Shown: positions 1 through 64,000 of the stretch, in pieces | How positions within the stretch are numbered: position 1 is the stretch's first letter | Layout of the letters: the number at the start of each line of letters is the position of its first letter | From: Escherichia phage outra | DNA: 64,000 bases | Sequence record: MN850645.1 | Reading direction: 5' to 3' (one strand) | Notes under the pieces: model-generated | Databases searched by the model: none | Seen by the model: only the letters and a program-made list of their open reading frames with translations | Told to the model about the DNA's origin: nothing | Program-made: the position numbers and the translations under genes

Positions 1-28
1 TCATCATCTGTAAGCATTTTCTTCCCCT

Positions 29-232
29 TTAGAATGGTAATCTTTGTATGTCACTTATCCCCACACCAAGAAGTCTAGCAATATCCTTATCTAAAAGCAA
101 CTCTTTTTGTTCTAAAATGTTAATCAGATCTCCTAATACTTCTTTAATGTCACGATCATTTTTAGCAACGTGACCACCTGCGGTATCAACTTTATCTTTA
201 AAAACAAAATAATGATCCATAATACCCTCCAT
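29..232 (-). CDS. hypothetical protein (67 aa; internal ATG at 220 has GGAGGG SD)
   Basis: track ORF co-oriented with neighbours; SD-like GGAGGG upstream of second ATG. Confidence 0.45.
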   Translation of the reverse strand: MEGIMDHYFVFKDKVDTAGGHVAKNDRDIKEVLGDLINILEQKELLLDKDIARLLGVGISDIQRLPF

Positions 233-258
233 ACAAATAAAGGAGGCTTTCGCCTCCT
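231..258 (-). terminator. rho-independent terminator
   Basis: perfect 7-bp GC stem AGGAGGC/GCCTCCT with 4-nt loop at 241-258 just 3' of ATPase stop, T-rich tail on minus strand. Confidence 0.55.
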
Positions 259-266
259 TTTATCAC

Positions 267-1427
267 TTAGTAAGAACGACCACCAAACACATACTCTGTG
301 TAGTTTTTACGTTCTTTGTTTTTAATAACAACTTCAATGTTGTTACCTTTATCATCGGTGAACATAAAGTGATAACCGTCACCGCCCATTGTACGGATGT
401 GTTTTTCATCATACGTCAGCAAGATACGGTCTACACCCCAGTAGTAGTCACCTTCTTCGTCTTTATCTTCTACGGTAACGACTCCTTCCATTTCAGGAAG
501 ATGCTCTTCTCCTAGCTTATGGTCTACAGCTACAACATAACGATTACCGCTAAACAAACCCTGTGCTGTCATACCGTCAATATCGGTATCTGCCGAAACA
601 TCTCCTGTACGATCTACACCGTTAACTTTCAGAAGTTTAACTTCTTTTGCAGCATAGCGGTGTTCAGTAATACTGATACCCATTAATGCAAGTGCATCAG
701 AGAATTTGTCATTAGGGTAACGGTTAAGTTCTTCTACTAATGACTGAACAATATCAAAGTTCAAGTCCACGGACAGATTATAAAGCGTTTCAAAATCTGG
801 TAAAAAGGCTTTGTTCTCCAGATTTTTAGCCAGATAATCATCCATAGTAGCTTTAGGTAGTTTCTTATAGCTAAAGCTGTAGAAAATACGGCTAGGGCGA
901 TTACGCAAAAATTCTGATACATAACCATCATTTTTAGTCAATACAAACAGCTTGTCATAGCCACCAACACCATCCAGCAGGGTAAGCAAACCATCCTGTG
1001 CATCTTTTTCAGCATACAGTTTATCAAATTCATCGATCATAATCATCACAGGTTGTGTGATTTTAGACATAAAATTGATAAAGCCTTCACCATTAAAAGC
1101 ACTACCGATAGAAATAGTAGGAATACCCATTTCACGAAGAGCAGAAGACAGCATTTTAGCTTGCAAAGTTTTACCGCTACCCTTCGTACCCTCAAGGAGA
1201 ACACCTGTGTTTTTACCTTTGCGGCTAAGGAACGTCTTGATAATACGTTCTGATTTATCATCAGTATCACCGTATGTTACTGAAGGGACTTCCATATCGT
1301 TTTTAGGATACAGGAAGAACTCGCCACTTTGAGTAACACCTACACCAAAAGTTCCTGCTGGAATTTCTTCAATATCTGTACCAGACTTCTGACGCAGGAA
1401 GATTTGATTGCCGAATACTGTAAACAT
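267..1427 (-). CDS. AAA+ family ATPase (paralogue 1)
   Basis: Walker A GTKGSGKT, Walker B IMIDEFDK, sensor/Arg region RPSR; SD AGAGGAG before ATG; paralogous to 15995-17122. Confidence 0.8.
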   Translation of the reverse strand: MFTVFGNQIFLRQKSGTDIEEIPAGTFGVGVTQSGEFFLYPKNDMEVPSVTYGDTDDKSERIIKTFLSRKGKNTGVLLEGTKGSGKTLQAKMLSSALREMGIPTISIGSAFNGEGFINFMSKITQPVMIMIDEFDKLYAEKDAQDGLLTLLDGVGGYDKLFVLTKNDGYVSEFLRNRPSRIFYSFSYKKLPKATMDDYLAKNLENKAFLPDFETLYNLSVDLNFDIVQSLVEELNRYPNDKFSDALALMGISITEHRYAAKEVKLLKVNGVDRTGDVSADTDIDGMTAQGLFSGNRYVVAVDHKLGEEHLPEMEGVVTVEDKDEEGDYYWGVDRILLTYDEKHIRTMGGDGYHFMFTDDKGNNIEVVIKNKERKNYTEYVFGGRSY

Positions 1428-1447
1428 AGTTTTCTCCTCTATTTAAT

Positions 1448-1918
1448 TTAGTCAGATTCCCAAATGTTGTCTTTCTTAACCCACATTCGTTGATTATCTG
1501 AACCTCTATAACGTTTCGTTGTTGGTTGAGTCATATCATACTTACCATCTATTACTATGTCAACCAGTTTTTTAATTTTCTCTGGAATTTCTTCAAAAAG
1601 ATATCCTGTATATAAGACAATATCTTTTTTGTTTCTAAAACAATCTCTTACCTTCTCAAGAACATACTCTACAGTGTCAATGTTCTCTTTGTCAAGAGGT
1701 TCACCACCTAAAACTGTTAATCCTTTAATGAAAGGTCGAGATAAATCTTTCAAGATAAGATCTAATGTTTCAGTAGTGAACTCTTGTCCGTAGTTATACG
1801 ACCAGGCTTTCTGGTTAAAGCAGCCACGGCAACCGTGGCTACAACCGCTCACCCACAAAGAGCATCTTACACCATCACCGTTGAGCATGTCAACAGGTTC
1901 ATATCCGGCGTAATTCAA
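1448..1918 (-). CDS. nrdG: anaerobic ribonucleotide reductase activating protein (radical SAM)
   Basis: CSHGCRGC radical-SAM cysteine motif, GGEP motif, 156 aa, directly downstream of nrdD. Confidence 0.85.
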   Translation of the reverse strand: MNYAGYEPVDMLNGDGVRCSLWVSGCSHGCRGCFNQKAWSYNYGQEFTTETLDLILKDLSRPFIKGLTVLGGEPLDKENIDTVEYVLEKVRDCFRNKKDIVLYTGYLFEEIPEKIKKLVDIVIDGKYDMTQPTTKRYRGSDNQRMWVKKDNIWESD

Positions 1919-3714
1919 AAATGTTTCTCCCTTTCTAATACCTCTTGCATTTTACCTTTATTATAAGGGCGAGAGTTAGGGGCAGACAGGTATCCTGACA
2001 CTCTTCTGATTACAGATATAGATTCTTCCTCATGATTGCCACAACTTGGACACTCGAAGCCTTTAGCTGTTGCCTTAAATTCACCATGAAAACCACATTT
2101 GAAACACTGATCTACAGGTTGGTTCACGCCAAAATAAGGAATTTTGTTGTAGGCATAATCTACAAGGGTTTCCAGTGCTTGCAAGTTATTTTTAAGGTTT
2201 GGTGTTTCTACATAGCCTATGTTCCCACCATTACTGATTTGTGCAAAACCTTCCTCATAATCCCACTTTTGGAACGGGGTAGTGTGCATCCACACAGGTT
2301 GATGGAAAGAGTTTGTCAAGTAGTCACGATCAATAGAACCAGGATAGCGATCATTTAATGCTTTGGCAAATTTATAACACAAGGATTCTGCTGGTGTTCC
2401 ATACAAACTAAAAGCTAAACCAGAACGTTCTTTAAATGTGCCACAGATATCCTTCATATATTGAAGGATGTTTTTACCCATTGCTTTTGGATTGGTGTTA
2501 CCTGGGTATAAAATCTCCATAGCTTCTGCTAAACCTACATAACCGATACTAATAGAGGCATAACCACCTTCGAATAGCTTACCAATCTCTTCATTAGCTT
2601 CTAGTCGAGCTAAAGCCCCTTCCATAAACAATGTAGGGTTTTGAGATGCTTTGGTATGTCTAATACGGTTAACACGTAGCATATGTGCCTTATACGCCAT
2701 CTCCATATGTTGTTCCAACAGTTCAGTAAATAAGATGCCCTTTTCACGGGACTCTGCTGCAATGATAGGTAAGTTTAAAGAAACTACGCCTAAGTTGAAA
2801 CGACCATCATATTTTTCACCTTGCTCTGTTGCATAGTATGACAAGAAGCTACGGCAACCCATGCTTGTGACGCGACCATCTGAAGATCCTGTAACTTCTT
2901 TGTTTAAAGGTACAGAGATAAAATCAGGATAAATGCGTTCAGCACAACACTCCATTGCCAGTTGCTTCAAATCATAATTTGGATCGCCAGCTTTCATGTT
3001 AACACCATCTTCCAAGAAGAAGATAACTTTAGGAAACACAGGAGTTACCCTATCTTTTCCCAATCCTTGTTTGTGCACCATTAGGTAGTTTTTAGTGATC
3101 ATTCTACCAAAAGCAGAGGTATCCAAACCTAAACTAATTGTTATAAAAGGTGACTGACCATTTACACTCATTAGAGTGTTCACCTGGTAGATTAAAGTTT
3201 GCATTGCATCATAGACCTGTTTATCTACCATACGCATAGCAATATCATAATCGCCAACATCGGCATATATTTTATTAAAACTTGCTTTAACGTATTGACT
3301 AAGCCCAGTATCAACATGTGCACAAGTTTGTCCACCATATTGGCTAGAAGCTACTGCTTGAATAATTTGAGTTAGGACAGTAGTCGCTACACCGATAGAT
3401 TTTGGTTTTTCAATATGTGCATTACCAATACGGAAACCGTTCTCAAGCATATCTTGGTAATTTACCAGGCAACAATTAGTTAAAGGTGAGAGTAAATAAT
3501 CTAAATCGTGAATGTGACCATACCCACTTTTATGCCATTCTGCCAGATCTTCCGGTAAAATATGGGTCATTGCCATGTGCTTGCTTAGGATACCTGCTAG
3601 TAAGTCTCGGTGAGTATTAACAATCATTGCAGGTTTGTTTGCATTTTCACGAGTAAATTCTTCGGATGTTTGTTCGAGGAATCCGATTACATCCTCATAT
3701 AGTTTTTGGGTCAT
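1915..3714 (-). CDS. nrdD: anaerobic ribonucleoside-triphosphate reductase (class III)
   Basis: C-terminal Zn ribbon CFKCG...CPSCG and glycyl-radical motif RVSGYLS; start moved to ATG 3714 with GGAGGA SD because track start 3744 lies inside a terminator hairpin. Confidence 0.85.
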   Translation of the reverse strand: MTQKLYEDVIGFLEQTSEEFTRENANKPAMIVNTHRDLLAGILSKHMAMTHILPEDLAEWHKSGYGHIHDLDYLLSPLTNCCLVNYQDMLENGFRIGNAHIEKPKSIGVATTVLTQIIQAVASSQYGGQTCAHVDTGLSQYVKASFNKIYADVGDYDIAMRMVDKQVYDAMQTLIYQVNTLMSVNGQSPFITISLGLDTSAFGRMITKNYLMVHKQGLGKDRVTPVFPKVIFFLEDGVNMKAGDPNYDLKQLAMECCAERIYPDFISVPLNKEVTGSSDGRVTSMGCRSFLSYYATEQGEKYDGRFNLGVVSLNLPIIAAESREKGILFTELLEQHMEMAYKAHMLRVNRIRHTKASQNPTLFMEGALARLEANEEIGKLFEGGYASISIGYVGLAEAMEILYPGNTNPKAMGKNILQYMKDICGTFKERSGLAFSLYGTPAESLCYKFAKALNDRYPGSIDRDYLTNSFHQPVWMHTTPFQKWDYEEGFAQISNGGNIGYVETPNLKNNLQALETLVDYAYNKIPYFGVNQPVDQCFKCGFHGEFKATAKGFECPSCGNHEEESISVIRRVSGYLSAPNSRPYNKGKMQEVLEREKHF

Positions 3715-3720
3715 TAATCC

Positions 3721-3754
3721 TCCGTGGAAAATAAAAGCCAGCATTAAGCTGGCT
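3721..3754 (-). terminator. rho-independent terminator
   Basis: stem AGCCAGC/GCTGGCT (3736-3754) followed on minus strand by TTTATTTTCC. Confidence 0.5.
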
Positions 3755-3803
3755 TTAGGGTGGATCTTTATTTTAAATCTTTTTCGTAAGATTGTCCTTG
3801 ATC

Positions 3804-4754
3804 TTAGTCAAGGTTTTTGGTAATACGTGTACAACCATCAGAAGTCAAACCGTCAACTTGAGTTTCCCAAGTGCCATGAATATTTCGGAACAATGTTGTT
3901 ACACCTTTTGGTTCATTAATAATGATTGCCATAACAAGTTTAGGATCGATAACAGACATAATCTTTTCCTCAATACCCTCTGTAATAACATTATTACGCA
4001 CAATATTAATTACATCTTCTTGTACAGAAAGGGTACTTACGTTCTTAAGAGTATATACCTGCTGCGTAGTGTAAATGATACGAACATAACTTACAGAACG
4101 AGTAGGCACAGGTTTACGCGGTCGGCGAAAACGTGGTTTTGGTGAAGATTCAGTCTTACTTTCATTTTTTGAATAATACTCCTCAAACAGTTTAGTAAAT
4201 GTTTTTACATCAACTACAAACCGATCTTTCCTATATGGAGAATTCTTATGTGCACCATTAATACCACTGTTTTCATCGAAGAAAGTAATGTTTTCTTCAG
4301 TTGAATATGTTAGATAATGGTCTGCATCTTTCCAATGTGGTTGTGGACAATGCGGATTACAAACGGAAAGCAGATAACTAATATCTTCTTCCGTTGCACT
4401 AGTATCCAGGAAACACGTATTGTGCACAGTCAGTTGTACTTTTGCAACCATATCCATTTCTTTATCCTCGTTGGCAAGATATTCAGTACGAATAATTTCC
4501 AGAAAACCTTCAGGTGTTACTTCCATAAATGTGTATTCAGGGTGAAGTTCCATATATTCAAATCCACAACCATCTAATTGCTGTAGGAAGTTAGGATAGA
4601 AGAACAAGTCATTAACACTATGAATCAGATCATTGATTTCTGCTTCAGATGTGTAACCAAAACTTTTGTGAATTGCTTCATTAAGAATATGCAGGATACC
4701 CATCTCTTCTGCTGCTTTTTTAACTTCCAGTTTATTAGCGTAAAATGCAATCAT
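3804..4754 (-). CDS. hypothetical protein (316 aa)
   Basis: long ORF in operon orientation, no recognisable motif. Confidence 0.6.
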   Translation of the reverse strand: MIAFYANKLEVKKAAEEMGILHILNEAIHKSFGYTSEAEINDLIHSVNDLFFYPNFLQQLDGCGFEYMELHPEYTFMEVTPEGFLEIIRTEYLANEDKEMDMVAKVQLTVHNTCFLDTSATEEDISYLLSVCNPHCPQPHWKDADHYLTYSTEENITFFDENSGINGAHKNSPYRKDRFVVDVKTFTKLFEEYYSKNESKTESSPKPRFRRPRKPVPTRSVSYVRIIYTTQQVYTLKNVSTLSVQEDVINIVRNNVITEGIEEKIMSVIDPKLVMAIIINEPKGVTTLFRNIHGTWETQVDGLTSDGCTRITKNLD

Positions 4755-4771
4755 TATGTTCTCCTTCTAAA

Positions 4772-5206
4772 TTAGTTTAAAATTTCTTTGGCAATGGTAG
4801 AAGCAAGTTTTCCATCATATTGATTAGGATACTCTGCTTTAAGGTGTTTCATCATATCTGGCATTTTCTTGCCTGTCAAGGCAAATTCTTCAGCAATCGC
4901 TCGAAGGTCATCTTCAGATAGCATTTCTGGCAAATATTTTTCCAGAGTGGTGATATCACGCATAGCTCGCTCACATTTGCTAATGGAAGCATTAACTTTC
5001 TTAAGTGAGTCTAGCTCCTCTTTAGCGTGTGCAATACCAATCTTAACAATGTTAATCATAATATCATCTTCTGATTTATTTAGATTTGCCTTTTGAGTAC
5101 GCGCAAGGTCAAACTCACCAATAATATTAGTTAACAAAGCAAAAGCACCCTTATCGGTTGTACGTGCTAAGATACGATCTGCTTTCATTTGTGTCACAAT
5201 AGACAT
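4772..5206 (-). CDS. GatB/YqeY-domain protein
   Basis: LEKYLPEMLSEDDLRAIAEE and ADGKLASTIAKEIL resemble YqeY signature blocks; 144 aa as in YqeY. Confidence 0.65.
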   Translation of the reverse strand: MSIVTQMKADRILARTTDKGAFALLTNIIGEFDLARTQKANLNKSEDDIMINIVKIGIAHAKEELDSLKKVNASISKCERAMRDITTLEKYLPEMLSEDDLRAIAEEFALTGKKMPDMMKHLKAEYPNQYDGKLASTIAKEILN

Positions 5207-5218
5207 TCTATTCTCCTC

Positions 5219-5791
5219 TTATTTGCTAATGCTTTGAGTCTTGTTTACAACACGGTTTATTGCCAGTGAAGCCCTAGGCTCTGCAATACCTGTTGCATAG
5301 ATATAAGGATGACCTTTTGGAGACTCCCTCATACCGAATGAACCTAATTCTAAACCATATTCATCCTCTACGTCAACCCCAATATTAGTGGGTACTAAAT
5401 ATGTTTTAACTCCATAATAAGTAGAGAAGAAACAGCGCATAGAGTTAGCATACTCTTCAATTGTAGCATCAGGGTAGAACTCAATCAACTCCAATTTCAA
5501 GAAAATATTAAAATGGGTATCATCTAAATTTTCTTCTGTGCGGTAACATGGTGTTAGTGCCATATACGGATTACCTACTGCAAATTCAAAACCATCCTTC
5601 TCCATTTGCAGGAAAGATTGTTCTGCACTAGCTACATAGTATTTACCGTTAGGATGCCCTAATGGGCGATCCTCTTTATTTTCTGGTAGTGTATACGCCA
5701 GTATATCAGCATCCACGAGATATGGAACTTCCAACATTTGTGCAAATCGACCATAGTAATCAATAGCTTGAGCTATTACTGCAACATTCAT
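5219..5791 (-). CDS. hypothetical protein (190 aa)
   Basis: ORF in operon orientation. Confidence 0.55.
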   Translation of the reverse strand: MNVAVIAQAIDYYGRFAQMLEVPYLVDADILAYTLPENKEDRPLGHPNGKYYVASAEQSFLQMEKDGFEFAVGNPYMALTPCYRTEENLDDTHFNIFLKLELIEFYPDATIEEYANSMRCFFSTYYGVKTYLVPTNIGVDVEDEYGLELGSFGMRESPKGHPYIYATGIAEPRASLAINRVVNKTQSISK

Positions 5792-6039
5792 GATCGACCT
5801 CCATTGCGGAATGCACGTTTAGTAATGTTTGACATAGTGATCAAATCTTGAAGCGTCATACCAGGAAAATGCTGTTCAAGAACACCTTCAACAGCGCCTA
5901 CAATATCTGATAACTCAATAAGTTGCATCAGCTTGCAATCTTGATCAATAGCATCTTGAAGTTCATAAAGCTCTTCTTGAATCTTAGCAACAGAACCATA
6001 TTCCTCTTTGCTAATCTCCTTCAAATGATACCCTGCCAC
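5788..6039 (-). CDS. small all-alpha protein, possibly MazG-like NTP pyrophosphohydrolase
   Basis: EELYELQDAI...LIELSDIVGAVEGVLE pattern loosely resembles MazG/HisE EExxE...ELxDv motif; 4-nt overlap with downstream gene. Confidence 0.35.
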   Translation of the reverse strand: MAGYHLKEISKEEYGSVAKIQEELYELQDAIDQDCKLMQLIELSDIVGAVEGVLEQHFPGMTLQDLITMSNITKRAFRNGGRS

Positions 6040-6051
6040 TTTAACCCCCCC

Positions 6052-7788
6052 TTAGTTTACCAGTTTATTTATATCTGGTAAAAGATTTATTTCACCTAAG
6101 AAATCACCTTCACCTTCCTCTAGCCAACTCTCATATGCTTGTGCATGATTATAGTTACCATCAAAAGAATCTGCAACAAATTTTTCTACAGTTTTTCGAG
6201 ATGTGCCAGCGCCAAATACACCAAGTTTAATACCATTGATCGGTAAAGTGGTACTTGTGGGTACTTTCTCTGTTGCAACACGGTTGATATCTATAATCTC
6301 CTGTACGGTTGTGTTCCATTGTAAGCATTTAACACAACGGGTATGCGCTACATACAGTAGGTTTCGCTCTGCCTCTTCCAGTCCTACCCATTCACCAGTC
6401 TTTTTATCATAGTTGGAAGGAAAATCATTAGCAACAATAACCTGATCCCACTCCAAACCTTTAGACTTGTGTGCTGTAGTCAGTGTGACTTTTGCTGTAG
6501 GAGAATTTCTATGCGTTCTAAGTGTATGTGCTATAGTGTTTGCCTTACCAGAAACTACGATGTTTAACAAGCGTTTAGCATCTGGATCAGCCTCTGCACA
6601 CTCAACAAATTCATCCCAGTCTGCGTAAGGTAATACAGTTTCATGTTTTACTTTCTCAATATCTCCTCTCCGAAGAGCATTAACACTATCTACCATAGAG
6701 ATAAAATCCCTGGTATCTACGTTAATAATAATTTCTTCCCCATCTGCAATACGATCCATTGCCTCCATAAGCAAGGTTAAATTCTTGCGAAAGATGATAG
6801 TGTAAGGTTTTGTATAGTCTACAACATCTGATTTGTAGCTACCTACTACAGTATCAAAACCTTTACCAACCAAAGGATGACGCAAAGGTTCTTTATCGCT
6901 TAAAATCATATTGGCAATGTTTGCCACTTTGGGGCCAAAACGGAAGCAAGCAGTTAATGGAAGCTCTGCCCCATATGTAGAGGTTTCCTTCATCATATTT
7001 TGGCTTCCACGGAACTGGTAGATGCTCTGATATTCGTCACCCACCACTACTACTTGTTTTGCAGATTTAGCATTTCGCAGAATAGACAAGAATGCAGGGT
7101 TAACATCCTGGAATTCATCACCAAAAATAATATCATAACCAAGATCAGCACCAGATAATTCAAACAATTTTACATAGGTGTCATGCGTCATCAAAGTATC
7201 TGTGTTAGGATCGATGCGCTCTCGCCACAATTGTTTTGCATACTTAACTACTTCTGTAATTAGTTTGTGTTCGTTAATACCTTTTCTTTTAATATCTGCA
7301 AGATGTACACTAGGAAAATGTTTACGGCTGATAAAAGGATCATCCGAAAATTCAAACTTACCTACGGTTTGCTTGATCATTAAACCGATCATAGCACGAG
7401 TTAAAAGTGTTTTCCCTCGTTTATCAATAAGATTATTAATCTTAAATTTCTTTGCTATCTCACTACCTGTACCTGCAACGTTAACATACTGTCCTTCTGG
7501 TCGTGACAGTTTTGCACGTAAACGATGATCCAGGAATTGATAGCAAATAGAATGCAATGTACGGCATTCTACATTTAGTGGCATCTTACGTCGTGCTTCT
7601 TCTGCCATGCTTTTATTGAAAGCTAAGTAAAGAATGCGATCTTCTGTACTGTTAGCCAGCAAATAAAGTGTTGACGTTTTGCCTGATCCAGATTTAGCTT
7701 GGATAGTTAAAAAGCGATGGTCTGGAAAAGCCTCCTTAATAGCTGTCTGCTCTTCTGTTGGAGTGAAGCTCAACTCTTTCTTAGCCAT
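6052..7788 (-). CDS. UvrD/Rep-like superfamily-1 DNA helicase
   Basis: Walker A AKSGSGKTST, motif II FGDEFQDVN, C-terminal VAHTR; start set to ATG 7788 with GAGAGG SD (track start 7827 is TTG). Confidence 0.8.
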   Translation of the reverse strand: MAKKELSFTPTEEQTAIKEAFPDHRFLTIQAKSGSGKTSTLYLLANSTEDRILYLAFNKSMAEEARRKMPLNVECRTLHSICYQFLDHRLRAKLSRPEGQYVNVAGTGSEIAKKFKINNLIDKRGKTLLTRAMIGLMIKQTVGKFEFSDDPFISRKHFPSVHLADIKRKGINEHKLITEVVKYAKQLWRERIDPNTDTLMTHDTYVKLFELSGADLGYDIIFGDEFQDVNPAFLSILRNAKSAKQVVVVGDEYQSIYQFRGSQNMMKETSTYGAELPLTACFRFGPKVANIANMILSDKEPLRHPLVGKGFDTVVGSYKSDVVDYTKPYTIIFRKNLTLLMEAMDRIADGEEIIINVDTRDFISMVDSVNALRRGDIEKVKHETVLPYADWDEFVECAEADPDAKRLLNIVVSGKANTIAHTLRTHRNSPTAKVTLTTAHKSKGLEWDQVIVANDFPSNYDKKTGEWVGLEEAERNLLYVAHTRCVKCLQWNTTVQEIIDINRVATEKVPTSTTLPINGIKLGVFGAGTSRKTVEKFVADSFDGNYNHAQAYESWLEEGEGDFLGEINLLPDINKLVN

Positions 7789-7789
7789 T

Positions 7790-8266
7790 TCAACCTCTCT
7801 TAATTTGTTTAACAAGCATAGGAACAAAATCTCGTTTTAAAATTTGTTCAATAATGTGATCAGGTAGCTGTTGGAAATTATAATTAAATGCTACTGTCTC
7901 ACCTTTAGGTGTTTCTACCCGCACATATAACATGTTACGAAGTTTATCCACTTGTGCTGTATATTCTAAACCATGTAATTGATGCATTGCAAACATCAAA
8001 TCATCAGTTTCAGTTTGGAATCTATCATTTGCTTGCATCAAGGACAAGGTAAAAGGTAGATTTTCCCTAAGAGCCACCTTCTTAGGAACTAGTGAAGGAA
8101 AATACTCACCAATAACTTCCTGTGTAAGCTGGATACACTCTTTTTCAAGTTGGTTTTGTTCCTTGAGTTCACAAACACTTTTTTGTAAAGTGTTAACCTC
8201 TTTTTGCAAAGCTGCTAGTTGAGCACTTAACTTTCTTTTTTGATTACGACCAAAACGTTTAGACAT
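7790..8266 (-). CDS. hypothetical protein, predicted coiled-coil N-terminus
   Basis: ORF in operon orientation. Confidence 0.5.
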   Translation of the reverse strand: MSKRFGRNQKRKLSAQLAALQKEVNTLQKSVCELKEQNQLEKECIQLTQEVIGEYFPSLVPKKVALRENLPFTLSLMQANDRFQTETDDLMFAMHQLHGLEYTAQVDKLRNMLYVRVETPKGETVAFNYNFQQLPDHIIEQILKRDFVPMLVKQIKRG

Positions 8267-8275
8267 ATTTCCCCC

Positions 8276-8791
8276 CTAGTAAAACCCTTTAACAATCTGT
8301 ATTAACTCGGCACAACGGTTGACCAACTTTTCCTCATACAATACACGTTGTGGCATATGTTGTATAATATACTCCATTTGCTCATGCCATGTCCACTTCT
8401 CTTTTTTGTCTGGGATAACATCACTAGCACGAGAATTATCTTTTAATGTTTGTATAATCCAATTGCTTGGAAAGTGCTCTCCACCTTTCTTAAATGGTTT
8501 ATAGTGGCCTAGAGTAAATTGAGAATCCCCTGTTAGAGCACCCAATTTATTTAGATGGATAATCAAACTACGAAACACGTAGTATTCATAGATGTTATCC
8601 ACCGTATAGCAAGCATAATATTTCAAGATGCCCTTATCTCGCGGATACTTACCAACATCCAGATTGCACCAGTTAACATTTTCTGGATCATAGTGGTGTT
8701 CCTTAAGCCATATTTCTCTTTCATCAAAGTCTGGATATATTACCGCCCTGCTTACAGAGTCAACAAGTGGAGATTGAGCATCAAAAAACAT
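8276..8791 (-). CDS. hypothetical protein (171 aa)
   Basis: ORF in operon orientation. Confidence 0.5.
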   Translation of the reverse strand: MFFDAQSPLVDSVSRAVIYPDFDEREIWLKEHHYDPENVNWCNLDVGKYPRDKGILKYYACYTVDNIYEYYVFRSLIIHLNKLGALTGDSQFTLGHYKPFKKGGEHFPSNWIIQTLKDNSRASDVIPDKKEKWTWHEQMEYIIQHMPQRVLYEEKLVNRCAELIQIVKGFY

Positions 8792-8812
8792 TATATTTTC
8801 CTTATTGGTTTG

Positions 8813-9178
8813 TTAAACGTTTTCTAAATCTTTTAAGGCATTACCCAACGTTAGAACAATAACATCGTTTGCTGCCTCTTCCCCATTGATATTGGTGAAA
8901 TTTGGTGTGACAAAAGTAACCATATAAAACTCGTCCACCTGGAAGACAGCAATAACACCATCCATCTTAACATCTTGACGAAAGGAAAAACCAATCATCT
9001 TCTCTTGCAAAGGCATATCCCCTTCCTTCATTACCGCCAGGGAGTTTTCAGGAATGTTATATTTATCTGATCCGATGTAGATGTACGTAATGTTATCTTT
9101 ATCGTGATGATACAGGGTTGCTTTTTCCATATCTAAACCTGACAGATCAAATACGTTAATTTCTTGTGTAGTCTTCAT
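8813..9178 (-). CDS. hypothetical protein
   Basis: start moved to ATG 9178 preceded by GGGAGGA SD. Confidence 0.45.
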   Translation of the reverse strand: MKTTQEINVFDLSGLDMEKATLYHHDKDNITYIYIGSDKYNIPENSLAVMKEGDMPLQEKMIGFSFRQDVKMDGVIAVFQVDEFYMVTFVTPNFTNINGEEAANDVIVLTLGNALKDLENV

Positions 9179-9542
9179 AAATATCCTCCCAAATCCAATA
9201 ATCATCTGTGTAAGTAGGATGCCTTTTATCCCACTCTGCTCTAGCCCAAGCAACCGCTGCTACCAACACATCACCATGACAAGGTTGAGGTGCGCAGAAG
9301 CAAACTAAGTCTTTCCCTTCTAATTCTAACAAATCCTCAAGAGTGATTTTACCACAACGAATTTGTTCCCACAACCACTCTTTATATCTTTGTATAGTTG
9401 ACCCTCGTGGTTCATCATCCTTTAACTTAAAAGGATTTGCAAACTTTGAGGCTTTTAACCCCATATGAGGCATAGCTCTGCCAATGTAAACTGCACCTTC
9501 AGGTATTACTTTACCTAAGTGGTAAAAATTTAATACTTTCAT
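9156..9542 (-). CDS. hypothetical Cys/His-containing protein (CFCAPQPCHGD)
   Basis: track start 9566 is TTG; ATG at 9542 overlaps upstream stop (TAATATG). Confidence 0.45.
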   Translation of the reverse strand: MKVLNFYHLGKVIPEGAVYIGRAMPHMGLKASKFANPFKLKDDEPRGSTIQRYKEWLWEQIRCGKITLEDLLELEGKDLVCFCAPQPCHGDVLVAAVAWARAEWDKRHPTYTDDYWIWEDIYEDYTRN

Positions 9543-9543
9543 A

Positions 9544-9894
9544 TTAACCCAAACACATCTGTGCAATCAAGCCCTGTATAAATTTATTAGCTTCTTTACT
9601 GTCGTAGTCAGTCTCTTCTGGATATCCATCTTCATCGTACACAACTGTACCTTCAATATACCCTGCCTCAATTAAGGCGCGGATCATATCAAATTGCCAG
9701 CATGAGTTACCAAATGGACGTTTACCATTAAAACACTCTTCTTCTCTCCATAACGTAGAGAGTAGTTGTCGGAAATATTCCCGTACAGTGACAGTACCAA
9801 GATCTGAATCCTCAAACATAACATCCAGGGCATCAGGATTGCTTTTCTCTACGTAAGGAATATATTTAACACCATTAATAGTTACATCAAGCAT
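9544..9894 (-). CDS. hypothetical protein (116 aa)
   Basis: ORF in operon orientation. Confidence 0.5.
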   Translation of the reverse strand: MLDVTINGVKYIPYVEKSNPDALDVMFEDSDLGTVTVREYFRQLLSTLWREEECFNGKRPFGNSCWQFDMIRALIEAGYIEGTVVYDEDGYPEETDYDSKEANKFIQGLIAQMCLG

Positions 9895-10257
9895 TTATTT
9901 CTCCTTATCATCATATTCTAGGAACATATCTGCACGATATGCTTTACGCTCTTCAAACTTAGCAGGATCTACAACAATAAGCAATACAAGGTTAACATCT
10001 AAATACTTTTTAACAAATAGAAATAAATCTTTTCCACAGTTAAAACCTACACCAGTATAGGCATCCCCATATTGATCTACTGATTTAATCTTCTTACTAA
10101 CCGTACATTCTATGCTATTCTTTTCTTCTTGGTATAAGGCTTTCCCACCCCAATATGTAAAGAATTTAGTACCGTCAGCACCAAGTTTAAAACCTTCTGT
10201 TGCATGTCCAGCAAATGAAAGTAAACATAACCAAGTAATCATCAGGTACTTTAGCAT
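9895..10257 (-). CDS. putative secreted protein with signal peptide
   Basis: MLKYLMITWLCLLSFAGHA N-terminal hydrophobic signal; GGGTGG SD before ATG 10257. Confidence 0.5.
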   Translation of the reverse strand: MLKYLMITWLCLLSFAGHATEGFKLGADGTKFFTYWGGKALYQEEKNSIECTVSKKIKSVDQYGDAYTGVGFNCGKDLFLFVKKYLDVNLVLLIVVDPAKFEERKAYRADMFLEYDDKEK

Positions 10258-10258
10258 T

Positions 10259-10741
10259 TTAACCACCCAATTGCAAATGTTTAGAAAGAACAATATCCCA
10301 CTGATCACCACAACCATTATCTATGCGGAACATAATGTACGTATCATCTTCTTCTACGACATATAATACCTCATAGGAATTACAACAGCCTTCCCAATTT
10401 TTAACAGCCTCTGGTGTATGATGTGTAAGGATTTCATTACCATCATATGACCAAAACAAAGGGGTAAGGTTTTCGAAGGTCAGTGAAGTAGGGTTTACTT
10501 CATCTTTAACTGCTTCCTCATATTCTTTATGCGTTTGTACTGCTTTAGTTAGTGTACTCATGTCTATCTCCTTTTCTCCTTCTTGACTATGGAGGATAGC
10601 GAACTCTCTAAACTCCACCTCACGCCATGTTTTCAGGTAGTGCTTTATAATTTGATCAACATCTACCTGTTCAACGTTACTTTTCAAGCAATAGTAGTCA
10701 TGGTCTTCACCCATTCTACCCCATATGCTATACATTGTCAT
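10259..10741 (-). CDS. hypothetical protein (160 aa)
   Basis: ORF in operon orientation. Confidence 0.5.
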   Translation of the reverse strand: MTMYSIWGRMGEDHDYYCLKSNVEQVDVDQIIKHYLKTWREVEFREFAILHSQEGEKEIDMSTLTKAVQTHKEYEEAVKDEVNPTSLTFENLTPLFWSYDGNEILTHHTPEAVKNWEGCCNSYEVLYVVEEDDTYIMFRIDNGCGDQWDIVLSKHLQLGG

Positions 10742-11009
10742 CTGATTGATCCTTCACATTGTTCTTGGCATACACAGGAATAACATCATGGTGATCTTTA
10801 TTACTTTCGTCTGTTAAAGCCCAAAACAACTTACCTGCCGGATGTTTAAAGATGTAAGCAATAGGTTCCTCTTCCTGTGCTTCTTTGCTACGGATGCCAT
10901 CCCGCCAGGCAAGCCAAGTGTAGATCATCATCTCTTGACGTTCTTCTTCATTAGGCCACAGATGGGGTAGAAAGTTTTTATCAAACCATTGCTTAAACTC
11001 TTCAGTCAT
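10728..11009 (-). CDS. hypothetical protein (93 aa)
   Basis: ORF in operon orientation. Confidence 0.5.
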   Translation of the reverse strand: MTEEFKQWFDKNFLPHLWPNEEERQEMMIYTWLAWRDGIRSKEAQEEEPIAYIFKHPAGKLFWALTDESNKDHHDVIPVYAKNNVKDQSDDNV

Positions 11010-11064
11010 AATCTACTCCTTAGCGTACAAAGTTAACTTCTGCTTCTTTCAGCTTTGACACTTC

Positions 11065-11184
11065 TACATAACCACCATGATCATCTTTAATCCATTCTTT
11101 TCCTTTTCGGATGATAACAGGGTAGGTAGAGTGAGTAAGTTTAGGTACAGATCTTTTTGTTTTAGTGATAGAAATGTTTTGCAT
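11065..11184 (-). CDS. hypothetical small protein (39 aa)
   Basis: ATG preceded by AAGGAG SD in otherwise empty 235-bp gap. Confidence 0.3.
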
Positions 11185-11244
11185 AGTAGTCTCCTTAGTA
11201 AATTTTACATAGAATCTAGATTATTTAGTAGGTAGAGTCAATAA

Positions 11245-11511
11245 CTAATTACTGTTAGATCTGTACTCTGTCTTCCATTCACAATGGTAAACTTCAACAG
11301 GTTCTAACTTCCAGTGTTCAGGAACTAGTTCAGGACAATATCTACAAAAGAGAAATAGATAGATAACTAAGACAGGTATTAAATAGTAAAATGGTATACG
11401 ATCATAACCATACTTACGAGATAACATGTAGACATATAGATAGGGTATAACAATTAATCCTATAACTATAAGTAAGAAGAGAAGTATAAACCTTAGTGTA
11501 GTAACATCCAT
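11245..11511 (-). CDS. hypothetical membrane protein (88 aa)
   Basis: strongly hydrophobic N-terminal half. Confidence 0.5.
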   Translation of the reverse strand: MDVTTLRFILLFLLIVIGLIVIPYLYVYMLSRKYGYDRIPFYYLIPVLVIYLFLFCRYCPELVPEHWKLEPVEVYHCEWKTEYRSNSN

Positions 11512-11589
11512 AGTATTCTCCTATACAGTAATATACTCTGTTCCTGCCCCTCCATGAGTGACAGGAACAATATCTATAGAGAATACTAA

Positions 11590-11650
11590 CTCGCTTCGCT
11601 CGTCACCTTTCAGGTTTAGGGTAGCATGTTTTTCTGAAAAAGTCAATACT
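11590..11650. repeat. conserved intergenic element copy A (CTCGCTTCGCTCG ... TTAGGGTAGCATGTTTTT)
   Basis: near-identical 18-bp core and upstream CTCGCTnnCGCTCG block also present at 40282-40340. Confidence 0.6.
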
Positions 11651-11675
11651 CTCCACAAAACTTTACAAAATACTT

Positions 11676-11948
11676 TTACATAGGTACAACAGAGTCTGTT
11701 TTGAAGTCGTACATATGATTTACACCTGTGATTTTTGACATAGAGATTGCACGTTTAGCACCTGCAATTACCTGGTCTGTCTTCTTAATCTCTTCACGGA
11801 ACTTACGTACAGTTAAAGAGAAGAAACGATGATCCATCCATTGACGATTCACACGATCACGCTTGAAGTGACGGAAATCTTCAATCTGCTTATTGCGCAA
11901 TCGGCGCAGTACATGCAATAGTTGATAGTAAGGGTGTTTATTTTTCAT
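11676..11948 (-). CDS. hypothetical basic protein (90 aa)
   Basis: ORF in operon orientation. Confidence 0.5.
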   Translation of the reverse strand: MKNKHPYYQLLHVLRRLRNKQIEDFRHFKRDRVNRQWMDHRFFSLTVRKFREEIKKTDQVIAGAKRAISMSKITGVNHMYDFKTDSVVPM

Positions 11949-11951
11949 AAA

Positions 11952-12380
11952 TTATTCTCCAAATCGAAAATCGTCAATATCATCAAACCATACACAATGG
12001 CGAGTCCTTTCTTTTTCTGTTGCAGACATTGTTTCAACAGCTTTAGGACTAAGCACAACAGGAGTGTAACGAATAGGTCGTTCATAATAGTAGCCATACT
12101 TTTCTGTATTAGCTGCCTCAAAGACTTTACGGCGTTCTTCAAGATCTTCTATGGTGAATCCTACCATATAGCCATCATATTTGCTACCCCATCCTTCCTC
12201 GCTTTCAACAATCGGGATATAAAAGCCGTTACGCGTCCCTAACGCTGGTTTTTCTTGAGCCTGAAGGCAAGCCTCCCATCCTGCTTTAAAGACGTTATAG
12301 AGCGATTTACGCACGTTATGAGTGCCGCTTTCGCTTGCTGGATAGAGTTCATTAAATTTATCTTGGATTTGTTGTGTCAT
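11952..12380 (-). CDS. hypothetical protein (142 aa)
   Basis: ORF in operon orientation. Confidence 0.5.
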   Translation of the reverse strand: MTQQIQDKFNELYPASESGTHNVRKSLYNVFKAGWEACLQAQEKPALGTRNGFYIPIVESEEGWGSKYDGYMVGFTIEDLEERRKVFEAANTEKYGYYYERPIRYTPVVLSPKAVETMSATEKERTRHCVWFDDIDDFRFGE

Positions 12381-12523
12381 ACTCGCCCCTTAGTGATTAT
12401 TTGACCAGCTAAACAAATAGCTTGTAGTACAATAAAGAAGTAGCCTAATTTTACACTACCCAATACCCAGAATGCAATGTTTGCAAACAAACAAAAAGCA
12501 ATATTAAGTCTAAAGAATAACAT
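12377..12523 (-). CDS. hypothetical small membrane protein (48 aa)
   Basis: hand-translated; ATG abuts upstream stop (TAAATG), stop overlaps next ATG. Confidence 0.35.
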   Translation of the reverse strand: MLFFRLNIAFCLFANIAFWVLGSVKLGYFFIVLQAICLAGQIITKGRV

Positions 12524-12724
12524 TTAATCCCCTTCATATTTAGGTAAAGGCATATATGCCACAATAGGAGGGTAATCAAAGTGAAAATGATGGTTCACCA
12601 CAATAATCTTACCAGACATACTTTTATGCACTTCACAATACCCTTTTTCACCATCTTCCATTACCACCACATACTCACCTAGTGGGATATCGTATGGATC
12701 TTCTACTTTTACCCATTCTGTCAT
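12524..12724 (-). CDS. hypothetical protein (66 aa)
   Basis: ORF in operon orientation. Confidence 0.45.
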   Translation of the reverse strand: MTEWVKVEDPYDIPLGEYVVVMEDGEKGYCEVHKSMSGKIIVVNHHFHFDYPPIVAYMPLPKYEGD

Positions 12725-12990
12725 TTTGGAAATACCTCTTGTCCATCTTCATGCATTTGTAGTAAAGTTTCACAGATTTCATACACATCTTGGTATGTTA
12801 CAACTGAGAGATCAGATTCTTGATCTTCGACAAGCATAGCACAAAGAGCTTTAATGTCAATACCTTTACAATGTTCCGTAGCTACACGGTACATTTCACC
12901 ATCCTCCCAAACAATTGGTTGCGGGAGCAAAACATCTGTACCATCTTCACAAGTTACAATGTAGTCTGCAATATTATCACGAATTTTCAT
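12721..12990 (-). CDS. hypothetical protein (89 aa)
   Basis: 4-nt overlaps with both neighbours. Confidence 0.5.
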   Translation of the reverse strand: MKIRDNIADYIVTCEDGTDVLLPQPIVWEDGEMYRVATEHCKGIDIKALCAMLVEDQESDLSVVTYQDVYEICETLLQMHEDGQEVFPK

Positions 12991-13244
12991 TGTACTACCC
13001 CCTTAAATCCAGATGTACTGCCAGTTTTAACTTTTGCTTTAAGAGGTTCCAACTCTACCATAGGTGTTGCTACTTGTATAGGATTTTCCTCAACCTCATA
13101 AATATAATATTCATAATAAGCATACTTACCAATAGAGTGCAGATACTTAATTGCATGTTCAGGTGAATCTGCTTCAACATACCCCAAATCTTTTGTAGTG
13201 CGGCCTTCACAGTCGCCTTCTGTAGTTACGTGATAAAGTGTCAT
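12987..13244 (-). CDS. hypothetical protein (85 aa)
   Basis: 4-nt overlaps with both neighbours. Confidence 0.5.
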   Translation of the reverse strand: MTLYHVTTEGDCEGRTTKDLGYVEADSPEHAIKYLHSIGKYAYYEYYIYEVEENPIQVATPMVELEPLKAKVKTGSTSGFKGVVQ

Positions 13245-13564
13245 AAAACCTCCTTCTTGTTGGCTGCTTCAATCATAGCGTTAAGAGTCTCCATACCACT
13301 GTCAACTGCTTGAGCAATCTCTTGGAACACCGTTTTCTTAAAGATGTATAAAGATCCTGCCTGTAAGCGTTGCACACAGCATAAGATGGTTTGGTGATCC
13401 ATAACAAAATCACCATAAGCACAATCAATTTTCCCTGTGATTGGGTTGTCTCGTGAGCGAGGATCGTATTCTAATGTGATATGCGTTACACCAGGTAAAG
13501 TAACAAACTGACAACGGATATTGACACGTGGTGCAATTGACACGCTAAACAGACTGTTTGACAT
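13241..13564 (-). CDS. hypothetical protein (107 aa)
   Basis: GAGGAGG SD before ATG. Confidence 0.5.
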   Translation of the reverse strand: MSNSLFSVSIAPRVNIRCQFVTLPGVTHITLEYDPRSRDNPITGKIDCAYGDFVMDHQTILCCVQRLQAGSLYIFKKTVFQEIAQAVDSGMETLNAMIEAANKKEVL

Positions 13565-13566
13565 TT

Positions 13567-13711
13567 AAACCTCCTCATAGTAAGGTAAAGCCTTGATCAG
13601 TTGTTCTGAAGTGCCATTTTGCACCCACGTAACACCATTGTCAACAGAAACATACCCTTTTTTGTCAATAAATTTACGCAGACAGCCAGTGAACTTATTT
13701 TTGTAGATCAT
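13567..13711 (-). CDS. hypothetical small protein (48 aa)
   Basis: hand-translated; AAGGA SD before ATG. Confidence 0.35.
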
Positions 13712-13875
13712 TTCTTCTTTCCTTTTTGATTACACCCCCCATCACTCCCTTGCCAAACTTCCGATCTGAATTCCATCTCAAACCACTCACCACCGCAAAA
13801 ACGGTTATGTTCAACACGTCTATCTTCCTTCATTGCTTCTTTAGCTTCGATAGAAGTTAGTTCGATGTTTTGCAT
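13708..13875 (-). CDS. hypothetical small protein (55 aa)
   Basis: start moved to ATG 13875 preceded by AAAGGAGAAA SD; first gene of minus block. Confidence 0.45.
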   Translation of the reverse strand: MQNIELTSIEAKEAMKEDRRVEHNRFCGGEWFEMEFRSEVWQGSDGGCNQKGKKK

Positions 13876-13993
13876 TTGTTTTTCTCCTTTCATTTGGTAT
13901 GCGCTAATCTTAACAAAATAAAAATGTATGTCAATACTTGATTTGAAATTAGTTTCTGGTACTCTGTGGGTATCGTAACAAAAGAGGTTAGAT

Positions 13994-14284
13994 ATGAACA
14001 TCACACTAGCAACTAAGAATATTACAGAAACTTTTGATGGTTTTGGCATTATTATTGCTGTTCATGGGCATAACGAAAAATGGTTAGCCTCTTTTGAAGA
14101 GGACAAAGAACGCAATGTACGTTTGAATGCACCAATCAAAGTTTTACACCAGGTAGGTGAGAATAAGAAACAATGGAGATCATACAAAGAGTGGAACATT
14201 ACGAACGAGTTAATACACAAACTTGACAAAGTGATAAACATGTTCGACAATGCACCAAGCAGTGCAAAACGTGTTTTACTATAA
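13994..14284 (+). CDS. hypothetical protein (96 aa)
   Basis: first gene of plus block after divergent intergenic region. Confidence 0.5.
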   Translation: MNITLATKNITETFDGFGIIIAVHGHNEKWLASFEEDKERNVRLNAPIKVLHQVGENKKQWRSYKEWNITNELIHKLDKVINMFDNAPSSAKRVLL

Positions 14285-14295
14285 AGGAGAGTGAT

Positions 14296-14649
14296 ATGAA
14301 AATTGTACACGATGAAATTCAATTTGAAGAGAGTGATCTTCTTGATCTGGATGTGACACTAAGTAAACTGATCTACAACGCACTTTCTGCATATCGTGCA
14401 AAAGTGATAGCCACAAACAATGTTAAAATTCCTAGCGGGTTACTTCGTCGGATGTACCCACACGCTAAAGGTGACTATCTACCTTATATGGAAGAACGAG
14501 CAGCAGAACACTGGTTAGAAATTCTTGAAAAAATGGAGTCCTCTTTTAAGGATTCAACTCCACCTGAAGAAGTTAATGAAAAACAACGGCAAGAGCGTTT
14601 AGAAGGTCGTATTTTGTTTGCTAAGTATTTCCATAATTTGTGGAGCTAA
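14296..14649 (+). CDS. hypothetical protein (117 aa)
   Basis: AAGGAG SD before ATG. Confidence 0.5.
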   Translation: MKIVHDEIQFEESDLLDLDVTLSKLIYNALSAYRAKVIATNNVKIPSGLLRRMYPHAKGDYLPYMEERAAEHWLEILEKMESSFKDSTPPEEVNEKQRQERLEGRILFAKYFHNLWS

Positions 14650-14747
14650 ACATATCTGGTAAAATCACTTATATGTTCTTAGTATACTTGTGTAAAGAAG
14701 TTATCTAACAGGTGTTGAGTGGACTATTAAATTAGGAGGGCTTTAAT

Positions 14748-15086
14748 ATGTTTAGTAAAGAAATGAGAGAAGTAATTGCCACTTTGGTAGTTGATCATGG
14801 TGTTGAAGTTGAGCGTCACGTTTGGAACGATGAACCTCCTTTCTTCGATTTGGCATCACGAGCTAAAAGTCATATGCACCTGCTGGAAGACGGTAATGAG
14901 TTTGTTCTCCGTATGCGTTATGATCGAGAGTTTCGAATTCCGCTTGACACTGAACCAGATGGTGTAGTAATGTGGTTGGCAGAACATTTCGCATACGATG
15001 CACTACATGGAAGAAGTTTTGGTAATGAGCGTTGGGATGCCATTTGTCGTAAGCATAATATTGAACCAGAGTACGGAGTTTTATAA
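14748..15086 (+). CDS. hypothetical protein (112 aa)
   Basis: AGGAGG SD before ATG. Confidence 0.5.
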   Translation: MFSKEMREVIATLVVDHGVEVERHVWNDEPPFFDLASRAKSHMHLLEDGNEFVLRMRYDREFRIPLDTEPDGVVMWLAEHFAYDALHGRSFGNERWDAICRKHNIEPEYGVL

Positions 15087-15337
15087 TGTTAAGTATCAAA
15101 CCTAAAATGATAACAGCAGATGAAGCAGACTTTATTTTCAAATGTGGACGTGTATGGAGAGAATTCACAAAAGGGAATGAAGTGGTTGTTGTTGTCGAAC
15201 ACAAGATATCTATCCAGGATCTGTTTGGACAATATGTTGATGTTATTAAATTAGGTATTGACAAGGGTTTAGTTGAGGTGTTAACATTAGATCAAGTTGA
15301 AGCAGAGCACCTCGATAAAGTGGTGGTTGAATTTTAA
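15086..15337 (+). CDS. hypothetical protein (83 aa)
   Basis: start overlaps upstream stop. Confidence 0.5.
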   Translation: MLSIKPKMITADEADFIFKCGRVWREFTKGNEVVVVVEHKISIQDLFGQYVDVIKLGIDKGLVEVLTLDQVEAEHLDKVVVEF

Positions 15338-15357
15338 AATACAGACGGGAGAAAGGT

Positions 15358-15531
15358 ATGAGTTTCTTTGTTACAGTATTTATGGCTATCTGGATTGTAG
15401 TCTCACTCGTTCTTTTCCTGGTGGGTTGTCTGGAAGAGATTAAGAAAGCGGTTATTTGCGGTTTCTTTGGCTTTATTATCTCTCCTGCCTGGATGTGGTT
15501 CTTCATTATGATTGGTTTCCTTAAAAGGTAA
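15358..15531 (+). CDS. hypothetical small membrane protein (57 aa)
   Basis: hand-translated; GGGAGAAAGG SD; hydrophobic. Confidence 0.4.
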   Translation: MSFFVTVFMAIWIVVSLVLFLVGCLEEIKKAVICGFFGFIISPAWMWFFIMIGFLKR

Positions 15532-15545
15532 GTGAGGAATAAAGA

Positions 15546-15983
15546 ATGAGTAAAACAAACGCAATCGCAGATAAAGCAACGGATGTACTTCTGAACATGG
15601 TTAACGTCACTATTCAAACAATGAGTGATGTTGTAGAGTTTGGAAAACAACAAATTCCAGAAGTAATCCATCAACTATTAGTGTGGAAAGCAGTATCCGC
15701 AGGTTTATGGCAACTTTTTAGTATTTGCTTTATGTTTATTACTTTTATTGCTGTGCGGAACCTCGTAAAAGCAATTAAAGATAAAGAATGCCTGTGGTCA
15801 CGAGATCGCTATGGTGAAGTATCTGCTTTACCTATTGTTGGCCTTGTTGTCTGTGCTTTCTTTTTCTTTTTAGGATTTGTTATTTTCTTTTCGAATTTTG
15901 ATTGGCTAAAAATCATTATTGCACCAAAAGTGTATCTGATTGAATTTGCTGCTGATTTAATTCGTTCATCTCAACAAAAATAA
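15546..15983 (+). CDS. hypothetical membrane protein (145 aa)
   Basis: two long hydrophobic segments. Confidence 0.5.
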   Translation: MSKTNAIADKATDVLLNMVNVTIQTMSDVVEFGKQQIPEVIHQLLVWKAVSAGLWQLFSICFMFITFIAVRNLVKAIKDKECLWSRDRYGEVSALPIVGLVVCAFFFFLGFVIFFSNFDWLKIIIAPKVYLIEFAADLIRSSQQK

Positions 15984-15994
15984 AAGGGGTTAAA

Positions 15995-17122
15995 ATGAAA
16001 TACACGATTTATGGTGATATTGTAAGTGTAAATAAAGATATGGGCGTGGAATCTAACTATCTTCCACCTGGATTCTATACTGTTAGTCGTGATCCCCTTG
16101 GCAATTATTTTTTAAGCCGTGGTAATCTGACAGGTGTACCTGATGTTCTGTATGGTGAAACAGAAAAACGAGCAAATCACGTTATCCGTACATTCCATCG
16201 CCGGAGTGCACAAGGTAAAAATACAGGATTGCTTCTGACAGGAACTAAGGGTAGTGGTAAAACTATGTTAGCCAAACTCATTAGTCGTGACCTTGTAGAA
16301 GAAGGTATTCCAACTATTATGGTTACTCAAGCCTACAGCGATGCTAATTTCATTGAACTTATTAGCAAGATCACCGACAAAGCAGTGATTATTTTTGACG
16401 AGTTTGATAAAGTGTATGAGAAGAAACAAGATCAAGAAGCACTTCTCACTTTGTTAGATGGTACTGGCAGTGGTAATAAACTGTTTATTCTAACTAAAAA
16501 CAGTGGCTTTATCTCTGAATTCTTTCTAAATCGTCCTAGTCGTGTGTTTTATAATTTTAATTATGATAAAATCTCACTAGAAACTATGATTGACTATTTA
16601 GATAAAAACCTGGATAACAAAGCACACTTTGATAATTTCCAAAGGCTTTGGGATGTAAGTTTAGAGTTGTCCTTTGATGTGATCCAAGGTATAGTAGAAG
16701 AACTTAATTTCTACCCTGATTTATCCTTTAAAGAATGCATCTCTATGATGGGCGTTTCTTTGGGTGGTGGTAATAAGTGGGATATCAGCAGCGTTGTTAT
16801 TAATGGGAAACTTCAGAAAGTTAGCTGGGTATCTAGTTGGCATAACTTCACACCTGCAATCTTTTTAGGTGGCTCGTGCACACTAGACGTGTACTTGTCA
16901 TCTCCAAGTGATGCAGACTCTAAAGAAGCCCTTGCTAATAGCTCTTACGTGGTTTTTGATGATGAAGGAGATGCTCGAATTCCATTGAATGCGACAAAAA
17001 TGAAAGCAGATCTTATTACAGGCGGTAAAATCGTTGTGTTTAGTGATGATCCAGAAGATTCTTTCCGTATTGTTCTGGAACCAACTATCACCAATGGTGC
17101 AACTTTGGCAAGCGTGTTTTAA
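15995..17122 (+). CDS. AAA+ family ATPase (paralogue 2)
   Basis: Walker A GTKGSGKT, Walker B IIFDEFDK, NRPSR; collinear similarity to 267-1427 product. Confidence 0.8.
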   Translation: MKYTIYGDIVSVNKDMGVESNYLPPGFYTVSRDPLGNYFLSRGNLTGVPDVLYGETEKRANHVIRTFHRRSAQGKNTGLLLTGTKGSGKTMLAKLISRDLVEEGIPTIMVTQAYSDANFIELISKITDKAVIIFDEFDKVYEKKQDQEALLTLLDGTGSGNKLFILTKNSGFISEFFLNRPSRVFYNFNYDKISLETMIDYLDKNLDNKAHFDNFQRLWDVSLELSFDVIQGIVEELNFYPDLSFKECISMMGVSLGGGNKWDISSVVINGKLQKVSWVSSWHNFTPAIFLGGSCTLDVYLSSPSDADSKEALANSSYVVFDDEGDARIPLNATKMKADLITGGKIVVFSDDPEDSFRIVLEPTITNGATLASVF

Positions 17123-17140
17123 GTAAGCCAGCAAATAAAA

Positions 17141-17164
17141 ACCCGCTCCGGCGGGTTTTCTTGT
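17141..17164 (+). terminator. rho-independent terminator
   Basis: ACCCGC-TCCG-GCGGGT stem-loop followed by TTTTCTTGT. Confidence 0.7.
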
Positions 17165-17196
17165 ATTGATGCCAGATTTAATAAGAGGAGTAATAG

Positions 17197-18369
17197 ATGA
17201 CAGCACCAAAATCATGGGAACAATATAAAGAAGAATTAACACCCCTTGCTAAAAATCGCAATATTCAAATCCTGGGTTATGTTGGTGAATGGAAAGGGAA
17301 CAAGACTAAACTTAAGCTATCTTGCCCTAAACATGGAGAGTGGAACACCACGAACATTAATGATTTTAAGAAGGGACGTGGTTGTCCTATCTGTTCTGGT
17401 AAGAAGCCGTTAACATGGGAAACAGAATTGCCGATCTTGGAAGAGATAGCACAGAAGAGGGGGTATCAGGTGTTAGGGTACGTGGGAGAATGGAAAGGGA
17501 ATAAAACAAAACTTGATTTGTTGTGTCATTGTGGTAATAAATGGGATACTACAAGTATTAACAATTTTAAACGTGGTAGCGGTTGTCCACAATGTAAGAG
17601 GGAGAGACAAACAATGTCCGACGATCAACATATTGCAGATTTCTTTTCTACAGGGGAATTTAAGGAAGGCACTATCTTCACCAATACAGGGAAACGTAAC
17701 AAGCGTGATGCAGTATGGATGGTTGAGTGTCCTGTTTGCTCCCATGATGAATATGTTCAAGCAGGTGTTTGTGATGGTAAATTTTACTCTGCAGGACATA
17801 ACCTTAAACAAGGGTATATTCCGTGTCGTTGTGGGAACTATCAGTATACAGAAGACCAGATCACCTATAGGGTAAAAAAGGAAGTAGAAGGGAAAGGGTA
17901 TGTCTGGGTAGATTGGATTACCAAACCCTCTTCTATAGGTAAGTTTAAATATCTTTGTCTTGTGCATGGTGAGCAGATAGGGAGTGCTCGTAATTTATTA
18001 AGCCTCGGTCAAGGTTGTCCACAGTGTGCTGGTCATAATCAACAGCAATTATATATTAATATTGTTAAAGATAATGATATTATAGTTGCTCTTAAGTTTG
18101 GTATATCTAAAGATAGCGATAGACGATTAAACGGTCAAAATAGCCGTAATCTGTTTTTTATGGGGCGTATTTGTTTATATGATTTTAGCACAGTGAAACA
18201 ATGTAGGGCTGCTGAAAGAGCTATAAAGAAAAAATTAAAAACTGGTATTTTAACGGCAAGAGAGTTGAAAGATGGTTATACAGAAACAGTAAGTGTTTCT
18301 GATTTGGAAAATCTTCAAAAAATTATTACACAATATGGTGGCAAATTAGTATACAGTAAGGAGATGTAA
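17197..18369 (+). CDS. Zn-ribbon-repeat protein with C-terminal T5orf172/GIY-YIG-like domain
   Basis: three repeats of about 40 aa each ending in CxxC (GCPICSG, GCPQCKR, GCPQCAG); C-terminal LYINIV...ALKFGISKDSDRRL resembles T5orf172/MUG113 motif; AAGAGGAG SD. Confidence 0.5.
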   Translation: MTAPKSWEQYKEELTPLAKNRNIQILGYVGEWKGNKTKLKLSCPKHGEWNTTNINDFKKGRGCPICSGKKPLTWETELPILEEIAQKRGYQVLGYVGEWKGNKTKLDLLCHCGNKWDTTSINNFKRGSGCPQCKRERQTMSDDQHIADFFSTGEFKEGTIFTNTGKRNKRDAVWMVECPVCSHDEYVQAGVCDGKFYSAGHNLKQGYIPCRCGNYQYTEDQITYRVKKEVEGKGYVWVDWITKPSSIGKFKYLCLVHGEQIGSARNLLSLGQGCPQCAGHNQQQLYINIVKDNDIIVALKFGISKDSDRRLNGQNSRNLFFMGRICLYDFSTVKQCRAAERAIKKKLKTGILTARELKDGYTETVSVSDLENLQKIITQYGGKLVYSKEM

Positions 18370-18921
18370 ATGCGGATTACTGATAAGTATGTGTTCTTCT
18401 TCTCGGCAAAAGATGAATTTAGCAACTGGTATCTATCATCTTTTATTGAACCTTTAGCTCCCAAGTATAATAATTCTATTACAAGTTCTGTTGAATTTAC
18501 TTGTGTGGAACAATATATGATGTGGAGAAAAGCATGTTTGTTTTATGATTACAACATTGCATCTTCTATTTTAACCGGAGATCTAAGATATACAGGAGAA
18601 AAAGAACAGGCATATTATAAGCGACTAGGTAGATTAGTTAAAGATTACGATGAAGCTACTTGGACTTCTTTACGGGAGAAGATTGTCAAGCGTGGTTTGT
18701 ATCTTAAATACACACAAAATGAAGATCTCAAAAATAAACTTATCGCTTACGCAGATAAGGAGTTCGTAGAGGCAAGCCCTTATGATTCTATTTATGGTAT
18801 CAAAATGGGAATGTGGGATCGTGATGTGGAAAATAAGGACTGTTGGAAAGGACAAAATCTTTTAGGAAAATGGCATACAGACCTTGCTGTTTATCTAAAA
18901 GCACAATCTGATATTTCCTGA
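18370..18921 (+). CDS. NADAR-family (YbiA-like, DUF1768) protein
   Basis: FFFS..DEFSNW, EQYMMWRKA and FVEASPYDSIYGIKMG blocks match the YbiA/NADAR pattern; ATG overlaps upstream stop (TAAATG). Confidence 0.65.
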   Translation: MRITDKYVFFFSAKDEFSNWYLSSFIEPLAPKYNNSITSSVEFTCVEQYMMWRKACLFYDYNIASSILTGDLRYTGEKEQAYYKRLGRLVKDYDEATWTSLREKIVKRGLYLKYTQNEDLKNKLIAYADKEFVEASPYDSIYGIKMGMWDRDVENKDCWKGQNLLGKWHTDLAVYLKAQSDIS

Positions 18922-19136
18922 TATTTTGAAAATTTTTATTTTTATAAAAAGGGGTGTGGGTTTCATGTACGGAAATCCACCCTCTGAATAATATATCCAG
19001 AGTAAATATTATTCTGTACTCTGTTAATAAAGTATTTAATTTGTTTGTTTGACTATGGTATCTGATCTTTAAAAGGCATACTATCTCTTAACTACTACTT
19101 ATAACAGAACAGTAAAATCATTTTTATAAAAAGGAC

Positions 19137-19340
19137 AAAATTATTTAAAGTTTTTACAGATTTTTGGGTACAAATTTTGAAAATGAAAAGTTCAAGTTTG
19201 GTCAAAATTATTTAAAGTTTTTGTACGTATTTCTATCCAGATTTTGAAAATGAAAACTTCAATTTTTTAAAAATTCCCCAGTTTATTTAAAGTTTTTTTG
19301 CCTTTTTCCGTAGAAAAATCAAAAATGAAAAGTTCAATTT
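19137..19340. repeat. three tandem imperfect direct repeats of about 67 bp
   Basis: each unit contains TTATTTAAAGTTTTT ... GAAAATGAAAAGTTCAA. Confidence 0.7.
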
Positions 19341-19363
19341 CGTGTTTTTATGGGTGTGCGTAT

Positions 19364-19472
19364 GATAATCATTTTCATTTGTAAATGAGAATCATTATCA
19401 TTTAAGTATGTAAGTGATAATCATTCTCAGTAAGAGAATGAGAATCATTAGCAAATGAGAATTTTCTCATTT
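19364..19472. promoter_or_regulatory. cluster of Fur-box-like palindromes (AATGAGAATCATTATCA etc.)
   Basis: 19384-19400 matches 14/15 of the E. coli Fur consensus core ATGATAATCATTATC; further GATAATCATTCTC-type palindromes at 19416-19472. Confidence 0.5.
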
Positions 19473-19734
19473 AGAGAATAACGCGCAGGGGCGGTGTTTG
19501 TCTCGCGCTCCCGTGTCCCCTCGCCATACAATAAGAATAGCATAACCAACAACAAAAGCAAGCGATTATTTTTATCTTTACATTTCTTTACAAATTTATT
19601 TTAGACGAGCTACCGGCGATCAACCTTCCAACCAGTAGTGCCCTGGTATGTTAGCCCCGCCTTTACGCCGTGGGGGTGGCGCTTCCTCTTCTGTATGTAA
19701 AACAGTATAAGCCCGATCCCTGGGCTTGTCAAGA

Positions 19735-20001
19735 TTATTTTTTGTTTTCTTGCCAGGATAGGACACCTAGCCAAAAATACATGTCGCCCCGCGCCCCTGG
19801 CGGGATCTTGCTTTCCCCGCCGCCACTGCAAGCCCATAGATAACCATTTGCGAACGTATCAAAATGATCTATTTCTTCCACCTTATGATCGCCCAGGTTG
19901 AGAACGGTTTCAACCTTTAAGCCCGTTGCGCTTGCTACCTGGTGCACCGTGCCGCCTTGCCAGCCTAATGAGTGCATGAGGTGTAAAGTAGTATTTGTCA
20001 T
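19735..20001 (-). CDS. hypothetical protein (88 aa), GC-rich, divergent from island
   Basis: ATG 20001 with AAGGG SD; possible minus-strand promoter TTGCTA-18-TATTAT at 20049-20078. Confidence 0.45.
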   Translation of the reverse strand: MTNTTLHLMHSLGWQGGTVHQVASATGLKVETVLNLGDHKVEEIDHFDTFANGYLWACSGGGESKIPPGARGDMYFWLGVLSWQENKK

Positions 20002-20112
20002 GGTATCGCCCTTTCTTTGATGTGCGCCCTGGTTGGCGCGGTAGAAAGATAATAGCCCCTTTCCTTTATAGATAGCAAGCAAAAAAGAAATGAAAAAAGA
20101 TTAAAAAAGGGG

Positions 20113-20141
20113 TTGACGTTCCTCACCTGGTAGCGTATTAT
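20113..20141 (+). promoter_or_regulatory. sigma70-like promoter
   Basis: -35 TTGACG 20113-18, 17-bp spacer, -10 TATTAT 20136-41. Confidence 0.55.
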
Positions 20142-20268
20142 TCATCTTGTCGAGGGGGGCGAGGCACAACGACAATAAACAAAAGGAGGGCGCAATGCAG
20201 GACGGGCAAAGGTGAGGATCTCCACAATCCACCGTCACAATAACATTACTTATAAAAGGTTGATAACG

Positions 20269-20364
20269 ATGATCAAGAAAGAAAACAGCTTGACGGTTGG
20301 AACGATTAACGCTATCATTCTAGCCGTTCCATTTTGGATTGTAGTAGCGGTTATTATCTTTTAA
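20269..20364 (+). CDS. hypothetical membrane peptide (31 aa)
   Basis: hand-translated; hydrophobic; weak SD. Confidence 0.25.
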   Translation: MIKKENSLTVGTINAIILAVPFWIVVAVIIF

Positions 20365-20372
20365 AAATATTC

Positions 20373-20428
20373 TTGACAACGTTTTTTAATCTGATAAGAT
20401 GTATCACATAGGGCGGCAATAGTGCCGC
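20373..20428 (+). promoter_or_regulatory. sigma70-like promoter plus type-B leader hairpin
   Basis: -35 TTGACA 20373-78, -10 TAAGAT 20395-400, hairpin GCGGCA-ATAG-TGCCGC 20413-28. Confidence 0.6.
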
Positions 20429-20452
20429 TCATAACAGAAGAGAGAAATAATC

Positions 20453-20725
20453 ATGGCATCATATAGCGCATCAATGATCGTAGCTGGCATCACTGGTAAA
20501 CCTATGCGCGGTGGCGGATCTTTCGCTAACATCAATATTGATGGGCGTTTATCCCTGGATGCAGCGATCACCGTGGCACGGGAAACATTTAAAAAAGAAT
20601 GTAATTTCAATAAACAAGATTATCTCGGCTTCGTTATTGAAAAAACCGCGCGCTTTGTGGATTATAAAAGCCCGAAAATGATCGACACTACACTAAAAGC
20701 GCAAGATGTAGCGTTTTTGCTTTAA
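20453..20725 (+). CDS. hypothetical protein (90 aa)
   Basis: ORF downstream of promoter/hairpin cassette; host-like codons. Confidence 0.55.
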   Translation: MASYSASMIVAGITGKPMRGGGSFANINIDGRLSLDAAITVARETFKKECNFNKQDYLGFVIEKTARFVDYKSPKMIDTTLKAQDVAFLL

Positions 20726-20728
20726 GGC

Positions 20729-20789
20729 TTGACACTTAAAAATAATTTTGTAATATATACCACATAAGGCGGGGAAATGGTTTCCCGCC
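20729..20789 (+). promoter_or_regulatory. sigma70-like promoter plus type-A leader hairpin
   Basis: -35 TTGACA 20729-34, -10 TAATAT 20751-56, hairpin GGCGGGGAAA-TGG-TTTCCCGCC 20768-89. Confidence 0.6.
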
Positions 20790-20811
20790 AAATCAAAGAA
20801 AGGGTAATGCA

Positions 20812-21174
20812 ATGAGCAAGCAAATCAATACTATCATGTTAAACCTGGTATCTTTCCGCGACGACGTGAAAAATCTTCCACGTGATGCAGTGGATGCACG
20901 GATCGAAAGCTATCGCTCACAGATCGCAACGCTACCGCTAAAACGTGATCAACATGCCGCTAATATGATGCTTAATGCTATGCTTAAAAAGATGATTCAA
21001 TGTGATCTTACCCTGGCTTATGAATATGCTGGCGATCTCTTTGTAACATATAGCAAGCCCGTACCAGGTATGAGCACAACCGAAGAATTGCATGCCTTAA
21101 ATCTGCGACAAGATGCATGGGATAACATGCGCCGTGTTATGGTATGGGTAGAAAGCGGTAAAATTTACGAATAA
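20812..21174 (+). CDS. hypothetical protein (120 aa)
   Basis: AAAGGG SD; downstream of cassette. Confidence 0.55.
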   Translation: MSKQINTIMLNLVSFRDDVKNLPRDAVDARIESYRSQIATLPLKRDQHAANMMLNAMLKKMIQCDLTLAYEYAGDLFVTYSKPVPGMSTTEELHALNLRQDAWDNMRRVMVWVESGKIYE

Positions 21175-21180
21175 AAACGG

Positions 21181-21234
21181 TTAACATTGCACTAAAACCT
21201 GATAAGCTATCTTAAAGCGGGAACTATTCCCGCT
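21181..21234 (+). promoter_or_regulatory. weak promoter-like sequence plus leader hairpin variant
   Basis: TTAACA-16-TAAGCT, hairpin AGCGGGAA-CTA-TTCCCGCT 21216-34. Confidence 0.35.
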
Positions 21235-21252
21235 TACATAGGATAAAACTTT

Positions 21253-21402
21253 ATGAAACAATATGTAATGAGTATTCACACCAAAAACGGCGCTACTGTT
21301 ACAACTCCGGCACGGTTTGCACTTGTAAACCGTTGCAAGAGACTAAAACGAGAGTTAAAAAATAACCGTGCAACGGGCTGCTTTAAACGCTGGGGAGGAT
21401 AA
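21253..21402 (+). CDS. hypothetical small protein (49 aa)
   Basis: hand-translated. Confidence 0.4.
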   Translation: MKQYVMSIHTKNGATVTTPARFALVNRCKRLKRELKNNRATGCFKRWGG

Positions 21403-21404
21403 TC

Positions 21405-21677
21405 TTGTTTTTTCTAAAAGTTTTTGATAATGTGATCGCTTTTGAACATGCTACAACGTTCAACCTGGCGAGATACGCTATCAGGTTTAAAGATAATGTT
21501 TATCCCCGTGCTGGTGGCGGTTACACTATCTTTAATCATCGTAACGCTCAATTAACAGATATAACGAATCCAGATCCTGGAGTGTATCGCATAGGCTGGC
21601 TACCGTCAAAAGACGCGGCAAGCATGTTTAAGGTGTGTAAACTACTAACAGAAGAGGCGAACGAACATGGGGCGTGA
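21405..21677 (+). CDS. hypothetical protein (90 aa), TTG start
   Basis: GGAGGA SD before TTG. Confidence 0.45.
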   Translation: MFFLKVFDNVIAFEHATTFNLARYAIRFKDNVYPRAGGGYTIFNHRNAQLTDITNPDPGVYRIGWLPSKDAASMFKVCKLLTEEANEHGA

Positions 21678-22221
21678 ATATGTGATCCAGTCATGGGTAA
21701 AGCATGACGCTAATGATCCGCGCATAATACCAGATGACATGATCGATCACATGGTAGGGTACAGCGGGGAGCAGATAGGGAATCGAGCGGCAAAGAGCAA
21801 CGGGCACACAAAGACGCGATCCGTTCGCCCTGGTTGGCTGGCAAATGGTAACGCTGACATTGCAAGCGCCGCAGATCCAAGCGATGACGCTAAAAATAAT
21901 CCCTTATATAGCATTGATCCGGCTTTTAAGGTGTTAGAAGAGTATCCCGCTAAATTAGCCGCACTAGATAAGGCATACGAAGAAAAGCGCATGGCATGGA
22001 CTGTATACAACACCGCTAAAATGGTGCTAGATGCAAAATTGATTAAAGCCCAGGAGAAGATCAATAAACTTGTTGCAGTAGCGCAAGAGGAAGACCAGGA
22101 CGACCAGGAGGAAGAGGAAGAAATCATGCCTACCCTGGAAGAGGAAGAGATCCAGCCATACATGCCGACGGAAGAGGAAAAAAGACAAGCCCTAAAAAAT
22201 TATGAAAATTGCATTGTGTAA
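21667..22221 (+). CDS. hypothetical protein with acidic C-terminal tail (184 aa)
   Basis: ORF; C-terminus QEEDQDDQEEEEE. Confidence 0.5.
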   Translation: MGREYVIQSWVKHDANDPRIIPDDMIDHMVGYSGEQIGNRAAKSNGHTKTRSVRPGWLANGNADIASAADPSDDAKNNPLYSIDPAFKVLEEYPAKLAALDKAYEEKRMAWTVYNTAKMVLDAKLIKAQEKINKLVAVAQEEDQDDQEEEEEIMPTLEEEEIQPYMPTEEEKRQALKNYENCIV

Positions 22222-22224
22222 GGC

Positions 22225-22280
22225 TTGACATATGCAAATAAGCCCCGTAATATGTACCACATAAAGCGGGGCAACGCCCC
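22225..22280 (+). promoter_or_regulatory. sigma70-like promoter plus short GC hairpin
   Basis: -35 TTGACA 22225-30, -10 TAATAT 22248-53, hairpin GGGGC-AAC-GCCCC 22268-80. Confidence 0.5.
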
Positions 22281-22302
22281 ATAAAGTGAAATAAAAAATC
22301 AC

Positions 22303-22330
22303 TTGACACCTGAAATCAGTAAGCTATAAT
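22303..22330 (+). promoter_or_regulatory. consensus sigma70 promoter
   Basis: -35 TTGACA 22303-08, 16-bp spacer, -10 TATAAT 22325-30. Confidence 0.65.
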
Positions 22331-22367
22331 GCTTATATAGATTGAAACATTACTAAGGAATAAAAGC

Positions 22368-22547
22368 ATGGCTATTATTGCAAAAACTGAGATCGTAGGT
22401 TTAGATTCTATCATCCTGGCATATGAGGAAGCTGTAGAAATGTATGTGGTTTCCTATGGTGATTATATCCGTGAATATAAATCTATTGATCTAGCTTTTG
22501 AATGCTATATTCGCCAGGTCAATAAAGCATATGATGATTATCGTTAA
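22368..22547 (+). CDS. hypothetical small protein (59 aa)
   Basis: hand-translated; AAGGA SD. Confidence 0.45.
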   Translation: MAIIAKTEIVGLDSIILAYEEAVEMYVVSYGDYIREYKSIDLAFECYIRQVNKAYDDYR

Positions 22548-22566
22548 AAGTTTTAGTCTTGTGCTA

Positions 22567-22595
22567 TTGACAACGAACGATAGTACAAGCATAAT
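22567..22595 (+). promoter_or_regulatory. sigma70-like promoter
   Basis: -35 TTGACA 22567-72, 17-bp spacer, -10 CATAAT 22590-95. Confidence 0.5.
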
Positions 22596-22642
22596 AACTT
22601 TTATCGGGAATACTCCTAACTAATCAAAAGAGATTAAAGACT

Positions 22643-23008
22643 ATGGCTAAAAATATCAATGTTTCTGCTTATGCTACCCTGGCTAACACTGCTAAAATTG
22701 AACTATCTAGCATTGAAGCGGTACATATTAGCGCCCGTCGCTGGTTTCAAAAGTCTTATGGTAACACTTATTTCTCTTTGATGGTTGACGTTGAGATCGG
22801 CGGTAAACTGATCGAAGTCGTTAACGTTCCGTTTCACTATGGCTACGGGGATCATTTTGATACCGTTGCCCTAGAAGAGTTTAGCAAGGTTATCAACCTG
22901 GAAGGTAAAGAGTTTTCAAATTATGCCTACCTTTCCCGTTTTTGCCGTGATAATGGGATCGCTGTATACAGTCATGCAAGCGATGTTAAACGTAAAAAAG
23001 ATTTATAA
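22643..23008 (+). CDS. hypothetical protein (121 aa)
   Basis: ORF downstream of promoter. Confidence 0.55.
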   Translation: MAKNINVSAYATLANTAKIELSSIEAVHISARRWFQKSYGNTYFSLMVDVEIGGKLIEVVNVPFHYGYGDHFDTVALEEFSKVINLEGKEFSNYAYLSRFCRDNGIAVYSHASDVKRKKDL

Positions 23009-23014
23009 AAAGCA

Positions 23015-23079
23015 TTGACAGCACGAATAAAAAGCGTAAAATGTTTCATATCAGGACGGGGAACGAAGTAACACCCCGT
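23015..23079 (+). promoter_or_regulatory. sigma70-like promoter plus hairpin (no ORF immediately downstream)
   Basis: -35 TTGACA 23015-20, -10 TAAAAT 23037-42, hairpin ACGGGG...CCCCGT 23056-79. Confidence 0.45.
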
Positions 23080-23128
23080 TAAGTAGCCCAGGAGTAAGGC
23101 ACACGAAAAACTCCCCTGATAAAATAGT

Positions 23129-23186
23129 TTGACAATGGTTTCTAATAACGTATAATACTTACATCGAGAGCGGGAACACTTCCCGC
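23129..23186 (+). promoter_or_regulatory. consensus sigma70 promoter plus leader hairpin
   Basis: -35 TTGACA 23129-34, -10 TATAAT 23151-56, hairpin GCGGGAA-CAC-TTCCCGC 23170-86. Confidence 0.65.
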
Positions 23187-23211
23187 CTCACTGAAAAAAG
23201 AGATTAACATC

Positions 23212-23451
23212 ATGGCTAAATCTAAAATGTTCTTAGGTCACAAAAACAAAACTCATTGGAATGTAAGCCTTTGGATCAACAACGATGAAGGTTTTTATAA
23301 TCTTGCGCGTGAATTTATCGCAGCTAACACCAATAAGAATGACGCAGCGCGTGATATGATGTTATTTCTTGAAAGTATGGATCAAGATAAAACGCCAGAC
23401 GGTTACAAGTTCAGTAAAACCGCGATCCGTGCCGCTATGGTTGGAATGTAA
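23212..23451 (+). CDS. hypothetical protein (79 aa)
   Basis: ORF downstream of cassette. Confidence 0.55.
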   Translation: MAKSKMFLGHKNKTHWNVSLWINNDEGFYNLAREFIAANTNKNDAARDMMLFLESMDQDKTPDGYKFSKTAIRAAMVGM

Positions 23452-23546
23452 AGGAGACATAAAAATGAAACATCGTTCGACCTATCTCACAAAACGTTTT
23501 AGCTTAGATCATAAATTGGGCTATTACGGAAGAAATAGAAAATAAT

Positions 23547-23606
23547 TTGACAACGTTTTAAATTAGTGTAAGATATATCACATAGGGCGGGAAATGGTTT
23601 CCCGCC
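23547..23606 (+). promoter_or_regulatory. sigma70-like promoter plus type-A leader hairpin
   Basis: -35 TTGACA 23547-52, -10 TAAGAT 23569-74, hairpin GGCGGGAAA-TGG-TTTCCCGCC 23586-606. Confidence 0.65.
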
Positions 23607-23628
23607 AAATCAAAGAAAGGTTATCATT

Positions 23629-23856
23629 ATGGCTATCATTATTGTTCGCGTATCCGGTACGGTTGGAAGCTCCCAGGTAGTAGCAGTTATCACCGAGAAG
23701 AAAGGGGATGATCTTCACTCTTCCTTGAATAGCTGGGCGGTAGCTAACTTCGGGCAATGGTCGAGCGTTGAGTACATCGAATCCTACCAGGTGCCAACGA
23801 TTAGCCTAACCGATCTAAATGTTGATCGCTTGTTGTGCCTGGATGGATTAAACTAA
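23629..23856 (+). CDS. hypothetical protein (75 aa)
   Basis: ORF downstream of cassette. Confidence 0.55.
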   Translation: MAIIIVRVSGTVGSSQVVAVITEKKGDDLHSSLNSWAVANFGQWSSVEYIESYQVPTISLTDLNVDRLLCLDGLN

Positions 23857-23864
23857 AAATAATC

Positions 23865-23920
23865 TTGACAAGATAACTAAAATCAGTAAAATGTAATGCA
23901 TAGGGCGGCAATAGTGCCGC
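23865..23920 (+). promoter_or_regulatory. sigma70-like promoter plus type-B leader hairpin
   Basis: -35 TTGACA 23865-70, -10 TAAAAT 23887-92, hairpin GCGGCA-ATAG-TGCCGC 23905-20. Confidence 0.6.
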
Positions 23921-23943
23921 TCCTAGTGAGAGAGATTATCAAA

Positions 23944-24156
23944 ATGGCTAATATCCGCACACTGTTAAAAAATGCAAAACAAGTTTTATTTTCTGATCAC
24001 GATCATTTTAATAAAGATATTACAGGCGTGAAGAATATCAAAGAGGTAAAAAGTGTTATGGGTATCTATTGCAATATGAAGCGAGTAGGCACATTTGGTG
24101 ATAAAGTATTATATCAGGCAGGTGACTACAATTTTACTTTGACAATTATCAACTAA
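23944..24156 (+). CDS. hypothetical protein (70 aa)
   Basis: start moved to ATG 23944 (track start 23896 lies inside promoter/hairpin). Confidence 0.5.
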   Translation: MANIRTLLKNAKQVLFSDHDHFNKDITGVKNIKEVKSVMGIYCNMKRVGTFGDKVLYQAGDYNFTLTIIN

Positions 24157-24167
24157 GGGATCACAAA

Positions 24168-24326
24168 ATGAAAACTTGCCAATGTGGTAAAAAGTCTATC
24201 TCTGGTTTAAAACGTGGCGTTGCTCTTTGTCAATATCACTATAACGCTCAAACGTGGGGTAAGCAGTGGGCGGATCAGGTGGAAGAGGCAAAGAAAGAAA
24301 ATATAAAAGTAGTTGCAAAGAAATAA
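24168..24326 (+). CDS. small Zn-ribbon-like protein (52 aa)
   Basis: hand-translated; CQCG...CQYH motif. Confidence 0.4.
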   Translation: MKTCQCGKKSISGLKRGVALCQYHYNAQTWGKQWADQVEEAKKENIKVVAKK

Positions 24327-24373
24327 AAATAGAGTAAACTGTATTCATCAAGGCGGTGGAATAGCTCACCGCC
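24313..24373 (+). promoter_or_regulatory. promoter-like sequence plus leader hairpin variant
   Basis: TTGCAA-16-TAAACT, hairpin GGCGGTG...CACCGCC 24352-73. Confidence 0.4.
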
Positions 24374-24397
24374 TAACAAAGAGAAGAGGAAAACATC

Positions 24398-24568
24398 ATG
24401 ATCACTTTCGCTACCCGTGAAGCCGCTCGCAACGTTGCACGTAAAGTTAATGCCGCCAACCTGGGCGCTACGCTTAAAGCCCCGGTAAAAGATGAATCAG
24501 GTAAATGGATCTTTCCTGGTCTGCGTCACGCTGATAAGCTGGGAACATTAACGTTAAAAAATAAATAA
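24398..24568 (+). CDS. hypothetical small protein (56 aa)
   Basis: hand-translated; GAGGA SD. Confidence 0.45.
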   Translation: MITFATREAARNVARKVNAANLGATLKAPVKDESGKWIFPGLRHADKLGTLTLKNK

Positions 24569-24575
24569 TATCCGC

Positions 24576-24634
24576 TTGACAGTAGCATGGTTTATAAGTA
24601 AAGTAACAACAACGGCGGGAAATGGTTTCCCGCC
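24576..24634 (+). promoter_or_regulatory. sigma70-like promoter plus type-A leader hairpin
   Basis: -35 TTGACA 24576-81, -10 TAAAGT 24599-604, hairpin GGCGGGAAA-TGG-TTTCCCGCC 24614-34. Confidence 0.55.
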
Positions 24635-24654
24635 ATCAATAAAGAGATAAGATT

Positions 24655-25014
24655 ATGAAATCAGTAAAAGCAATCAAAACTTACATTGTATCGGCTATTT
24701 CTTTTGAAGGTACTACAACCGAAAAAGAAAAAATCACCGAACTGATGCGCCGTTTTAATTCTGAATACTGGTATCCCGATAATCAAAAACGTTACAATTA
24801 TAACGTGATCAAGGCGATAGCCTCATGGTTACAAGGTTTACCGTCAGACATTAACATTGCCTTTGATTATAACGAGATTGATCATTTATTAATTGAATGG
24901 AAGTACATAAAAGAAACAAGCAAAGAAACAACCGTTACCCGTGAGCGGGAAAATTATTGGTTATATATTGCAAGCATGATCGTAATCCTGGCAAAACAGC
25001 ATAACGTGGCGTAA
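24655..25014 (+). CDS. hypothetical protein (119 aa)
   Basis: ORF downstream of cassette. Confidence 0.55.
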   Translation: MKSVKAIKTYIVSAISFEGTTTEKEKITELMRRFNSEYWYPDNQKRYNYNVIKAIASWLQGLPSDINIAFDYNEIDHLLIEWKYIKETSKETTVTRERENYWLYIASMIVILAKQHNVA

Positions 25015-25029
25015 TTAAGAGGAAGAAAC

Positions 25030-25167
25030 ATGAACGCATCACAGCAGATCGAAAAATTCAACCGCAGCAAGGCGCGTAAAGATTGGAACGAAGAGATCAC
25101 CAAAAAAGGCGACAAGCGGAACAAAACAAAAAGAGATCGCAGCACAAAAAGATACTGGAACGAATAA
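25030..25167 (+). CDS. hypothetical small basic protein (45 aa)
   Basis: hand-translated; GAGGA SD; Lys/Arg-rich. Confidence 0.4.
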   Translation: MNASQQIEKFNRSKARKDWNEEITKKGDKRNKTKRDRSTKRYWNE

Positions 25168-25174
25168 CAAAAAA

Positions 25175-25196
25175 GGGCGCAATAAGCGCCCTTTTA
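25175..25196 (+). terminator. rho-independent terminator
   Basis: GGGCGC-AATAA-GCGCCC stem-loop followed by TTTT. Confidence 0.65.
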
Positions 25197-25286
25197 GCTT
25201 ATATAGGGGCTTGTTACCCATAGGCAATGGTAACGCCAGGGCAAGCCTATAAATCAACGTTAGACGGCTTTACAGGAGCTTTAAAA

Positions 25287-25469
25287 ATGAGATTAGAAGA
25301 AATAAGCAAGGCACTAGACCAGGAGCAAAGGTTATGCGCCCGATATCGTGATCAATATGGCTTCATAACTAGCGGCGTGATCCTGGGGATGGAAGGCAAT
25401 AAGATTTTTATTGACACGTTGAAAAACGTTGTATATAGTGACAATATAATCTCAATAAAACATATATGA
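25287..25469 (+). CDS. hypothetical small protein (60 aa)
   Basis: start moved to ATG 25287 with AGGAG SD. Confidence 0.4.
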   Translation: MRLEEISKALDQEQRLCARYRDQYGFITSGVILGMEGNKIFIDTLKNVVYSDNIISIKHI

Positions 25470-25477
25470 GGCAAGAA

Positions 25478-25879
25478 ATGAAAAACTTATTGATCGCTGG
25501 TTTAATCTCTTTTGGCATGGTTGGAACATCTAGCGCGGCGATATCCTCCACAGTAGCAGAATTAAGCGCCGTTGATGCAATGGAAAACGTCATGCTTATT
25601 AATAATGCGATCCCCGATGAAATCATGGAGGATTCACACATGATCGCTTATGGTGCTGTTACACAACTAACGGCAAAAATAGATAAATCTATTGTTAATG
25701 GCTTAAATGAAGATGTACCATGTGAAATTATTACCAGTGTGCTGACTACTCAAAATTTTACGCCGTGGTTAAAAAGTATTCAAAAAGTACACAGTACAGC
25801 CGCAGATCGTAGCAATGAAAAACTAGTGTCAGCACTTGCAACGTATACCCTAGCAAAATGCACTGAGATAAAAGATTGA
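25478..25879 (+). CDS. putative secreted/periplasmic protein
   Basis: MKNLLIAGLISFGMVGTSSA signal-peptide-like N-terminus; GAGG SD. Confidence 0.5.
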   Translation: MKNLLIAGLISFGMVGTSSAAISSTVAELSAVDAMENVMLINNAIPDEIMEDSHMIAYGAVTQLTAKIDKSIVNGLNEDVPCEIITSVLTTQNFTPWLKSIQKVHSTAADRSNEKLVSALATYTLAKCTEIKD

Positions 25880-25904
25880 CAACATAGAAAGCACGTTATA
25901 AGAT
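25876..25904 (+). promoter_or_regulatory. sigma70-like promoter
   Basis: -35 TTGACA 25876-81, 17-bp spacer, -10 TAAGAT 25899-904. Confidence 0.5.
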
Positions 25905-25926
25905 ACACACAACAAAGGAGAACTAC

Positions 25927-26229
25927 ATGAACGGCATAGCTAAAACGTTTTTTCTTTTTTCTGGTGTAAATGATCCATCAATAAAAGTCGATAGTGTAAA
26001 AGAAAAAAATACTATCACCGCTAAATTGTTTCAAGATGAAACAAATAACGTGCTAATCATTAATCTTAAAGAAGTAACGAAAGGTTATTATACTATTGCT
26101 TACCATGCGATCTATCATGCTGGTACTGGTGAGGAAGTGCAAACAAGCAACAACGAAAGCGCGGCGCTACCTGGTGATCTGGTGCTGGGCGTTATCAGTT
26201 TAATTGTCAATGATTTTTTTAAGGAGTAA
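25927..26229 (+). CDS. hypothetical protein (100 aa)
   Basis: AAAGGAG SD. Confidence 0.55.
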   Translation: MNGIAKTFFLFSGVNDPSIKVDSVKEKNTITAKLFQDETNNVLIINLKEVTKGYYTIAYHAIYHAGTGEEVQTSNNESAALPGDLVLGVISLIVNDFFKE

Positions 26230-26233
26230 AACC

Positions 26234-26329
26234 ATGCCCTATTTACATTTATTTTTCGGTATCTTATTAACAGGATCTTTTTTCTTCTGTATGCTTGTTT
26301 CTATTGTAAACCACGTTTTAAGACATTAA
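26234..26329 (+). CDS. hypothetical membrane peptide (31 aa)
   Basis: hand-translated; AAGGAG SD; hydrophobic. Confidence 0.35.
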   Translation: MPYLHLFFGILLTGSFFFCMLVSIVNHVLRH

Positions 26330-26338
26330 GGAAACAGC

Positions 26339-26458
26339 ATGAAAATTATTCCCGTACAATATAGCGTAATAAATCCAGCATATGAGGAAGGAAGGAAAAC
26401 AAGCATGGCTTTATGTTGTATTGCTACTATAGCCATGTTGTTATACATTGTGTTTTAA
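26339..26458 (+). CDS. hypothetical membrane peptide (39 aa)
   Basis: hand-translated; AAGGAA SD; hydrophobic C-terminus. Confidence 0.35.
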   Translation: MKIIPVQYSVINPAYEEGRKTSMALCCIATIAMLLYIVF

Positions 26459-26487
26459 TAGGTTTTATAGTTGTACGCTTTAAAGGC

Positions 26488-26516
26488 TTGACAATTTTTT
26501 GTTATGCTTTAAACTA
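26488..26516 (+). promoter_or_regulatory. promoter-like sequence (good -35, weak -10)
   Basis: -35 TTGACA 26488-93; -10 candidate weak. Confidence 0.3.
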
Positions 26517-26558
26517 TATCTTGAAAACGGCAAAGGCCGCAAACAAAAGGGTAAAATT

Positions 26559-26882
26559 ATGAAATCTGTGATCGGTGTTTATTTGGATAACTCTGATTTT
26601 TTCTATCATCGCGCGCGTTTACTTGATGCTATTGAAATGATAGAATCAGGCTTTAAAGAGTATCGCCTTGCACATGATGACCTGGAAGCATTACAGGGCA
26701 ATAGTGTTTTTACATTGCAAGCGAAAGCACTATGCAAAAGCCGGATCGAGATTGCAAGTAAAAAGATAGAGCGCGGCATGTCCTGGTTGCGCACCGCAGA
26801 AATCAACATGGGGCAATGGTACGGCGAAAACTTAGAAAATAAACATGCTTTTGTCAATGTAGAAAATATTGAAGATTATTGA
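26559..26882 (+). CDS. hypothetical protein (107 aa)
   Basis: start moved to ATG 26559. Confidence 0.5.
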   Translation: MKSVIGVYLDNSDFFYHRARLLDAIEMIESGFKEYRLAHDDLEALQGNSVFTLQAKALCKSRIEIASKKIERGMSWLRTAEINMGQWYGENLENKHAFVNVENIEDY

Positions 26883-26944
26883 TTGACAGCACACCGAACG
26901 GGGAGTATATTGTATCTCATAGAGCGGGGAAATGGTTTCCCCGC
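26883..26944 (+). promoter_or_regulatory. sigma70-like promoter plus type-A leader hairpin
   Basis: -35 TTGACA 26883-88, -10 TATATT 26906-11, hairpin GCGGGGAAA-TGG-TTTCCCCGC 26924-44. Confidence 0.6.
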
Positions 26945-26964
26945 CTTAAAAGAAGAGATAAGCT

Positions 26965-27249
26965 ATGAAGATCACAAAAGCACTTTCCAACTATGCAGCA
27001 CGTCGCGGCTTATGTTTAACCGTTGAAAACCTGGGGAAAGAAGATTTTTTGTGCTTTTGGGAGCTTGAGAATGATAATGAGTGGATCTTCTCTTATTCTA
27101 TCTGCGAAGATCAAAACGGTTGTTTATTAGCCTGGCGCGGTAATATCTATCTACCGGAAGAAATCAAAGAAGAATTACCAGGCACGATCATGACTGAGAA
27201 ACAGCTTAAGGAAGTGATCAATTTTGTAGGGCAAAACATTAAAAAATAA
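26965..27249 (+). CDS. hypothetical protein (94 aa)
   Basis: ORF downstream of cassette. Confidence 0.55.
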   Translation: MKITKALSNYAARRGLCLTVENLGKEDFLCFWELENDNEWIFSYSICEDQNGCLLAWRGNIYLPEEIKEELPGTIMTEKQLKEVINFVGQNIKK

Positions 27250-27250
27250 T

Positions 27251-27307
27251 TTGACACTAGGCAAACAACGTAGTAAAGTTTATCACATAGGGCGGCAATA
27301 GTGCCGC
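27251..27307 (+). promoter_or_regulatory. sigma70-like promoter plus type-B leader hairpin
   Basis: -35 TTGACA 27251-56, -10 TAAAGT 27274-79, hairpin GCGGCA-ATAG-TGCCGC 27292-307; leader nearly identical to 20401-20452. Confidence 0.6.
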
Positions 27308-27330
27308 TCATAACAGAAGAGAAACAAATC

Positions 27331-27501
27331 ATGATCCCAACTATGTTTTATGTATCGCGCAAAGGTCACAATATTTTTTGGTCTGAAGATTTAAATGAAG
27401 CCATGACGTTTGCCCGTGATCGTGTCGCTATCGGTGGCGTTAACATTACCGTAACCGATGAAAATGGCATTGAATACTATAACGGCGACGATGAAGAGTA
27501 A
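27331..27501 (+). CDS. hypothetical small protein (56 aa)
   Basis: start moved to ATG 27331 (track start inside hairpin). Confidence 0.5.
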   Translation: MIPTMFYVSRKGHNIFWSEDLNEAMTFARDRVAIGGVNITVTDENGIEYYNGDDEE

Positions 27502-27508
27502 TTAATGA

Positions 27509-27529
27509 GGCGGGGGAATATTCCCCGCC
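27509..27529 (+). promoter_or_regulatory. intercistronic leader-type hairpin
   Basis: GGCGGGGGAA-TA-TTCCCCGCC between two ORFs without a recognisable promoter. Confidence 0.45.
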
Positions 27530-27548
27530 GTCAATAAAGAGGTAAATC

Positions 27549-27818
27549 ATGAAAATATCATTGGACGTTGCAATCAAGGCCATCGAATCCGGTTACACCC
27601 TGGTAAAAGATGATAAGGCTAAAATAGTGCATCATGTTAACAAGGAAACAGGCGAAAGCATGATCACATATAAAGCCGCCTACTTTCTCCAATCAGTAGC
27701 AGATCCGCGCGTACAACGCCAGGTTACGGCGGCTATTGCTAAAAAAGTATGTGCTTTACAGGGTACAAGTTTTAACGAGATCGCCCCGTGTTTTGACTGG
27801 TCGAGCTTGAAAAAATAG
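27549..27818 (+). CDS. hypothetical protein (89 aa)
   Basis: GAGG SD. Confidence 0.55.
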   Translation: MKISLDVAIKAIESGYTLVKDDKAKIVHHVNKETGESMITYKAAYFLQSVADPRVQRQVTAAIAKKVCALQGTSFNEIAPCFDWSSLKK

Positions 27819-27819
27819 T

Positions 27820-27847
27820 TTGACAATATGCGGTTATCTGGTAAAGT
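27820..27847 (+). promoter_or_regulatory. sigma70-like promoter (degenerate hairpin follows)
   Basis: -35 TTGACA 27820-25, -10 TAAAGT 27842-47. Confidence 0.5.
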
Positions 27848-27899
27848 GTACGACATAGGGCGGGGCAATAAGGCAACGCCCACTAATGAGGGTAAAATC

Positions 27900-28004
27900 A
27901 TGTTAGAGAAAATTTTCACGGTTGTAGTAGTGGGCCTGGCGTTATCGGTTGGAGTGATTGCAACTATGGCTAACATGATCCTATCTTCCCACGGTATTGG
28001 ATAA
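27900..28004 (+). CDS. hypothetical membrane peptide (34 aa)
   Basis: hand-translated; GAGGG SD; hydrophobic. Confidence 0.35.
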   Translation: MLEKIFTVVVVGLALSVGVIATMANMILSSHGIG

Positions 28005-28014
28005 GGTGAATCAA

Positions 28015-28230
28015 ATGATCACGAATAAGACAGGTAAAACAGAATTTTTACGCGGCTTGCAAATTGGTAAACCTGAAATATGGCATTGCACTAAATCCGC
28101 GCATAATGAGATGAAAGACTTTACCGCCACGTTACAACGTGTTAAAATATCTATTACGCAGAAAAAAGCCTTATTAGTAGTAGAAAACGAGATACCGCAA
28201 ACCATTATTATTGTCGAGCGTACAGCATGA
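28015..28230 (+). CDS. hypothetical protein (71 aa)
   Basis: start moved to ATG 28015 with AAGGTG SD. Confidence 0.45.
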   Translation: MITNKTGKTEFLRGLQIGKPEIWHCTKSAHNEMKDFTATLQRVKISITQKKALLVVENEIPQTIIIVERTA

Positions 28231-28613
28231 AAACTGAAATCATTATTGAAATCATCAACGGTTATAAAGAAGCCTTTATTTTTGCTGAATCAGCCAGGGA
28301 TCATGAAGGTAATTTTGTAAACGACATGACTGACTATGATTTTTCAGATCAAGCCCATCAGCGGATCATTCATGACGTAGCGGCTTATTGTGATGCCAAT
28401 GATGCTGCTATCTCTGAGGCAATGAGCGACGGCGCAACAGCAAACCAGATCGGGAATGACTTACATTTCACCCGTAACGGTCACGGCGTAGGCTTTTGGG
28501 ATCGCCCTGAAATATACACTACTAACACCGCCAACCGCCTAACAAATGCAGCTAAATTAATGCCATCGGTGCATGCTTACATTGGTGAAGATAATTTGAT
28601 TTATATTGAATAA
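28227..28613 (+). CDS. hypothetical protein (128 aa)
   Basis: 4-nt overlap with upstream gene. Confidence 0.55.
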   Translation: MKTEIIIEIINGYKEAFIFAESARDHEGNFVNDMTDYDFSDQAHQRIIHDVAAYCDANDAAISEAMSDGATANQIGNDLHFTRNGHGVGFWDRPEIYTTNTANRLTNAAKLMPSVHAYIGEDNLIYIE

Positions 28614-28619
28614 AAAGTA

Positions 28620-28678
28620 TTGACACCGATCCCCGATATGTTATTATTTACCACGTAGGCGGGAAATGGTTTCCCGCC
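28620..28678 (+). promoter_or_regulatory. sigma70-like promoter plus type-A leader hairpin
   Basis: -35 TTGACA 28620-25, -10 TATTAT 28642-47, hairpin GGCGGGAAA-TGG-TTTCCCGCC 28658-78. Confidence 0.65.
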
Positions 28679-28702
28679 AGGTAATCAAAAAAGGTAAATA
28701 CT

Positions 28703-29092
28703 ATGCGCAACCTGGTTTCTGTTTCTAACGTTGAAAAATTTCAATCCTTGCAGGGTATCGTTAACAACGTAGCGCCTTTTCTAGTCAATGGCTTGATTGC
28801 AAAGATGAAAAATAAACATCATGCAGCATGGTCTGCTTACTGCTTTGATAATGATGAAAAAGCGGCTGAAATGATGTTAAATATGCTGTTAGATAGTGTA
28901 GAATCATCTTTACCGGAAAACATCGCAGAAGAGATCACCTATCGTTATAATATGGCGATCACCTATCAGGAGGTTGCGCAATTCAATATGATGGACGATG
29001 ACGAACAACAGGATCAGGAAATGTTTTGGGAATATGCAGATCGTCAATCGGCTTTTGATGAAAAGTTAGCGATGTATTATAACGAATATTAA
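28703..29092 (+). CDS. hypothetical acidic protein (129 aa)
   Basis: AAAGG SD; downstream of cassette. Confidence 0.55.
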   Translation: MRNLVSVSNVEKFQSLQGIVNNVAPFLVNGLIAKMKNKHHAAWSAYCFDNDEKAAEMMLNMLLDSVESSLPENIAEEITYRYNMAITYQEVAQFNMMDDDEQQDQEMFWEYADRQSAFDEKLAMYYNEY

Positions 29093-29108
29093 TACACGGT
29101 AAAAGAAA

Positions 29109-29133
29109 GGGGCGCACTAAGCGCCCTTTTTTG
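29109..29133 (+). terminator. rho-independent terminator
   Basis: GGGGCGC-ACTA-AGCGCCC stem-loop followed by TTTTTTG. Confidence 0.7.
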
Positions 29134-29477
29134 TATTCTTTTTCACGATGGAAGTAACACGTAAAGAATAAACGTAAGAGGTGGCGTAAAACAGCCTAAA
29201 ACCGATTATAACCGCTTAAACAAGGTAGTAATGACTAATCACCTTGCCAGGATGAAAAAGCTGTTATAAAGCTATCTAGAGCGTTTAAAGCACATAGGAA
29301 ATAATTTGCTTTTTATCTTGCCTTTTATCCTGCTTTTGATTATTATTATGGAACGGGCGGCACCTGGGGACAGGGGAAGATAATCACCGGAAGATCCCGC
29401 TATATATTAATAGCTAATACCTATCAAACAACAAAACATCAAAGGAATAAACTATCAAATCTTTACAATCCTACCTA

Positions 29478-29537
29478 TTGACACAGGATCACCCTTATAC
29501 TAATATGTATCCCGTAGGGCGGGAAATGGTTTCCCGC
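29478..29537 (+). promoter_or_regulatory. sigma70-like promoter plus type-A leader hairpin
   Basis: -35 TTGACA 29478-83, 17-bp spacer, -10 TAATAT 29501-06, hairpin GCGGGAAA-TGG-TTTCCCGC 29519-37. Confidence 0.65.
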
Positions 29538-29556
29538 TTGATATAGGAATCATACC

Positions 29557-29790
29557 ATGATCGAACAAATTAAAAGCACTACACCAAATGTTAACGGCAA
29601 TGTTTCACACTTTATCGGTGATAATGAAAGGGGCACACCATACGCCGCCGTAACCGTGCAACCTAACGGGGATTATTGGTTTACCGTGTACGGATCATAC
29701 TCTTTCGGACGCCCGGCACATGATAAGATCTTGCAAGCGGTTAAACCTGCGGGGAAGAATATCACAGTAGAAAAATTCTATGAAAAATAA
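29557..29790 (+). CDS. hypothetical protein (77 aa)
   Basis: ORF downstream of cassette. Confidence 0.55.
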   Translation: MIEQIKSTTPNVNGNVSHFIGDNERGTPYAAVTVQPNGDYWFTVYGSYSFGRPAHDKILQAVKPAGKNITVEKFYEK

Positions 29791-29865
29791 CTTGCTTTAT
29801 AGCCTCTGTTAATTTATAGTTATCGTGTAGGGCAAACAATTTTAAACGGTAAACGAGGAATCACC

Positions 29866-30249
29866 ATGAGCAATATCATCAACCTGGCAGCGACTGTAAA
29901 CGGTAAAGATTTTAACGGCGCTGTAGATCATGATCCTATGTGGTGCTTATCAGTGTTTAAAGGTGACTTGGTTGAAGTTAGAACAACCGAAGGTTATAGC
30001 GACGATTATAAATGCGAGATTCATTTACACAACTGGTACACGGGTAAAACTTATGCGCTGAATCATGCGTTTATCGGCAAGGTTGAATATAGGGAAATGA
30101 TCGACGAAGAAACGGGGCAAGATTTTAGCGATTATGTTTATATTCGTTCCGAGACATTAGCCGAACGTTTGATCGAGAAAATGAAAGCAAAAAATAAAAT
30201 TAATTTAGCTCATTGGATTGATATAACAAACGATCCTGCTTATCAGTAA
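29866..30249 (+). CDS. hypothetical protein (127 aa)
   Basis: GAGGAA SD. Confidence 0.55.
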   Translation: MSNIINLAATVNGKDFNGAVDHDPMWCLSVFKGDLVEVRTTEGYSDDYKCEIHLHNWYTGKTYALNHAFIGKVEYREMIDEETGQDFSDYVYIRSETLAERLIEKMKAKNKINLAHWIDITNDPAYQ

Positions 30250-30263
30250 ATAACATTTCAAAC

Positions 30264-30292
30264 AAGGGCGCTTATTGCGCCCTTTCTTTTTA
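30264..30292 (+). terminator. rho-independent terminator (end of island)
   Basis: AGGGCGC-TTATT-GCGCCCT stem-loop followed by TTCTTTTT. Confidence 0.7.
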
Positions 30293-30496
30293 CCTAAATA
30301 AAGATGATAGCTTTTACCTATCAAAAACGTTCACCGAAAAAAGTGAATAGATCGCGGTATCGAGCTAATCAGGGAGCAGATGAACAACCATACCATGAAG
30401 ATCATAAGGCGCTTACAACGGCTTTTAGACCGCTTATTTTTAATTTCTTCATGCAACTATCTGGCAAAAACAGCCTTTTTCTTGTCTTTCCTCTTA

Positions 30497-30570
30497 AATG
30501 ATAATCATTCTTATTTATAGCTGATTATTTATGCAATAAACTGCATAATGCAATAATGATAATCATTCTT
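30497..30570. promoter_or_regulatory. two Fur-box-like sites (AAATGATAATCATTCTTA; AATAATGATAATCATTCTT)
   Basis: GATAATCATT core shared with Fur consensus. Confidence 0.45.
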
Positions 30571-31424
30571 AACTTATGACCATCTAACCTATAAAATAAT
30601 AAGCTATCTAACTAAATTAAAACTAATTATCTCACCTTTATTTATAACTTACTGTTACTATCTCATTGATAACCTTATATTAAACAACAATAACTAATAT
30701 AAATCATTACTAAGCTAAATATAATCTATCTAACCTTTAAAACTATAACTATAATCTATCGAATTGTTGCACAAAGTAACTATTAAATTGTTAGTAACAT
30801 TGCTAAATAATTAATATCCTATCTATTTATGATCTAATCTTTACCTTCCTATTTATTACCTAAATAACCATTTCATATAGTAATTATTTCATACAATAAC
30901 TATAACAAGAAACATAATTCGCAAGCGTATCATTAGCAGCCTATGCCGGACACATAGGCGGCTAATAATAACGCAACTACACACCCCACATAATAACCAT
31001 CACCGATAGTTATTATTTGTGCTTATGTAGCTTGCAACAATTGCAAGCGCAACAATATACTAAGGTATATTGTATCCCTTACATTGTTGCGGTGCGTTAT
31101 TATTAGCTAATGTTTAGAACATTGGCTATAATATAAGCTGCATATAATAAGCTATTCAATAATAAACATCGTGAATAATGACATTGATGATCATAATGCG
31201 CCACCCTCCAGGGGGCGCTATGTGAACACAAAGAAATCTTTCTTATCAAGAAAATATTATCACTATTGCGCAAAATTATTTACATCTGAATAGATGATTT
31301 TTCATACTATTATTGTTATTTGTTGAGCATAGTTATAGCCTATTTGTTGAGCCTACTTTCTTAAAAGCGCAATAAATCAGAATTATCTTGATTTTTAGTG
31401 CGTTTTATAGTATAGAAAATATGC

Positions 31425-31443
31425 AAATGATAATCATTATCAG
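31425..31443. promoter_or_regulatory. near-consensus Fur box (AATGATAATCATTATC)
   Basis: 16 contiguous bases identical to positions 4-19 of E. coli Fur consensus GATAATGATAATCATTATC. Confidence 0.55.
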
Positions 31444-31607
31444 CTATCTTCCACGGGTAGCACTATTTCACGCCAGATCATTTCATTTGGCAAGGTGTAT
31501 ATAGATGTTTAGACTTGCCAAGTTATTGATTTACTTAGAATTTATCTATTTTGTTGTGAGTAGTACCTTTCTTGCTTAGAAAATAATCAAAAGTCTTATA
31601 AGTCATT

Positions 31608-31640
31608 GAATGATAATACAAATGATAATTATTCTCATTG
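31608..31640. promoter_or_regulatory. Fur-box-like tandem site (TGAATGATAATACAAATGATAATTATTCTCATTG)
   Basis: repeated GATAAT hexamers and palindromic half-sites. Confidence 0.4.
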
Positions 31641-31998
31641 ATATTTGAGGGGGACGGTCGGCAGAAATCGGGGGGTGCTGAAAATCGCGTTAAGCACCTC
31701 TCGCAAGCGAGCAGTATTTTGCGGCAAGTTATTGATATTATTGGCTTTACGCTTATGAAAAGGGGGTGTGTCGAAATAAAGCGGGTATACCGGAAAATTT
31801 TTGTGGCATAGATATTTATTTGTCTATATTATGTACAAAGGGGTGTGTTAAAAATATTAGGTATATATAGAATAATTGATAGGGAAATCCTATACTAATC
31901 CCTCCATTAATGATGTTTCTATGTTACTGTTCTTGTAATAGATGAAAAGACGCTGTATGATGTGTGGCATGAAACGTAAACTTATAAAGGAGTCTGAT

Positions 31999-32376
31999 AT
32001 GTGTGTTCCTCTTAGCAGTCCACTGCTGTTAGAATTTTATAAAGCATGGATGCAAGATCATTCCTCAATGCATCGTGAGAATGTTGGTTTGTGTATTTGC
32101 CTTATGGATTATCTGGCAACCACTATGTCAAAGAAAAAACCTACGCGAGAAGATATAGAACATTTCAAGATGGTTCGTAGTAAAACGCTGGAAGAGATGA
32201 AATTGCAATTCACGTGTGCTGGGCTATCCTCCTTCCTGCCCTTTAATGATGATCTTCTGTGTTATGAAGATGAAGGTAAGAAACATTCTTGCCATACTAA
32301 CCCAGAGAGATTGCAGTGGGTGAAAGATCGTATTGCCGATTCGTGTTTGGTGTTAGGGGGTGACAATGAAAAGTAA
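31999..32376 (+). CDS. paralogue-family protein A1 (Cys/His-rich, 125 aa)
   Basis: AAGGAG SD before ATG 31999; shares S..LL.FY..W, GLC.CL.DY, QFTCAGL..LPFN, CHTN..RLQWV..RI.D with three downstream paralogues. Confidence 0.6.
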   Translation: MCVPLSSPLLLEFYKAWMQDHSSMHRENVGLCICLMDYLATTMSKKKPTREDIEHFKMVRSKTLEEMKLQFTCAGLSSFLPFNDDLLCYEDEGKKHSCHTNPERLQWVKDRIADSCLVLGGDNEK

Positions 32377-32734
32377 TATTCCGTTGAGTAGTGCAGCTTT
32401 AATACGATTCTATAAAGCATGGATTGCCAACCATCCGGCAATGAATCGCACAACGAGTGGCTTGTGTGGTTGTCTGGTAGATTATGTAGATGATTTTGTT
32501 GGTGAGGTAACTAGAGAAGAAGATAAAAGATGGCGTGATCGTTTGTTGGATAGTTTGAAATACGAAATGAGGAAACAATTTACATGTGCAGGACTGGACT
32601 ACAATCTTCCGTTCAATGCAGATTGCATGGATTACCTTTCAGAATGTATAGACTTGGCGTGTCATACCAACACGTTACGTCTTCAATGGGTGAAAAACAG
32701 AATCGAAGATGCAAATAATGCTTGCATTGAATAG
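32360..32734 (+). CDS. paralogue-family protein A2 (124 aa)
   Basis: same conserved blocks as A1. Confidence 0.6.
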   Translation: MTMKSNIPLSSAALIRFYKAWIANHPAMNRTTSGLCGCLVDYVDDFVGEVTREEDKRWRDRLLDSLKYEMRKQFTCAGLDYNLPFNADCMDYLSECIDLACHTNTLRLQWVKNRIEDANNACIE

Positions 32735-32804
32735 AAATGCCTGTACACTGTGTTCCATAAGATATGCAATATCGCGCATAACAAACTACTAATGAGAGGT
32801 GTAA

Positions 32805-33263
32805 ATGAAAACTGTATCTTTGTATCTTGCTAACACGGAGCGTGTACATAATCTTGTAAAAGAATGTGGTGTGAGTGTTCAATTTAACACAGGAAAGCCT
32901 TCTGTGGTGATAGGCAGTGAGATGTGTGTTATTGATTTCATCAATGAATATTTTCGTGGGAAGCCTATTGCTCGTCACTTCATCCGAGAAATGCGAGATG
33001 TACAACAGGATTATGAATTCTACCCAGAAATTTGTGAACGCTATGAAACTATTCTTAGTTCTGTAGAAGATCCAGATACCAGTGAAACAGGTGCTTCCCA
33101 CTTACTGTGGATGTTGAATGAAATTCAGGATGGGTGTAATGGTATGTCTGAAACCAAACGCCATCGTTGGCTAGGTTATATTCAGGGTGTTATGGTTATG
33201 AAAAACCTTATTACAGTGAATGACGAACGTAATGCTACACGCCCCGTCTTTAATGGAGCATAA
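32805..33263 (+). CDS. hypothetical protein (152 aa)
   Basis: GAGAGG SD. Confidence 0.55.
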   Translation: MKTVSLYLANTERVHNLVKECGVSVQFNTGKPSVVIGSEMCVIDFINEYFRGKPIARHFIREMRDVQQDYEFYPEICERYETILSSVEDPDTSETGASHLLWMLNEIQDGCNGMSETKRHRWLGYIQGVMVMKNLITVNDERNATRPVFNGA

Positions 33264-33264
33264 C

Positions 33265-33480
33265 ATGAAAAGGATTCAGGTGTGTATTGAAAATAATTGT
33301 GGTTATCTGGGGTTGACACACGTTGCTTTCCCTCTTATATTAGATGCTGATATCGCTTACAGCGGAGTTGCTTATGTGTCATTCAAGACAATGAGCCAAG
33401 TACCTGGCTGGAAGTGGGAAGTAGTTGATGTTGTTGAAGGAGAAGATTATGTTTTCCTTCCACACGAATATACTGTTTAA
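33265..33480 (+). CDS. hypothetical protein (71 aa)
   Basis: start moved to ATG 33265. Confidence 0.45.
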   Translation: MKRIQVCIENNCGYLGLTHVAFPLILDADIAYSGVAYVSFKTMSQVPGWKWEVVDVVEGEDYVFLPHEYTV

Positions 33481-33495
33481 AGAGAGGAAAAGAAG

Positions 33496-33672
33496 ATGGA
33501 TAAACAAACTACTGTGTACTTAGTAACAAAGAATACCCCAGGCTGGAGCCAATGCAGCACTGTCCCTTACAAGATCTGTGCAACATTAGAACTAGCACAA
33601 CGTGCAGAAGCAGAAGTGAATGCCATGCAATACAGCTATGGTGAAATCATTCCTTTTACTCTTGAACAATAA
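33496..33672 (+). CDS. hypothetical small protein (58 aa)
   Basis: hand-translated; GAGAGGAAAAG SD. Confidence 0.4.
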   Translation: MDKQTTVYLVTKNTPGWSQCSTVPYKICATLELAQRAEAEVNAMQYSYGEIIPFTLEQ

Positions 33673-33683
33673 GGAGTTGTGTA

Positions 33684-34136
33684 ATGTTTGAAATTGGTAA
33701 AGTGTATCGTTTTAAAAACCCATCTTATATCCGTAAGTTTGCTAACATGTCTGAGTGCAATAGCAGGATTGCTTCTTTTTTAGGTGATTCCTATTTTCGT
33801 GTATTAGATGTGGATGATTGGTATGGTGTCACTGCTTTGCAATCCTTAGCAGGAGAACAAGAAATTATCGCTCAAAATGAAGGAGACTTTCTTCAGTGTT
33901 ACACGTTGCTTGCAAAAAGTGAGTTTGAGTATTTTGTAGAAGTCTTAGAGGAAGCACCAAAAAGTAAACACGAAGAGAAATACCTGCTTGTAGTGGATGG
34001 AGTTCCGATCATGGAAACCATCTCCCGTGAGGAAGTTGAAAAAGAGGCGAAACGTTACAAGCTGGATCGTACACAGAGTGTAGTTGAAGTCTATTCTCTT
34101 GTTGGTGTTGCAGATATTAGTGTGAACATCGTATAA
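33684..34136 (+). CDS. hypothetical protein (150 aa)
   Basis: AAGGAG SD. Confidence 0.55.
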   Translation: MFEIGKVYRFKNPSYIRKFANMSECNSRIASFLGDSYFRVLDVDDWYGVTALQSLAGEQEIIAQNEGDFLQCYTLLAKSEFEYFVEVLEEAPKSKHEEKYLLVVDGVPIMETISREEVEKEAKRYKLDRTQSVVEVYSLVGVADISVNIV

Positions 34137-34139
34137 TAT

Positions 34140-34352
34140 ATGTGTAATGACAGATACATTCTTCGTGTATCTGATAAGTCTCCTATGTTTGACTGGCGGG
34201 GCTGGTGGCTACTAGCTCCGATGCAAGGTCTGACAGACGTGGAAAAGGAGGCTTATGTGTATACAAAAGAAGAGATAGAAGATAGTCTTTATTTGACAGA
34301 TAACATTAAGAATGGTATCTTTGAGTGTAAATTGAAAGGAGAGGAAGAATGA
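34140..34352 (+). CDS. hypothetical protein (70 aa)
   Basis: ORF in operon. Confidence 0.45.
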   Translation: MCNDRYILRVSDKSPMFDWRGWWLLAPMQGLTDVEKEAYVYTKEEIEDSLYLTDNIKNGIFECKLKGEEE

Positions 34353-34648
34353 CTGTTACAGAAAAACTGCGTTGTATTGCAAAGCAAAGTGGAGAAGGTT
34401 TATGGTTTCCTATTGAGGAAATTATTCAGGACTGTTATGATCAGGCTAAGACTGGCAAATATTCCAAAGCATTTAAACCATCTGTTTTCGGTTTGGATGA
34501 CTATCCAAAAAATGAACAAGCAAAGAAACGACAAGTTGATTTGATTGATCTTGCTATGGAAGCACTACGAGAGCATGGACTTAGTAAGGTGTATGCTTTA
34601 AACACCAAAGAGGGCTTTGTAGATTCAGTGATCGTAGACTGGTATTAA
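34349..34648 (+). CDS. hypothetical protein (99 aa)
   Basis: 4-nt overlap; GGAGAGGAAG SD. Confidence 0.5.
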   Translation: MTVTEKLRCIAKQSGEGLWFPIEEIIQDCYDQAKTGKYSKAFKPSVFGLDDYPKNEQAKKRQVDLIDLAMEALREHGLSKVYALNTKEGFVDSVIVDWY

Positions 34649-34657
34649 GGAGAAGTC

Positions 34658-35026
34658 ATGCAAGAGAATACTAAAGTGTGTAGCATGAAAAGCAGCCCCT
34701 ATTTGCTACAATTTTATGCGTGGTGGTTAGAACAAGAAGATACAAACTTTAGCAAAAAGCATTATGGTCTTTGCACGTGTCTTGTAGACTTCTTATACAA
34801 TATTGCTTGGATAAAAGATGTTGAGAATGTAGCAAACCTCCAATCCTCTGTACGAGAGGAAATGAAGGAACAATTTAAGAAAGCGGGTTTGAACCATTTA
34901 CATCCGTTTAATACGGATTTCTCGCACTACTTTACGGAAACAGAGTTAGGCATTGCACACCTTAATAAAGAACGTGTACAATGGGTGATTGATCGTATTC
35001 GTGATATGGAGGAATACAATGGTTAA
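34658..35026 (+). CDS. paralogue-family protein A3 (122 aa)
   Basis: YLLQFYAWW, GLCTCLVDF, HPFN, RVQWVIDRIRD blocks. Confidence 0.6.
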   Translation: MQENTKVCSMKSSPYLLQFYAWWLEQEDTNFSKKHYGLCTCLVDFLYNIAWIKDVENVANLQSSVREEMKEQFKKAGLNHLHPFNTDFSHYFTETELGIAHLNKERVQWVIDRIRDMEEYNG

Positions 35027-35237
35027 GTTTAAAACTTTCTGTGCAATCACTGTTTGTCTTATTCTTGCATACGTGTTATTCTCTGGTATCGTTCGTTTAG
35101 GTGAGTATATGGCAAGAGAAGCTCGTGAAAGTGCAGCTAAAAAAGAACAGTGTATTGTGTTCAAGCATCAAAGAGATGCTGAAAAGTTTCTCGCACTTGA
35201 TTGCAATCGTTATGTATCTTATCAAATGTATGAGTAA
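35019..35237 (+). CDS. small membrane-anchored protein (72 aa), paralogue of 39728-39952
   Basis: start moved to ATG 35019 with GGAGGA SD; shares KE.CI..KH...AE.FL...CN.Y motif. Confidence 0.5.
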   Translation: MVKFKTFCAITVCLILAYVLFSGIVRLGEYMAREARESAAKKEQCIVFKHQRDAEKFLALDCNRYVSYQMYE

Positions 35238-35246
35238 GGAGGGTTT

Positions 35247-35471
35247 ATGGTAAAACGTCTGGAATGGGATGCGTGTACTGCTCACGCTTGTCACTGTGAT
35301 ATTGTTGAAGATCCTAATGGAGAAATGGTGTATTATGAAGATTACGAAGCATTGCATAATGCTGTGATCGCTTTACTGGATGATATTAGCTCACGCTATC
35401 CAGGACAACAGTTTACGTGTCCACATATTCAACTGTTAGCCAAACTTACGGAGTATCCAAGTGTTCCATAA
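35247..35471 (+). CDS. hypothetical Cys/His protein (74 aa), shares CDIV.DP.G motif with 40604-40876
   Basis: AAGGAGGG SD. Confidence 0.5.
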   Translation: MVKRLEWDACTAHACHCDIVEDPNGEMVYYEDYEALHNAVIALLDDISSRYPGQQFTCPHIQLLAKLTEYPSVP

Positions 35472-35472
35472 T

Positions 35473-35640
35473 ATGGGTGTCCCTGAACAACTCCTCTTTA
35501 TTGTAGGACTAGTAGGCTTATTGGCGGCTGGCGCTAAAGCCGCTTCTCACACGCATCACATAATGTTAAGATTTCTATTCCTGCTCCCTTCTATCCTCGT
35601 GTTATTAGTCATACTGATCGATAATATTTTGCACAATTAA
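35473..35640 (+). CDS. hypothetical membrane protein (55 aa)
   Basis: hand-translated; no SD (TAATATG coupling). Confidence 0.3.
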   Translation: MGVPEQLLFIVGLVGLLAAGAKAASHTHHIMLRFLFLLPSILVLLVILIDNILHN

Positions 35641-35649
35641 GGAGAGGTT

Positions 35650-36234
35650 ATGAGTAAAATTATACCAAGCAGTTATGAATTATTGCAGTTTTATGTCTAT
35701 TATATAGACTGGGTTACTAGATCGAATGTTAAAGACAATGCGATGTTTAGTAAAAACATCTGTTTAACAGAAAGTATCTTCCGTTACTGGCACACAGGCA
35801 GAAAGTGTACACACAGTGAAGCTATGCGCATTGTAGGAGAATATCTGGAGCAATTGCAAAAAGCAGAGTTACCTGTCCTTCACCCATTCAACGAATCTAA
35901 AGAAGAATTAGAACAAGAGTGTAGAGAAGGTAAGTGCCATTTGAATGAAAAACGTATCGAATGGGTGAGGCAACGTTTAGCCGATACAGGAAAGCCTCCT
36001 AGTGACTCTGACTATACGTGGTATGATGTAGAGGGTTTAGTTCAAGGTTTTGAGGCTTGTGCTATAGATAATACCAACTTTGCCAAAGTTTTATGCGAGG
36101 CTTATGATCTGGCAGATAAAATCCGAAATCAAGGATGGAAACAAGAGCATAAAGAATCATATGAACGTCTTGACAAGATTTTCAAACAGATCTATTCTAA
36201 CCACAAAGAGATGTTCCAAATGGAGGATGTGTAA
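35650..36234 (+). CDS. paralogue-family protein A4 with C-terminal extension (194 aa)
   Basis: ELLQFYVYY, HPFN, CHLNEKRIEWVRQRLAD blocks; AAGGAGAGG SD. Confidence 0.6.
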   Translation: MSKIIPSSYELLQFYVYYIDWVTRSNVKDNAMFSKNICLTESIFRYWHTGRKCTHSEAMRIVGEYLEQLQKAELPVLHPFNESKEELEQECREGKCHLNEKRIEWVRQRLADTGKPPSDSDYTWYDVEGLVQGFEACAIDNTNFAKVLCEAYDLADKIRNQGWKQEHKESYERLDKIFKQIYSNHKEMFQMEDV

Positions 36235-36917
36235 TGAAAGAGATTATGTTTGAAGGTCATCGTTACGAAGTTCCAGACAATGCAAATTTCATGGCTCGTG
36301 ATATCACTGGAGATGTGTTCTGGTTTGAAGATGAACCTGTGTTTTCGAACAAACACTGGTTTTCACAACAATCTTCTTCGGAAAATATGACTTTTGGTTA
36401 TGTAGAACCTAAAGTACGTTGCAAAGCAGCTTCTTCTTTGGTAAAAATTTCCCAAGATGACCAAGAAAATACTCAAGATGTTGTTAGTGCGCTACTGAAG
36501 TACATTGCAGAACTTGAGAAGAAAATTAAAGAAGCAGAAACTAAGGTGGAAGCACGATCAGCAATCATCGAAGCTATGTCTGAACGTATTTTAGAACTAG
36601 AAGATTTGTGTGGAGAGGCTTATCAAGTGGTTGGTGCACTGGCTTGTGAAGCACAAATGTTTGAAACTTCAGAACAAGTTTCACATATGTTAGATAATTT
36701 GAGTGAATGTAAAATGATTCATGATGATGTGTTACCATTTTGTTGCAATGTTAACAAAACAGAGCAAACACAAGATTCAGAAACAGTTTATGTTCCGCTA
36801 ATGTGTGTTCCAGATCATCTAAAAGGTGTATTCTCTTGTAAATGGTCGCTGTTGAGCGTTACTAATTGTGGTGAAAACTATTCTGCTAACATTGAATTGC
36901 TAAAACACGTTAAATAA
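36234..36917 (+). CDS. hypothetical protein (227 aa)
   Basis: ATG overlaps upstream stop. Confidence 0.55.
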   Translation: MKEIMFEGHRYEVPDNANFMARDITGDVFWFEDEPVFSNKHWFSQQSSSENMTFGYVEPKVRCKAASSLVKISQDDQENTQDVVSALLKYIAELEKKIKEAETKVEARSAIIEAMSERILELEDLCGEAYQVVGALACEAQMFETSEQVSHMLDNLSECKMIHDDVLPFCCNVNKTEQTQDSETVYVPLMCVPDHLKGVFSCKWSLLSVTNCGENYSANIELLKHVK

Positions 36918-36927
36918 GGAGAGTAAG

Positions 36928-37332
36928 ATGTGGTCTGTTAAAATCAAATATAATGCACAGTATTATGGTGGACAACCTTATGAAGTTGTTATTTGTGACT
37001 GTATCTCTAAAGAAGTTGCACAGCTTTGTGGCACTGGTGTTAGTGAAGCTATGAACAAAATGCATAACTCGACTGTGCGTTACCTGGATCAAGATATTCC
37101 AGAAGATGTAAATGATTATGGTTACGAAATTATTTACAGTGAAGGTAAGAAGCTCTCTATTGAAGATGCACTTAAAGCACTACCTGCTATGTGCAATCCA
37201 ACACCAGAAGCAGTTAAAAAGATTTTACCAGAATCCAACCCCGATGAATATGCTGCTATGGTTGCTTCAGACATGTGGAATCTCTGTCGAGAAACTATGA
37301 TTAAAAATCTGGTGGAAATGGCGCATGAGTAA
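36928..37332 (+). CDS. hypothetical protein (134 aa)
   Basis: AAGGAGAG SD. Confidence 0.55.
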   Translation: MWSVKIKYNAQYYGGQPYEVVICDCISKEVAQLCGTGVSEAMNKMHNSTVRYLDQDIPEDVNDYGYEIIYSEGKKLSIEDALKALPAMCNPTPEAVKKILPESNPDEYAAMVASDMWNLCRETMIKNLVEMAHE

Positions 37333-37543
37333 AACGCACTTTATACATCCATTTGATCCAAAGAACAAGGCGGTTATACACCGCCGTTGGACTGAAACGC
37401 GCATTACAAAATGTCCTGTGCCAGCAGCAGAGGAATATAACAAAACATATAAAGCAGAATTTGTGGAGTACACCTTTGTGAATAACAAAGGGAAAGAGGT
37501 TTATGTTCCAGAATACTGCCTTTGGATAAAATGGGAGGAATAA
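37325..37543 (+). CDS. hypothetical protein (72 aa)
   Basis: overlapping start. Confidence 0.45.
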   Translation: MSKTHFIHPFDPKNKAVIHRRWTETRITKCPVPAAEEYNKTYKAEFVEYTFVNNKGKEVYVPEYCLWIKWEE

Positions 37544-37710
37544 TGCAAACATTTTTTATCGACAAGTTCAATAAAAATATGAACACGTGGATGGCAACAT
37601 TCACTATGCAATTTGCATCGTTTAAAGAAGCTCAAGAATGGTGCGATCAACACAAGGATTTTGATTTTTACTATCAAATCAATCCGAATCTCTCTCCAGA
37701 GGAGAAATAA
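37543..37710 (+). CDS. hypothetical small protein (55 aa)
   Basis: start moved to ATG 37543 with GGAGGA SD. Confidence 0.45.
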   Translation: MQTFFIDKFNKNMNTWMATFTMQFASFKEAQEWCDQHKDFDFYYQINPNLSPEEK

Positions 37711-37711
37711 T

Positions 37712-38056
37712 ATGTTGGCTGATATTGAAATCCTTATGTACCGACAAGGTATGATCAAAATGTGGCTAGATTCTTTTAGCAACATATACTGCACAGTGCG
37801 ATCAGCAGAGGAGCGTAAAACGCTTATTTTATCTGCTATTGTTGATAAACAACGTTTCTTCAAAGAAGTTTTGCAAACAGGCTTCTCCGATGCAGGAGTA
37901 GAAATTGCAACTCTTAGTCTTGGGGTGCTGTCTTACTTGGAATCCGTTGTTTTATATGTCTTCTCTTTAGAAGAACACTTGCAATTTGAAGCATTAAAAC
38001 TTATCTTAGATGCTGCAATTGACATAGAACAAAATCGAATTGATTCTTTTGAATAA
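37712..38056 (+). CDS. hypothetical protein (114 aa)
   Basis: start moved to ATG 37712 with AGAGGAG SD. Confidence 0.5.
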   Translation: MLADIEILMYRQGMIKMWLDSFSNIYCTVRSAEERKTLILSAIVDKQRFFKEVLQTGFSDAGVEIATLSLGVLSYLESVVLYVFSLEEHLQFEALKLILDAAIDIEQNRIDSFE

Positions 38057-38072
38057 AAATAAGGAGGAAACT

Positions 38073-38531
38073 ATGCAAGAGGTTAAACATTATCCACATG
38101 GTCGTAGTTTTGTAGCTGTATGGCATGTTCCTGCTCGTAATGAACTATTTTGTGCATCTTTTCATTACAAAGATGGACAATATTTCACCTATGACGAGAC
38201 AATGGATGATTTTATCCCAGAGTGCGATCACGGGTATACACCAATGTTCTTTAAACGTATGAAAGCTCGTTTCTTCGTTACAGATGTTGATGGTGAACCT
38301 ACTTGGCATATCGAAGAAGATTGGCAAGATTCTGTAGATATTAAAGAAGCCCCAGAATGGGCTACATTACTGGTACACGTCAAAACCCCTACTCTTGACG
38401 TTATGGCGTGGGTTAATCATGATGATACCCATTACCAATACATAAATGGTAGCACAGAGATTTCTGGTGAGATTATTGGTCGTTGGAAGCCTACGAATCA
38501 GGTTGCCATTGTCGGGTATAAGACAGTATAA
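38073..38531 (+). CDS. hypothetical protein (152 aa)
   Basis: start moved to ATG 38073 with AAGGAGGA SD. Confidence 0.55.
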   Translation: MQEVKHYPHGRSFVAVWHVPARNELFCASFHYKDGQYFTYDETMDDFIPECDHGYTPMFFKRMKARFFVTDVDGEPTWHIEEDWQDSVDIKEAPEWATLLVHVKTPTLDVMAWVNHDDTHYQYINGSTEISGEIIGRWKPTNQVAIVGYKTV

Positions 38532-38532
38532 T

Positions 38533-38727
38533 ATGAAAAATAGTGTAGACTGGGATGATTTATCCGATTTTGAAAAATGGTTCTTAGGTAGTGGTTGTTA
38601 TGCAGATGGGGATCTCGAAAGAGATCCTTCTGGAAATTACACTATGCCATTAACCCAAGGTTTTTATGAGTGCTGGTGCGCAGCACAAAACAACGTACTG
38701 AATAAGGAGACAACACAATGCAATTAA
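38533..38727 (+). CDS. hypothetical small protein (64 aa)
   Basis: start moved to ATG 38533. Confidence 0.4.
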   Translation: MKNSVDWDDLSDFEKWFLGSGCYADGDLERDPSGNYTMPLTQGFYECWCAAQNNVLNKETTQCN

Positions 38728-38957
38728 ACATCGGACAACCAATTTTTGATGCAGATACTGGTCAATATGCAGTGATTGTTGCTCGTATGAGCGGTGATGA
38801 CCTTATTGTTTCAGAACTACTCGGATCAGATCCGCAACTGCGCGTAGTATGTGACCTATATCTTCGAGACGAAAGTGATCGCATTGCACTGAAAGAAGAT
38901 GGTATGCTCTACTACACCTGGACTAGAGATCCTGGGGTAACGGAGGTAGAGGTATAA
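38718..38957 (+). CDS. hypothetical protein (79 aa)
   Basis: AAGGAGA SD. Confidence 0.5.
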   Translation: MQLNIGQPIFDADTGQYAVIVARMSGDDLIVSELLGSDPQLRVVCDLYLRDESDRIALKEDGMLYYTWTRDPGVTEVEV

Positions 38958-39256
38958 TGGTAAGGAATAGGGGTTTACATAAAAGAAGACACCTTACTTA
39001 CTGGCATCGTAAAGTACATGAACCTGTATCAAAGAAAGAATGGCAATATCTGCCTTATGGGAAGGAGCGAAGAAAGTATTTGTTAGCTCATTTAAGGGTA
39101 CATGGTTCTCTTCCTGTTAACAGTAAGTGGCAATTGCAAACAGCTTATGACGAAGATATGAAATATCTGTTAAAGAGAGGCATTATTTGCCTTGTTAAGA
39201 TAGGACGATGGAAATCTCGTCAATCTTATATCGTACTTAAACAGGAGAAACGATGA
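38957..39256 (+). CDS. hypothetical basic protein (99 aa)
   Basis: GGAGGTAGAGG SD. Confidence 0.5.
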   Translation: MVRNRGLHKRRHLTYWHRKVHEPVSKKEWQYLPYGKERRKYLLAHLRVHGSLPVNSKWQLQTAYDEDMKYLLKRGIICLVKIGRWKSRQSYIVLKQEKR

Positions 39257-39504
39257 ATATCAAAGATGTTGTAGCATACGTAGAAGATGAAGTTAAAAAC
39301 CATACAAGTTTACTGAAAGTAATGGTTGTGGTTAAAGATGGTATTGGACAAGTAAACGTACAACATGTCTTATCTGACACTGTATATAATGTGTTTGAAT
39401 GTAAAGAAACACCTCATGGAGTACGTGTGGTTTATATTGATAACAATTTCAAAGAATGTGTGAGACATACCTTAGAAAATGAACTAAGGATCACAATCTT
39501 ATGA
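39253..39504 (+). CDS. hypothetical protein (83 aa)
   Basis: 4-nt overlap. Confidence 0.5.
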   Translation: MNIKDVVAYVEDEVKNHTSLLKVMVVVKDGIGQVNVQHVLSDTVYNVFECKETPHGVRVVYIDNNFKECVRHTLENELRITIL

Positions 39505-39674
39505 GTTATTATGTTGTACCTTATGCCAATAAGTGGAGAGTAAGAGAAACTTGTTTTCTATTCTCCTGGTGGGCTACGTTCGGAGATGGTTGTGGAAATG
39601 ATACAGGAAAGCCTGTAGAGTACGACACAAAAGAAGAATGTGAACAGTGGATAAAATTAACACAAAGATGTTGA
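39501..39674 (+). CDS. hypothetical small Cys-containing protein (57 aa)
   Basis: hand-translated; ATGA overlap. Confidence 0.35.
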   Translation: MSYYVVPYANKWRVRETCFLFSWWATFGDGCGNDTGKPVEYDTKEECEQWIKLTQRC

Positions 39675-39727
39675 CACGATCTTAACTTCTTGTTAGTATC
39701 AATGTGTACTAACGATAAGGAGGGTTT

Positions 39728-39952
39728 ATGAAGTCTGTAAACAAGTTGCAACAATTTTTGTTATCAACAGCAATCTTTTTGCTTTTGTTAATTGGTATTC
39801 TGTATGGTGCATCTAACTTATACAATCTACATAATGATGTAGAACAGAATAAAGAGAAGTGCATCATTCTAAAACACAAGAAACAAGCAGAAGATTTCTT
39901 AAAGAATAAGTGTTACAACTACATTGATTATGAGGAGACAAACAATGATTAA
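39728..39952 (+). CDS. small membrane-anchored protein (74 aa), paralogue of 35019-35237
   Basis: AAGGAGGG SD; hydrophobic N-terminus; shared C-terminal motif. Confidence 0.55.
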   Translation: MKSVNKLQQFLLSTAIFLLLLIGILYGASNLYNLHNDVEQNKEKCIILKHKKQAEDFLKNKCYNYIDYEETNND

Positions 39953-40187
39953 AGAATTAGGTATGCGAGTATACAGTGAGTGGACTCCAAGCAATGGCCC
40001 AGGAGTTGTTGCAGCTAAATGTATCAATGGTCGTATTGAGTACCTGGAAGGGTATGAAGATAATGAAGAGTTAGTAGATTATGCTAAATCTTTTATTGAA
40101 GATGATACAGACTTTATTGTATTATATGATACAGGAGAGTTAGAGTATGGATATGATGGAGATGGGGATATCTTTGAACTTCAATAA
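39945..40187 (+). CDS. hypothetical acidic protein (80 aa)
   Basis: start moved to ATG 39945 with GAGGAG SD. Confidence 0.45.
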   Translation: MIKELGMRVYSEWTPSNGPGVVAAKCINGRIEYLEGYEDNEELVDYAKSFIEDDTDFIVLYDTGELEYGYDGDGDIFELQ

Positions 40188-40281
40188 GAGTAGTAAGTAA
40201 GGTATAAAGAGTATATAGTTAGTTATAGAGTTAGTAACATTACATATACTCTTTCCATGTATAACATGGAATATTCTCTAC

Positions 40282-40340
40282 CTCGCTATCGCTCGGTATA
40301 TAAGATTAGGGTAGCATGTTTTTTACGAAAAGTAAAACTG
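40282..40340. repeat. conserved intergenic element copy B (CTCGCTATCGCTCGG ... TTAGGGTAGCATGTTTTTT)
   Basis: 18-bp core identical to 11616-11633. Confidence 0.6.
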
Positions 40341-40394
40341 TTTATACCGATTGATAGCAGGTTTTTAATAGATTCTATCTATGAGGAGTAGAAA

Positions 40395-40613
40395 GTGTAC
40401 AAATTATATAAAGGAAAAGATAAGTTTACGGGTAATACATCTGGTTTCTATGTAACACCACGTGGCGTTGCTGTATTTGACTGGATTCCTGGTACTCCAG
40501 ATCGTGAAATGATCTCTCTTGTAAAACTGTCGGAACAAGAGTACACTTACGGTGACATTACAACATTCTATTCTCGTGCAGAAAATCCAAAACTGATTGC
40601 GGAGTGGGAATAA
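40395..40613 (+). CDS. hypothetical protein (72 aa), GTG start
   Basis: GAGGAG SD 6 nt before GTG. Confidence 0.5.
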   Translation: MYKLYKGKDKFTGNTSGFYVTPRGVAVFDWIPGTPDREMISLVKLSEQEYTYGDITTFYSRAENPKLIAEWE

Positions 40614-40876
40614 TGGTTACACGATATGATTTAGAGGTGTACAGCCAAGGTGCTGCTGGTCAATGTGATATTGTACCAGATCCAGAAGGAGACTATGTTC
40701 TTCTTGCTGATTACAATAAGCTAGAAGAAAGGCTTCGGGCTGTGTATGCTAAAGAGAACAAAACAATCTGTCCTTATTGCAGTGGAATGGGTTGGGTGGT
40801 TGCAGATGTTGGACAAATGTATGAATGTGTACCTTGTAAAACCACAGGCTTTATTGAAAAGGATACTGACAAATGA
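40604..40876 (+). CDS. small Zn-ribbon protein (90 aa)
   Basis: CPYCSG...CVPCK pair of CxxC motifs; N-terminus shares CDIVPDPEG motif with 35247-35471. Confidence 0.5.
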   Translation: MGIMVTRYDLEVYSQGAAGQCDIVPDPEGDYVLLADYNKLEERLRAVYAKENKTICPYCSGMGWVVADVGQMYECVPCKTTGFIEKDTDK

Positions 40877-41121
40877 CTGTAGCAGATAAAATGAGAGAAC
40901 TGGCAGAAAACGCAGAACTTAACAAAGCAAAAGAGAGTTTACAAAGCATCTACGCGTATATTGAAAGAGCAGCTAAAGATGGAGACAGAGAAGCTGCTAT
41001 ATACACGCTTTATCCAACTTTCGTAAAAGTTAGCTTGGATGCTGAAGGTTTTTCAACTTTTATTGATACAGAAACATCTCATTACGATGAAAACTTTACT
41101 CGAATAGTTATTCGATGGTAA
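40873..41121 (+). CDS. hypothetical protein (82 aa)
   Basis: 4-nt overlap. Confidence 0.5.
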   Translation: MTVADKMRELAENAELNKAKESLQSIYAYIERAAKDGDREAAIYTLYPTFVKVSLDAEGFSTFIDTETSHYDENFTRIVIRW

Positions 41122-41226
41122 ATTTCTGATATTTATGCGCCCTGGCTACCTGGGCGTAATAAATTCAGCTTATATTTGATCCGCGCCTTCGGCGCTTAGG
41201 CAAAGCCACGCCACATAGGAGAGTTT

Positions 41227-41637
41227 ATGTTCAAATGGTTAAAAGGGTTTCTAACATCTTTGGCAGAACCTAAGCAAGATGTTATTAAAAGCTCTATCAC
41301 AGGAAAACCGCTTGTTATAGTTACAGGCGGCTTTGGTCATGGGTTTTCTCTTAAACAAACAGATATAGGTTTACAGGGATGCTTGATTAGCTTTAGAATC
41401 ACTCAATTAGGAGATAATAGACAAACAATCTTAGACCTTTTCAATGGGGAATTTGATGATTATTTATCTAAGAGTGGTAAAGAACGTCTGATCGAACATA
41501 TAAAACACCGCTATGAGCATGGTGGTTACTACTTAGATACAAAACGTAATGCACAAGGTGATCTTGACATAGTTCGTATAGCGTGGGATAATGAATTTAA
41601 AACTAAACTTGGTAAACTTCTGGAGGAGTTATGGTAA
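41227..41637 (+). CDS. hypothetical protein (136 aa)
   Basis: AGGAGAG SD. Confidence 0.55.
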   Translation: MFKWLKGFLTSLAEPKQDVIKSSITGKPLVIVTGGFGHGFSLKQTDIGLQGCLISFRITQLGDNRQTILDLFNGEFDDYLSKSGKERLIEHIKHRYEHGGYYLDTKRNAQGDLDIVRIAWDNEFKTKLGKLLEELW

Positions 41638-41813
41638 ATATTAAAACAGGTGATATTGTACGTCTTGCCAGTGAAGAAATGTTAATGACTGTAATGGTAT
41701 CTACCTATGATACTTGCGAAGTGGTATGGTTTGATGTTAATGAACAACTACAGAAAGCTACATTTGATAAACGTATGCTTCGTAAAGTTGAAGAAGTGAA
41801 GGAGGAAGAATAA
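41631..41813 (+). CDS. hypothetical protein (60 aa)
   Basis: overlapping start. Confidence 0.45.
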   Translation: MVNIKTGDIVRLASEEMLMTVMVSTYDTCEVVWFDVNEQLQKATFDKRMLRKVEEVKEEE

Positions 41814-41814
41814 T

Positions 41815-42027
41815 ATGACAATGTTGCTTCGTATGTTTGTGTTTCTTATGTTCTGGATTATCGTTGGTAACGGTATTGTATTTTTGATTTTTCCTGAAGT
41901 AATGACAGGTAATGAAAATAAGGCAGTGCCTTACATTATGCTTATCGGTTACGGTATTGGTACACTTGGATTACTGTTTGCTGACTGGTTAGTCAATACC
42001 TTGTTCTCTAAGTACAGGAACAACTAA
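41815..42027 (+). CDS. hypothetical membrane protein (70 aa)
   Basis: two hydrophobic helices; GGAGGAAG SD. Confidence 0.5.
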   Translation: MTMLLRMFVFLMFWIIVGNGIVFLIFPEVMTGNENKAVPYIMLIGYGIGTLGLLFADWLVNTLFSKYRNN

Positions 42028-42028
42028 T

Positions 42029-42301
42029 ATGTCGGAAAAATTACCTAATGTTTTCTTTTGTTTTGTAGATTGTGTTACACAAGAAATTATAGTTGACGAA
42101 GAAGGTATGTTTACTTATTTTGCATCTGAAGAAGAGGCAAAACTATCAGCTATGAAATGTATAAGCCAATTGTCAGTACCTGCTGTCAACAGGTTCGGTA
42201 TTGCACAGGTGTATAAAACAGTAACAGAGTTTACACCAGATCGAAAACTAACTTTTCTTAACGTTCACTTTGTTTGTAAGTTTAGTGAACTACGACATTA
42301 A
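42029..42301 (+). CDS. hypothetical protein (90 aa)
   Basis: ORF in operon. Confidence 0.5.
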   Translation: MSEKLPNVFFCFVDCVTQEIIVDEEGMFTYFASEEEAKLSAMKCISQLSVPAVNRFGIAQVYKTVTEFTPDRKLTFLNVHFVCKFSELRH

Positions 42302-42314
42302 AGCAGGAGTAAAA

Positions 42315-42914
42315 ATGAAAGAATATTGGAGTGGTGAGAAGGGCTTACTAAAGCCAGGAATGCTTTTGCGAGTAAAGAACATGTTGATCACACAAGATTA
42401 CATAATGCCTAATCCTGGAGCATTAGTAGAATTCCTTACTGCGCGAGATCAACCTGGGGTTGGTGAAATGTGGATTGTAACGTGGATATCTCTCGATAGT
42501 AAATTGCGCGTTGCTCCTATTGACCCAAAACACCTAGAATCTCCTTACGCCAGTATTGATCCTCGGATCATAGATTTGGCTAGAGTTTATAAGGCTAGGA
42601 CTGGTGTAGAATTAGATGTAGAAATTTTAAATCAATGTATTGACTTCTTACCTGAAAAAGTGCATAATGCACAACAAGAAGATAGCAGTTTAGAAGTTAT
42701 TCTTCTGAATGATGGGATGTTCTCTGGTTTGGCATCTGTAGATTTTCCAATAACATTAAGATTGTTACCTGGAGAATACGTACTGGATGAAGATACTATT
42801 GCTATATCCTCTAAAATTTTAGAACTCATTCCAGGTGCAAGGTGTGTTGGTGATACATCTTCCTTGCTGTTTACTCTGAATGAAGAAGCCATTATAGTTA
42901 AAAAGGAGAAGTAA
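42315..42914 (+). CDS. hypothetical protein (199 aa)
   Basis: start moved to ATG 42315 with AGGAG SD. Confidence 0.55.
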   Translation: MKEYWSGEKGLLKPGMLLRVKNMLITQDYIMPNPGALVEFLTARDQPGVGEMWIVTWISLDSKLRVAPIDPKHLESPYASIDPRIIDLARVYKARTGVELDVEILNQCIDFLPEKVHNAQQEDSSLEVILLNDGMFSGLASVDFPITLRLLPGEYVLDEDTIAISSKILELIPGARCVGDTSSLLFTLNEEAIIVKKEK

Positions 42915-43019
42915 ATGATGACGTTTATTGTTGGTGTTGTTGTTGGTTATTTTGGTCACAAGTACCAAGATGTTATCATCGCTAAAGTTGACGAAGTAAT
43001 CGAAAAATTTAAACACTAA
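42915..43019 (+). CDS. hypothetical membrane peptide (34 aa)
   Basis: hand-translated; AAGGAGAAG SD. Confidence 0.35.
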   Translation: MMTFIVGVVVGYFGHKYQDVIIAKVDEVIEKFKH

Positions 43020-43070
43020 TTTTCTAAAAGGCTGTACTATTGTGCAGCCTATCTTTCAAAGGAGAGTAAA

Positions 43071-43244
43071 ATGTTCAAAGATACCAATTATAAATGTGTA
43101 CATTGTGGTAAATCTTTTGGTGATCACCAAGCTAAAACATTCAATTGTCCACGAAAAGGGCGAGGTAGCTTTAAAGGTTTTAATCCATCCCACGTTTATT
43201 CTCCCAACTACGAGAAACCAGAAGAAGAAAAATTTGTAATCTGA
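43071..43244 (+). CDS. small Zn-ribbon-like protein (57 aa)
   Basis: hand-translated; AAAGGAGAG SD; CVHCGK...NCPRKG. Confidence 0.45.
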   Translation: MFKDTNYKCVHCGKSFGDHQAKTFNCPRKGRGSFKGFNPSHVYSPNYEKPEEEKFVI

Positions 43245-43253
43245 GGAGGCAAT

Positions 43254-43541
43254 ATGGAACTAGTGCAAGAAGTTTATGAAAAACTGAAAGAAGAGAATCT
43301 TGATTGGCCTGAACATGCTCTTATTGTCGTCAAAGATACTAATGGTGAAATAAAATTCTCAAGTGTAAGTGAAGATGATGTTGTCTTAAGTCCTACAGGA
43401 TATTATATGAGAGGTGTTACGTGTCTATTCAACACCAAAGTGTATCCTGAAATTAAACTTAGTTACGGTGAACCTGATCATCCAGAAATCGTTACACGTA
43501 ATGAATATGAAAATTATTATTTTGCTCGTGAAAGCAAATAA
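43254..43541 (+). CDS. hypothetical protein (95 aa)
   Basis: GAGGAGG SD. Confidence 0.55.
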   Translation: MELVQEVYEKLKEENLDWPEHALIVVKDTNGEIKFSSVSEDDVVLSPTGYYMRGVTCLFNTKVYPEIKLSYGEPDHPEIVTRNEYENYYFARESK

Positions 43542-43549
43542 GGAAAACT

Positions 43550-43873
43550 ATGCAAAAAATAAACACTGGTTCTCGTCCTAAACAGAAGCAAACAAAAGCA
43601 AGGGTATCTTATGTTGACAACTCTTGTTATAATTTCAAAAATGTTAAAGAAGTTATCATTGATGAAAAAGAAGGTTTGATTCACATTTCATCTGAACGTT
43701 TGAAAGGTAGTGTTACTCTTCGTGAGAATGTATCTATACCTATGAAAGTTGTGGCTACACTCTGTGTTGATAAACCAGATGTTGTTAACTACTATGTGTT
43801 CCGTGATAGTTGTATTTCATTACATAATAAGATTTTTAAATCTTCGCACGTTAAAACAAAACACATTGTATAA
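43550..43873 (+). CDS. hypothetical protein (107 aa)
   Basis: AAGGAAA SD. Confidence 0.55.
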   Translation: MQKINTGSRPKQKQTKARVSYVDNSCYNFKNVKEVIIDEKEGLIHISSERLKGSVTLRENVSIPMKVVATLCVDKPDVVNYYVFRDSCISLHNKIFKSSHVKTKHIV

Positions 43874-43880
43874 CACATAA

Positions 43881-43904
43881 ACCCGCTTCGGCGGGTTTTC
43901 TTGT
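43881..43904 (+). terminator. rho-independent terminator
   Basis: ACCCGC-TTCG-GCGGGT stem-loop followed by TTTTCTTGT. Confidence 0.7.
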
Positions 43905-43958
43905 ATGTGTGTTCTTTATTTGTTATAAGTATTCTTAGCATAAACAATAGGAGGTATT

Positions 43959-44180
43959 ATGTCTGTAGTTGTAGAAGGTAGTATTGGTTTCTTAGTAGAT
44001 AACCCTCACCCTTTCGTGGTTAAGGTTCATATTCAAGAAAAGGTAAGCAACAATACGTGGTTGTGCTTGTTAGATAGTAAGATACACTCTTATACAGAGG
44101 TTTATCTTCACACTTGGCAAATTGGTACGATAACAGCAGAGGATGAATTGATAATTGAATTATATGAACGAGATCTATAG
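43959..44180 (+). CDS. hypothetical protein (73 aa)
   Basis: AGGAGG SD. Confidence 0.5.
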   Translation: MSVVVEGSIGFLVDNPHPFVVKVHIQEKVSNNTWLCLLDSKIHSYTEVYLHTWQIGTITAEDELIIELYERDL

Positions 44181-44261
44181 ATGACTTTACTAGAGAGTAT
44201 CGTAGTGTTAATCATCTTTATCATTGTTGTCATAGGATATTTTACAGAAGACTAAAATAAA

Positions 44262-44292
44262 GCCCCTAGAAGCGATTCTAGGGGCTTTTGTT
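44262..44292. terminator. bidirectional rho-independent terminator at strand switch
   Basis: 8-bp stem GCCCCTAG/CTAGGGGC with T-runs on both sides; lies between convergent gene blocks. Confidence 0.6.
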
Positions 44293-44355
44293 TGCATTAG
44301 ATAGGGAAACGTATTACTAAAATAAAAAGTGCGTTAGAATGCGTTACAGGAGGTT

Positions 44356-44613
44356 TTAAGAATGCATAAAATCTTCTTCAGGGCAGGTTGAGAGATAAGA
44401 GATGCACGTTGGGACAACAACAACATTATCTTTAAGGTTTGCAACCAAGCCTTTTGTAATTCCAGCCACTGCCCCGTTAATATCTGCTTGACGGATACCA
44501 AAACCTTGTTGTGCGGATAGATAACAAAATCCCTCACCTTTCTGTTGATTATTATTGAAGTAATAAACGTAGTGCATCATAAAATGGTCTTTAACGATTT
44601 GTTCTGTGGTCAT
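44356..44613 (-). CDS. hypothetical protein (85 aa)
   Basis: GGAGAA SD. Confidence 0.5.
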   Translation of the reverse strand: MTTEQIVKDHFMMHYVYYFNNNQQKGEGFCYLSAQQGFGIRQADINGAVAGITKGLVANLKDNVVVVPTCISYLSTCPEEDFMHS

Positions 44614-44621
44614 AATATTCT

Positions 44622-44647
44622 CCTATAAGAAAAGGGGCTTTCGCCCC
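44622..44647 (-). terminator. rho-independent terminator
   Basis: GGGGC-TTTC-GCCCC stem-loop 3' of Sir2-like gene. Confidence 0.5.
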
Positions 44648-44657
44648 CTTGGTCAAG

Positions 44658-45470
44658 TTACTTAGTCAAATGATCTTCTATCATTTTTATGAAAGCAGGA
44701 TTGCTAAAAGCCTCTGCTGCCTTTTCTCTATAAACAAAGACTCCTCTATCTTCGTAAAGAAGAGTTTCTTCGTAATTAATTCCTGGGTTAACAACAATCA
44801 TTTTTGTACCCATATTAAGTGCAGGAAATAATTCCCAATTAAAATTGATAACTTGGTTTGAACATCCTACTACAACAACCAAATCTTGCATGGTCAGAGT
44901 ATCAAACAAGTAAGCCATATCTGCATACAAAGGTGCAGCCTCGCCAAAAAATACAACATTAGGCTTCACCCAGTTATAATCATCTATGTTTATACTATTG
45001 TAACCAATGTCTACCAGTGTTTTGTAATCTCCAGGATGCATACGGTAAACTACTTCAGGAAGATACCCGTGCACGTGAATAACAGAATCCCTGTCCACAC
45101 CTGCTCGCTCTAGTAGATCATCAACGTTTGTTGTCAAGTTTACTACTTGGTTAGGATATTCCTTAAACCACTTTGCTATTTGAATATGTGCAGCATTAGG
45201 TTGTACATCTTTAAGCTCAACACGTCTTTTGTTATAAAATTCGTGTGTTTTGGCATACAAATCCATACCGTTCTCGTCTACACCACCGACCACTGGAAGA
45301 TCTGGAGATGTTCTAACACGATAACCTGCTTGGAAAGCTCCAATATCGCAGACCTCTTCTAAATCATATTCTTCCCATAAGGCACGACCACTATCTGTGT
45401 CTGTTCGGAATGTTCGAATCCCACTGTCTGCACTTAAACCTGCGCCACTAACAAAAATTACTCTTCGCAT
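44658..45470 (-). CDS. Sir2-family (sirtuin-like) NAD-dependent protein
   Basis: N-terminal GAGLSADSGIRTFR, NAAH...TTNVDDLLERAG...IHVHG, VVFFGE blocks match sirtuin motifs; no CxxC...CxxC Zn ribbon seen. Confidence 0.7.
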   Translation of the reverse strand: MRRVIFVSGAGLSADSGIRTFRTDTDSGRALWEEYDLEEVCDIGAFQAGYRVRTSPDLPVVGGVDENGMDLYAKTHEFYNKRRVELKDVQPNAAHIQIAKWFKEYPNQVVNLTTNVDDLLERAGVDRDSVIHVHGYLPEVVYRMHPGDYKTLVDIGYNSINIDDYNWVKPNVVFFGEAAPLYADMAYLFDTLTMQDLVVVVGCSNQVINFNWELFPALNMGTKMIVVNPGINYEETLLYEDRGVFVYREKAAEAFSNPAFIKMIEDHLTK

Positions 45471-46012
45471 TCAATATCCTCTTCGTAATCATCATCCCAA
45501 GAAGATGCGTCGTAACGCTCTTCCTCTTCGAAATCCCAATTAATTTCTACTCCAAAATCTAAAAACAATTTAACAATGTTTTCTGTAGAATAGTATTTAT
45601 CATAAGCGTTAGCTAGTTCCCAATACTTGTCACTCAATTTTTTATAAATAGGATCATTATAGTCATAATCTACTTTATAACCATAGTCATACATCTCTTG
45701 TTCAGCTTTAAGCATAGCTTCTGGTGTAAGAAGATTAGGGAACGGACGATTTCTTTCTTTTAACTTAGAAGCGATCCAGTTTGCAACATTCGCCACTTCA
45801 CCATCTCGATTATCACCTAAACAACTTGCATAATCTCCATCTTGGTAAGTGCCTAAATCCCCACTAACTTCATGTACAATACTTGAATACGATCCACACG
45901 TTTCACAATCTGAAAAAGTGTCTACTGTTGTAATATCAATAGATAAAACTGGTAAAGCCATAGCTTCTTTCACACAAGCCTCCTCATATAATAACATATC
46001 ATCAAAACCCAT
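45458..46012 (-). CDS. hypothetical acidic protein (about 184 aa; start uncertain)
   Basis: track start 46027 is TTG; ATG 46012 has GGAGGA SD. Confidence 0.45.
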   Translation of the reverse strand: MGFDDMLLYEEACVKEAMALPVLSIDITTVDTFSDCETCGSYSSIVHEVSGDLGTYQDGDYASCLGDNRDGEVANVANWIASKLKERNRPFPNLLTPEAMLKAEQEMYDYGYKVDYDYNDPIYKKLSDKYWELANAYDKYYSTENIVKLFLDFGVEINWDFEEEERYDASSWDDDYEEDIECEE

Positions 46013-46020
46013 ATATCCTC

Positions 46021-46049
46021 CACACAAATAAAGCCCCTGATTGGGGCTT
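46021..46049 (-). terminator. rho-independent terminator or attenuator
   Basis: AAGCCCC-TGATT-GGGGCTT stem-loop plus T-rich tail on minus strand. Confidence 0.5.
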
Positions 46050-46066
46050 TGGTTAAGTTTTACGGA

Positions 46067-46675
46067 TTATACCAGACTTTTAAGGTACTTGTCAAGGGCT
46101 TCTTGATCACCTTGACAAACATAGCAACGGAAATCTTGAGCCGAGGGTTCTTTGTCCTCGTCCCAATCCCAATAAACAGTACCTTTATAACGTGAACCTG
46201 GGAACTCGAAATATGCTGTATGAGTGATATGATGTGGGCCACCCCAAAACTGTATAAAAGTAAATTGAGGATATGCTGCTTTAACTGTATTTTCAAACCA
46301 AGTTTTACGATCTAATGCTTCGTTTATAAAATAAGCATGGCGTTCCATTTCATCCCAGTTTTTCCAAACGCATTTTTCATCCAGAGAAAAAACAAAATCT
46401 TCACTGTTGAATTCATCTGTATCTTCCAAAATATCATAATCATGTGCACTAGGTATCCACCATCCAGCTTCTAATAGTGCTTTCACGGGTACAAAACCTT
46501 TTTCAGCATATTGATCAAATTCTTTTACTCTACGTACAGTGCAGTATTCATCTTCACCACCAATGTCCAGCAGACAAGCACCTTTGCGTCTTGCTGCAAG
46601 ACCATGTGTATCAAAAACTACAACACTACCTTCACCATCTTCACGATCTACTTGATATGCAACTTTTTGAGTCAT
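46067..46675 (-). CDS. hypothetical protein (202 aa)
   Basis: ORF in operon orientation. Confidence 0.55.
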   Translation of the reverse strand: MTQKVAYQVDREDGEGSVVVFDTHGLAARRKGACLLDIGGEDEYCTVRRVKEFDQYAEKGFVPVKALLEAGWWIPSAHDYDILEDTDEFNSEDFVFSLDEKCVWKNWDEMERHAYFINEALDRKTWFENTVKAAYPQFTFIQFWGGPHHITHTAYFEFPGSRYKGTVYWDWDEDKEPSAQDFRCYVCQGDQEALDKYLKSLV

Positions 46676-46676
46676 A

Positions 46677-46799
46677 TTACCCCCAATGTATATGGGAAAT
46701 TAACCAAAAGATAAATTCCCAAAAACACCAACCAAGAAAAGTTAATGGAATTATAAAAGCTATCAGAGCAGTCTTCCAGCCTTTCCACAATGTTTCCAT
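46677..46799 (-). CDS. hypothetical membrane peptide (40 aa)
   Basis: hand-translated; GGAGGAAT SD; Trp-rich hydrophobic. Confidence 0.35.
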   Translation of the reverse strand: METLWKGWKTALIAFIIPLTFLGWCFWEFIFWLISHIHWG

Positions 46800-47788
46800 T
46801 ATTCCTCCATACATTTAAGAATATGTGCAATGACAGGTATAGTCCAACCGTTGCCTAACATCTTATATGCTTGTGTGTTACTACTCACTTTAAAGTAATC
46901 ATCTGGAACACCTTGTAAGCGGCAACACTCTTTAACCGTTAACTTTCTATAATGTACGCCTTCACTCAATTTTTCAAAGGCATCTAGATATCTTCCAGGT
47001 GGAATGTAGGCTAATAGTACGTCTTTCGGCACAGTCGTGAGGCAACGAGTTTTTTCACTGTCCTGAACTTCCAAACAATGTACCAAACGATCAGTTTTAG
47101 ATGTACTACGTTTGCCATTTTCATTAATTCTACGCCCATATATTGCTGCCGGATAAAAAACCAGTTGTCTGCGACTCTTTTCAAAATACTGTTCTATATT
47201 ACCACCTTTGGCATAATTTGCATCTATGCAATAAGCCTTATCTCTGTCTACGATACTATCATCTTCAATGATATCTTGCAACACTTCATTGGTAATATCC
47301 CAAGGTTTTATTTCCCAATTGCACCAGTATAAACGTTGTCTATTCTGTGCCGTGAAATCTGCGGAGTTAATGAACACGGGATCAACACCTAAGTAACTTG
47401 TGATCACGTTTTCCCACTCCACCTTCATCTTAACGTTCTCAAGCATGAACTTAACATTAGGGTTAAACTTTTTAATATGTTCAAGAATTTCAACATATTC
47501 AAAGAACAGTTTAGATCGCGGATCTTGAAAGTTCAAACCCTTACCAGAAGAAGAGAAGCCTTGGCACGGGCTACCACCTAACAAAAGATCAATTTCTCCC
47601 CACGGGATATCCCATTCTCTCCATTTTGTAACATCACCTAACTGAATAATATCTGGAAAATTTGCTTGGCTTTCGGCTATGGCAAATTTGTCTAATTCTG
47701 AAGCATAATATGTATCTACTTCAATACCTGCACTTTTTAGCGCAAGCATTCCTCCTGACATACCATCAAAAAGACTTAAAACTTTCAT
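46799..47788 (-). CDS. DNA (cytosine-5)-methyltransferase
   Basis: motif I LFDGMSGG, motif IV GGSPCQGFS, ENV motif. Confidence 0.85.
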   Translation of the reverse strand: MKVLSLFDGMSGGMLALKSAGIEVDTYYASELDKFAIAESQANFPDIIQLGDVTKWREWDIPWGEIDLLLGGSPCQGFSSSGKGLNFQDPRSKLFFEYVEILEHIKKFNPNVKFMLENVKMKVEWENVITSYLGVDPVFINSADFTAQNRQRLYWCNWEIKPWDITNEVLQDIIEDDSIVDRDKAYCIDANYAKGGNIEQYFEKSRRQLVFYPAAIYGRRINENGKRSTSKTDRLVHCLEVQDSEKTRCLTTVPKDVLLAYIPPGRYLDAFEKLSEGVHYRKLTVKECCRLQGVPDDYFKVSSNTQAYKMLGNGWTIPVIAHILKCMEE

Positions 47789-47790
47789 TA

Positions 47791-48201
47791 TTACTTCTTC
47801 TCCTTAACACTAGCTGGTAATTCTGCCTTGAGGCAGAAGTTTAAACGGTAAGCCTCATTCTCATTTAAAAGTACAGATTCACACGATAACCAGAACAAGA
47901 GATCCTCAATACCAGGGCTGTTAAGCCAACAGTGCAGAAGAGAATGTTGTTCTATATCAATGTAATTTAGTAACAAGGCTTGTAAGGCGTAACTAGTTCC
48001 CGTCGTTTTTGCTTTTTCAAGGATGATATCGTGTTTACTAACAACTTTCTTCTTAAGACCAAACCATTTATTAACAACAACAGTCTCCTCTTGTAGTTGT
48101 TTTCTTATTTTCTCACATTCTTTAACTACAATCTGCATCTTATCCACTGCCGATTGAAGTTGTTCTTTTGTTGGGTTTACAAAATAATCACTATAATACA
48201 T
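47791..48201 (-). CDS. hypothetical protein (136 aa)
   Basis: ORF in operon orientation. Confidence 0.5.
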   Translation of the reverse strand: MYYSDYFVNPTKEQLQSAVDKMQIVVKECEKIRKQLQEETVVVNKWFGLKKKVVSKHDIILEKAKTTGTSYALQALLLNYIDIEQHSLLHCWLNSPGIEDLLFWLSCESVLLNENEAYRLNFCLKAELPASVKEKK

Positions 48202-48253
48202 GCTAATCTCCTCTTCTGTTTTTCTGTAGTTTATTCGAAAAAACTGGTGTTGT

Positions 48254-48279
48254 CAACAAAAAACCCGCCGAAGCGGGTT
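48254..48279 (-). terminator. rho-independent terminator
   Basis: AACCCGC-CGAA-GCGGGTT stem-loop, TTTTGTTG tail on minus strand. Confidence 0.65.
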
Positions 48280-48283
48280 TATA

Positions 48284-48541
48284 TTATTCTACAGGAACTT
48301 CTTCACCAAGAGAAACTTCTAAACGGAATGCTTTACTTTCAATACACTCACTACCTTTTAGAAAATCAAATTGCACTATAGACTGACTTAATAGAATAGA
48401 TAGGATCACATCGCAATCTTCACTAGGGGCTAGATGTTTGTATTCTTCCTTCAAGGTAACATCATAAAAACATAAATCCCCTACTCCTAGTTCATCCCAT
48501 CCTTCCCACGCATCTACAAAGTTAAACTCTAAACCTTTCAT
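48284..48541 (-). CDS. hypothetical acidic protein (85 aa)
   Basis: ORF in operon orientation. Confidence 0.5.
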   Translation of the reverse strand: MKGLEFNFVDAWEGWDELGVGDLCFYDVTLKEEYKHLAPSEDCDVILSILLSQSIVQFDFLKGSECIESKAFRLEVSLGEEVPVE

Positions 48542-49062
48542 ACAACCTCCTCGTAGTTGTTATTGTGTTTTACTGTCTCAACATACAATAAAGATTCCAT
48601 CTGTAATACATTACCAGAAATAATAAACCCATAAGCCATTTCAGATGTGTCTATATCATATGCCCCGTCTTCCGGTTTAGCAAAGTGTAAAACTATTTCA
48701 TCCGGGTTTTCTTCATCCCATATTTTAGAAATTTTCCGAACCAGAATGTTAGCTAAGATAGTTGACATTCGGGATAAAGCTGTATCCTCATATCTTTTAA
48801 AACCTAGCCAATAGAGATTAAGAATTTCTACTTCTTCTTGTGTTAAGTTTTTGTCTAAAGTAATCAGATCTGTAGAGCACGGCGTTTTTGTTGAACCCAC
48901 TGTTACAAAACCTGGAGTGTTATGAAAAACAATCTTAACTTTATCACGTATAAAGTTTAAACCTTGTGCCTCAACTATATATTGTATTGTAGGTACAATA
49001 TCGTTTGTTACATCAATAAAACTATCTTTAATGACGCTTATATTATTTCTGGACAAGACCAT
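48538..49062 (-). CDS. hypothetical protein (174 aa)
   Basis: 4-nt overlap. Confidence 0.5.
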   Translation of the reverse strand: MVLSRNNISVIKDSFIDVTNDIVPTIQYIVEAQGLNFIRDKVKIVFHNTPGFVTVGSTKTPCSTDLITLDKNLTQEEVEILNLYWLGFKRYEDTALSRMSTILANILVRKISKIWDEENPDEIVLHFAKPEDGAYDIDTSEMAYGFIISGNVLQMESLLYVETVKHNNNYEEVV

Positions 49063-49621
49063 TCTCCTCTAAGATAGGCTTAATAAATTCGAAAATTTGT
49101 TTTTTACTTTTACCTCGAATATTAAAACAAGGAACATTAAACTTTTTAGCCAACATCCAAGCTGTTCTTGTACCACCTAAAGGATCTCCATTTTTATCTG
49201 TATTTGCACAAGCTAAAAGAAAACAAGATGGTTTTGGATTCTCAAGATCTCTTCCAAGAACTTGGTGGATATTTCTTTGATGTAATTTTTTAGCACCTTG
49301 AGATAATCTGTCCCAAGCTGGATGCAATTCTTTTGCATATTGCAAGGTTAAAGCATAGTTTACACTATCTGGTCTATCAAGAACAATAACCTCTCCCTCT
49401 ATCTCATTACCTTTAAACGAGAGCCAAGGAATGTATATTTCTTTCTTTGTATTGTTCCCACTATCATATACCCCGCATTCAAATGCGGAATCTGCACCTC
49501 CTGCTTTACCAGATCGCAAAATGAACCATGTAGATAACCATTTTGCAACAGATACCATAGTATCCCACTCTTCGTCTGTAATATCTCTGCTACCAACACC
49601 TGTGTAGAATAAATCGCTCAT
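49043..49621 (-). CDS. DprA/Smf-like (SLOG Rossmann-fold) protein
   Basis: YTGVGSRDITDEE ... SGKAGGADSAFECG resembles DprA GxGSR / GGAxGxD blocks; start moved to ATG 49621 with AAGGAGAAAACC SD. Confidence 0.4.
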   Translation of the reverse strand: MSDLFYTGVGSRDITDEEWDTMVSVAKWLSTWFILRSGKAGGADSAFECGVYDSGNNTKKEIYIPWLSFKGNEIEGEVIVLDRPDSVNYALTLQYAKELHPAWDRLSQGAKKLHQRNIHQVLGRDLENPKPSCFLLACANTDKNGDPLGGTRTAWMLAKKFNVPCFNIRGKSKKQIFEFIKPILEENGLVQK

Positions 49622-49631
49622 GGTTTTCTCC

Positions 49632-49952
49632 TTAACAAGTAATATTGGGAGTAACAATAGGATTAACAATTGGAGTAATAGGGTACGTAAACCAAGGGCT
49701 TCCAATTTCCCAAGGATAATAAGGTCTACGAGGATCATATGGAGGAGTTACTTCAGGCTTTTTCCAAATCTCCGCTAGTTGTTTCTTCCATTTATCCCTT
49801 GCTGTCTCATTATCTTCATCCAACTGTTCATCATTATCTTTTATTTCTGGTTTTGGAAATAAAAGCTCTTTGACTAACTCAACATCTTCCGTCTCAATAG
49901 TAGTTTCTTTCGTAAGTTCTCCTACTGTTTCTTTAATTGTGATTTTATACAT
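49632..49952 (-). CDS. hypothetical Pro-rich protein (106 aa)
   Basis: ORF in operon orientation. Confidence 0.45.
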   Translation of the reverse strand: MYKITIKETVGELTKETTIETEDVELVKELLFPKPEIKDNDEQLDEDNETARDKWKKQLAEIWKKPEVTPPYDPRRPYYPWEIGSPWFTYPITPIVNPIVTPNITC

Positions 49953-50698
49953 TAGTCCTCCTCTAAAGTAGAATAAAATTGTAACGTATTTGAATCATCA
50001 AAATATGCAAAGGTTAAATTACCATTGAAGCAAGATCCTGTGTCCATATATACCCTATTACTGCTAATTACAGGTTTAGGAACATAAGAATGCCCGTGAA
50101 ATACATAATCTACTCCTGAGACTCTAGGAAGAAGAATCCCTTCAAGTGCGCAATCTATCATATCACGATCCCACATTAAAGATTCTGTGAATCGAGAAAC
50201 TTGCTCTTTATTCATATTCAAACAAAATGGCAAAACTTCTGTCACTGGTAAATGTTCCAAAACTGAAGGATACCCACCGTGAATAAAGCCTAGTTTCATA
50301 TTACGATAATTGACAACAAGTACAACAGGTAAATCTTCTAGCATCAAAGCAAGAGCAGTTGCACCCTCTTCTCCACACTCGTCTAGAACTGTATGGCCTC
50401 CGTTCTGAAACCAACATTCGTAATATCGTCTATCACCTTCTAGCAACCCTTTAATCATCATATCTTCATGATTTCCACGAATACCATAACGATTTAGCTT
50501 TCTGGTGAATTCAACAACACAACGAAAATTCTGCTTGCCGCGATCTGTAAGATCTCCTAAAGATACAACAACATCTTGATCTCGGATACCTAAAGTATTA
50601 ACACCTTTCTGGTACAAATCAAAGCAACCATGTAAATCACCAATAATAAACAGGTCTTGATCATCTTTTACACTAATTTCTTGATATACTAGCATCAA
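49952..50698 (-). CDS. Ser/Thr protein phosphatase (calcineurin-like metallophosphoesterase)
   Basis: GDLHG, GDLTDRG, GNHE motifs. Confidence 0.85.
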   Translation of the reverse strand: MMLVYQEISVKDDQDLFIIGDLHGCFDLYQKGVNTLGIRDQDVVVSLGDLTDRGKQNFRCVVEFTRKLNRYGIRGNHEDMMIKGLLEGDRRYYECWFQNGGHTVLDECGEEGATALALMLEDLPVVLVVNYRNMKLGFIHGGYPSVLEHLPVTEVLPFCLNMNKEQVSRFTESLMWDRDMIDCALEGILLPRVSGVDYVFHGHSYVPKPVISSNRVYMDTGSCFNGNLTFAYFDDSNTLQFYSTLEED

Positions 50699-51021
50699 CT
50701 CTCCTCAAAATCCATAAGTATAAAGATATTAACTTTACCTTCTATATTATGTTCTACAACAAGATCTGCAAATTCTTTGTAGGCTTTTTCTTCTATTTGT
50801 TCAATGTGAGACGCTACATCTTTGTATATAGCGTCACCATCTACTTTAACAAGGAGGAATAGAGATCTCACTTCAATCTCTTTATTTTTACGGGGTAGAA
50901 AATCGACGGCTTCTTGTATACGCCAGCCGAGATACCCTGGAGTCCTTTGAATATCCTCCAAATGACTTTCTAAGATTTCCCTTCCTTTGTCTATTAAAGC
51001 CTGTTCTGTCGTTATTTTCAT
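50695..51021 (-). CDS. hypothetical protein (108 aa)
   Basis: 4-nt overlap. Confidence 0.5.
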   Translation of the reverse strand: MKITTEQALIDKGREILESHLEDIQRTPGYLGWRIQEAVDFLPRKNKEIEVRSLFLLVKVDGDAIYKDVASHIEQIEEKAYKEFADLVVEHNIEGKVNIFILMDFEES

Positions 51022-51031
51022 CCCCTTCTCC

Positions 51032-51604
51032 TTAATGTGTTAATGAAACTGCATAACTAAACACAGGTTCAGATATTACATCGGCTACAGTAATAAAAAC
51101 GTCTTCGTCTTGAGTTGTTTCTACACGACATACAGTTACACCATTCACCACGAATTCAACGCAATGTGGAATATCTTCACAAACGAAGGTAGTGTAAGTA
51201 ACACCCAAAGCATCATACAAAGATTTAACAGTGTTTGCAAGTGTCGCAGTTTCTTCTTTTTCTGAGACAATGAATGCTGTAACAATAAGATTGTTTGCAT
51301 AGTTTAGACTGTCCTCTATAGCCAATGATTTACAAGGTAGTAATGCAAAATATTTACCTGGTTTAATCAGACCTGCTTCCCATTGATTCAAAATTGCCTG
51401 GGATGGTTTAGTAATATAAAACAGATTTTCACTTGGGTTATCAATATTACTTCTGGCGATACAACGTGAAGGATTATTAATATCAAATACATGATCAAAA
51501 TCTACACAAACAGGTAAACTGAAAGGTGTGAATTTTTTATCTAATAATCCTATGGCTGATAATATGTTTGCTGTGCTTATCTTCCCGTTAAAAGCTAAAC
51601 GCAT
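51032..51604 (-). CDS. hypothetical protein (190 aa)
   Basis: ORF in operon orientation. Confidence 0.5.
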   Translation of the reverse strand: MRLAFNGKISTANILSAIGLLDKKFTPFSLPVCVDFDHVFDINNPSRCIARSNIDNPSENLFYITKPSQAILNQWEAGLIKPGKYFALLPCKSLAIEDSLNYANNLIVTAFIVSEKEETATLANTVKSLYDALGVTYTTFVCEDIPHCVEFVVNGVTVCRVETTQDEDVFITVADVISEPVFSYAVSLTH

Positions 51605-51615
51605 ATTTAACTCCT

Positions 51616-51819
51616 TTAACTAGCAACCGTAACTTCCGAACTTTCTTCTTTCGTGCTGTCTACGATATGCCTGGTGGCAATATACGAGACTTGCCAGTTA
51701 CCATCTGGTGTAGTCTCAATAAGTACCCTATCTACTTCGAGAAAATGCAAAAATTCAACCATCGCTCGCTTCGATAGGAATTGTTTTTTAACAGTCTCCT
51801 CAAAAGATTGAACTGCCAT
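51616..51819 (-). CDS. hypothetical protein (67 aa)
   Basis: ORF in operon orientation. Confidence 0.45.
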   Translation of the reverse strand: MAVQSFEETVKKQFLSKRAMVEFLHFLEVDRVLIETTPDGNWQVSYIATRHIVDSTKEESSEVTVAS

Positions 51820-51828
51820 GTTTCCTCC

Positions 51829-52491
51829 TTATTTAATATTCAATTTTGCACAAAGACGTTGTACCGCTTTGGCATCGAACAAACTCCCACGAATAGTTCT
51901 CTTTCCTGATTCATTCAGATGCTTTGCAATCGTCATATATGGCGTTTTACAAGCTCTGTATGCAACTAAAGAATCTTTTAAAGAAAGCGCAAACTCTCTT
52001 GAGCGTTTTGCTTCTTCCGTTTTCGTATAATCTGTTCTTTTGTATTTAGGGTTTGCTGCACCAAGAAGCGTTCCCTTCGCTTTTGCTACCTTAAGGCTCT
52101 TCTTAACACGATCAGATATTGCACGAGCCTCTTCTTCTGCCAGAACTGCTAAAATATTTATTATCATATTTTCAGCGGAGGGCATAGTTGCTATTCGTAC
52201 ATTAATCATCTCTAACAAGGTTGCAACAGAAGCTGTGTTACGTCCCAGACGGTCAACCTTAGCAACAACAAGTGTAGCACCTGTTTCCTTGCAAAGATTA
52301 ACAGCTTTTACAAGCTCTCTACGTTGCTTCCAATCACCTTTACCAGAATAAAACTCTGCAAAGCTACCTACAATAGTATAATTTTCTTGTGAATCCAGGA
52401 AGCGTTGGATATCTGCTTCCTGTGATTCTATACCATACTGGTTGCCTTGTTGTTTCTTCTTAGAAAGTCGATGATACAGTACAAACTTCAT
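51829..52491 (-). CDS. serine recombinase (resolvase/invertase family)
   Basis: N-terminal YHRLSKKKQ (catalytic Ser), VDRLGRN motif, C-terminal HTH-like region; 220 aa. Confidence 0.75.
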   Translation of the reverse strand: MKFVLYHRLSKKKQQGNQYGIESQEADIQRFLDSQENYTIVGSFAEFYSGKGDWKQRRELVKAVNLCKETGATLVVAKVDRLGRNTASVATLLEMINVRIATMPSAENMIINILAVLAEEEARAISDRVKKSLKVAKAKGTLLGAANPKYKRTDYTKTEEAKRSREFALSLKDSLVAYRACKTPYMTIAKHLNESGKRTIRGSLFDAKAVQRLCAKLNIK

Positions 52492-52548
52492 AATACCCTC
52501 CTGTTCTGTTGCAGGAAGTATGCACTACCTTAATGTTAAAGTCAACAG

Positions 52549-52752
52549 TTAAGTAGTGGTAATATCATCTTCTTGAATATCAGGGTCAACTTCTGCAAAG
52601 ATAGCCTCTACAGGAATTTCTTCACCTGCTATTCTAGAAAGAAGCACTGAACCAATAGCTTTTGCGTGTTCTTCGGATTCCGCATAAACATTAGTTCCTG
52701 TGTCTTTTTTCTTAGTTTCGTTAAAATATACCAGATAGTAATTGTATGCCAT
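52549..52752 (-). CDS. hypothetical acidic protein (67 aa)
   Basis: ORF in operon orientation. Confidence 0.45.
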   Translation of the reverse strand: MAYNYYLVYFNETKKKDTGTNVYAESEEHAKAIGSVLLSRIAGEEIPVEAIFAEVDPDIQEDDITTT

Positions 52753-53003
52753 TATTCATCCCAATCGTTGTTGCGAGCACTTTCAAGAACCTTGACAACT
52801 TCTGCGTACTCTACAGCTAAACCAGCACACACTTCAGCTTGTTTTGCAATTGCTTGCTTAAAGAACATAGCGATTGCAACACTCTGTGTTGTGTGAATGT
52901 TATCTGCTTTAGTTGATACATGAAGATCAAAATCTTCTTCATCAAAGGTGAGTTCCATAGTAACAATAAATTTCTCGGTCATAAAAATGCTCCTCTTAAA
53001 CAA
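52752..53003 (-). CDS. hypothetical protein (83 aa)
   Basis: ORF in operon orientation. Confidence 0.45.
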   Translation of the reverse strand: MFKRSIFMTEKFIVTMELTFDEEDFDLHVSTKADNIHTTQSVAIAMFFKQAIAKQAEVCAGLAVEYAEVVKVLESARNNDWDE

Positions 53004-53505
53004 AATAGAAAGGTTGAGTTAAACCCAGCCTGTTTTTTGGGTCGTAGACGTACCAAGCATATGCTGTCTTATCAGTACCACCTGCAACAAAAGATGGTCG
53101 TTCAGAAAGAACAATCAAATTTGTTGGTGGATTCTGTTTATGGAATTCCCTTCGTTTAATAGACTCTAGGAACCCAAGACGCAACAAGTATATGCAAACG
53201 TCTGCTTCTTTTAAGCTCTTTTGCAAGAACTCAAGTGCAAGTCTGAATGGTGGATTTGTGATTATAATATCCGGCTTAGTATGCCATTCGTGGTTAAAAT
53301 AATCCTTCCCTTCTTCTAACTCACAATATTCTGATCCTTCTGGAAAATGTTGATAAATTGCAGCAGCAGCGCCTTTACACGGTTCTGCAAAAATAAAACC
53401 TTCTTCTTTAAGGTTATTAAAATCTATTACACTAAATAATGCATTTATACATTTTTGTGGAGTAGGATAGTAATCAGTCGGTGGACGATCATACTTATTT
53501 GCCAC
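52996..53505 (-). CDS. small amino-methyltransferase-like protein (putative phage Dam-type N6-adenine MTase)
   Basis: FAEPCKGAAAA (SAM-binding-like) and IITNPPF (NPPF catalytic motif); 169 aa. Confidence 0.5.
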   Translation of the reverse strand: MANKYDRPPTDYYPTPQKCINALFSVIDFNNLKEEGFIFAEPCKGAAAAIYQHFPEGSEYCELEEGKDYFNHEWHTKPDIIITNPPFRLALEFLQKSLKEADVCIYLLRLGFLESIKRREFHKQNPPTNLIVLSERPSFVAGGTDKTAYAWYVYDPKNRLGLTQPFYFV

Positions 53506-53923
53506 TACTTAAAATCTCCTCTTTTGTGATTTCAGGGTCTTCTTCAAAAACCATAATATCTCTTAAGAACGTTAATTCTTCCATAGATACTGGTATTGTA
53601 TCTTCTTCTGTTTTTCGTTTACATAAATCGTCAAGAAAGTTTTTAAAGTTTTCTGACAAATCGTAAAATTTCAACAGTTGATAATCACAGGAGGAGATCC
53701 TACCCAGTTCTAACATTCTTTCTAAGATATTTTCTGTGTTGCCATACAGCACACGAACTTCTCCGAAAGGGTTGACTGAATATTGTGAAGTTCTGAACCA
53801 TCCCTTTTTAGATACAGTGTAACGCTGTTCTGCTAAACTTTCAATAAAATTTTTAGCTCTTTTACAGTTTTGTTCTAAAGAGTAGTAGGCTTTTTCTACA
53901 AAGGTTACAGGTACTGGTAACAT
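53495..53923 (-). CDS. hypothetical protein (142 aa)
   Basis: AGGAGGAG SD. Confidence 0.5.
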   Translation of the reverse strand: MLPVPVTFVEKAYYSLEQNCKRAKNFIESLAEQRYTVSKKGWFRTSQYSVNPFGEVRVLYGNTENILERMLELGRISSCDYQLLKFYDLSENFKNFLDDLCKRKTEEDTIPVSMEELTFLRDIMVFEEDPEITKEEILSSGK

Positions 53924-53964
53924 ATCTCCTCCTAATAACCCCCTTGCGGGGGGTTTATACTAGA

Positions 53965-54618
53965 TTAATTATCAGAGGACACTTTATCAAGTTTTTCAGA
54001 GACTGTCAATACTTTTTCTTGTGATTCTTTCATTTCTGCTAAAATACTTTCAGCTTCATCACTATCAGGATCACCAGTCAACAGCATACTAATTAGTTGC
54101 TCCTTGCTGAAGTTCAGAATATCTTCCGCTGTTAACTCCAGTTGTTCTTCGATCTCTTCGATAAAAGTTTCACCGCCTGAAAAAGCATCTCGCAGTTTTG
54201 CAACTTCCATCGCTTCTTCTGGGGTTGCCCCAGCGTCTAAAGCTGCTAAAGCAAAATCTGCCCCACTACCAACAGCATAATAATCTTCAGTTAAAGGATA
54301 TGCTCGCGTTGGATTGTTACCCTCGTGCATATAAATTTTACCATCTGGGTGAACAACTAATGCCACAAACTCTTCATCTTCTTTATCAGGATCTGACTGG
54401 ATCACCAAACCTGGGATTGTCTCTTGTGCTGCTTGGCATTGTAAGTTTTGTTCGAACCAAGAAAAGAAAGTCAGGATAGAAGACAGACGTCCTGCACCAC
54501 CAACAAGGTAATCCCCAATTTTACGCACTTTCTTGAAATTTAAAGTGTCTACACGACTACCTACTGTTACTTTACCGTCAGACAGAATTTTGTTACGTGT
54601 TGCAATAATTGTTGTCAT
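53965..54618 (-). CDS. HslV-like proteasome-family Ntn hydrolase
   Basis: N-terminal MTTII (Thr directly after Met), KKVRK, GGAG, YYAVGSGADFALAALDAG blocks align with HslV; extra acidic C-terminal tail of about 50 aa. Confidence 0.6.
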   Translation of the reverse strand: MTTIIATRNKILSDGKVTVGSRVDTLNFKKVRKIGDYLVGGAGRLSSILTFFSWFEQNLQCQAAQETIPGLVIQSDPDKEDEEFVALVVHPDGKIYMHEGNNPTRAYPLTEDYYAVGSGADFALAALDAGATPEEAMEVAKLRDAFSGGETFIEEIEEQLELTAEDILNFSKEQLISMLLTGDPDSDEAESILAEMKESQEKVLTVSEKLDKVSSDN

Positions 54619-55109
54619 TGTACTTCCTCCTGTAGTGTTTTAAGGACTGCTTTACCACCGCTTACATATTTACGGAGGTAATCAATAGCTCTTAGTGTTT
54701 CTTTATCCACAAGAATTTTATTAGTTCTTGTTAGTGGATGATTTAGTAAATCACTGCAATTTCTTACTAACATAGATTTCTTGTGAAAGATACTGCTAAG
54801 AAAAAGAAGTTTAGAATCTTCTTCATCAATCAGGAGTAATTCTGAATTAGACCCAGCTATATTTATTATACACTCAAACAAGCCTTCTTGACTATCAGAT
54901 AATTCCTGGTAATATTTAGTTAGCCAATCCTCGCCTTTTAACCAACTAAAAAACATCTGAACTTTTTGCAAAGTTGTCATGTTCTCTAAACGAAGAGATA
55001 TCTCTTTTTCAATCTTGTCAATATAAATCTGTCTAAACTCATTCGGCTTAACTAAGCCAGCTTGATAGCATTCATCAATACCATTGCGATCAATCTCAAT
55101 TAGCGTCAT
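54615..55109 (-). CDS. hypothetical protein (164 aa)
   Basis: 4-nt overlap with HslV-like gene. Confidence 0.5.
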   Translation of the reverse strand: MTLIEIDRNGIDECYQAGLVKPNEFRQIYIDKIEKEISLRLENMTTLQKVQMFFSWLKGEDWLTKYYQELSDSQEGLFECIINIAGSNSELLLIDEEDSKLLFLSSIFHKKSMLVRNCSDLLNHPLTRTNKILVDKETLRAIDYLRKYVSGGKAVLKTLQEEVQ

Positions 55110-55145
55110 TTAACCTCCATAACAGGCATCCTTGCCTTGTAATTA

Positions 55146-55898
55146 TTAATATACTTCCGTGATGAACTGAGACAAACGGGAACGTTGGTTATCAGCAGTT
55201 GTCATTTCAACATAACCAATAAAATCCACAATAGCTTCCCTTTCTCCTTCTTCATTAATAGGAACAACACGATCTAACAAATCACCTAACCCGTTAGCTC
55301 TTCGTTTAATTGCATATGTTTGATTAATATCACCCATAATGACAATACGTGTATTAAGACCTGCTCGCTCAAGGAGAAGTTTTACTGTATTTGGTGACAT
55401 AAGTTGAACTTCATCAATAAGAATAATGCTGTTATCCCACGTAGCACCTAGTGCATAGTTTGGAATATTAAGTTCAATTTTGCCACTTGCAATATCGTTT
55501 TCCAATTTATTTGCAGTCATAAACTGTTGGAAAATTCTTTTAGTTGATTCGTAGTGTGCTGCTAGTTTATCAGTCTTATCTCCAGATAAGAAACCAATTT
55601 GATCATCACCTACTTCTGTCGGGTTTTTAAGGAAAATCAACTTTCTGAAATCACCAGCTTTAAGCATTTGCAATGCTTTCCATAGTGCTGTTGTCGTTTT
55701 TCCTGTTCCTGCTGGGGCGTTAACAATGGTTAAATCATTCCAAACCATGCTTCTTACAATAGCTTCTTGATTCCCAACAGGGGTAAATTCATCAAGACGG
55801 TAATCATCATTTCCTACTGCTTTAGCCGCATAACGACTGGCACGTTTGTCATCATTGGCTGCTGATTGACGACGAGCCTTTGCGGTTTTATTTCCCAT
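55146..55898 (-). CDS. phoH: PhoH-family ATPase
   Basis: Walker A NAPAGTGKTT, Walker B ILIDEVQ, IVIMGDINQ; AAGGAG SD. Confidence 0.85.
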   Translation of the reverse strand: MGNKTAKARRQSAANDDKRASRYAAKAVGNDDYRLDEFTPVGNQEAIVRSMVWNDLTIVNAPAGTGKTTTALWKALQMLKAGDFRKLIFLKNPTEVGDDQIGFLSGDKTDKLAAHYESTKRIFQQFMTANKLENDIASGKIELNIPNYALGATWDNSIILIDEVQLMSPNTVKLLLERAGLNTRIVIMGDINQTYAIKRRANGLGDLLDRVVPINEEGEREAIVDFIGYVEMTTADNQRSRLSQFITEVY

Positions 55899-55915
55899 GT
55901 TTGCACTCCTTATAA

Positions 55916-55934
55916 AAGGGGCTTTCGCCCCTTT
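55916..55934 (-). terminator. rho-independent terminator or attenuator
   Basis: AAGGGGC-TTTC-GCCCCTT stem-loop between lysozyme and phoH. Confidence 0.45.
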
Positions 55935-55936
55935 GT

Positions 55937-56437
55937 TTAGTTATAAGCGTCTAATGTTCCAGTTTTAAGCACCTGAATTACACGCTCTGCGCGATTAGGC
56001 GTTTGGCGATACCATTTACTTTTACGTAAATTTATAGAGGCTTGAGTATAATATGAATTACTCACTAAAGTCAAGCTATTTTTGAAAGATTCTGCACCTT
56101 TCAACCCCATTTGAAATACCATATTAATAATAGCCATTTTACGATTAGGACTTACTTTATCGTAAATAGGAGATAATATGGTACTTGAATGGATTTGTTG
56201 TATCGCTTTCTTTACATCACTTTCAAAGATTCTTCTAGCTTCCGCTTCAGTAATAACTCCATTGGTTTTTCTACCTACTAAGTTATCAAGAATGCGTATA
56301 GCTTCTGCTTTATCTTTGAGTTTTGTCAGAAGGTGTCCAATACCAACTGTCCAATACCCTTCGGTATCAGGATATACAGTTAGCTTTAGTCCTTCATCAA
56401 AACGTAACATATCAAACACATCAACTACTTTAGCCAT
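55937..56437 (-). CDS. T4-type lysozyme (GH24 endolysin)
   Basis: MLRFDEGLKLTVYPDTEGYWTVGIGHLL matches the T4 lysozyme catalytic region (Glu, Asp, Thr); 166 aa. Confidence 0.9.
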   Translation of the reverse strand: MAKVVDVFDMLRFDEGLKLTVYPDTEGYWTVGIGHLLTKLKDKAEAIRILDNLVGRKTNGVITEAEARRIFESDVKKAIQQIHSSTILSPIYDKVSPNRKMAIINMVFQMGLKGAESFKNSLTLVSNSYYTQASINLRKSKWYRQTPNRAERVIQVLKTGTLDAYN

Positions 56438-56449
56438 GTTTTCCTTATA

Positions 56450-56593
56450 TTAGTCGCCCTCCCCATGATCTAGCTCTTGAAACAGTAGGTGTTCAGGAGA
56501 CATTTCACGTTTAGGCTTCGTCTTTTTAGTTTGGGACTTAAGCTCTGTTGCCAAAGCACGAGAAAAGATCTTACGTTTCTGTTTACCTTTCAT
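56450..56593 (-). CDS. hypothetical small basic protein (47 aa)
   Basis: hand-translated; GGAG SD. Confidence 0.3.
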   Translation of the reverse strand: MKGKQKRKIFSRALATELKSQTKKTKPKREMSPEHLLFQELDHGEGD

Positions 56594-56597
56594 ATTG

Positions 56598-56864
56598 TTA
56601 CTCCGCAATCTGAGCCATGAATTCACGTAGTTCAGAAAAACCTCCTACGTGGGTTAGCTGTTCACCATCTTCCACAAAAATTTGAGGAAATGTGCGTGGT
56701 AGAACACCTGTTTTCTCTAAAACCAGATTCTGAATCTGATCTAAAGAATAGTCTTCATCTAAGGTAAGGTATTTAAAATCCTGTTCACGCTGTTCTAGTA
56801 GAATCTTAGCGTTAGTGCAGAAAGGACAATTTGGTTTACCGTAGATAATAAAATTCATTTTCAC
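56598..56864 (-). CDS. glutaredoxin (T4 NrdC-like)
   Basis: YGKPNCPFC active-site CxxC, 88 aa, thioredoxin-fold length. Confidence 0.8.
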   Translation of the reverse strand: MKMNFIIYGKPNCPFCTNAKILLEQREQDFKYLTLDEDYSLDQIQNLVLEKTGVLPRTFPQIFVEDGEQLTHVGGFSELREFMAQIAE

Positions 56865-57691
56865 TCCTTGTTTAAAAGTATAGTTAAAGTTTTTACAATA
56901 CCGCTATCAACACTTCGCGGATTTAAAGTAGGATCTGTTTTTAAATAAGATGTTGCTGGTCTGACTGCTTTGGAATTATAGGTTGAAGCAGATACAGGAT
57001 TAACTGTAACAGACAAATCTATAACAAGAAATATCTTTCGTGCAAAATCATACCAAGAAATATAATCTGCACCTGCATAGTGTACAATTTTACTATTTAC
57101 ACCATCTTTTACAAGTTTAAAAATTGTTTCTGCAAGATCAGGTGCATAAGTAGGACATGATAAATGATCACATACTACATTAAATTCTTTTTGACCACCG
57201 TTGTAGCGTTCCAACATAGTTTTCAAAAAGTTATGTCCAAATTCACTATAAACAGAAGCTGTTCTGATAATAAGTGCTGTAGGACAAACTGCTTGTACTA
57301 AAGTTTCACCTAATTGTTTACTGTAACCGTAGGTGTTCAAGGGGTTTGTTTTACTCTCTTCTGTGCCAGCAACATGCCCATCAAAAACATAGTCTGTTGA
57401 AATATGTACAAACTGTATCAGTAAATCATTACATGCTTTGGCAATGTTTGTTGCACCGTATGCATTAACATTTATACAGGTGTTAACATCTTCTTCAGCT
57501 TTATCTACTGCCGTGTAAGCCGCACAATTCACAACAACATCAGGCACGTGCTGTACAAGACTATTCATAACATCTTTAAAGTTGGTAATGTCTATATCAC
57601 TTGCTTCAATCAAAATAACATCTTCGGGCGCAACTTTTGCCAAAGACTGTCCTAATTGACCTTTTGAACCAAAGATTAAAAATTTTGTCAA
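56861..57691 (-). CDS. rmlD: dTDP-4-dehydrorhamnose reductase
   Basis: N-terminal Rossmann FGSKGQLG, 276 aa, operon context after rmlC. Confidence 0.75.
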   Translation of the reverse strand: MTKFLIFGSKGQLGQSLAKVAPEDVILIEASDIDITNFKDVMNSLVQHVPDVVVNCAAYTAVDKAEEDVNTCINVNAYGATNIAKACNDLLIQFVHISTDYVFDGHVAGTEESKTNPLNTYGYSKQLGETLVQAVCPTALIIRTASVYSEFGHNFLKTMLERYNGGQKEFNVVCDHLSCPTYAPDLAETIFKLVKDGVNSKIVHYAGADYISWYDFARKIFLVIDLSVTVNPVSASTYNSKAVRPATSYLKTDPTLNPRSVDSGIVKTLTILLNKE

Positions 57692-58242
57692 AATATCATC
57701 TCCTTTAGTGTTTTGGCTTGCTGATCTTTTTGTGACAAGATAGGTTTAAAATTAATATCATTAAAGATTAAATCAAAACCCCAATCTACATTGATATCTG
57801 GATCATTCCACGCAAGACTACACTCGGAAGTCGGATCGTAATATTCTGTACATTTATATTCAAAATCAGCAATGTCGCTAATCACAACAAAACCATGAGC
57901 GAAACCAGGAGGAATCCAAAATTGTGTTTTATTCTTTTCAGATAAAAGAACACCTACCCATTCTCCAAATGTTGGACTACCAACCCTAATATCTACAGCA
58001 ACATCATAAACTTCACCACGAACACAACGTACTAACTTCCCTTGTGGGTTTTTCTTTTGAAAATGAAGCCCACGTAGAACTCCTCGAATAGAACGTGAGT
58101 GGTTATCCTGGACAAAGTTTTGTTTACCTATGTATTGATCATATAAAGCCTGATTAAAACTTTCTAAGAAAAAGCCACGTTCATCTCCGTAAACGTCAGG
58201 TTGAATGATCAACAAATCTTCGATTTTTGTTGCTTGAATCAT
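57688..58242 (-). CDS. rmlC: dTDP-4-dehydrorhamnose 3,5-epimerase
   Basis: 184 aa cupin-like, RGLHFQ motif, operon context. Confidence 0.75.
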   Translation of the reverse strand: MIQATKIEDLLIIQPDVYGDERGFFLESFNQALYDQYIGKQNFVQDNHSRSIRGVLRGLHFQKKNPQGKLVRCVRGEVYDVAVDIRVGSPTFGEWVGVLLSEKNKTQFWIPPGFAHGFVVISDIADFEYKCTEYYDPTSECSLAWNDPDINVDWGFDLIFNDINFKPILSQKDQQAKTLKEMIF

Positions 58243-58254
58243 TTAATCTCCCCT

Positions 58255-59124
58255 TTATTTTAATTTAAGTAAATACTTGCCGTAGTCTGTTTTACTTAAA
58301 ACCTCTCCAGAACTTTTTACGGAATCTAAAGTAATCCATTCATTTTTAAAAGCAATCTCTTCTAGGCATGCAACCTTCATACCTTGTTGCTTTTCTATTG
58401 CATGAACAAATTGAGATGCTTCCATAAGACTTTCATGTGTTCCTGTATCCAACCAAGTGAAACCTCTTCCTAGCTTACAGACACGTAAAGCCTTTTCTTT
58501 CCAGTACATCTCATTTATATCTGTGATCTCTAACTCCCCTCTAGCAGAAGGCTTAACGCTTTTAGCTTTCTGTATAACAGAATTATCGTAAAAGTACAAG
58601 CCTGTAATTGCATAGTTGCTTTTTGGTGCTTTTGGTTTTTCTTCAATACTTACCACTGTACCTTCAGAATCAAACTCAACAACACCAAACCTTTCAGGAT
58701 CATTTACGTGATACCCAAAAATATTAGCTCCACCATTCTTTTCAATATGTTCTCTAGCAGAATCTAAAATGCTACCAAAACTCTGACCAAAGAATAAATT
58801 ATCACCTAGAACAAGTGCTACAGAATCTTCACCAATAAAGCTCTCACCAATAATAAACGCTTCTGCTAAACCTTTTGGGCTGTCCTGTATTGCATACTGT
58901 AGGGAAACACCAAAAGAAGAACCATCACCTAAAAGATTTACAAAATTAATTTGATCTTCTGGTGTTGTAATTATTAGTATTTCCCTAATTCCAGAAAGCA
59001 TTAGGACAGAGAGTGGATAATAAATCATAGGTTTATCATAAATTGGTAATAGTTGTTTACTAACCCCTTTAGTAACTGGGTAAAGTCTTGTTCCACTACC
59101 ACCTGCTAAGATAATACCTTTCAT
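58255..59124 (-). CDS. rmlA: glucose-1-phosphate thymidylyltransferase
   Basis: [18 protein letters not shown] nucleotidyltransferase signature, 289 aa. Confidence 0.85.
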
Positions 59125-59132
59125 ACTCCTCC

Positions 59133-60122
59133 TTAAACTTTATTTTCCCACCACTCTTTGTTATCTACATACCAATCAATGGTTGAATAAAGTTTTTCTT
59201 CAAATGTGCCTTTAGCTTTCCACCCTAATTCCTTTTCAATCTTATAAGGATTCACTTCATATCTTAAATCATGCCCAGGCCTATCTGTAACCATCTCAAT
59301 GAGGCTACAAGCATCTGTTTCAGATGGATATACCGCATCCATATAATCGCAAATCATATAGATTACATCAATATTAGTTCTAGGGTTTCTGCTCCCAATA
59401 TTATATGTCTCTCCAGATTTGCCTTTAGTTACTACTAGGTGTAATGCTTCTGCGTGATCGTCAACGTATAACCAATCTCTTACTTGAAGACCATTGCCAT
59501 AAACAGGGATTGGTTTATTCATTAAGATATTTGTTATCGTCTTAGGTATTAGTTTTTCTGGATGATGATATGCTCCAAAATTATTTGAACAATTTGTTAT
59601 AACTGTCGGAATACCATAAGTACGATGCCACGCTCTTACCAAATGATCGCTTGCAGCTTTAGATGCAGCATATGGACTACTTGGTTTATAAGGATTCTGT
59701 TCTGTAAACGGATAATCCCCTTCTTCCATATCACCATACACTTCATCTGTTGAAATATGATGGAACATTTTAAGATTTGATTTATCTCCCATTAAACGAA
59801 CAGCTTCTAGAAGATTAAATGTCCCAACAATATTTGAATTTATAAAAACACTCGGTGATGCTATTGAATTATCTACGTGACTTTCTGCTGCAAGATGCAT
59901 TATATAATCTGGATTAACATCTGCCACAATCTTAGCAGTTAACTGTGCATTTGTCAAGTCAACACGACAAAACTTTACATTAGGTGTTTCTGATAAATTT
60001 CTAGGGTCTGAAGCGTAACCCCATTTATCTATAACGTAAATATCATTCTTAGTATTTTTAGCTAGGAAACGAACTACCGCACTTCCAATAAAGCCTAAAC
60101 CACCTGTTACTAAGTATTTCAT
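59133..60122 (-). CDS. rmlB: dTDP-glucose 4,6-dehydratase
   Basis: TGGLGFIGS Rossmann motif, YAASK (YxxxK) catalytic motif, 329 aa. Confidence 0.8.
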
Positions 60123-60316
60123 TTAGTCTCCTTCCAATTATTCCCTTCAGTAAAAATAATACCTTCATAAAACAACCATCTGGAACCTTTTTCAACAGGA
60201 ACAGGAAGCTCTTCTTCAGTAAAGTTATAAACCTCTCTAGCATCTTCTAAAAGTGATGCAAATGTTTTTGGACTTACTGTTACGCGAGGAGCATTGATCA
60301 GTTGATCTAGCATCAT
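60119..60316 (-). CDS. hypothetical protein (65 aa)
   Basis: start moved to ATG 60316 with AAGGAGGA SD. Confidence 0.4.
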   Translation of the reverse strand: MMLDQLINAPRVTVSPKTFASLLEDAREVYNFTEEELPVPVEKGSRWLFYEGIIFTEGNNWKETK

Positions 60317-60329
60317 TCTACTATCCTCC

Positions 60330-60656
60330 TTACCAAACGTGTTGAGAAATAATAGTTTCCGTTTCAATGTTATATTTTTCAAGAAGTTGTGCATAGGCTT
60401 CTTTTGCATTTTTATTTAGTTGCTCAAGATCTACAGCTACACTTCCTTCGCCACCTTCTAAATAAATGCCATATATGCAATAAGATTCATCAGCGTCATA
60501 GAAAGGAGAGATACGACTTAAATCAAGACCTTCTTGTAAGAACCAGTTAAAATCTCCATCAAATTCTTCTTCAATTCTAGGATCTTCTCCTACAGCTTCT
60601 TCCCATTTATTAAAAGGTGCGCCCTGTAACATACGCCATTCAATATTAGTTCCCAT
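60330..60656 (-). CDS. hypothetical acidic protein (108 aa)
   Basis: ORF in operon orientation. Confidence 0.5.
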   Translation of the reverse strand: MGTNIEWRMLQGAPFNKWEEAVGEDPRIEEEFDGDFNWFLQEGLDLSRISPFYDADESYCIYGIYLEGGEGSVAVDLEQLNKNAKEAYAQLLEKYNIETETIISQHVW

Positions 60657-60792
60657 TATCTTCCTCTTCTTCTTTTTCTTTAGTATGAACGAAACCTAGA
60701 CCGTTACAATTCCAACAAGGAATAAATTGTTCCATACTAACAATAAAATTCCCAGTACCCCCGCAGATAGGACAAATACTCACACCATCCAT
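60646..60792 (-). CDS. small Zn-ribbon protein (48 aa)
   Basis: hand-translated; CPICGG...CWNCNG. Confidence 0.35.
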   Translation of the reverse strand: MDGVSICPICGGTGNFIVSMEQFIPCWNCNGLGFVHTKEKEEEEDNGN

Positions 60793-60794
60793 TA

Positions 60795-61001
60795 TTAAAG
60801 CTCCTCAATCTTTTCTAACATCTGTTTTAACTCATTCTCTGTTAACAGAATTTCTGTGATACCATCGTAAGTTTCTACCATCAGAGTAAAACATTTTTCC
60901 CCATCCGAACACACAAAAGCACCACCTTCCTCTTCTGTTAAGTCAGAATTAATATCTACATCAACAAAATCAATCATCTTTTTCTCCTTTGATAATTTCA
61001 A
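60795..61001 (-). CDS. hypothetical acidic protein (68 aa)
   Basis: ORF in operon orientation. Confidence 0.45.
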   Translation of the reverse strand: MKLSKEKKMIDFVDVDINSDLTEEEGGAFVCSDGEKCFTLMVETYDGITEILLTENELKQMLEKIEEL

Positions 61002-61188
61002 ACTTGGCTACACCATTAACTATAATATGACCGCAAGACATAACTCCTAGCCAATGATCACCATTCTTTTTTAAACGTTTGCCGTAAACATCACAGAAAC
61101 CATTCTGTAATTCGGAAGCCTCGTAAGAGGCTCCCTTTTCGAAAACGTCTTTGAAGTCAGAAATTAATCCAACACAAAGTAGTTTCAT
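60970..61188 (-). CDS. hypothetical protein (72 aa)
   Basis: ORF in operon orientation. Confidence 0.45.
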   Translation of the reverse strand: MKLLCVGLISDFKDVFEKGASYEASELQNGFCDVYGKRLKKNGDHWLGVMSCGHIIVNGVAKFEIIKGEKDD

Positions 61189-62273
61189 TAAAAGTCTAAC
61201 TCCTCGTCATCACTTACATCTTTATTTGCTGAATTCAGTTTGTAAGCTGTAATTTGGATCTCCTGTGCTGCTGCTTGAATTTGATCTGGATTTAACCAAA
61301 CATCCATCCAAGGCAGTGGACTTTTCTTCGGTGCACGGAATTTGTGTTTCATTTTCAGTCTGCGATAGATAGGTGCAGCATTGAAGTAAACCCAAAGTTT
61401 GAACAACTCTGCGTTACCACCAACGATAACCCTTCCTTCACTAAACAGATAGTCACACCAATCTTCCTCTTGTCCAACTACCGTATCGAGAATTTCTGTC
61501 AGAACGTCGATATTGTCTTCGTATACTTTTCTCCAGACAGGATCTTTCAGCAGTGCATCAATAATAGCATAATCCATTTTAACGTGCAATAGTTCATCCA
61601 ACATAATTTTTTGAATGAGTTTAGCTGCACCTACAAACAATTGCTGCTCTGCTAAGGCAAATGTTGCAGCAAAAGAGGAGATGAACTGAATACCTTCCAG
61701 ACCGATAAGTGCAATCATTCCTTTCAGGATCAGTAGACGAAGGTTATCATCCTTCTCAATCAGACCTAGAGCATATTTATGTCCTGCCTCTGCCAGATCA
61801 CTCATTATCTCTTCAACTATACCCATCCTCTGGAAGATTCTTTCATTCTCCATGATCTGATCGATAACTTCATTTGGATTAGGGATACACTGACGAATAA
61901 TTTCAGAATATGTCAAAGCGTGTAAAACTTCCATTTCTGATTGCTTCATCATCATTGCACATGCTTCGTTGTTACTTAAAAATGGTGCAAACAAAGTGAT
62001 GATTGATTTAGCAAGTGAATCATTTTCCCATTGGAAAGATAGGTTTTTGATCATAACATCATAGTTGCTTTTAGAACAAGCTACGAAATCTTTTCGTGTC
62101 TGATCTAAGTTTACTTCGTTTTCATCCCAATCTTGCTGTTTTTGTAGTTTGTACAGACGATGCATTTCTGGGTATGTTACATTAATAGAATCAAAAATAC
62201 CTAACTGTTCGCCCAAAAATACAGGGTAGAAACCTTCTTTGTAAGTGTCGTTGTATAAATTAATTGCTGCCAT
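61188..62273 (-). CDS. nrdB: ribonucleotide reductase small (beta) subunit, class I
   Basis: di-iron ligand blocks EVLH and LEGIQFISSFAATFALAE...LDELLH, acidic C-terminal tail. Confidence 0.85.
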   Translation of the reverse strand: MAAINLYNDTYKEGFYPVFLGEQLGIFDSINVTYPEMHRLYKLQKQQDWDENEVNLDQTRKDFVACSKSNYDVMIKNLSFQWENDSLAKSIITLFAPFLSNNEACAMMMKQSEMEVLHALTYSEIIRQCIPNPNEVIDQIMENERIFQRMGIVEEIMSDLAEAGHKYALGLIEKDDNLRLLILKGMIALIGLEGIQFISSFAATFALAEQQLFVGAAKLIQKIMLDELLHVKMDYAIIDALLKDPVWRKVYEDNIDVLTEILDTVVGQEEDWCDYLFSEGRVIVGGNAELFKLWVYFNAAPIYRRLKMKHKFRAPKKSPLPWMDVWLNPDQIQAAAQEIQITAYKLNSANKDVSDDEELDF

Positions 62274-62595
62274 TTAAATCCTCCACAATATCACACATTG
62301 CTTTTATTGTATCAATGTGTTCTTTCTCCATACCATGCTCTATGTAAGCCTTCTCTAATGCGTTCCATACACTCTTTGTGAGTAGTACAGTAACTTCTCC
62401 CTCATATCTTGCCCTGGTTAAAGCATACCAGGTAGCTATGGGATCATTGGAAGCCCATATTTCAACACTGGAAAATTGAAAACCTGCAATATAATGACAA
62501 CACCAATCGAATGTAAAATCTTTACTATCTACCAGTGTATAATTGCCCCAACGCCTTTGTGGTGTTGCCCCAGGTAATACAACTAATGTAGGCAT
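62260..62595 (-). CDS. hypothetical protein (111 aa) between nrdA and nrdB
   Basis: start moved to ATG 62595 with AAGGAGGAAT SD. Confidence 0.45.
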   Translation of the reverse strand: MPTLVVLPGATPQRRWGNYTLVDSKDFTFDWCCHYIAGFQFSSVEIWASNDPIATWYALTRARYEGEVTVLLTKSVWNALEKAYIEHGMEKEHIDTIKAMCDIVEDLNGSN

Positions 62596-62636
62596 ATTCC
62601 TCCTTAAGAAATGGGGGACAAAGCCCCCTAGCTTCA

Positions 62637-64000
62637 TTACATCTTACAAGCCTCACAACCGGATTCTTCATCCTCTTGAGCGAGTGAGGTTGCTGATTTT
62701 GTTCGACTATTTAGATAGTACAAAGATTTACCACCAAGTTTTGCAAACTGAAGAATATATTGCATTTCTGATTTAATGGATAAACGACCACCTTCCATCT
62801 TAGAATAGTCAATCCACTTGTCACATGATGCACCTTGATCTAAGAATTTAGTCAACAGTCCATATGCTTCAGCCATATCTTTATCTGGCGTATCCCAAGC
62901 CGATTGGTAAATATCTTTTAGTTTATCGTAATCTGGCACAATAAACAGAACATTACCTTTTTGGCTTTGTTTATAAACTATAGTATCACGTACAGGATAC
63001 ACAGAGTTAGTCGTATTACTTACAAGACTACTGGACTCATTCGGAGCAATAGCTGCTAATACACTATTTCGGATACCGCCTTGTGCAATGATATCTTGTC
63101 GTAAACCTTCCCAATCCATTTTAAGTTTAAAATTGCCAATATCATCTACAGCTTTAGCGTAGGTGTCAATAGGCAACCATCCTTCAGGCCATTTGGTTTT
63201 ATGCATCCATTCTGCATTACCTTTCTCTTTTGCCAAACGAAGAGAAGCTCTTGCTAACCAATAATAATGTCTTTCTGCTAATTCGTGAATTAGTTTTTTG
63301 CCGTAAGGATCTGAATAAGTAACAAAATTACTTGCCAGATAATGTGCAAGGTTTGTAATACCTACACCGATAGACCTACGTGCTTTAGCAGTGATTTCGT
63401 TATGTTTAAACGGATACTGCATTGTTTCAATCACATTATCAATAGTTAGAACGGTATAATATGCAACATCTTCATATTCTTCTGGTGTAACACGACCAGC
63501 TACAATAGAAGACAGGAAGCATAATGCCAATTCTTGATCTTCTGTATTCTCACCTGTGAAAAGATCAGTCATATTGTGAAATGCTTTCGTAGGTAAGAAA
63601 ATTTCTTGGCACAAGTTTGACTGGTAAATAACATCCTTAAACGGAGTATGCTTATTAGCATTATCCGCAAAGAACATATAAATACGTCCTGTTTCTGCTC
63701 TTTGTGTAATAATTTCTGCCAGAAGATCTCTTGCTTTTACAAACTTCTTCTTAATTCGTTTGCGACTAACTTTTTCATATACTTCTTCAAACTCTTCCTC
63801 GCTTTTATAAAGCGCCTCATAGAGTTCTGGTGCTTCGTCATAACTGACTAGCATCCAATCTTTACCTTTTGCTGCACGTCGCAGGAAAGCATTGTTTACT
63901 ACAATAGAGTAATCAAGTTTATCTACTCGTTTTTCACTAACAGTAGTTGGGTTTTTCAAACGTACCAGATCTTCAAAATCAGGTTCTAATATTGTAAACG
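62637..64000 (-). CDS. nrdA: ribonucleotide reductase large (alpha) subunit, class I; 3' portion only, 5' end beyond window
   Basis: active-site SNLCQEI block and C-terminal ESGCEACKM tail; catalytic block lies only about 100 aa into the track ORF, so the N-terminal half must be outside the window. Confidence 0.85.
   Translation of the reverse strand, partial: FTILEPDFEDLVRLKNPTTVSEKRVDKLDYSIVVNNAFLRRAAKGKDWMLVSYDEAPELYEALYKSEEEFEEVYEKVSRKRIKKKFVKARDLLAEIITQRAETGRIYMFFADNANKHTPFKDVIYQSNLCQEIFLPTKAFHNMTDLFTGENTEDQELALCFLSSIVAGRVTPEEYEDVAYYTVLTIDNVIETMQYPFKHNEITAKARRSIGVGITNLAHYLASNFVTYSDPYGKKLIHELAERHYYWLARASLRLAKEKGNAEWMHKTKWPEGWLPIDTYAKAVDDIGNFKLKMDWEGLRQDIIAQGGIRNSVLAAIAPNESSSLVSNTTNSVYPVRDTIVYKQSQKGNVLFIVPDYDKLKDIYQSAWDTPDKDMAEAYGLLTKFLDQGASCDKWIDYSKMEGGRLSIKSEMQYILQFAKLGGKSLYYLNSRTKSATSLAQEDEESGCEACKM

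Follow-up and report, generated by a model that had tools for sequence, protein, structure and literature searches.

We propose that the three tandem direct repeats at 19136-19345 of the window, by which we mean the whole 64,000-nucleotide stretch that was analyzed from a phi92-like E. coli myophage (Justusliebigvirus; genome ~148 kb), would lie at the heart of a control region that is free of genes and essential in cis. That the array is an essential cis-acting element is the best reading of the evidence, the essentiality being taken solely from published data on the homologous locus of phage Bas54. Each unit carries two conserved boxes at a fixed distance, which would constitute a two-part binding site and are probably read by a phage-encoded, lineage-specific DNA-binding protein. 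We tentatively favor the view, to which we give somewhat less than even weight, that the units are the iterons of a phage replication origin. The gene-free region is carried by more than 360 sequenced genomes, and the rV5-, phAPEC8-, and phi92-related phages are widely used as broad-host-range therapy candidates.

Architecture of the array

Three units in one common orientation occupy 19136-19345, where an initial annotation had placed three direct repeats; the uniform spacing of ~67 bp given there holds for the first interval (67 bp) and not for the second, which measures 75 bp. Each unit consists of a 16-bp box A (ATTATTTAAAGTTTTT), a variable spacer of 23 bp, and a 21-bp box B (GAAAATGAAAAsTTCAAnTTT), and the offset from the start of box A to that of box B is exactly 39 bp in all three. 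Specifically, unit 1 (19136-19202, plus strand) has box A at 19140-19155 (ATTATTTAAAGTTTTT), the spacer at 19156-19178, and box B at 19179-19199 (GAAAATGAAAAGTTCAAGTTT); unit 2 (19203-19277, plus strand) has box A at 19207-19222, the spacer at 19223-19245, and box B at 19246-19266 (GAAAATGAAAACTTCAATTTT), followed by a linker that is 8 bp longer (ttaaaaattccccag); and unit 3 (19278-19345, plus strand) has box A at 19282-19297 (TTTATTTAAAGTTTTT), the spacer at 19298-19320, and box B at 19321-19341 (AAAAATGAAAAGTTCAATTTC). The motifs singled out by the annotation recur exactly, TTATTTAAAGTTTTT at 19141, 19208, and 19283 and AAAATGAAAA(G/C)TTCAA at 19180, 19247, and 19322, except that the base preceding AAAATG is G, G, and A rather than T or C. 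A repeat search found a 79-nt register three times, at spacings of 67 and 75 and with 72% identity. Tandem Repeats Finder, the kind of check that had been suggested, recovered units 1 and 2 only (19136-19266, period 67, 81% matches, score 178) and missed unit 3 because the linker between units 2 and 3 is 8 bp longer.

The six boxes of the three units form one locus per genome. Box B has no further copy at ≤2 mismatches in the 64-kb window, where box A has just two look-alikes elsewhere, each with 2 mismatches, and a search at ≤3 mismatches through the remainder of the ~148-kb genome, made in phage ESCO8 (99.9% identical), gave no real second copy of either box. As had been described, the array has a NADAR gene (18370-18921; Pfam E 2e-36) on its left and Fur-box-like sites, clustered at 19358-19452, on its right, and it is indeed free of genes, in that no plausible ORF crosses it and the sole ORF is one of 36 aa with a TTG start on the minus strand. 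The 11-bp periodicity of AA/TT in the array falls in the top 0.1% of windows, and such unusually strong phasing is what would be expected of bent or wrapped DNA.

Conservation of the layout and divergence of the boxes

The repeats are present in 55 close relatives at 97-99.6% identity and, in a comparison that the initial annotation had called for, at constant copy number, and they were found in every deeper lineage examined. The layout of 16 + 23 + 21 bp is kept in all 25 intact units of nine Stephanstirmvirinae lineages, with a relative entropy per position of 1.36 bits in box A and 1.13 bits in box B as against 0.51 bits in the spacer and 0.34 bits in the linker. Spacings of 66/67 and then 72-77 bp persist across genera in which a neighboring protein has ~64-74% identity, as does the long, CCCCAG-bearing linker between units 2 and 3. 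Among seven close genomes there are no variable sites in the 111 bases of the boxes, compared with four in the 91 bases of spacers and linkers, 23 in the 218 bp of the leader (18922-19139), and 12 in the 111 bases at 19342-19452, which comprise the gap between unit 3 and the Fur cluster and the cluster itself. The boxes are under purifying selection.

The Vequintavirinae phages PBES02, Mydo, BIS47, and Bas54 also have three units each, with the array at the equivalent place, at spacings of 74/67 (Mydo and BIS47), 78/63 (PBES02), and about 65/74 (Bas54). Their boxes are quite different (GGTTCTCGATCG, 27 bp, ATCGTATT) and their units are not AT-rich, and their arrays are followed by Fur boxes and a GC-rich element just as in the Stephanstirmvirinae. 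A CTTTACAnTTCTTTACA box also lies beside the array in Mydo, BIS47, and PBES02, whose arrays are enriched ~4-fold in GATC, and is lacking in Bas54. That Klebsiella phages of the two subfamilies differ in their boxes argues against a host protein as the reader, and since the boxes vary between subfamilies while the geometry and the host-factor sites stay constant, the reader is most likely encoded by the phage and specific to the lineage.

No functional description of these repeats was found in the literature, and the sole annotation is an unlabeled 'repeat_region' in phages inny and alia. The published genome map of rV5 contains an unexplained and uninterpreted 'non-coding' box (PMC3606486), which is a possible counterpart of the array locus. 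In several entries the GenBank record starts near the array locus, at a frequency compatible with chance.

Insertion intolerance of the homologous locus in Bas54

HIDEN-SEQ transposon data exist for Bas54 (MaxBurger, Vequintavirus; 10.1101/2025.11.20.689424, Extended Data Table 8); it should be noted that the figures are given per annotated ORF rather than per site, and that Bas54 belongs to another subfamily. Three small ORFs, bas54_0100 to bas54_0102, overlie the homologous locus, which has GATATTT repeats, three units, Fur boxes, and a GC-rich element in the same order as the window phage, with wholly different box sequences. The ORF over units 1-2 (bas54_0100) was hit at one of three TA sites with ~5 reads, versus ~150-600 in neighboring genes; that running from the second half of unit 3 to the Fur boxes (bas54_0101) was hit at none of 11 TA sites and was scored Essential; and that over the Fur boxes and the GC-rich element (bas54_0102) was hit at five of 15 and was scored Strong fitness defect (10.1101/2025.11.20.689424). 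The neighbors 0096-0099 and 0103-0109 are all 86-100% saturated (10.1101/2025.11.20.689424). The Bas54 homologue is therefore intolerant of insertions while its neighbors are dispensable, and bas54_0100 to bas54_0102 overlie a non-coding element and are probably not genes, one of them having been scored as an essential protein gene of unknown function. The initial annotation would have been undone by repeats absent from relatives and without phenotype; what was found is an array present in all lineages examined, with a Bas54 homologue almost free of insertions.

A second insertion-free non-coding region lies ~10.6 kb away in the 136-kb Bas54 genome (10.1101/2025.11.20.689424). By position it would match 30.5-31.9 kb of the window, between which two regions there is no nucleotide similarity. 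This part of the window is the site of the terminal repeat of the close relative BME3, a direct repeat of 342 bp (PMC12210895) that maps to 31423-31764. If, as its position suggests, the second region corresponds to the terminal repeat, the array would be left as a candidate for the remaining essential role in cis, that of the origin. The '2-kb insertion-free intergenic region' of the HIDEN-SEQ text is bas54_0134/0135, a locus different from the array. The sole essential gene of the Bas54 terminal block, bas54_0110, has no homologue in the window.

The terminal repeat also bears on the last of the three functions that had been suggested for the repeats, namely iterons of an origin, which is the leading though unproven reading, a stack of promoters, and packaging repeats. 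Three tandem promoters in the manner of T7 A1-A2-A3, or pac/cos repeats, would suit a threefold repetition in AT-rich DNA directly before an early-looking gene block. We nevertheless give either of them very little credence, for the BME3-type terminal repeat is ~12 kb from the array, no -35/-10 pair is conserved in register with the units (a single 9/12 match lies on the minus strand of unit 2 only), and boxes confined to a single locus of the genome do not represent a class of phage promoter.

The Bas54 data also weigh against a centromere-like site for partition in a carrier state, at which a partition protein would bind the bipartite units much as at P1 parS. In its favor, the array is a repeated, bipartite element that occurs once per genome, and a survey of E. 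coli isolate assemblies reports Phapecoctavirus and Justusliebigvirus as persistent non-temperate phages (10.1101/2024.12.31.630880). However, according to the same survey plasmid functions were sought when such phages were classed as virulent (10.1101/2024.12.31.630880), no gene of ParA, ParM, or TubZ type adjoins the array, and a partition site would be dispensable for lytic plaques, yet the Bas54 homologue does not tolerate insertions. We regard partition as highly improbable.

Elements flanking the array and the regulatory alternative

Beside unit 1 lies an AT-rich leader (18991-19135) of low stability and poor conservation that is a candidate unwinding region, and the 200-bp segment 18988-19188 is the third least stable of its size genome-wide (nearest-neighbor dG, top 0.5%). 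Farther out, a hairpin at 18951-18983 on the minus strand, followed by UUUUUAUAAAAAU, marks the end of the NADAR operon and is also, with moderate support, a putative intrinsic terminator at which transcripts running leftward out of the array would stop. Its minus-strand RNA fold has a free energy of -11.8 kcal/mol (z -1.6), the counterpart in Citrobacter phage Tr1 is similar, and an A-run followed by a GGGG hairpin is found at this far side of the array in nine of nine lineages. The genes around the array encode an AAA ATPase (2 kb upstream), a CapR/T5orf172 protein, the NADAR protein, and, immediately adjacent, a conserved protein of 88 aa with a confident all-alpha model (pLDDT 93), for which a structural search gave no significant fold match and whose gene is missing beside the Vequintavirinae arrays.

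Adjoining unit 3, four Fur-box-like sites (19358-19452) match GATAATGATAATCATTATC at 15-16 of 19 positions, the background frequency of at least 15 of 19 matches in the genome being 7e-5, and such a cluster stands beside the array in all Stephanstirmvirinae and Vequintavirinae loci that were read. In the interval between this cluster and the putative promoter P_L is a conserved GC-rich element (19476-19530, minus strand; GAATaACGCGCAGG...GAGACAAACACCG on the opposite strand), which aligns in 13 lineages of the two subfamilies and has no match in an Rfam search. We infer from the sequence that P_L (19534-19561, minus strand) is a sigma-70 promoter, with the -35 hexamer TTGCTT at 19561-19556, a 16-nt spacer, and the -10 hexamer TATTCT at 19539-19534, that would send transcripts leftward into the array by way of the Fur cluster. 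Here it has merely 8/12 hexamer matches and is absent from the list of the sigma-70 promoter scan; its position is kept with better hexamers in Tr1 (TTGACC-16-TAATAT), in a Klebsiella lineage (TTGATC-16-TATTAT), and in PBES02 (TTGCAA-17-TATATT). Upstream of P_L the GTAAA motif is directly repeated with a spacing of 10 bp (19576-19592, minus strand; GTAAAGAAATGTAAA), which is the CpxR-box consensus, and canonical 10/12 sigma-70 promoters lie further right, at 20113-20756.

This setting at a transcription-unit boundary, beside Fur and CpxR-type sites and a conserved promoter, would also suit an array that controls transcription, as an operator or enhancer for a phage regulator of P_L or of an early-block switch, or a non-coding RNA locus. 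In the RNA variant the product itself would be a leftward transcript of ~575 nt, running from P_L to the hairpin at 18951 and containing three antisense units, and this interval stops exactly at the terminator-like hairpin, whose U-run is on the minus strand. Against control of transcription, Bas54 can do without the nearest genes to either side, so that lost regulation should not kill, and the insertions tolerated between the region and bas54_0110, the next essential gene, speak against polarity. For RNA, the units (z -2.0 to +1.0) and the array (z +0.6 to +0.8), folded as RNA or DNA, have no secondary structure beyond that of shuffled sequences, an Rfam search with E up to 1 gave nothing but one chance match elsewhere, and P_L is weak in the window phage (8/12 matches); no repeated peptide can be encoded by units that measure 67 and 75 bp. 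We consider a regulatory or RNA function decidedly unlikely.

Several known sites were sought in the units and rejected. A scan and manual registers on both strands gave no conserved sigma-70 promoter in or across the units. Box A contains TAAAGTTT, the -35 consensus of FliA, with no GCCGATAA-like -10 in the variable spacer, and a T4-late-like TATAAATA on its minus strand (TTTAAATA) lies in a box that is unique in the genome and is no promoter class. Partial matches to sites for IHF, Fis, DnaA, and BasR/PmrA, judged by consensus sequence, are not conserved across lineages. The best Fur site inside the units has 11/19 matches, within the top ~1.2% of the background, compared with 15-16 in the adjacent cluster. 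RNA or DNA hairpins, Hfq (ARN)n motifs, and Rfam families found no support.

A hypothetical origin of replication

In the mechanism that we put forward, a phage initiator would assemble on the three units as iterons and wrap the DNA, the AT-rich, low-stability leader beside unit 1 would open, and leftward transcription from P_L, which has to traverse the Fur-box cluster, would provide the activation or the priming. The context is origin-like, with an unstable 200-bp segment, P_L pointing inward, a terminator-like hairpin closing the far side, and, in three of the Vequintavirinae, the GATC enrichment noted above. Origins aided by transcription include lambda ori, T4 oriF/oriG, and the T7 primary origin. 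The array resembles iteron origins (lambda ori with its four O-protein sites, pSC101 with three iterons, P1 oriR) in being a single locus of direct repeats in the same orientation, in a repeat sequence that varies between related replicons while the layout is kept, in being, to judge from Bas54, essential in cis, and in having an AT-rich flank, adjoining host-factor sites, and putative transcription aimed inward. It differs from them in that its unit is 67-75 bp long and made of two parts, of 16 and 21 bp, that are set four helical turns apart, as opposed to iterons of 17-22 bp at ~22-bp spacing, and in that it lacks DnaA or clear IHF sites, the partners here being Fur-type and CpxR-type boxes. 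With T4 oriF/oriG and the T7 primary origin it shares a promoter, here the putative P_L, that fires into an AT-rich stretch ending at a terminator, but these origins need no sequence-specific repeats and each is dispensable, whereas here conserved boxes dominate and the homologous region is seemingly essential. Among the gene products of the relative rV5 are a T7-type gp4-like primase-helicase and a family A DNA polymerase (PMC3606486).

Other observations bear on the proposed origin. The origin of rV5-like phages has so far not been located, and GC skew was uninformative for locating it in rV5 (PMC3606486); around the array the skew has no inflection and tracks gene orientation. No DnaA box (TTWTNCACA) occurs at the locus in six Stephanstirmvirinae or Bas54, the unit alignment of nine lineages gives no conservation for the IHF-like cores of box B, and no initiator gene was identified among the neighbors of the array. 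The AAA ATPase 2 kb upstream was considered as an initiator and set aside, its family being generic and widespread among unrelated large phages. In large virulent phages initiation is often redundant or driven by recombination, and a single essential origin is not a given. Units of 67 bp far exceed the classical iterons of 17-22 bp and the array itself is not the least stable DNA of the genome, both of which count against an origin.

An array of ~200 bp with defined boxes and geometry is nevertheless a precise, testable origin candidate. For phage engineering, it marks a segment to be left intact and might supply phage-dependent plasmids with a minimal origin.

Possible relationship to the injection stop signal of T5

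The main rival to the proposed origin is a checkpoint of DNA entry like the injection stop signal (iss) of T5. Here an ~11-kb block of small, outward-transcribed early genes would enter first, transfer would pause at the Fur-box cluster, and a phage protein, either virion-borne or a product of the first segment, would hold or restart it at the units on the inner side of the cluster. The likeness begins with the Fur-like cluster, which has an exact match of 22 nt to the annotated T5 iss (E 1e-6) and is 71-75% identical over ~90-117 bp in T5, Spc35, DT57C, AKFV33, and Kenya-K44. In T5 this array of motifs takes the form of the 66/67-bp DRE repeats beside the shear point at ~9.6 kb (10.1101/866236), and repeats of the DRE type (AAATGAGAATCATT...) in a large conserved untranslated region correspond to the Fur cluster and not to the three units. 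The counterparts of the units would be the T5 DRD repeats (eight or nine copies of TGTGCAAATCCGACA), which are at the equivalent relative place. The T5 iss, which is Repeat Region 3 of the left terminal repeat (annotated at 9140-10149 in NC_005859), lies ~8% from the genome end within a 1.5-1.7-kb untranslated, repeat-rich region that is better conserved than its surroundings, and it has the same Fur-box-like AAATGAGAATCATTATCATT array with lineage-specific short direct repeats just inside. Here the array lies ~12.1-12.4 kb, or ~8%, from the BME3-type terminal repeat, compared with a first-step segment of 7.9% of the genome in T5; the untranslated, repeat-rich stretch is ~1.5 kb long, with an array far more conserved than the flanking non-coding DNA; and the small genes of the terminal block are, as in T5, read toward the end from strong sigma-70 promoters. 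The Bas54 data, with two insertion-free non-coding regions 10.6 kb apart in a 136-kb genome, agree with an essential cis role of this kind as well.

Several differences make a T5-like checkpoint unlikely. A tblastn search of the whole genome with T5 dmp, A1, A2, and neighboring proteins gave nothing below E 0.5, the 88-aa neighbor is unrelated to T5 A2, and the paired DnaA boxes in inverted repeats that are stressed for T5 were not found. The terminal repeat measures 342 bp as against ~10 kb in T5, it comes from one PhageTerm result in a single publication, and circular permutation was described for rV5. Two-step transfer is known in T5 and BF23 only. The inner repeats of T5 are eight or nine 15-mers, whereas those here are three bipartite 67-bp units in a myovirus, and a likeness based on a repeated host-factor motif may be convergent. 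Counting against an origin, and not against a checkpoint, is the sharing of the Fur cluster with the T5 iss region, since T5 origins map near mid-genome (10.1101/866236).

A further step, which we regard as a decidedly improbable speculation, is that the region is the myovirus counterpart of the T5 iss, that two-step delivery is common to the T5-, phi92-, and rV5-like phages, and that the Fur array is the pause element. Abundant host Fur, and hence iron status, would then gate entry, and a phage protein would hold or release the DNA at the units. If true, this would recast as Fur boxes the T5 DRE repeats, which belong to an iss problem 50 years old; Davison's comparative analysis of iss makes no mention of Fur (10.1101/866236). 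The shared Fur-box array ties the region to the T5 iss and makes both the iss question in T5 and a role of Fur in infection testable. The 19-mer of the CpxR-type box at 19576-19592 also precedes sigma-70-like promoters in 47 IMG/VR contigs, T5-like terminal repeats included.

Structure and conservation of the array

The initial annotation placed three direct repeats in ORF-free DNA between the NADAR gene and the Fur-like cluster. This is borne out, as both motifs are exact in every unit (U1, 19136-19202; U2, 19203-19277; U3, 19278-19345) and the array lies inside a 1.5-kb stretch without credible ORFs. TTATTTAAAGTTTTT (within box A) occurs at 19141, 19208, and 19283 and AAAATGAAAA(G/C)TTCAA (within box B) at 19180, 19247, and 19322. 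Each unit comprises box A (16 bp), a spacer (23 bp), box B (21 bp), and a short linker, with the same register from A to B throughout. Because the box centres are ~41.5 bp or four helical turns apart, the two boxes lie on the same DNA face. Box B repeats the core of box A (TTTAAAGTTT) in degenerate form, with AAAA-NN-AAAA ahead of it. AA/TT steps recur with a strong period near 11 bp in the array (top 0.1% of windows of equal size), a pattern that bent or wrapped DNA would show. A repeat search gave three 79-nt copies with spacings of 67 and 75, Tandem Repeats Finder reported the first two units only (period 67, score 178), and the only prior annotation, made in phages inny and alia, is a "repeat_region" without a label. 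Box B has no further match in the 64-kb window at ≤2 mismatches, box A has only two look-alikes there, each with 2 mismatches, and the remaining ~85 kb of the genome, read in the 99.9% identical phage ESCO8 at ≤3 mismatches, holds no real second copy of either box. The idea of a stack of promoters is not supported: the promoter scan and the lack of conserved hexamers in the unit alignment speak against sigma-70 promoters, and the uniqueness of the boxes speaks against a phage promoter class. Nor are the units Fur sites (best score inside the units, 11/19) or a structured RNA, since neither strand of the array has secondary structure beyond shuffled controls and an Rfam search gave no match.

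Within the Stephanstirmvirinae, the three-unit array is present in nine lineages (phi92-like, phAPEC8, phiWec179, Citrobacter phage Tr1, Klebsiella phages KP2025, phi1_175008, FKP3, and KP13-26, and one IMG/VR contig) with spacings of 66/67 and then 72-77 bp, the middle unit being degenerate in Phapecoctavirus. Information in 25 intact units is 1.36 bits per position in box A, 1.13 in box B, 0.51 in the spacer, and 0.34 in the linker, and identity between lineages is 86, 75, 50, and 45%, respectively. The units align one-to-one across genera and retain their own flanks, such as the common CCCCAG ahead of U3, and hence the triplication is older than the split of these genera. Copy number, for which a comparison among relatives had been suggested, is constant in 55 close relatives. 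Far from being absent or unconserved in such relatives, which together with no phenotype on deletion would have spoken against the suggested roles, the boxes show no substitution in 111 bases among seven close genomes, compared with 4 in 91 spacer and linker bases, 12 in the 111 bases of 19342-19452 (the U3-to-Fur gap and Fur cluster), and 23 in the 218-bp leader. The array is thus real, ancient, and under strong purifying selection.

A larger element with lineage-specific boxes

The array is embedded in a larger element whose eight parts have the same order in every lineage. From left to right these are the upstream gene's stop codon, accompanied by direct repeats of TGATATT, a hairpin with a U-run on the minus strand, an AT-rich leader of 150-200 bp, the three units, three to five Fur-box-like sites (here 19358-19452, 15-16/19 matches), a conserved GC-rich element, the sigma-70-like minus-strand promoter P_L, conserved in position and directed back at the array, and the 17-mer CTTTACATTTCTTTACA. 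The GC-rich element (19476-19530), whose core reads GAGACAAACACCG on the minus strand, is conserved in two subfamilies and is non-coding, given that lineages differ in it by frame-shifting indels; it has possible hairpin covariation and no Rfam match. The hexamers of P_L (19534-19561) vary by lineage with a 16-17-nt spacing kept, and the promoter is weak in this phage (8/12 matches).

The NADAR stop codon falls within the direct repeat CTGATATTTC / CTGATATTTT (18909-18926), and GATATTTG, another conserved cis motif, occupies this position in two to four copies in every member of the Stephanstirmvirinae and Vequintavirinae examined, whichever gene is upstream. The leader of Phapecoctavirus and Mydovirus contains TTATCTCAAA three times (L013 8669-8790, L014 8460-8580, L063 1955-2075), and that of this phage has a single degenerate copy, CTATCTCTTA (19081-19090). 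The 17-mer at 19576-19592, GTAAAGAAATGTAAA on the minus strand, is a perfect direct repeat GTAAA-N5-GTAAA, the CpxR-box consensus. Phage contigs of unrelated types, 47 of them in IMG/VR, contain the 19-mer CTTTACAyTTCTTTACAAA, which usually sits ~5-15 bp ahead of a sigma-70-like -35. In T5-like phages it lies inside the terminal repeats, around the pre-early promoter P-H22. This suggests that many enterobacterial phages use an envelope-stress regulator at early promoters.

In the Vequintavirinae PBES02, Mydo, BIS47, and Bas54 the parts follow the same order, likewise with three units, spaced 74/67 in Mydo and BIS47, 78/63 in PBES02, and ~65/74 in Bas54. These units have two boxes, GGTTCTCGATCG and ATCGTATT, at a fixed distance and with no resemblance to box A; the CTTTACAnTTCTTTACA box is present in all but Bas54, and the Fur boxes and GC-rich element are identical in kind in all four loci. 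Klebsiella phages have one or the other box type according to their subfamily. This combination of constant host-factor sites with lineage-specific boxes at constant geometry leads us to infer that the boxes are probably recognized by a protein that the phage encodes and that co-evolves with them. GATC, which the boxes carry, is ~four-fold enriched in three of the four Vequintavirinae arrays examined, those of Mydo, BIS47, and PBES02, with 5-6 Dam sites in ~210 bp of array versus ~7-8 per kb across the locus (L063 2088-2300, L064, L062 2083-2290). This is reminiscent of SeqA-sequestered origins, whereas the phi92-like array has no GATC.

Insertion intolerance of the homologous region

Three tiny ORFs cover the homologous region of Bas54 (MaxBurger, MZ501093; L066 2727-3316 = MaxBurger 81475-82064), for which a HIDEN-SEQ transposon map is available (10.1101/2025.11.20.689424). 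In bas54_0100 (units 1-2) one of three TA sites is hit, with ~5 reads versus ~150-600 in neighbouring genes; bas54_0101 (from mid-unit 3 to the Fur boxes) is called Essential with 0/11 sites hit; and bas54_0102 (Fur boxes and GC-rich element) is called a Strong fitness defect with 5/15. The surrounding genes 0096-0099 and 0103-0109 are all 86-100% saturated (10.1101/2025.11.20.689424), and polarity is an unlikely cause because the stretch separating the region from the next essential gene (0110) tolerates insertions. The three ORFs are probably not protein genes, yet that study includes one of them in its set of essential genes without known function. The counterpart of the array is probably essential in this related phage, which belongs to a different subfamily and was mapped at the resolution of annotated ORFs. 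A transcriptional operator array, or a leftward non-coding RNA of ~575 nt, would explain the lethality of insertions poorly, and we regard this reading as quite unlikely.

The insertion-free intergenic region of ~2-2.5 kb described in the authors' text is another locus, bas54_0134/0135 (10.1101/2025.11.20.689424), 10.6 kb beyond the array-homologous region. Its position makes window 30.5-31.9 kb the probable equivalent, although nucleotide comparison of the two gave no similarity. The 342-bp terminal repeat reported for the close relative BME3 (PMC12210895) maps there, to 31423-31764, and a packaging-related role for the units is not supported. Of two insertion-intolerant non-coding regions, one would thus hold the genome ends and the other would be the array region. 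Duplex stability reaches its genome-wide minimum in this second large gene-free region (30500-31945), at 30559-30759 (80% AT). Fur-box-like sites form two clusters bracketing the ~11-kb small-gene block (19358-19452; 30494-30570 with 31423-31441 and 31612-31642), and the best of the genome (17/19 matches) starts at 31423, the first base of the BME3-repeat equivalent.

A possible role in replication

We tentatively propose that the units are iteron-like assembly sites of a phage replication origin, one of the options raised initially. It is the leading reading because the element is single-copy, fixed in geometry yet lineage-specific in sequence, and probably essential in cis in the Bas54 homologue; the array also adjoins DNA that ranks among the genome's three least stable stretches, and the conserved putative promoter P_L points into it with a terminator-like hairpin closing it. 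Transcription from P_L would run into the array and end at this hairpin. However, no initiator was identified, the units contain neither DnaA boxes nor conserved IHF sites, and they are unusually long for iteron-type origins. In rV5, skew analysis failed to locate the origin (PMC3606486). The main rival, a DNA-entry checkpoint like the injection stop signal (iss) of phage T5, we consider rather unlikely. In its favor, the Fur-box cluster is the same motif array as the DRE repeats in the annotated T5 iss (NC_005859 9534-9715), with a 22-nt exact match and 71-75% identity over ~100 bp in many T5-like phages. Both regions are ~1.5 kb, untranslated, and repeat-rich, and border a block of small outward-transcribed genes; the array region would also, like that of T5, lie ~8% from a genome end if the BME3 repeat marks this end. 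Both have lineage-specific direct repeats just inside the Fur array (DRD 15-mers in T5, the three units here). Nevertheless, the likeness through the DRE array is a feature of the cluster adjoining the units, and A1, A2, and dmp homologues, DnaA-box inverted repeats, and a long terminal repeat were not found. Davison's analysis of the iss region does not mention Fur (10.1101/866236). A partition site would accord with the reported persistent carriage of these phages and is highly improbable. The array, whose function had no prior description, is best filed as a candidate iteron-type origin element; the T5-like checkpoint is an alternative to be taken seriously and would be the more surprising one.

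Neighbouring genes

On the left, the array is flanked by a plus-strand operon of an AAA ATPase, a CapR/T5orf172 protein, and NADAR (end 18921), and on the right by a small minus-strand gene (19735-20001) and then many small plus-strand genes with strong sigma-70 promoters. The minus-strand gene encodes an 88-aa protein (phrog_19316) kept across Stephanstirmvirinae with 38-50% identity between genera. Its AlphaFold model is confident (pLDDT 93) and all-alpha with five helices, structural comparison gave no significant fold match, and residues 19-38 resemble a helix-turn-helix in sequence pattern; as a candidate for the unit-binding protein it is only a lead. Four sigma-70 matches at 10/12 (20113, 20290, 20373, and 20729) precede the first small plus-strand genes, and such an arrangement of one promoter per small gene (20113-20756) typifies early host-takeover blocks. 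Over the 3 kb surrounding the array, identity is 99.9% with Escherichia phage vB_EcoM_ESCO8 and 96-98% with ~50 other Justusliebigvirus genomes (Stephanstirmvirinae) besides phi92, inny, alia, and Paula, which fall in the same range. Four GenBank records named "Campylobacter phage" with host Campylobacter jejuni (MG065639, MG065645, MG065656, and MG065689) share ~99% identity over the array with this group of E. coli phages and are probably mislabelled or contaminant.

Follow-up and report, generated by a model that had tools for sequence, protein, structure and literature searches.

What does a cluster of Fur-box-like palindromes do in the genome of a lytic phage? Fur boxes are textbook promoter operators, and an earlier note on DNA of Escherichia phage outra (sequence record MN850645.1), made from the letters alone, had proposed that several overlapping Fur-like sites place early genes under iron-responsive control or form an operator for a phage repressor that mimics Fur sites. 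The whole stretch of 64,000 nucleotides that contains the cluster (the window) was analyzed for the quality of the sites, their genomic setting, and their recurrence in other phages. The features of the locus are collected in Table 1.

Table 1. Features of the Fur-like array and its surroundings in the window.
Feature	Coordinates	Strand	Basis and remarks
NADAR-domain gene, last of the upstream operon	18370–18921	+	PF08719, E = 2.3e-36
Three imperfect direct repeats, 67–75 bp apart, TTATTTAAAGTTTTT ... ATTTTGAAAATGAAAAGTTCAA	19120–19340	+	Repeat search
Fur-like box 1, GCGTATGATAATCATTTTC	19358–19376		19.1 bits; 15-mer core with 1 mismatch; secondary match 6 bp off at 19364
Fur-like box 2, GTAAATGAGAATCATTATC	19381–19399		18.7 bits; 3 mismatches to 19-mer consensus; secondary match 6 bp off at 19387
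Fur-like box 3, GTAAGTGATAATCATTCTC	19410–19428		16.1 bits; core with 1 mismatch
Fur-like box 4, GAGAATGAGAATCATTAGC	19434–19452		19.8 bits; 16/19 to 19-mer consensus
Box 5, degenerate 20-bp palindrome AAATGAGAATTTTCTCATTT	19453–19472		9/10 symmetric, without central base; poor score
~215-bp non-coding block with invariant CTACCGGCGAT, TCTTTACAAA, and ACACCG	19476–19697	−	Cross-genus alignment
Sigma-70 promoter TTGACA-17-TATACT	19704–19732	−	11/12 match; points at block and array, 230 bp from array
Terminator-like hairpin of the minus-strand small gene	19709–19727	−	Overlaps the promoter spacer
Gene for 88-aa protein, phi92 gp224 homologue, PHROG 19316	19735–20001	−	Homology; own promoter present
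Three sigma-70-like early promoters, at 20113, 20290, and 20373	20113–20400	+	10/12 each; open the run of small early genes
Two Fur-like boxes, 30494–30512 (13.9 bits) and 30552–30570 (17.9 bits)	30494–30570		Matrix; ~230–290 bp past the early-block terminator
Counterpart of the BME3 342-bp direct terminal repeat	31423–31764		Contains boxes 31423–31441 (22.3 bits) and 31618–31636 (16.5 bits)

Quality of the Fur-Like Boxes

Every string quoted in the earlier note was found in place, and the match to 14 of the 15 positions of the Fur core was confirmed (ATGAGAATCATTATC at 19385–19399). The start of the cluster was corrected from 19364, as the first box runs from 19358/19363. Four of the boxes were strong Fur-box matches; the last palindrome (19453–19472) was degenerate and low-scoring. 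This fifth box is a decayed copy. The boxes were spaced by 23, 29, 24, and ~16 bp, with no helical phasing, and boxes 3 and 4 were poor palindromes but good Fur matches. Fur sites have been described to occur in clusters with overlaps offset by 6 bp (PMC2189734), and the secondary matches at boxes 1 and 2, each offset by 6 bp, fit this pattern. In Fur–DNA structures, a conserved G is contacted by Arg57 and thymines are contacted by Tyr56 (PMC4506495); on our own reading, these bases would match the invariant TGA/TCA ends of the boxes and their T residues.

Scores were obtained with a symmetrised Fur matrix derived from nine sites of eight known Fur-repressed E. coli K-12 promoters, cut from the K-12 genome. 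On this matrix, which was seeded with the consensus and holds nine sites only, the four strong phage boxes scored 16.1–19.8 bits and the training sites 12.4–18.8 bits, the latter range being inflated because these sites score themselves. Mismatches to the consensus numbered two to four in the phage boxes vs. three to seven in the best boxes of the eight K-12 promoters. The 15-mer core TGATAATCATTATCA, allowing up to two mismatches, gave 14 strand-hits in the window compared to 0.50 expected, a count that none of 100 shuffles reached, and half of these hits (7/14) fell in 19363–19453. The 19-mer consensus with up to three mismatches was matched five times in the window (0.09 expected). Beyond the sites of the earlier note, four further boxes were located in the window at 30494, 30552, 31423, and 31618.

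The array lies inside a gene-free gap of ~800 bp (18922–19734) that is AT-rich and abundant in other repeats, which is the setting in which such boxes might arise as a chance by-product of repeat-rich non-coding DNA. The gap held six sites of at least 10 bits vs. 0.11 expected under a first-order Markov model of the gap itself (maximum of three in 2000 simulations), so AT-richness is no explanation for the cluster. The comparison of matrix scores with background that the earlier note had called for thus gave sites of 16–20 bits, and excluded AT-rich composition as their cause. The shuffle and Markov controls, together with the cross-genus conservation and the scrambled-palindrome controls given below, reject a chance origin, which we regard as extremely improbable. 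The Fur-like quality of the sites is strongly supported: they equal or better the host sites, they are kept across genera, and they carry secondary matches at 6-bp offsets.

Source Phage and Setting of the Array

The 600 bp around the array showed 99.8% identity to Escherichia phage ESCO8 and 98–99% identity to phi92, alia, and ~55 other Justusliebigvirus genomes (blastn). The window is from a phi92-like lytic myovirus of the genus Justusliebigvirus, whose relatives are lytic myoviruses of 145–150 kb in the subfamily Stephanstirmvirinae. A host origin of the array was rejected, with only chance matches in a blastn search of 5,426 E. coli genomes.

Read from the left, the gap and the DNA around it contain the end of a plus-strand operon, three direct repeats, the boxes, a GC-rich inverted repeat, the ~215-bp block, a minus-strand promoter, and the gp224 gene. 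Near the gap, the plus-strand operon encodes an AAA ATPase, a CapR/T5orf172 endonuclease, and a NADAR protein. In the endonuclease ORF (17197–18369; PHROG endonuclease), located just upstream, CapR homology domains were recognized three times, along with weak similarity to T5orf172. Its length differs between alia and phi92, and it looks like an insertion of the homing-endonuclease type.

The Locus in Related Genera

Counterparts of the locus were aligned from phAPEC8 and phiWec186 (Phapecoctavirus), Klebsiella phage phi1_175008, PVP-SE1 (Seunavirus), Av-05 (L017), and six further IMG/VR contigs. All of the aligned loci share one order: three direct repeats, boxes, conserved block, minus-strand promoter, and gp224 homologue. 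The record of phi1_175008 begins beside the array; this was considered as a terminus and dismissed, since the record is circular and its start is arbitrary. The three direct repeats were present in every related genus examined, with a sequence specific to each lineage. In PVP-SE1 and Av-05 they read GGTTCTCGATCG...AAAATCGTATTT, with counterparts at 1200–1450 of L013 and 1490–1700 of L017. The repeats at 19120–19340 look like iterons, and lineage-specific repeats are the pattern that would be expected of iterons co-evolving with a phage protein.

At least one strong box was found at the same position, adjoining the block, in every related genus examined (GAATGAKAATCATTCTCATTT in PVP-SE1, Av-05, and others). 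Box 5 is the orthologue of this universally kept box, and its orthologue in phAPEC8 (AAATGATAATCATTCTCATTT) scores 20.7 bits. Within the Stephanstirmvirinae, the kept box is expanded to three to five boxes. Box 4 occurs only in Justusliebigvirus and was absent from the other three lineages of a four-lineage alignment. Column identity across the four lineages was 0.62–0.71 in the boxes and 0.40–0.67 in the linkers, not clearly higher in the former, and the notion that boxes are conserved and linkers are not was dropped as not clearly true by this measure. A score-retention test was used in its place, in which neutral mutation was simulated at 25–35% divergence. Approximately 0.3–0.9 sites of at least 12 bits were expected, whereas the three lineages whose arrays differ from the outra array by 30–40% keep two to four (P ≤ 0.036 for at least three sites of ≥12 bits; P ≤ 0.02 for at least two sites of ≥16 bits). 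By this simulation, the array does show constraint.

The ~215-bp block beside the boxes is nearly invariant in several stretches and is kept in at least five genera. It is probably transcribed leftwards and may represent an early non-coding transcript or a cis element acting at the DNA level. RNAalifold gave −16 kcal/mol with covariation of ~0, the hairpin was not conserved, and the z-score of the fold was +0.25. A structured, RyhB-like small RNA on the minus strand was therefore rejected on the weak RNAalifold result, a fold no better than shuffles, and the lack of an Rfam match; no Rfam match was obtained at E ≤ 1 over 18–33 kb, and no tRNA or tmRNA was found. The block had no counterpart in the 5,426 E. 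coli genomes by blastn. A conserved small ORF was likewise rejected, since the 18-codon ORF found here is broken elsewhere by 1-nt indels and loss of the ATG, as read from the alignment.

Promoters Around the Array

The minus-strand promoter retains its −35 and −10 hexamers in 11 of the 11 aligned sequences read, with a spacer of varying sequence. Hexamers kept while the spacer changes are good evidence that this promoter is functional. What lies downstream of it is the array, with no conserved terminator hairpin in between. No box of the array was found in the layout of a Fur-repressed promoter, over a −35/−10 pair or a start site.

A classical operator, at which bound Fur would occlude a promoter and render an early transcript or early genes iron-responsive, has its best case in the single-box lineages (PVP-SE1, Av-05, and L050). 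There, the box sits exactly between TTGAAT and a −10-like (C/T)AGAAT with an 18-bp spacer, oriented toward the block, which is the usual Fur-repressed layout; in the array itself, weak promoter-like matches reach 9/12 at best and are made by the motif itself. However, four of the 11 aligned sequences lack the A that is critical at the second position of the −10 element (CTGAAT, CGGAAT), the −35 spacing fails in the outra window, and the region downstream is devoid of an ORF, an Rfam family, or a fold signal. The real early promoters on the plus strand begin at least 640 bp from the array, behind the convergent minus-strand gene and its terminator. With 640 bp between the array and the first early promoter, and with no credible promoter over the boxes, the locus does not support a classical repression of early genes by Fur. 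The iron-responsive control of early genes suggested in the earlier note thus finds no support in the geometry of the locus, and we judge an operator of this kind to be rather unlikely.

Boxes at the Early-Block Far End and the Genome Termini

The array is 12.3 kb from the right terminus, and the early genes in between are bracketed by boxes (at 19.4 kb on one side, and at 30.5 and 31.4 kb on the other). Short direct terminal repeats have been determined by PhageTerm in the Justusliebigvirus phages BME3 (342 bp; PMC12210895) and FKP3 (317 bp; PMC11663894). Because 31423–31764 is the counterpart of the BME3 terminal repeat, the ends of the virion DNA fall in a 1.7-kb gene-free gap at 30250–31940. 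The best box of the window, with a perfect 15/15 core, has its first base (31423) at the boundary of this repeat, and the other boundary lies inside AAGGGGGTGTG. The FKP3 repeat is truly duplicated at both ends of its record and holds a perfect AATGAGAATCATTCTCATT at positions 40–58. Thus, the physical genome ends, as placed by these repeats, carry Fur-like boxes. Sites scoring 16 bits or more in the complete 147-kb genome of alia were confined to the array gap (four), a second gap of 1.7–1.8 kb in which the terminus lies (three), and one intragenic position.

Some other repeats were noted in the same regions. The first 100 bp of the FKP3 terminal repeat, perfect box included, occur as a third copy at 501–600 of the record. 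Between the 30.5-kb boxes and the terminal repeat, the DNA at 30580–30910 is very AT-rich (GC ~0.31) and carries many short repeats (ATCTAAC, TAACCTATAAAA). A AAAGGGGTGTG motif, AA(A/G)GGGGTGTG, was observed at 18948, 31760 (the terminal-repeat boundary), and 31837, each time at the edge of a gap or repeat. It was discarded as a signal, since 17 of 100 shuffles gave three or more copies and the count is not significant.

Arrays in T5-like Phages

By blastn, the array matched loci of Tequintavirus with 75–83% identity over 69–106 bp. In phages Kenya-K44 and Gostya9, the large untranslated region found at the terminal repeat's inner edge contains 6–12 of the same palindromes, with DnaA boxes and a perfect LexA box to one side and a GC hairpin and repeated GTCGGATTTGCACA units to the other. 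The counterpart in T5 (AY587007, 9468–9637) corresponds to copies 1–4 of the annotated direct repeat C and palindromes E–I of Repeat Region 3, with the motif TTTTTAAATGAGAATCATT..., AAATGAGAATCATTATCATTTGC. A distance of 24 bp separates the end of the T5 array from palindrome J, a hairpin with T residues after it, and from the annotated 7.9% single-strand nick (region 9468–9668). Palindrome D of T5 was identified as a perfect LexA box, CTGTATAAATATACAG (AY587007 9330–9349; 8624–8639 in K44, L185), situated between the paired DnaA boxes and the array. With LexA, DnaA, and Fur-like sites together, the T5 injection-stop region holds consensus sites for three host regulators.

The shear point of first-step transfer in T5 was calculated at 9618, and the region has been considered a candidate injection-stop signal with DnaA as the proposed factor and no mention of Fur (comparative study by Davison, bioRxiv 10.1101/866236). 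This point falls inside copy 4 of direct repeat C. In the literature searched, direct repeat C and palindromes E–I had neither an assigned function nor a link to Fur, and full-text searches returned nothing linking Fur boxes to T5-like, phi92-like, or lytic phages. Of the features of the T5 injection-stop region, the outra locus has the array of the C/E–I-type motif and lacks the paired DnaA boxes. DnaA boxes (TTWTNCACA) were absent from the gap and from 18834–35626, and the whole window had eight compared to 11.6 expected; T5-like DnaA boxes beside the array were accordingly ruled out.

Arrays in Metagenomic Phages

A scan of IMG/VR with the pattern AATGAKAATCATTMTCATT returned at least 120 loci with the palindrome vs. 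two and seven for a pair of scrambled palindromes matched in composition. At 41 of the 126 IMG/VR loci examined, at least three sites fell inside a 300-bp span. The array-bearing contigs include some that are unrelated to T5 or rV5 phages, with 38–54% GC and three to six palindromes (L031, L061, L062, L071, L094, L101, L125, L134, and L135). Among their gene products are portal, terminase, DNA polymerase, or tail proteins, and megablast gave no close isolate relatives for them. A terminase gene was present within 1–2 kb of the array in three of the four metagenomic families read. In the tests run, the T5-like and the unrelated metagenomic phages had no detectable protein in common with the phi92-like phage.

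Candidate Binding Proteins

The simplest reading of a palindrome that recurs in unrelated phages is that a conserved host protein binds it and, judged from the sequence, this protein would be Fur. A phage-encoded Fur homologue was sought by tblastn with an approximate query, which returned noise only (E ≥ 1.8). The 19 proteins of the K44 first-step region gave no match to the phi92-like phage. Homologues of gp224 were found in 151 records, and among the 40 listed, all were from rV5-like phages and none were T5-like. A common host factor is the simplest binder, since neither a phage Fur nor a protein shared with the T5-like first-step region was detected, and the listed gp224 homologues are confined to rV5-like phages. 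On these sequence comparisons, we consider it probable that Fur binds the boxes.

The other possibility is that the boxes are operators of a phage-encoded binder, gp224 or another early protein, and that their likeness to Fur sites is coincidence or mimicry. The gp224 protein is conserved, small, and encoded beside the module in every lineage; regulators often adjoin their own sites, and many of the early ORFs have no known function. A stretch of gp224, GGTVHQVASATGLKVETVLNL, resembles a helix-turn-helix, although this is an impression only, and the protein had no Pfam match and hence no Pfam DNA-binding domain. Arrays of the same kind in T5-like and unrelated metagenomic phages argue against such a binder, given that gp224 homologues were confined to rV5-like phages among the matches listed and that no T5-like first-step protein matched the phi92-like phage. 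Moreover, what is maintained in boxes 3 and 4 is the Fur consensus and not mere self-complementarity. A phage repressor that mimics Fur sites, the second proposal of the earlier note, is therefore disfavored by the same arrays in phages without a detectable shared protein, and we hold a phage-encoded binder to be unlikely.

Function of the Array

The array is located at the inner edge of a 12-kb early-gene segment that reaches the right terminus. Transcription converges on it, with the plus-strand operon ending from the left and the conserved leftward promoter firing across the block from the right. The features that stay constant among the phages are a position downstream of a strong promoter without a conserved terminator, between convergent units, on either edge of the early block, within the terminal repeat, and at the T5 first-step boundary. 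Because these features are positional and not a matter of promoter context, a barrier or architectural role is favored. Our preferred reading, which is tentative and to which we give a probability of roughly 0.4, is that the array comprises conserved, cis-acting, high-affinity sites for host Fur that would serve as a barrier or architectural element and not as a promoter operator. Iron-loaded Fur would coat the four or five boxes and create a protein–DNA barrier or boundary. This barrier could keep leftward transcription, or other processes that track along DNA, from crossing between the early segment and the remainder of the genome, and the boxes located past the other end of the early block and in the terminal repeat may do the same job there.

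The analysis shows the quality of the sites, their occurrence beyond chance, their conservation, where they lie in the genome, and their recurrence across phage families. From these findings we infer that Fur binds, and that its effect is that of a barrier or architecture, as opposed to titration, a role in an origin, or control of DNA entry. To our knowledge, there is no direct precedent for Fur as a transcription roadblock or boundary, and blocking under iron-replete conditions offers no obvious benefit to a lytic phage. The iteron-like repeats and the conserved block could equally mark a replication origin.

The last point leads to a reading in which the module is part of a replication origin or DNA-processing site, its palindromes acting as a DNA structure or unwinding region with or without Fur as an accessory. 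It is consistent with the three lineage-specific direct repeats, the AT-rich palindromes, the conserved block, and the promoter firing into them, as well as with boxes that fall inside the terminal repeat and on its boundary. In addition, the AAA ATPase encoded 2.2 kb upstream weakly resembles helicase-loader and clamp-loader families. However, the gap has no DnaA boxes, and the GC skew turns at 14 and 44 kb, where it tracks gene orientation, and not at the array. The T5 counterpart is also far from the central replication origins reported for T5 (10.1101/866236), and the boxes are closer to the Fur consensus than a simple unwinding element requires. An origin at this locus seems improbable on balance.

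Titration of Fur was weighed as a further use of the sites. Multicopy Fur boxes derepress the Fur regulon, an effect on which the Fur titration assay is built, and the ~9–11 strong sites of each replicating genome could act as a decoy or sponge that derepresses host iron uptake and RyhB and supplies iron to the iron-dependent ribonucleotide reductases of the phage. The sites lie outside promoters and in clusters, like titration loci, and alia encodes class I and anaerobic ribonucleotide reductases. However, titration needs hundreds of genome copies, so a sponge would act late in infection, and it would have no need of a fixed and conserved box position. T5 degrades host DNA within minutes. Derepression of the host would be pointless after this early destruction, yet the T5 arrays are the largest. 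We therefore consider a sponge to be a doubtful explanation, and not a probable one.

The arrays might instead be a cis signal for staged DNA entry, with host Fur loading on the array upon its arrival in the cell and halting or gating genome transfer at a fixed point. The T5 stop would then be the 7.9% first-step point inside the array, and the stop in phi92-like phages would lie 12.3 kb from the right end. We regard this as very unlikely. If true, the terminal early genes would be expressed first, infection would be coupled to the iron/Fur state of the host, and phi92-like myoviruses would also inject their DNA in two steps.

Significance and Comparison with Known Fur-Site Systems

Arrays of Fur-like boxes without promoters in virulent phages are a real, conserved, and apparently undescribed class. 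Consensus-grade arrays of this type in several virulent genera, in or near genome termini, and in unrelated families point to an unrecognized phage use of a global host regulator. Direct repeat C and palindromes E–I of T5, which the T5 record annotates only as repeats and palindromes at the first-step stop, would gain an identity. If Fur binds, iron status could matter for candidates for phage therapy from the phi92, phAPEC8, and rV5 groups.

The Repeat Region 3 of T5 is similar to the outra locus in its motif, in the large untranslated region that holds 4–12 copies of it at a terminal early segment's inner edge, and in the GC-rich hairpin that comes next. It differs in its DnaA boxes, LexA box, nine D repeats, and 7.9% nick. 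A 10-kb terminal repeat contains the T5 array or ends with it, whereas the array here lies 12.3 kb from a terminal repeat of 342 bp.

The Fur boxes of E. coli (ryhB, fepD-entS, fepB-entC, fhuA, cirA, and fecI; consensus GATAATGATAATCATTATC) share with the phage boxes the 19-bp pattern, the TGA...TCA inverted repeat with an AT-rich core, the secondary matches at 6-bp offsets, and the clustering, and the phage scores equal or exceed those of the host. Host boxes overlap −35/−10 elements, while the phage boxes have no credible overlapping promoter and form discrete units 16–29 bp apart in a gene-free gap of a lytic phage. Sites away from promoters are known from the upstream Fur-site cluster of E. 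coli ftnA, where Fur displaces H-NS, and from datA, which titrates DnaA. These resemble the array, by analogy only, in that several regulator sites away from a promoter may act by occupancy or architecture; the phage gives no evidence of a role for H-NS or of titration.

Fur boxes on phage DNA are themselves familiar from temperate phages, an example being the Fur box of the stx1 promoter. In lambdoid coliphages, Fur boxes have been reported upstream of sitABCD (PMC6969025). Like the outra array, these are functional-looking Fur boxes on phage DNA. In each of them, however, a single operator serves a cargo-gene promoter in a lysogen, in contrast to the promoter-less array of a virulent phage described here.

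Follow-up and report, generated by a model that had tools for sequence, protein, structure and literature searches.

Gene content and position of the island

The window, a 64,000-nt stretch of Escherichia phage outra (MN850645.1), represents a Justusliebigvirus (phi92-like) phage by sequence comparison. It contains an island of ~11 kb that is 94–97% identical to the phi92-like phages Nernie, ESCO8 and Paula and corresponds to gp226–gp248 of Phi92. The island lies immediately inward of the linear genome's right physical end, its right edge about 1.1 kb short of an inferred direct terminal repeat (31349–31691, no strand) that would form the physical genome ends. The repeat was placed from record start positions, position 1 falling at window 31349 for the UAB_1 record and at 31691 for BME3; in BME3, a 342-bp DTR was called by PhageTerm (PMC12210895).

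The island comprises 29 ORFs of 34–184 aa, all on the + strand, in agreement with the roughly 30 short genes described in the initial annotation. The array proposed there to begin at 19480 is confirmed, except for 19480–20100, which holds a divergent − strand ORF at the left edge, where the sequence is locally GC-rich (19738–20001, 88 aa; phrog_19316, E = 2e-59). This ORF, also annotated in Paula, ESCO8 and others, had no match in a Pfam search and lies outside the cassette array.

PHROG matches were obtained for 26 of the 29 products, 25 of them to families of unknown function and one to a 'membrane protein'. The array begins with a doubtful GTG-started ORF encoding a C-terminal hydrophobic segment (20212–20364, 50 aa; no match in PHROG and Pfam searches), followed by genes of 90 aa (20453–20725, phrog_8099) and 120 aa (20812–21174, phrog_7352), the latter with a 69% nucleotide match in the jumbo phage phAPEC6. 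A three-gene unit (21253–22221) encodes products of 49 aa (21253–21402, phrog_8393), 90 aa (21405–21677, phrog_17947) and 184 aa with an acidic tail and a net charge of −15 (21667–22221, phrog_16605); a PDB sequence search with this entry returned no match. The next gene (22368–22547, 59 aa, phrog_9374) is missing in four relatives and occurs at 92–94% nucleotide identity in rV5-like phages. Further genes encode 121 aa (22643–23008, phrog_6246), 79 aa (23212–23451, DUF7249) and 75 aa (23629–23856, phrog_13850), and a pair at 23941–24326 (23941–24156, 71 aa, phrog_12266; 24168–24326, 52 aa, no match in the PHROG search) is swapped out or deleted in relatives. Products of 56 aa (24398–24568, phrog_13689) and 119 aa (24655–25014, phrog_11100) precede a 45-aa member of the T7 gp1.1 family (25030–25167; PF08200, E = 6.5e-12; phrog_2490).

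The right half continues with genes of 80 aa (25227–25469, phrog_25271), 137 aa with a signal-peptide-like N-terminus (25466–25879, phrog_27054) and 100 aa (25927–26229, phrog_10737), a 39-aa membrane peptide by hydrophobicity (26339–26458, phrog_10979, 'membrane protein'), and genes of 107 aa (26559–26882, phrog_25921), 94 aa (26965–27249, phrog_6147), 56 aa, acidic (27331–27501, phrog_20874), and 89 aa (27549–27818; annotated in relatives, no match in PHROG and Pfam searches). The following entry (27900–28613) combines a 34-aa transmembrane product (27900–28004, phrog_14631), a 71-aa product (28015–28230, phrog_5988) and a 128-aa product with an invariant RNGHGxGFWDR motif (28227–28613, phrog_1915), with which an AF2 pLDDT of 96 and no PDB fold match are listed. 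The last genes encode an acidic 129-aa product of net charge −13 (28703–29092, phrog_15485), a 77-aa product (29557–29790, phrog_9227) with 87% nucleotide identity in the T7-like Kayfunavirus CLBP1, and a 127-aa T4 gp30.8 family member (29866–30249; PF06019, E = 4e-29), with matches at ~40% amino acid identity in some 950 other phage records, of which those listed are T4-like.

An anti-defence or host-takeover role had been proposed for these genes, but the results do not support it. Pfam matches were confined to DUF7249, T7 gp1.1 and T4 gp30.8, all uncharacterised, with no family of known function reached at the curated cut-off, and two confident AlphaFold models of island proteins matched no solved fold. 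Moreover, phi92-like phages are reported to be exceptionally sensitive to restriction-modification (PMC8594841).

Promoter-hairpin cassettes

The + strand of the window carries 22 copies of the strict sigma70 motif TTGACA-N16/17-TAnnnT, and the island accounts for 17. Dinucleotide shuffles of the island (n = 300) averaged 0.17 copies and never exceeded 2; the island's − strand has 2 copies, and the equal-sized 31.5–44.1 kb block has 4. The earlier description of a promoter-dense island thus holds, and the density of near-consensus motifs fits reading by unmodified host RNA polymerase. In total, the island carries ~20 near-consensus sigma70 promoters with A-rich tracts upstream.

Downstream of 16 of these promoters lies a GC-rich hairpin without a U-tract, a conserved element overlooked in the initial annotation. 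The cassettes, all on the + strand, are located at 20373–20430 (TTGACA-16-TAAGAT; hairpin 20411–20430, ΔG −12.9), 20729–20789 (TTGACA-16-TAATAT; 20768–20789), 21181–21235 (weak promoter TTAACA-16-TAAGCT; 21215–21235), 22225–22280 (TTGACA-17-TAATAT; short hairpin 22268–22280), 23015–23080 (TTGACA-16-TAAAAT; 23055–23080), 23129–23186 (TTGACA-16-TATAAT; 23170–23186), 23547–23606 (TTGACA-16-TAAGAT; 23586–23606; the top covariance-model match, 55 bits), 23865–23922 (TTGACA-16-TAAAAT; 23903–23922), 24313–24374 (weak promoter TTGCAA-16-TAAACT; 24351–24374), 24576–24634 (TTGACA-17-TAAAGT; 24614–24634), 26488–26539 (TTGACA-16-TAAACT; short hairpin 26528–26539, ΔG −4.9), 26883–26944 (TTGACA-17-TATATT; 26924–26944), 27251–27309 (TTGACA-17-TAAAGT; 27290–27309), 27820–27881 (TTGACA-16-TAAAGT; 27858–27881), 28620–28678 (TTGACA-16-TATTAT; 28658–28678) and 29478–29539 (TTGACA-17-TAATAT; 29517–29539). 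Five + strand promoters lack the hairpin: TTGACG-17-TATTAT (20113–20141), the first of the array; the perfect consensus TTGACA-16-TATAAT (22303–22330), in tandem with the fourth cassette; TTGACA-17-CATAAT (22567–22595); and two at 25411–25439 and 25876–25904. One intercistronic family hairpin (27509–27529, +, ΔG −15.9) has no recognisable promoter.

The hairpins form a GGCGGG...CCCGCC family with stems of 7–10 bp and a median ΔG of −13 kcal/mol. Across the 16 cassettes, the stem begins 6–14 nt (median 10) after the −10 box, and 17–25 nt separate the hairpin from the ATG, an A/G-rich leader that carries the ribosome-binding site. No such hairpin was found at the four strict motifs of the adjacent 32–44 kb block or at the + strand motif at 13558. 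A covariance model gave 21 matches in the window (E at most 1), all at 20399–29551, and none in the other 53 kb. The promoter-hairpin cassette is a repeated, structurally conserved element that within the window is restricted to the island.

In the covariance-model alignment, 94% of pair cells are paired and two pairs show compensatory changes; covariation exceeded 500 of 500 shuffles and every slid control, and sense-strand rows contained 28 G-U against 4 A-C, which favors a structure formed in RNA over a palindromic DNA site, although both the covariation and the G-U/A-C counts are inflated, since the aligned sequences are related to one another and the alignment itself was fitted to the model. 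GenBank records label these hairpins as terminators; the window and 10 related loci together contain 133 promoter-proximal hairpins, built on 28 different stems, and only one of the 133 is followed by a U-tract. Three bidirectional intrinsic terminators of the GGGCGC/GCGCCC type are present: AAAAGGGCGC-loop-GCGCCCTTTT (25171–25195), a GGGGCGC stem (29104–29132) and the GGGCGC stem ending the island (30264–30284), while stems elsewhere in the window are CCCGC or GGGGC, as noted earlier. The GC stems of the island are mostly 5′-leader hairpins, with terminators the minority.

From the −10 spacing, transcripts of the 16 units are predicted to start about 3–5 nt before the hairpin. The mRNA hairpin could act as a 5′-terminal stabiliser against 5′-end-dependent decay (RppH, RNase E) rather than as a terminator, a role that we propose tentatively. 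Alternatively, it may be an attenuator: the cassette hairpins have no U-tract, but the stem-loops of promoter-early-stem-loop (PeSL) cassettes cut read-through experimentally, so that attenuation may apply even without one.

Composition and gene turnover

The island was previously described as host-like in composition, which is true of its oligonucleotide signature and not of its GC content (0.402 versus 0.367 in the remainder, a small gap). The island remains far from E. coli, whose GC is about 0.51; in the 30-kb E. coli sample, GC was measured by codon position only. Composition is not uniform over the window: GC3 is 0.391 versus 0.26–0.31 (per-gene Mann-Whitney p = 2e-9), and GCG, CCG and CGC codons are 2–6 times commoner in the island, whereas CTG, also claimed to be enriched, is not raised (12.2 versus 8.5–14.3 per 1000), and that part of the claim was wrong. 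The CpG ratio steps up sharply, from 0.65 to about 1.2, being 1.04–1.24 in each 2-kb bin of 20–32 kb, 0.86 in the 18–20 kb boundary bin and 0.50–0.78 in the others. Karlin δ* (×1000) between the island and other blocks is 151–193, compared with 36–59 among those blocks and 88 between the island and E. coli; by this measure the island resembles E. coli more closely than it does the remaining phage sequence. The CpG step recurs in five relatives from Justusliebigvirus, and the homologous region of a Phapecoctavirus is not CpG-depleted either. This persistence across two genera could reflect region-specific selection instead of gene flux.

Evidence of flux comes from matches to other phages. The island aligns to relatives in 3–12 pieces and the neighboring block in 1–3; at least 80% of the island is covered in 18 records and of the block in 53, with 293 and 121 matching records, respectively. 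Vequintavirus, Asteriusvirus jumbo phages and a T7-like Kayfunavirus share segments of the island at 82–94% nucleotide identity, which supports horizontal exchange, in line with the earlier suggestion of horizontal acquisition. rV5 shares island sequence at 92% and phAPEC6 at 78–90%, the latter with four covariance-model hairpin matches including a compensated stem, GGUGGGGAA/UUCCCCACU; in the Kayfunavirus, 87% identity spans the ORF and the leader resembles another island cassette.

Rearrangements in nine relatives amounted to about 20–23 partly non-independent events with 46 breakpoints, 35 of which fall inside cassettes (p about 1e-19), elements that make up 15.6% of the island. Purifying selection alone would push breakpoints into intergenic sequence, which is partly countered by the intergenic breakpoints, 29 of 32 lying in cassettes against 49% expected (p about 1e-6). 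Junctions overlap in 12 events, the shared sequence often being 7–40 nt. Cassettes are thus the main sites at which genes differ between related phages by insertion, deletion or replacement, such changes both starting and ending there. The cassette at 27820–27881 is a hot spot with insertions of 253–469 nt in relatives, homology to relatives stops exactly at the −35 box of that at 29478–29539, and the distal part of that at 23015–23080, including the hairpin (23053–23150), is absent from most relatives.

A probable hyperplastic accessory region

With moderate confidence, we interpret the island as a hyperplastic accessory region of a phi92-like phage that is read by the host polymerase. Each of the ~20 sigma70 promoters would drive one to three small ORFan genes, which are probably switched on immediately after infection. 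Cassette-mediated shuffling is likely: the cassettes would serve as portable homology for recombination, through which the island could be fed from a gene pool common to unrelated coliphages, and such a pool would explain the foreign, more E. coli-like oligonucleotide signature.

The module had been considered a candidate for novelty, a view that is not supported, as the region is kept in more than 100 sequenced Stephanstirmvirinae. The nearest known counterparts are the PeSL cassettes in the hyperplastic regions of T4-like phages, for which both cassette properties and a shuffling model have been described (PMC2839356, PMC4122927). The island architecture matches this published model, and the portable-homology role suggested here for its cassettes is the same as that proposed for the T4-like PeSL cassettes.

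Promoters, genes and predicted products of the island

The island (window 19480-30292) is marked by an unusual concentration of promoters. Seventeen of the 22 + strand copies of the strict sigma70 motif TTGACA-N16/17-TAnnnT in the window fall within it, whereas dinucleotide shuffles of the island yield 0.17 +/- 0.42 such motifs, with a maximum of 2. Two further strict motifs lie on its - strand, and the neighbouring block used for comparison (31.5-44.1 kb) holds four. A general promoter scan is in accord, as sites scoring 10-12 of 12 are almost all on the + strand with a perfect TTGACA, and A-rich tracts are seen 5' of the -35 box in the aligned promoter sequences. The promoter density proposed in the initial annotation is thus confirmed; from it we infer, in agreement with that annotation, a pattern consistent with transcription soon after infection by unmodified host RNA polymerase. 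No transcriptome for phi92-like phages was found in the literature.

Gene calling returned 29 + strand genes of 34-184 aa, close to the thirty or so that had been estimated. PHROG families are matched by 26 of the 29, which indicates genuine, recurrent phage genes; 25 of these families are labelled 'unknown function' and the other 'membrane protein'. Pfam matches were limited to three families, all uncharacterised: DUF7249 (23212-23451), on which no papers were found in the literature, the T7 gp1.1 family (25030-25167) and the T4 gp30.8 family (29866-30249). Strong acidity, with a net charge between -13 and -15, marks three of the proteins, and about five contain a hydrophobic stretch of the transmembrane or signal-like kind. 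GGGCGC stems characterise three bidirectional terminators of the island, at 25171-25195, 29104-29132 and 30264-30284; terminator stems outside the island are of the CCCGC or GGGGC types, so the distinction drawn between them was correct. An Rfam search over 18.5-32.5 kb gave no family and one sub-threshold sRNA match, which lies on a terminator, and the window contains no tRNA genes.

The initial annotation proposed the island as an immediate-early module of host takeover or anti-defence; on this view it would be a dedicated module, its small proteins acting as inhibitors of host enzymes or of immune systems. We regard this as possible but doubtful. Early-type promoters, small and variable proteins that are partly acidic or membrane-directed, a high turnover among relatives such as arms-race genes would show, and a candidate counter-defence gene with a NADAR domain just upstream (18370-18921) all fit such a role. 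However, none of the island proteins scores above the curated Pfam threshold for a family of known function, the PHROG labels are equally uninformative, and membership in characterised anti-defence or takeover families (Ocr, ArdA, Acb, Tad, Gad, anti-CRISPR and similar) was found neither by sequence, in Pfam and PHROG, nor by fold, for two modelled proteins. Searches of PDB sequences gave no match or only insignificant ones (E at least 0.25), and two high-confidence structure models (pLDDT 96 and 91) have no solved-structure match. Moreover, phi92-like phages are reportedly exceptionally sensitive to restriction-modification systems (PMC8594841). Given the empty function searches and this sensitivity, the proposal is a reasonable guess only; it concerns gene function alone and is compatible with the cassette architecture described below. 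The approximately 29 island proteins are nevertheless reasonable candidates for host-interaction or counter-defence screens. Among them, the 128-aa acidic protein encoded at 28227-28613 (+) carries an RNGHGxGFWDR motif that is invariant across 52 diverse homologues; its model (pLDDT 96) matches no solved fold, and the product could represent an enzyme or a ligand-binding fold not yet characterised.

NADAR domains reverse DNA ADP-ribosylation. The NADAR-domain protein of the upstream flank (18370-18921, + strand; PF08719, E 2e-36), whose EC.P2 homologue is annotated as 'N-glycosidase', is a more concrete counter-defence candidate than any gene within the island. It is preceded by an AAA-type ATPase (15995-17122, +) and by a 390-aa protein (17197-18369, +) with a CapR homology domain in three stretches and HNH-endonuclease-like PHROG matches. 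On the other side, the neighbouring block encodes a 150-aa protein (33684-34136, +) that weakly matches the PHROG of the T4 goF mRNA-metabolism modulator (E 9e-7), and a goF-like gene is annotated in the equivalent of this block in phage Eryne.

Anatomy and role of the promoter-hairpin cassette

Lining up the promoters revealed a feature missed in the initial annotation: most of them run straight into the conserved motif CACATAGGGCGGGAAATGGTTTCCCGCC or GGGCGGCAATAGTGCCGCTC. The motif forms a hairpin, present in 16 promoter-linked copies and one promoterless copy, with GC-rich stems of 7-10 bp except in 2 of the 17, which are shorter (4-5 bp). The stem begins 6-14 nt (median 10) after the -10 hexamer, with a median dG of -13 kcal/mol, which corresponds to about +3 to +5 if transcription starts 7 nt past the -10 box. 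An A/G-rich leader of Shine-Dalgarno type follows on the 3' side, and the start codon lies 17-25 nt past the hairpin. The cassette of promoter, hairpin and leader is thus repeated ahead of small ORFs, and it probably serves as a compact early expression unit, both strong and stable.

Across the window and ten related loci, 133 promoter-proximal hairpins with 28 distinct stems were collected. A covariance model built from 13 hairpins found 21 matches in the window, all within 20399-29551, and 120 in the related loci. In the model alignment, 94% of pair cells are paired and two pairs show compensatory changes; the covariation score exceeds 500 of 500 shuffles and every slid control. Non-Watson-Crick pairs on the sense-strand rows comprise 28 G-U and 4 A-C, an excess that favours an RNA hairpin in the sense transcript over a symmetric DNA site, although both the covariation and these counts are biased by model fitting and by sequence relatedness. 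Pair counts were taken from the covariance-model alignment, as MAFFT alignments of the cassettes follow sequence and not structure. The G-U/A-C count replaced a strand-energy comparison, which was dropped as circular because the stems had been defined with G-U allowed on the + strand; an interior-mismatch scan was too strict to inform. Conservation also extends past the needs of pairing, to a GGCGGG core, recurrent UGG and AUAG loops and CACATAG just 5' of the hairpin.

We tentatively favour a role of the hairpin as a 5'-terminal mRNA stabiliser, by analogy with hairpins of the ompA type, whose 5'-stabilising function is established biology. This reading is preferred since the hairpin would lie right past the predicted start, has no U-tract and leaves a free ribosome-binding site downstream. 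An attenuator or protein-binding role is possible.

The GenBank records of Paula, a phi92-like relative, and of the Phapecoctavirus ASO2A label these 5'-leader hairpins as rho-independent terminators, and in ASO2A the order promoter, 'terminator', CDS is repeated. Terminators or attenuators that shield each unit from upstream read-through would agree with this annotation and with the stem-loop interpretation given for the promoter-early-stem-loop (PeSL) cassettes of T4-like phages, one of which lowered lacZ expression as much as rrnB T1 (PMC2839356). Damping of cumulative read-through would also be sensible where about 20 strong promoters share 10 kb with only three canonical terminators. Even so, we consider this function unlikely. 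A U-tract (at least 5 T in the 8 nt past the stem) follows only 1 of the 133 hairpins, the tails being A-rich leaders, and efficient termination between a promoter and its own gene would silence that gene, so that a canonical terminator makes no sense at this position. Three canonical bidirectional terminators of another sequence type are already present in the island, and the Paula calls are mostly on the - strand, opposite to all genes. The recurrent deposition of hairpins between promoter and gene as terminators calls for correction of the annotation.

Genome position, gene exchange and oligonucleotide composition

Over 90-99% of its length, the island shares 94-97% identity with the corresponding regions of Escherichia phages Nernie, ESCO8 and Paula and of other Justusliebigvirus (phi92-like, Stephanstirmvirinae); in Phi92 it is equivalent, via the Paula annotation, to gp226-gp248, nearly all of them 'hypothetical protein'. 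Genes of the window lie on the - strand at 1-14 kb, on the + strand at 14-44 kb and again on the - strand from 44.6 kb. Genome ends were placed from two relatives whose short terminal repeats were defined by experiment, UAB_1 and BME3. Position 1 of the Salmonella phage UAB_1 record corresponds to window 31349 and that of BME3 to window 31691, and the BME3 repeat measures 342 bp by PhageTerm (PMC12210895). The physical ends and a terminal repeat of approximately 340 bp would therefore be located at 31349-31691, within a 1.7-kb AT-rich non-coding region (30.3-31.9 kb), which places the right edge of the island about 1.1 kb short of the right end of the virion DNA, with transcription directed to that end. 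As the repeat lies outside the island, the latter is ruled out as a long terminal repeat comparable to the T5 first-step-transfer region.

Several observations concern the edges of the island and the records used. Fur-box-like repeats (GATAATGATAATCATTATC, 2-3 mismatches) occur on both sides of it, with 5 matches against 0.09 expected (19360-19462, 30496-30570 and 31423-31441), the best one being inside the inferred terminal repeat. To the left, three tandem copies of a non-coding, AT-rich unit of 67-79 nt (GC 0.23) at 19120-19340 might act as an origin or in packaging. On the - strand, a strong promoter (TTGACA-17-TATACT, 11 of 12) at 19704-19732 points left into this repeat region, and a divergent promoter pair at 20049-20141 separates a - strand ORF from the first island unit. 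In the BME3 record the first 788 nt are repeated identically near the end, besides the 342-nt repeat, and the ends as deposited seem partly concatenated. Near-identical coliphage sequence is present in about 19 records named 'Campylobacter phage' (146 kb) and in one named 'Enterococcus phage heks', all of which are probably mislabelled or contaminated.

To locate breakpoints, the island was aligned to nine relatives and collinear blocks were chained, which gave about 20-23 distinct insertions, deletions and replacements. Promoter-hairpin intervals make up 15.6% of the island and contain 35 of the 46 breakpoints (binomial p about 1e-19); when intergenic breakpoints alone are considered, 29 of 32 fall in cassettes against 49% expected (p about 1e-6). 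Sequence common to both flanks was detected at the junctions of 12 events, over 1-40 nt (7-40 nt save one), as exemplified by AAAAAATAGTTTGACAAT at 27808-27827. The units inserted in relatives consist of one ORF and one cassette, e.g., the Paula locus 11090-11347 with its own hairpin match. The neighbouring block of equal length aligns in 1-3 pieces and is covered to at least 80% by 53 records, compared with 3-12 pieces and 18 records for the island, and is therefore far more stable.

The island matches more phage records than the neighbouring block (293 vs 121), the surplus being short segments of high identity in unrelated lineages. Window 22356-22549 is found at 92-94% identity in rV5 and other Vequintavirus phages, and window 23030-23451 at 78-90% in Asteriusvirus jumbo phages; in one of the latter, phAPEC6, the locus holds four covariance-model hairpin matches, including one with the compensated stem GGUGGGGAA/UUCCCCACU. 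The T7-like Kayfunavirus CLBP1 shares window 29556-29819 at 87%, preceded by a leader like that of another island cassette (27836-27902). The gp30.8-family gene recurs at about 40% amino acid identity in roughly 950 further phage records, those listed being T4-like, and DUF7249 occurs on contigs of 42 to 358 kb. The nucleotide matches in Vequintavirus, Asteriusvirus and Kayfunavirus support horizontal exchange of island segments. An exact-pattern scan of IMG/VR returned only 2 contigs and thus gives no wider distribution.

Composition is not uniform across the window and steps at the island. Its GC content is 0.402 vs 0.367 for the rest of the window, and its GC3 is 0.391 vs 0.26-0.31 elsewhere (per-gene Mann-Whitney p = 2e-9); E. 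coli has a GC of about 0.51 and a GC3 of 0.56. GCG, CCG and CGC codons are 2-6 times commoner in the island, while CTG is not enriched. RSCU correlates at 0.57-0.69 between the island and other blocks but at 0.90-0.95 among the latter, and Karlin delta* (x1000) is 151-193 between the island and other blocks, 36-59 among those blocks and 88 between the island and E. coli. In 2-kb bins, the CpG ratio is 1.04-1.24 throughout 20-32 kb and 0.50-0.78 in the others, apart from 0.86 in the 18-20 kb boundary bin; overall it is approximately 1.2 (20100-32000) vs 0.65 for the rest, and the left edge of the discontinuity lies near 19.4 kb. Observed/expected values in the island region and the rest are 3.0 vs 0.55 for GCGC, 1.66 vs 0.33 for CGCG, 2.3 vs 1.2 for GATC and 0.36 vs 0.53 for CTAG. 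The bulk, i.e., the rest of the window, under-represents GCGC, CGCG and CCGG, with GATC near expectation, and CCGG is less depleted in the island. Hairpins are ruled out as the source of the raised GC and CpG, the ratio for CDS alone being 1.23.

Five Justusliebigvirus relatives show the same CpG step, and CpG depletion is likewise absent from the homologous ASO2A region. Absence of CpG depletion from hyperplastic regions in general is unsupported as a rule, since the T4 ratio is 0.7-1.1 throughout, with no step around the gp30.8 region. The shift in codons and oligonucleotides is sharp, but host-like composition, as put forward in the initial annotation, is upheld only for the oligonucleotide signature and fails for GC content; its GC-rich codons are borne out except for CTG. 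The values of GC, GC3 and CTG rule out a host-derived island.

Instead of a foreign or shared gene pool, selection on early genes to rely on host tRNAs until those of the phage become available could also account for the shift in composition. GCG, CCG and CGC do move toward E. coli usage, RSCU of the island correlates with that of E. coli at 0.53 vs 0.00-0.21 for other blocks, and the shift is conserved in two genera. Yet CTG, the main codon preferred by E. coli, does not rise. Nor is the CpG increase a matter of codon choice only, because CpG is restored over codon boundaries too (phase 3-1: 1.12 vs 0.59); the non-coding 30-32 kb bin is also high. In addition, several palindromes that we group as avoided in the bulk are in excess in the island (GCGC, CGCG, GATC), with a weaker depletion of CCGG, and the cross-family nucleotide matches show ongoing exchange. 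We therefore judge adaptation to the tRNA pool improbable. The foreign oligonucleotide signature is explained most economically by gene flux through the cassettes, and region-specific selection is kept as a possible alternative because the signature is conserved across two genera. A sharp CpG boundary within one virus genome bears on the speed at which phage accessory genes turn over.

A more far-reaching proposal, which we hold with little confidence, is that a single family of portable promoter/5' hairpin/ORF units forms an early gene pool shared by unrelated coliphages (phi92/phAPEC8-like, 350-kb jumbo, rV5-like and T7-like podoviruses), with the hairpin doubling as an attC-like mobility signal and with an E. 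coli-like oligonucleotide signature of its own that resists amelioration to each resident genome. That the inverted repeats are instead DNA or RNA sites for a phage regulator or recombinase, acting in joint early shut-off or integron-like cassette mobilisation, is highly unlikely: the idea was also raised by the PeSL authors (PMC2839356), the position at about +3 to +24 fits a roadblock repressor and the core, loops and CACATAG are conserved beyond pairing, but the 28 distinct stems change in sequence while keeping their pairing, the G-U excess speaks against a symmetric DNA operator, and Pfam and PHROG matches include no candidate regulator or recombinase among the island proteins.

Comparison with known systems

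In the PeSLs of T4-like phages, ORFans are preceded by a composite of AT-rich tract, strong sigma70 promoter, G/C stem-loop and Shine-Dalgarno sequence, and indels are bounded by the cassettes; PeSL criteria include a promoter highly active in vivo, a terminator/attenuator stem-loop and mini-circles from cassette recombination during infection (PMC2839356, PMC4122927). The island repeats the same composite of tract, sigma70 promoter, G/C stem-loop and Shine-Dalgarno sequence directly 5' of small ORFans. It does so in the most variable part of the genome, where indels and replacements in relatives start and stop in cassettes, and its gp30.8-family gene is also resident in a T4 hyperplastic region. 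The PeSL-type features found are thus sigma70 promoters, G/C stem-loops, a Shine-Dalgarno sequence with an ORFan start, and hyperplastic concentration with cassette-bounded indels. It differs in its lineage, Stephanstirmvirinae, and in a hairpin family that is also found in an Asteriusvirus jumbo phage and had no match to our covariance model in 40 kb of T4. Its hairpin is fixed 3' of the predicted start, whereas PeSLs have five variable placements, and the island shows hairpins without a U-tract and a sharp discontinuity of oligonucleotide signature.

As its architecture matches the published description, we read the island as a PeSL-type hyperplastic region in another phage lineage with a different hairpin family. 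In the literature searched, PeSLs were described only for T4-like phages, and none were found for phi92-, phAPEC8- or rV5-like phages. The novelty claimed for the module does not hold, its architecture being that of the PeSL/hyperplastic-region model (PMC2839356, PMC4122927). Overall, the initial observation is confirmed with two corrections, to GC content and CTG usage, and its interpretation is partly supported: the early sigma70 reading and horizontal exchange are retained, and the module's novelty and anti-defence role are not. If the PeSL-type reading is true, cassette-mediated shuffling would be general among large virulent coliphages and not peculiar to T4-like phages, small accessory genes would be acquired and expressed in this way, and the cassettes would provide a practical marker for such regions. 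This extension of shuffling to other phage families and the compositional boundary are the results worth following. The island also tolerates insertions and deletions naturally, a useful property for a site in the engineering of therapeutic phi92-like phages.

Early regions at the genome ends of virulent coliphages include the T7 class I genes with promoters A1-A3 and the T5 pre-early and early genes; they contain small non-essential genes that act on the host, and several of their products are characterised (Ocr, gp0.7, A1/A2). The island resembles them in that strong promoters of the host type cluster close to a physical end of the genome and drive small genes. It differs in that its promoters number about 20 within 10 kb, none of its products is characterised and its transcription runs toward the genome end, whereas in T7 and T5 a few promoters feed operons.

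At the level of the single unit, the ompA 5' UTR stem-loop stabilises its mRNA, and mRNA decay by RppH and RNase E depends on the 5' end. The island cassettes likewise have a stable hairpin, which would lie a few nucleotides from the 5' end and ahead of an unstructured leader with a ribosome-binding site, but these hairpins form a repeated and sequence-conserved family and are not gene-specific elements. With morons and integron cassettes the island shares single genes carried with their own expression signal and placed between resident genes. Morons, unlike the island, have no conserved flanking repeat, and integrons rely on attC sites and an integrase, whereas no recombinase was found in the island; the simplest reading is that exchange is driven by homology, through the promoter-hairpin repeat.
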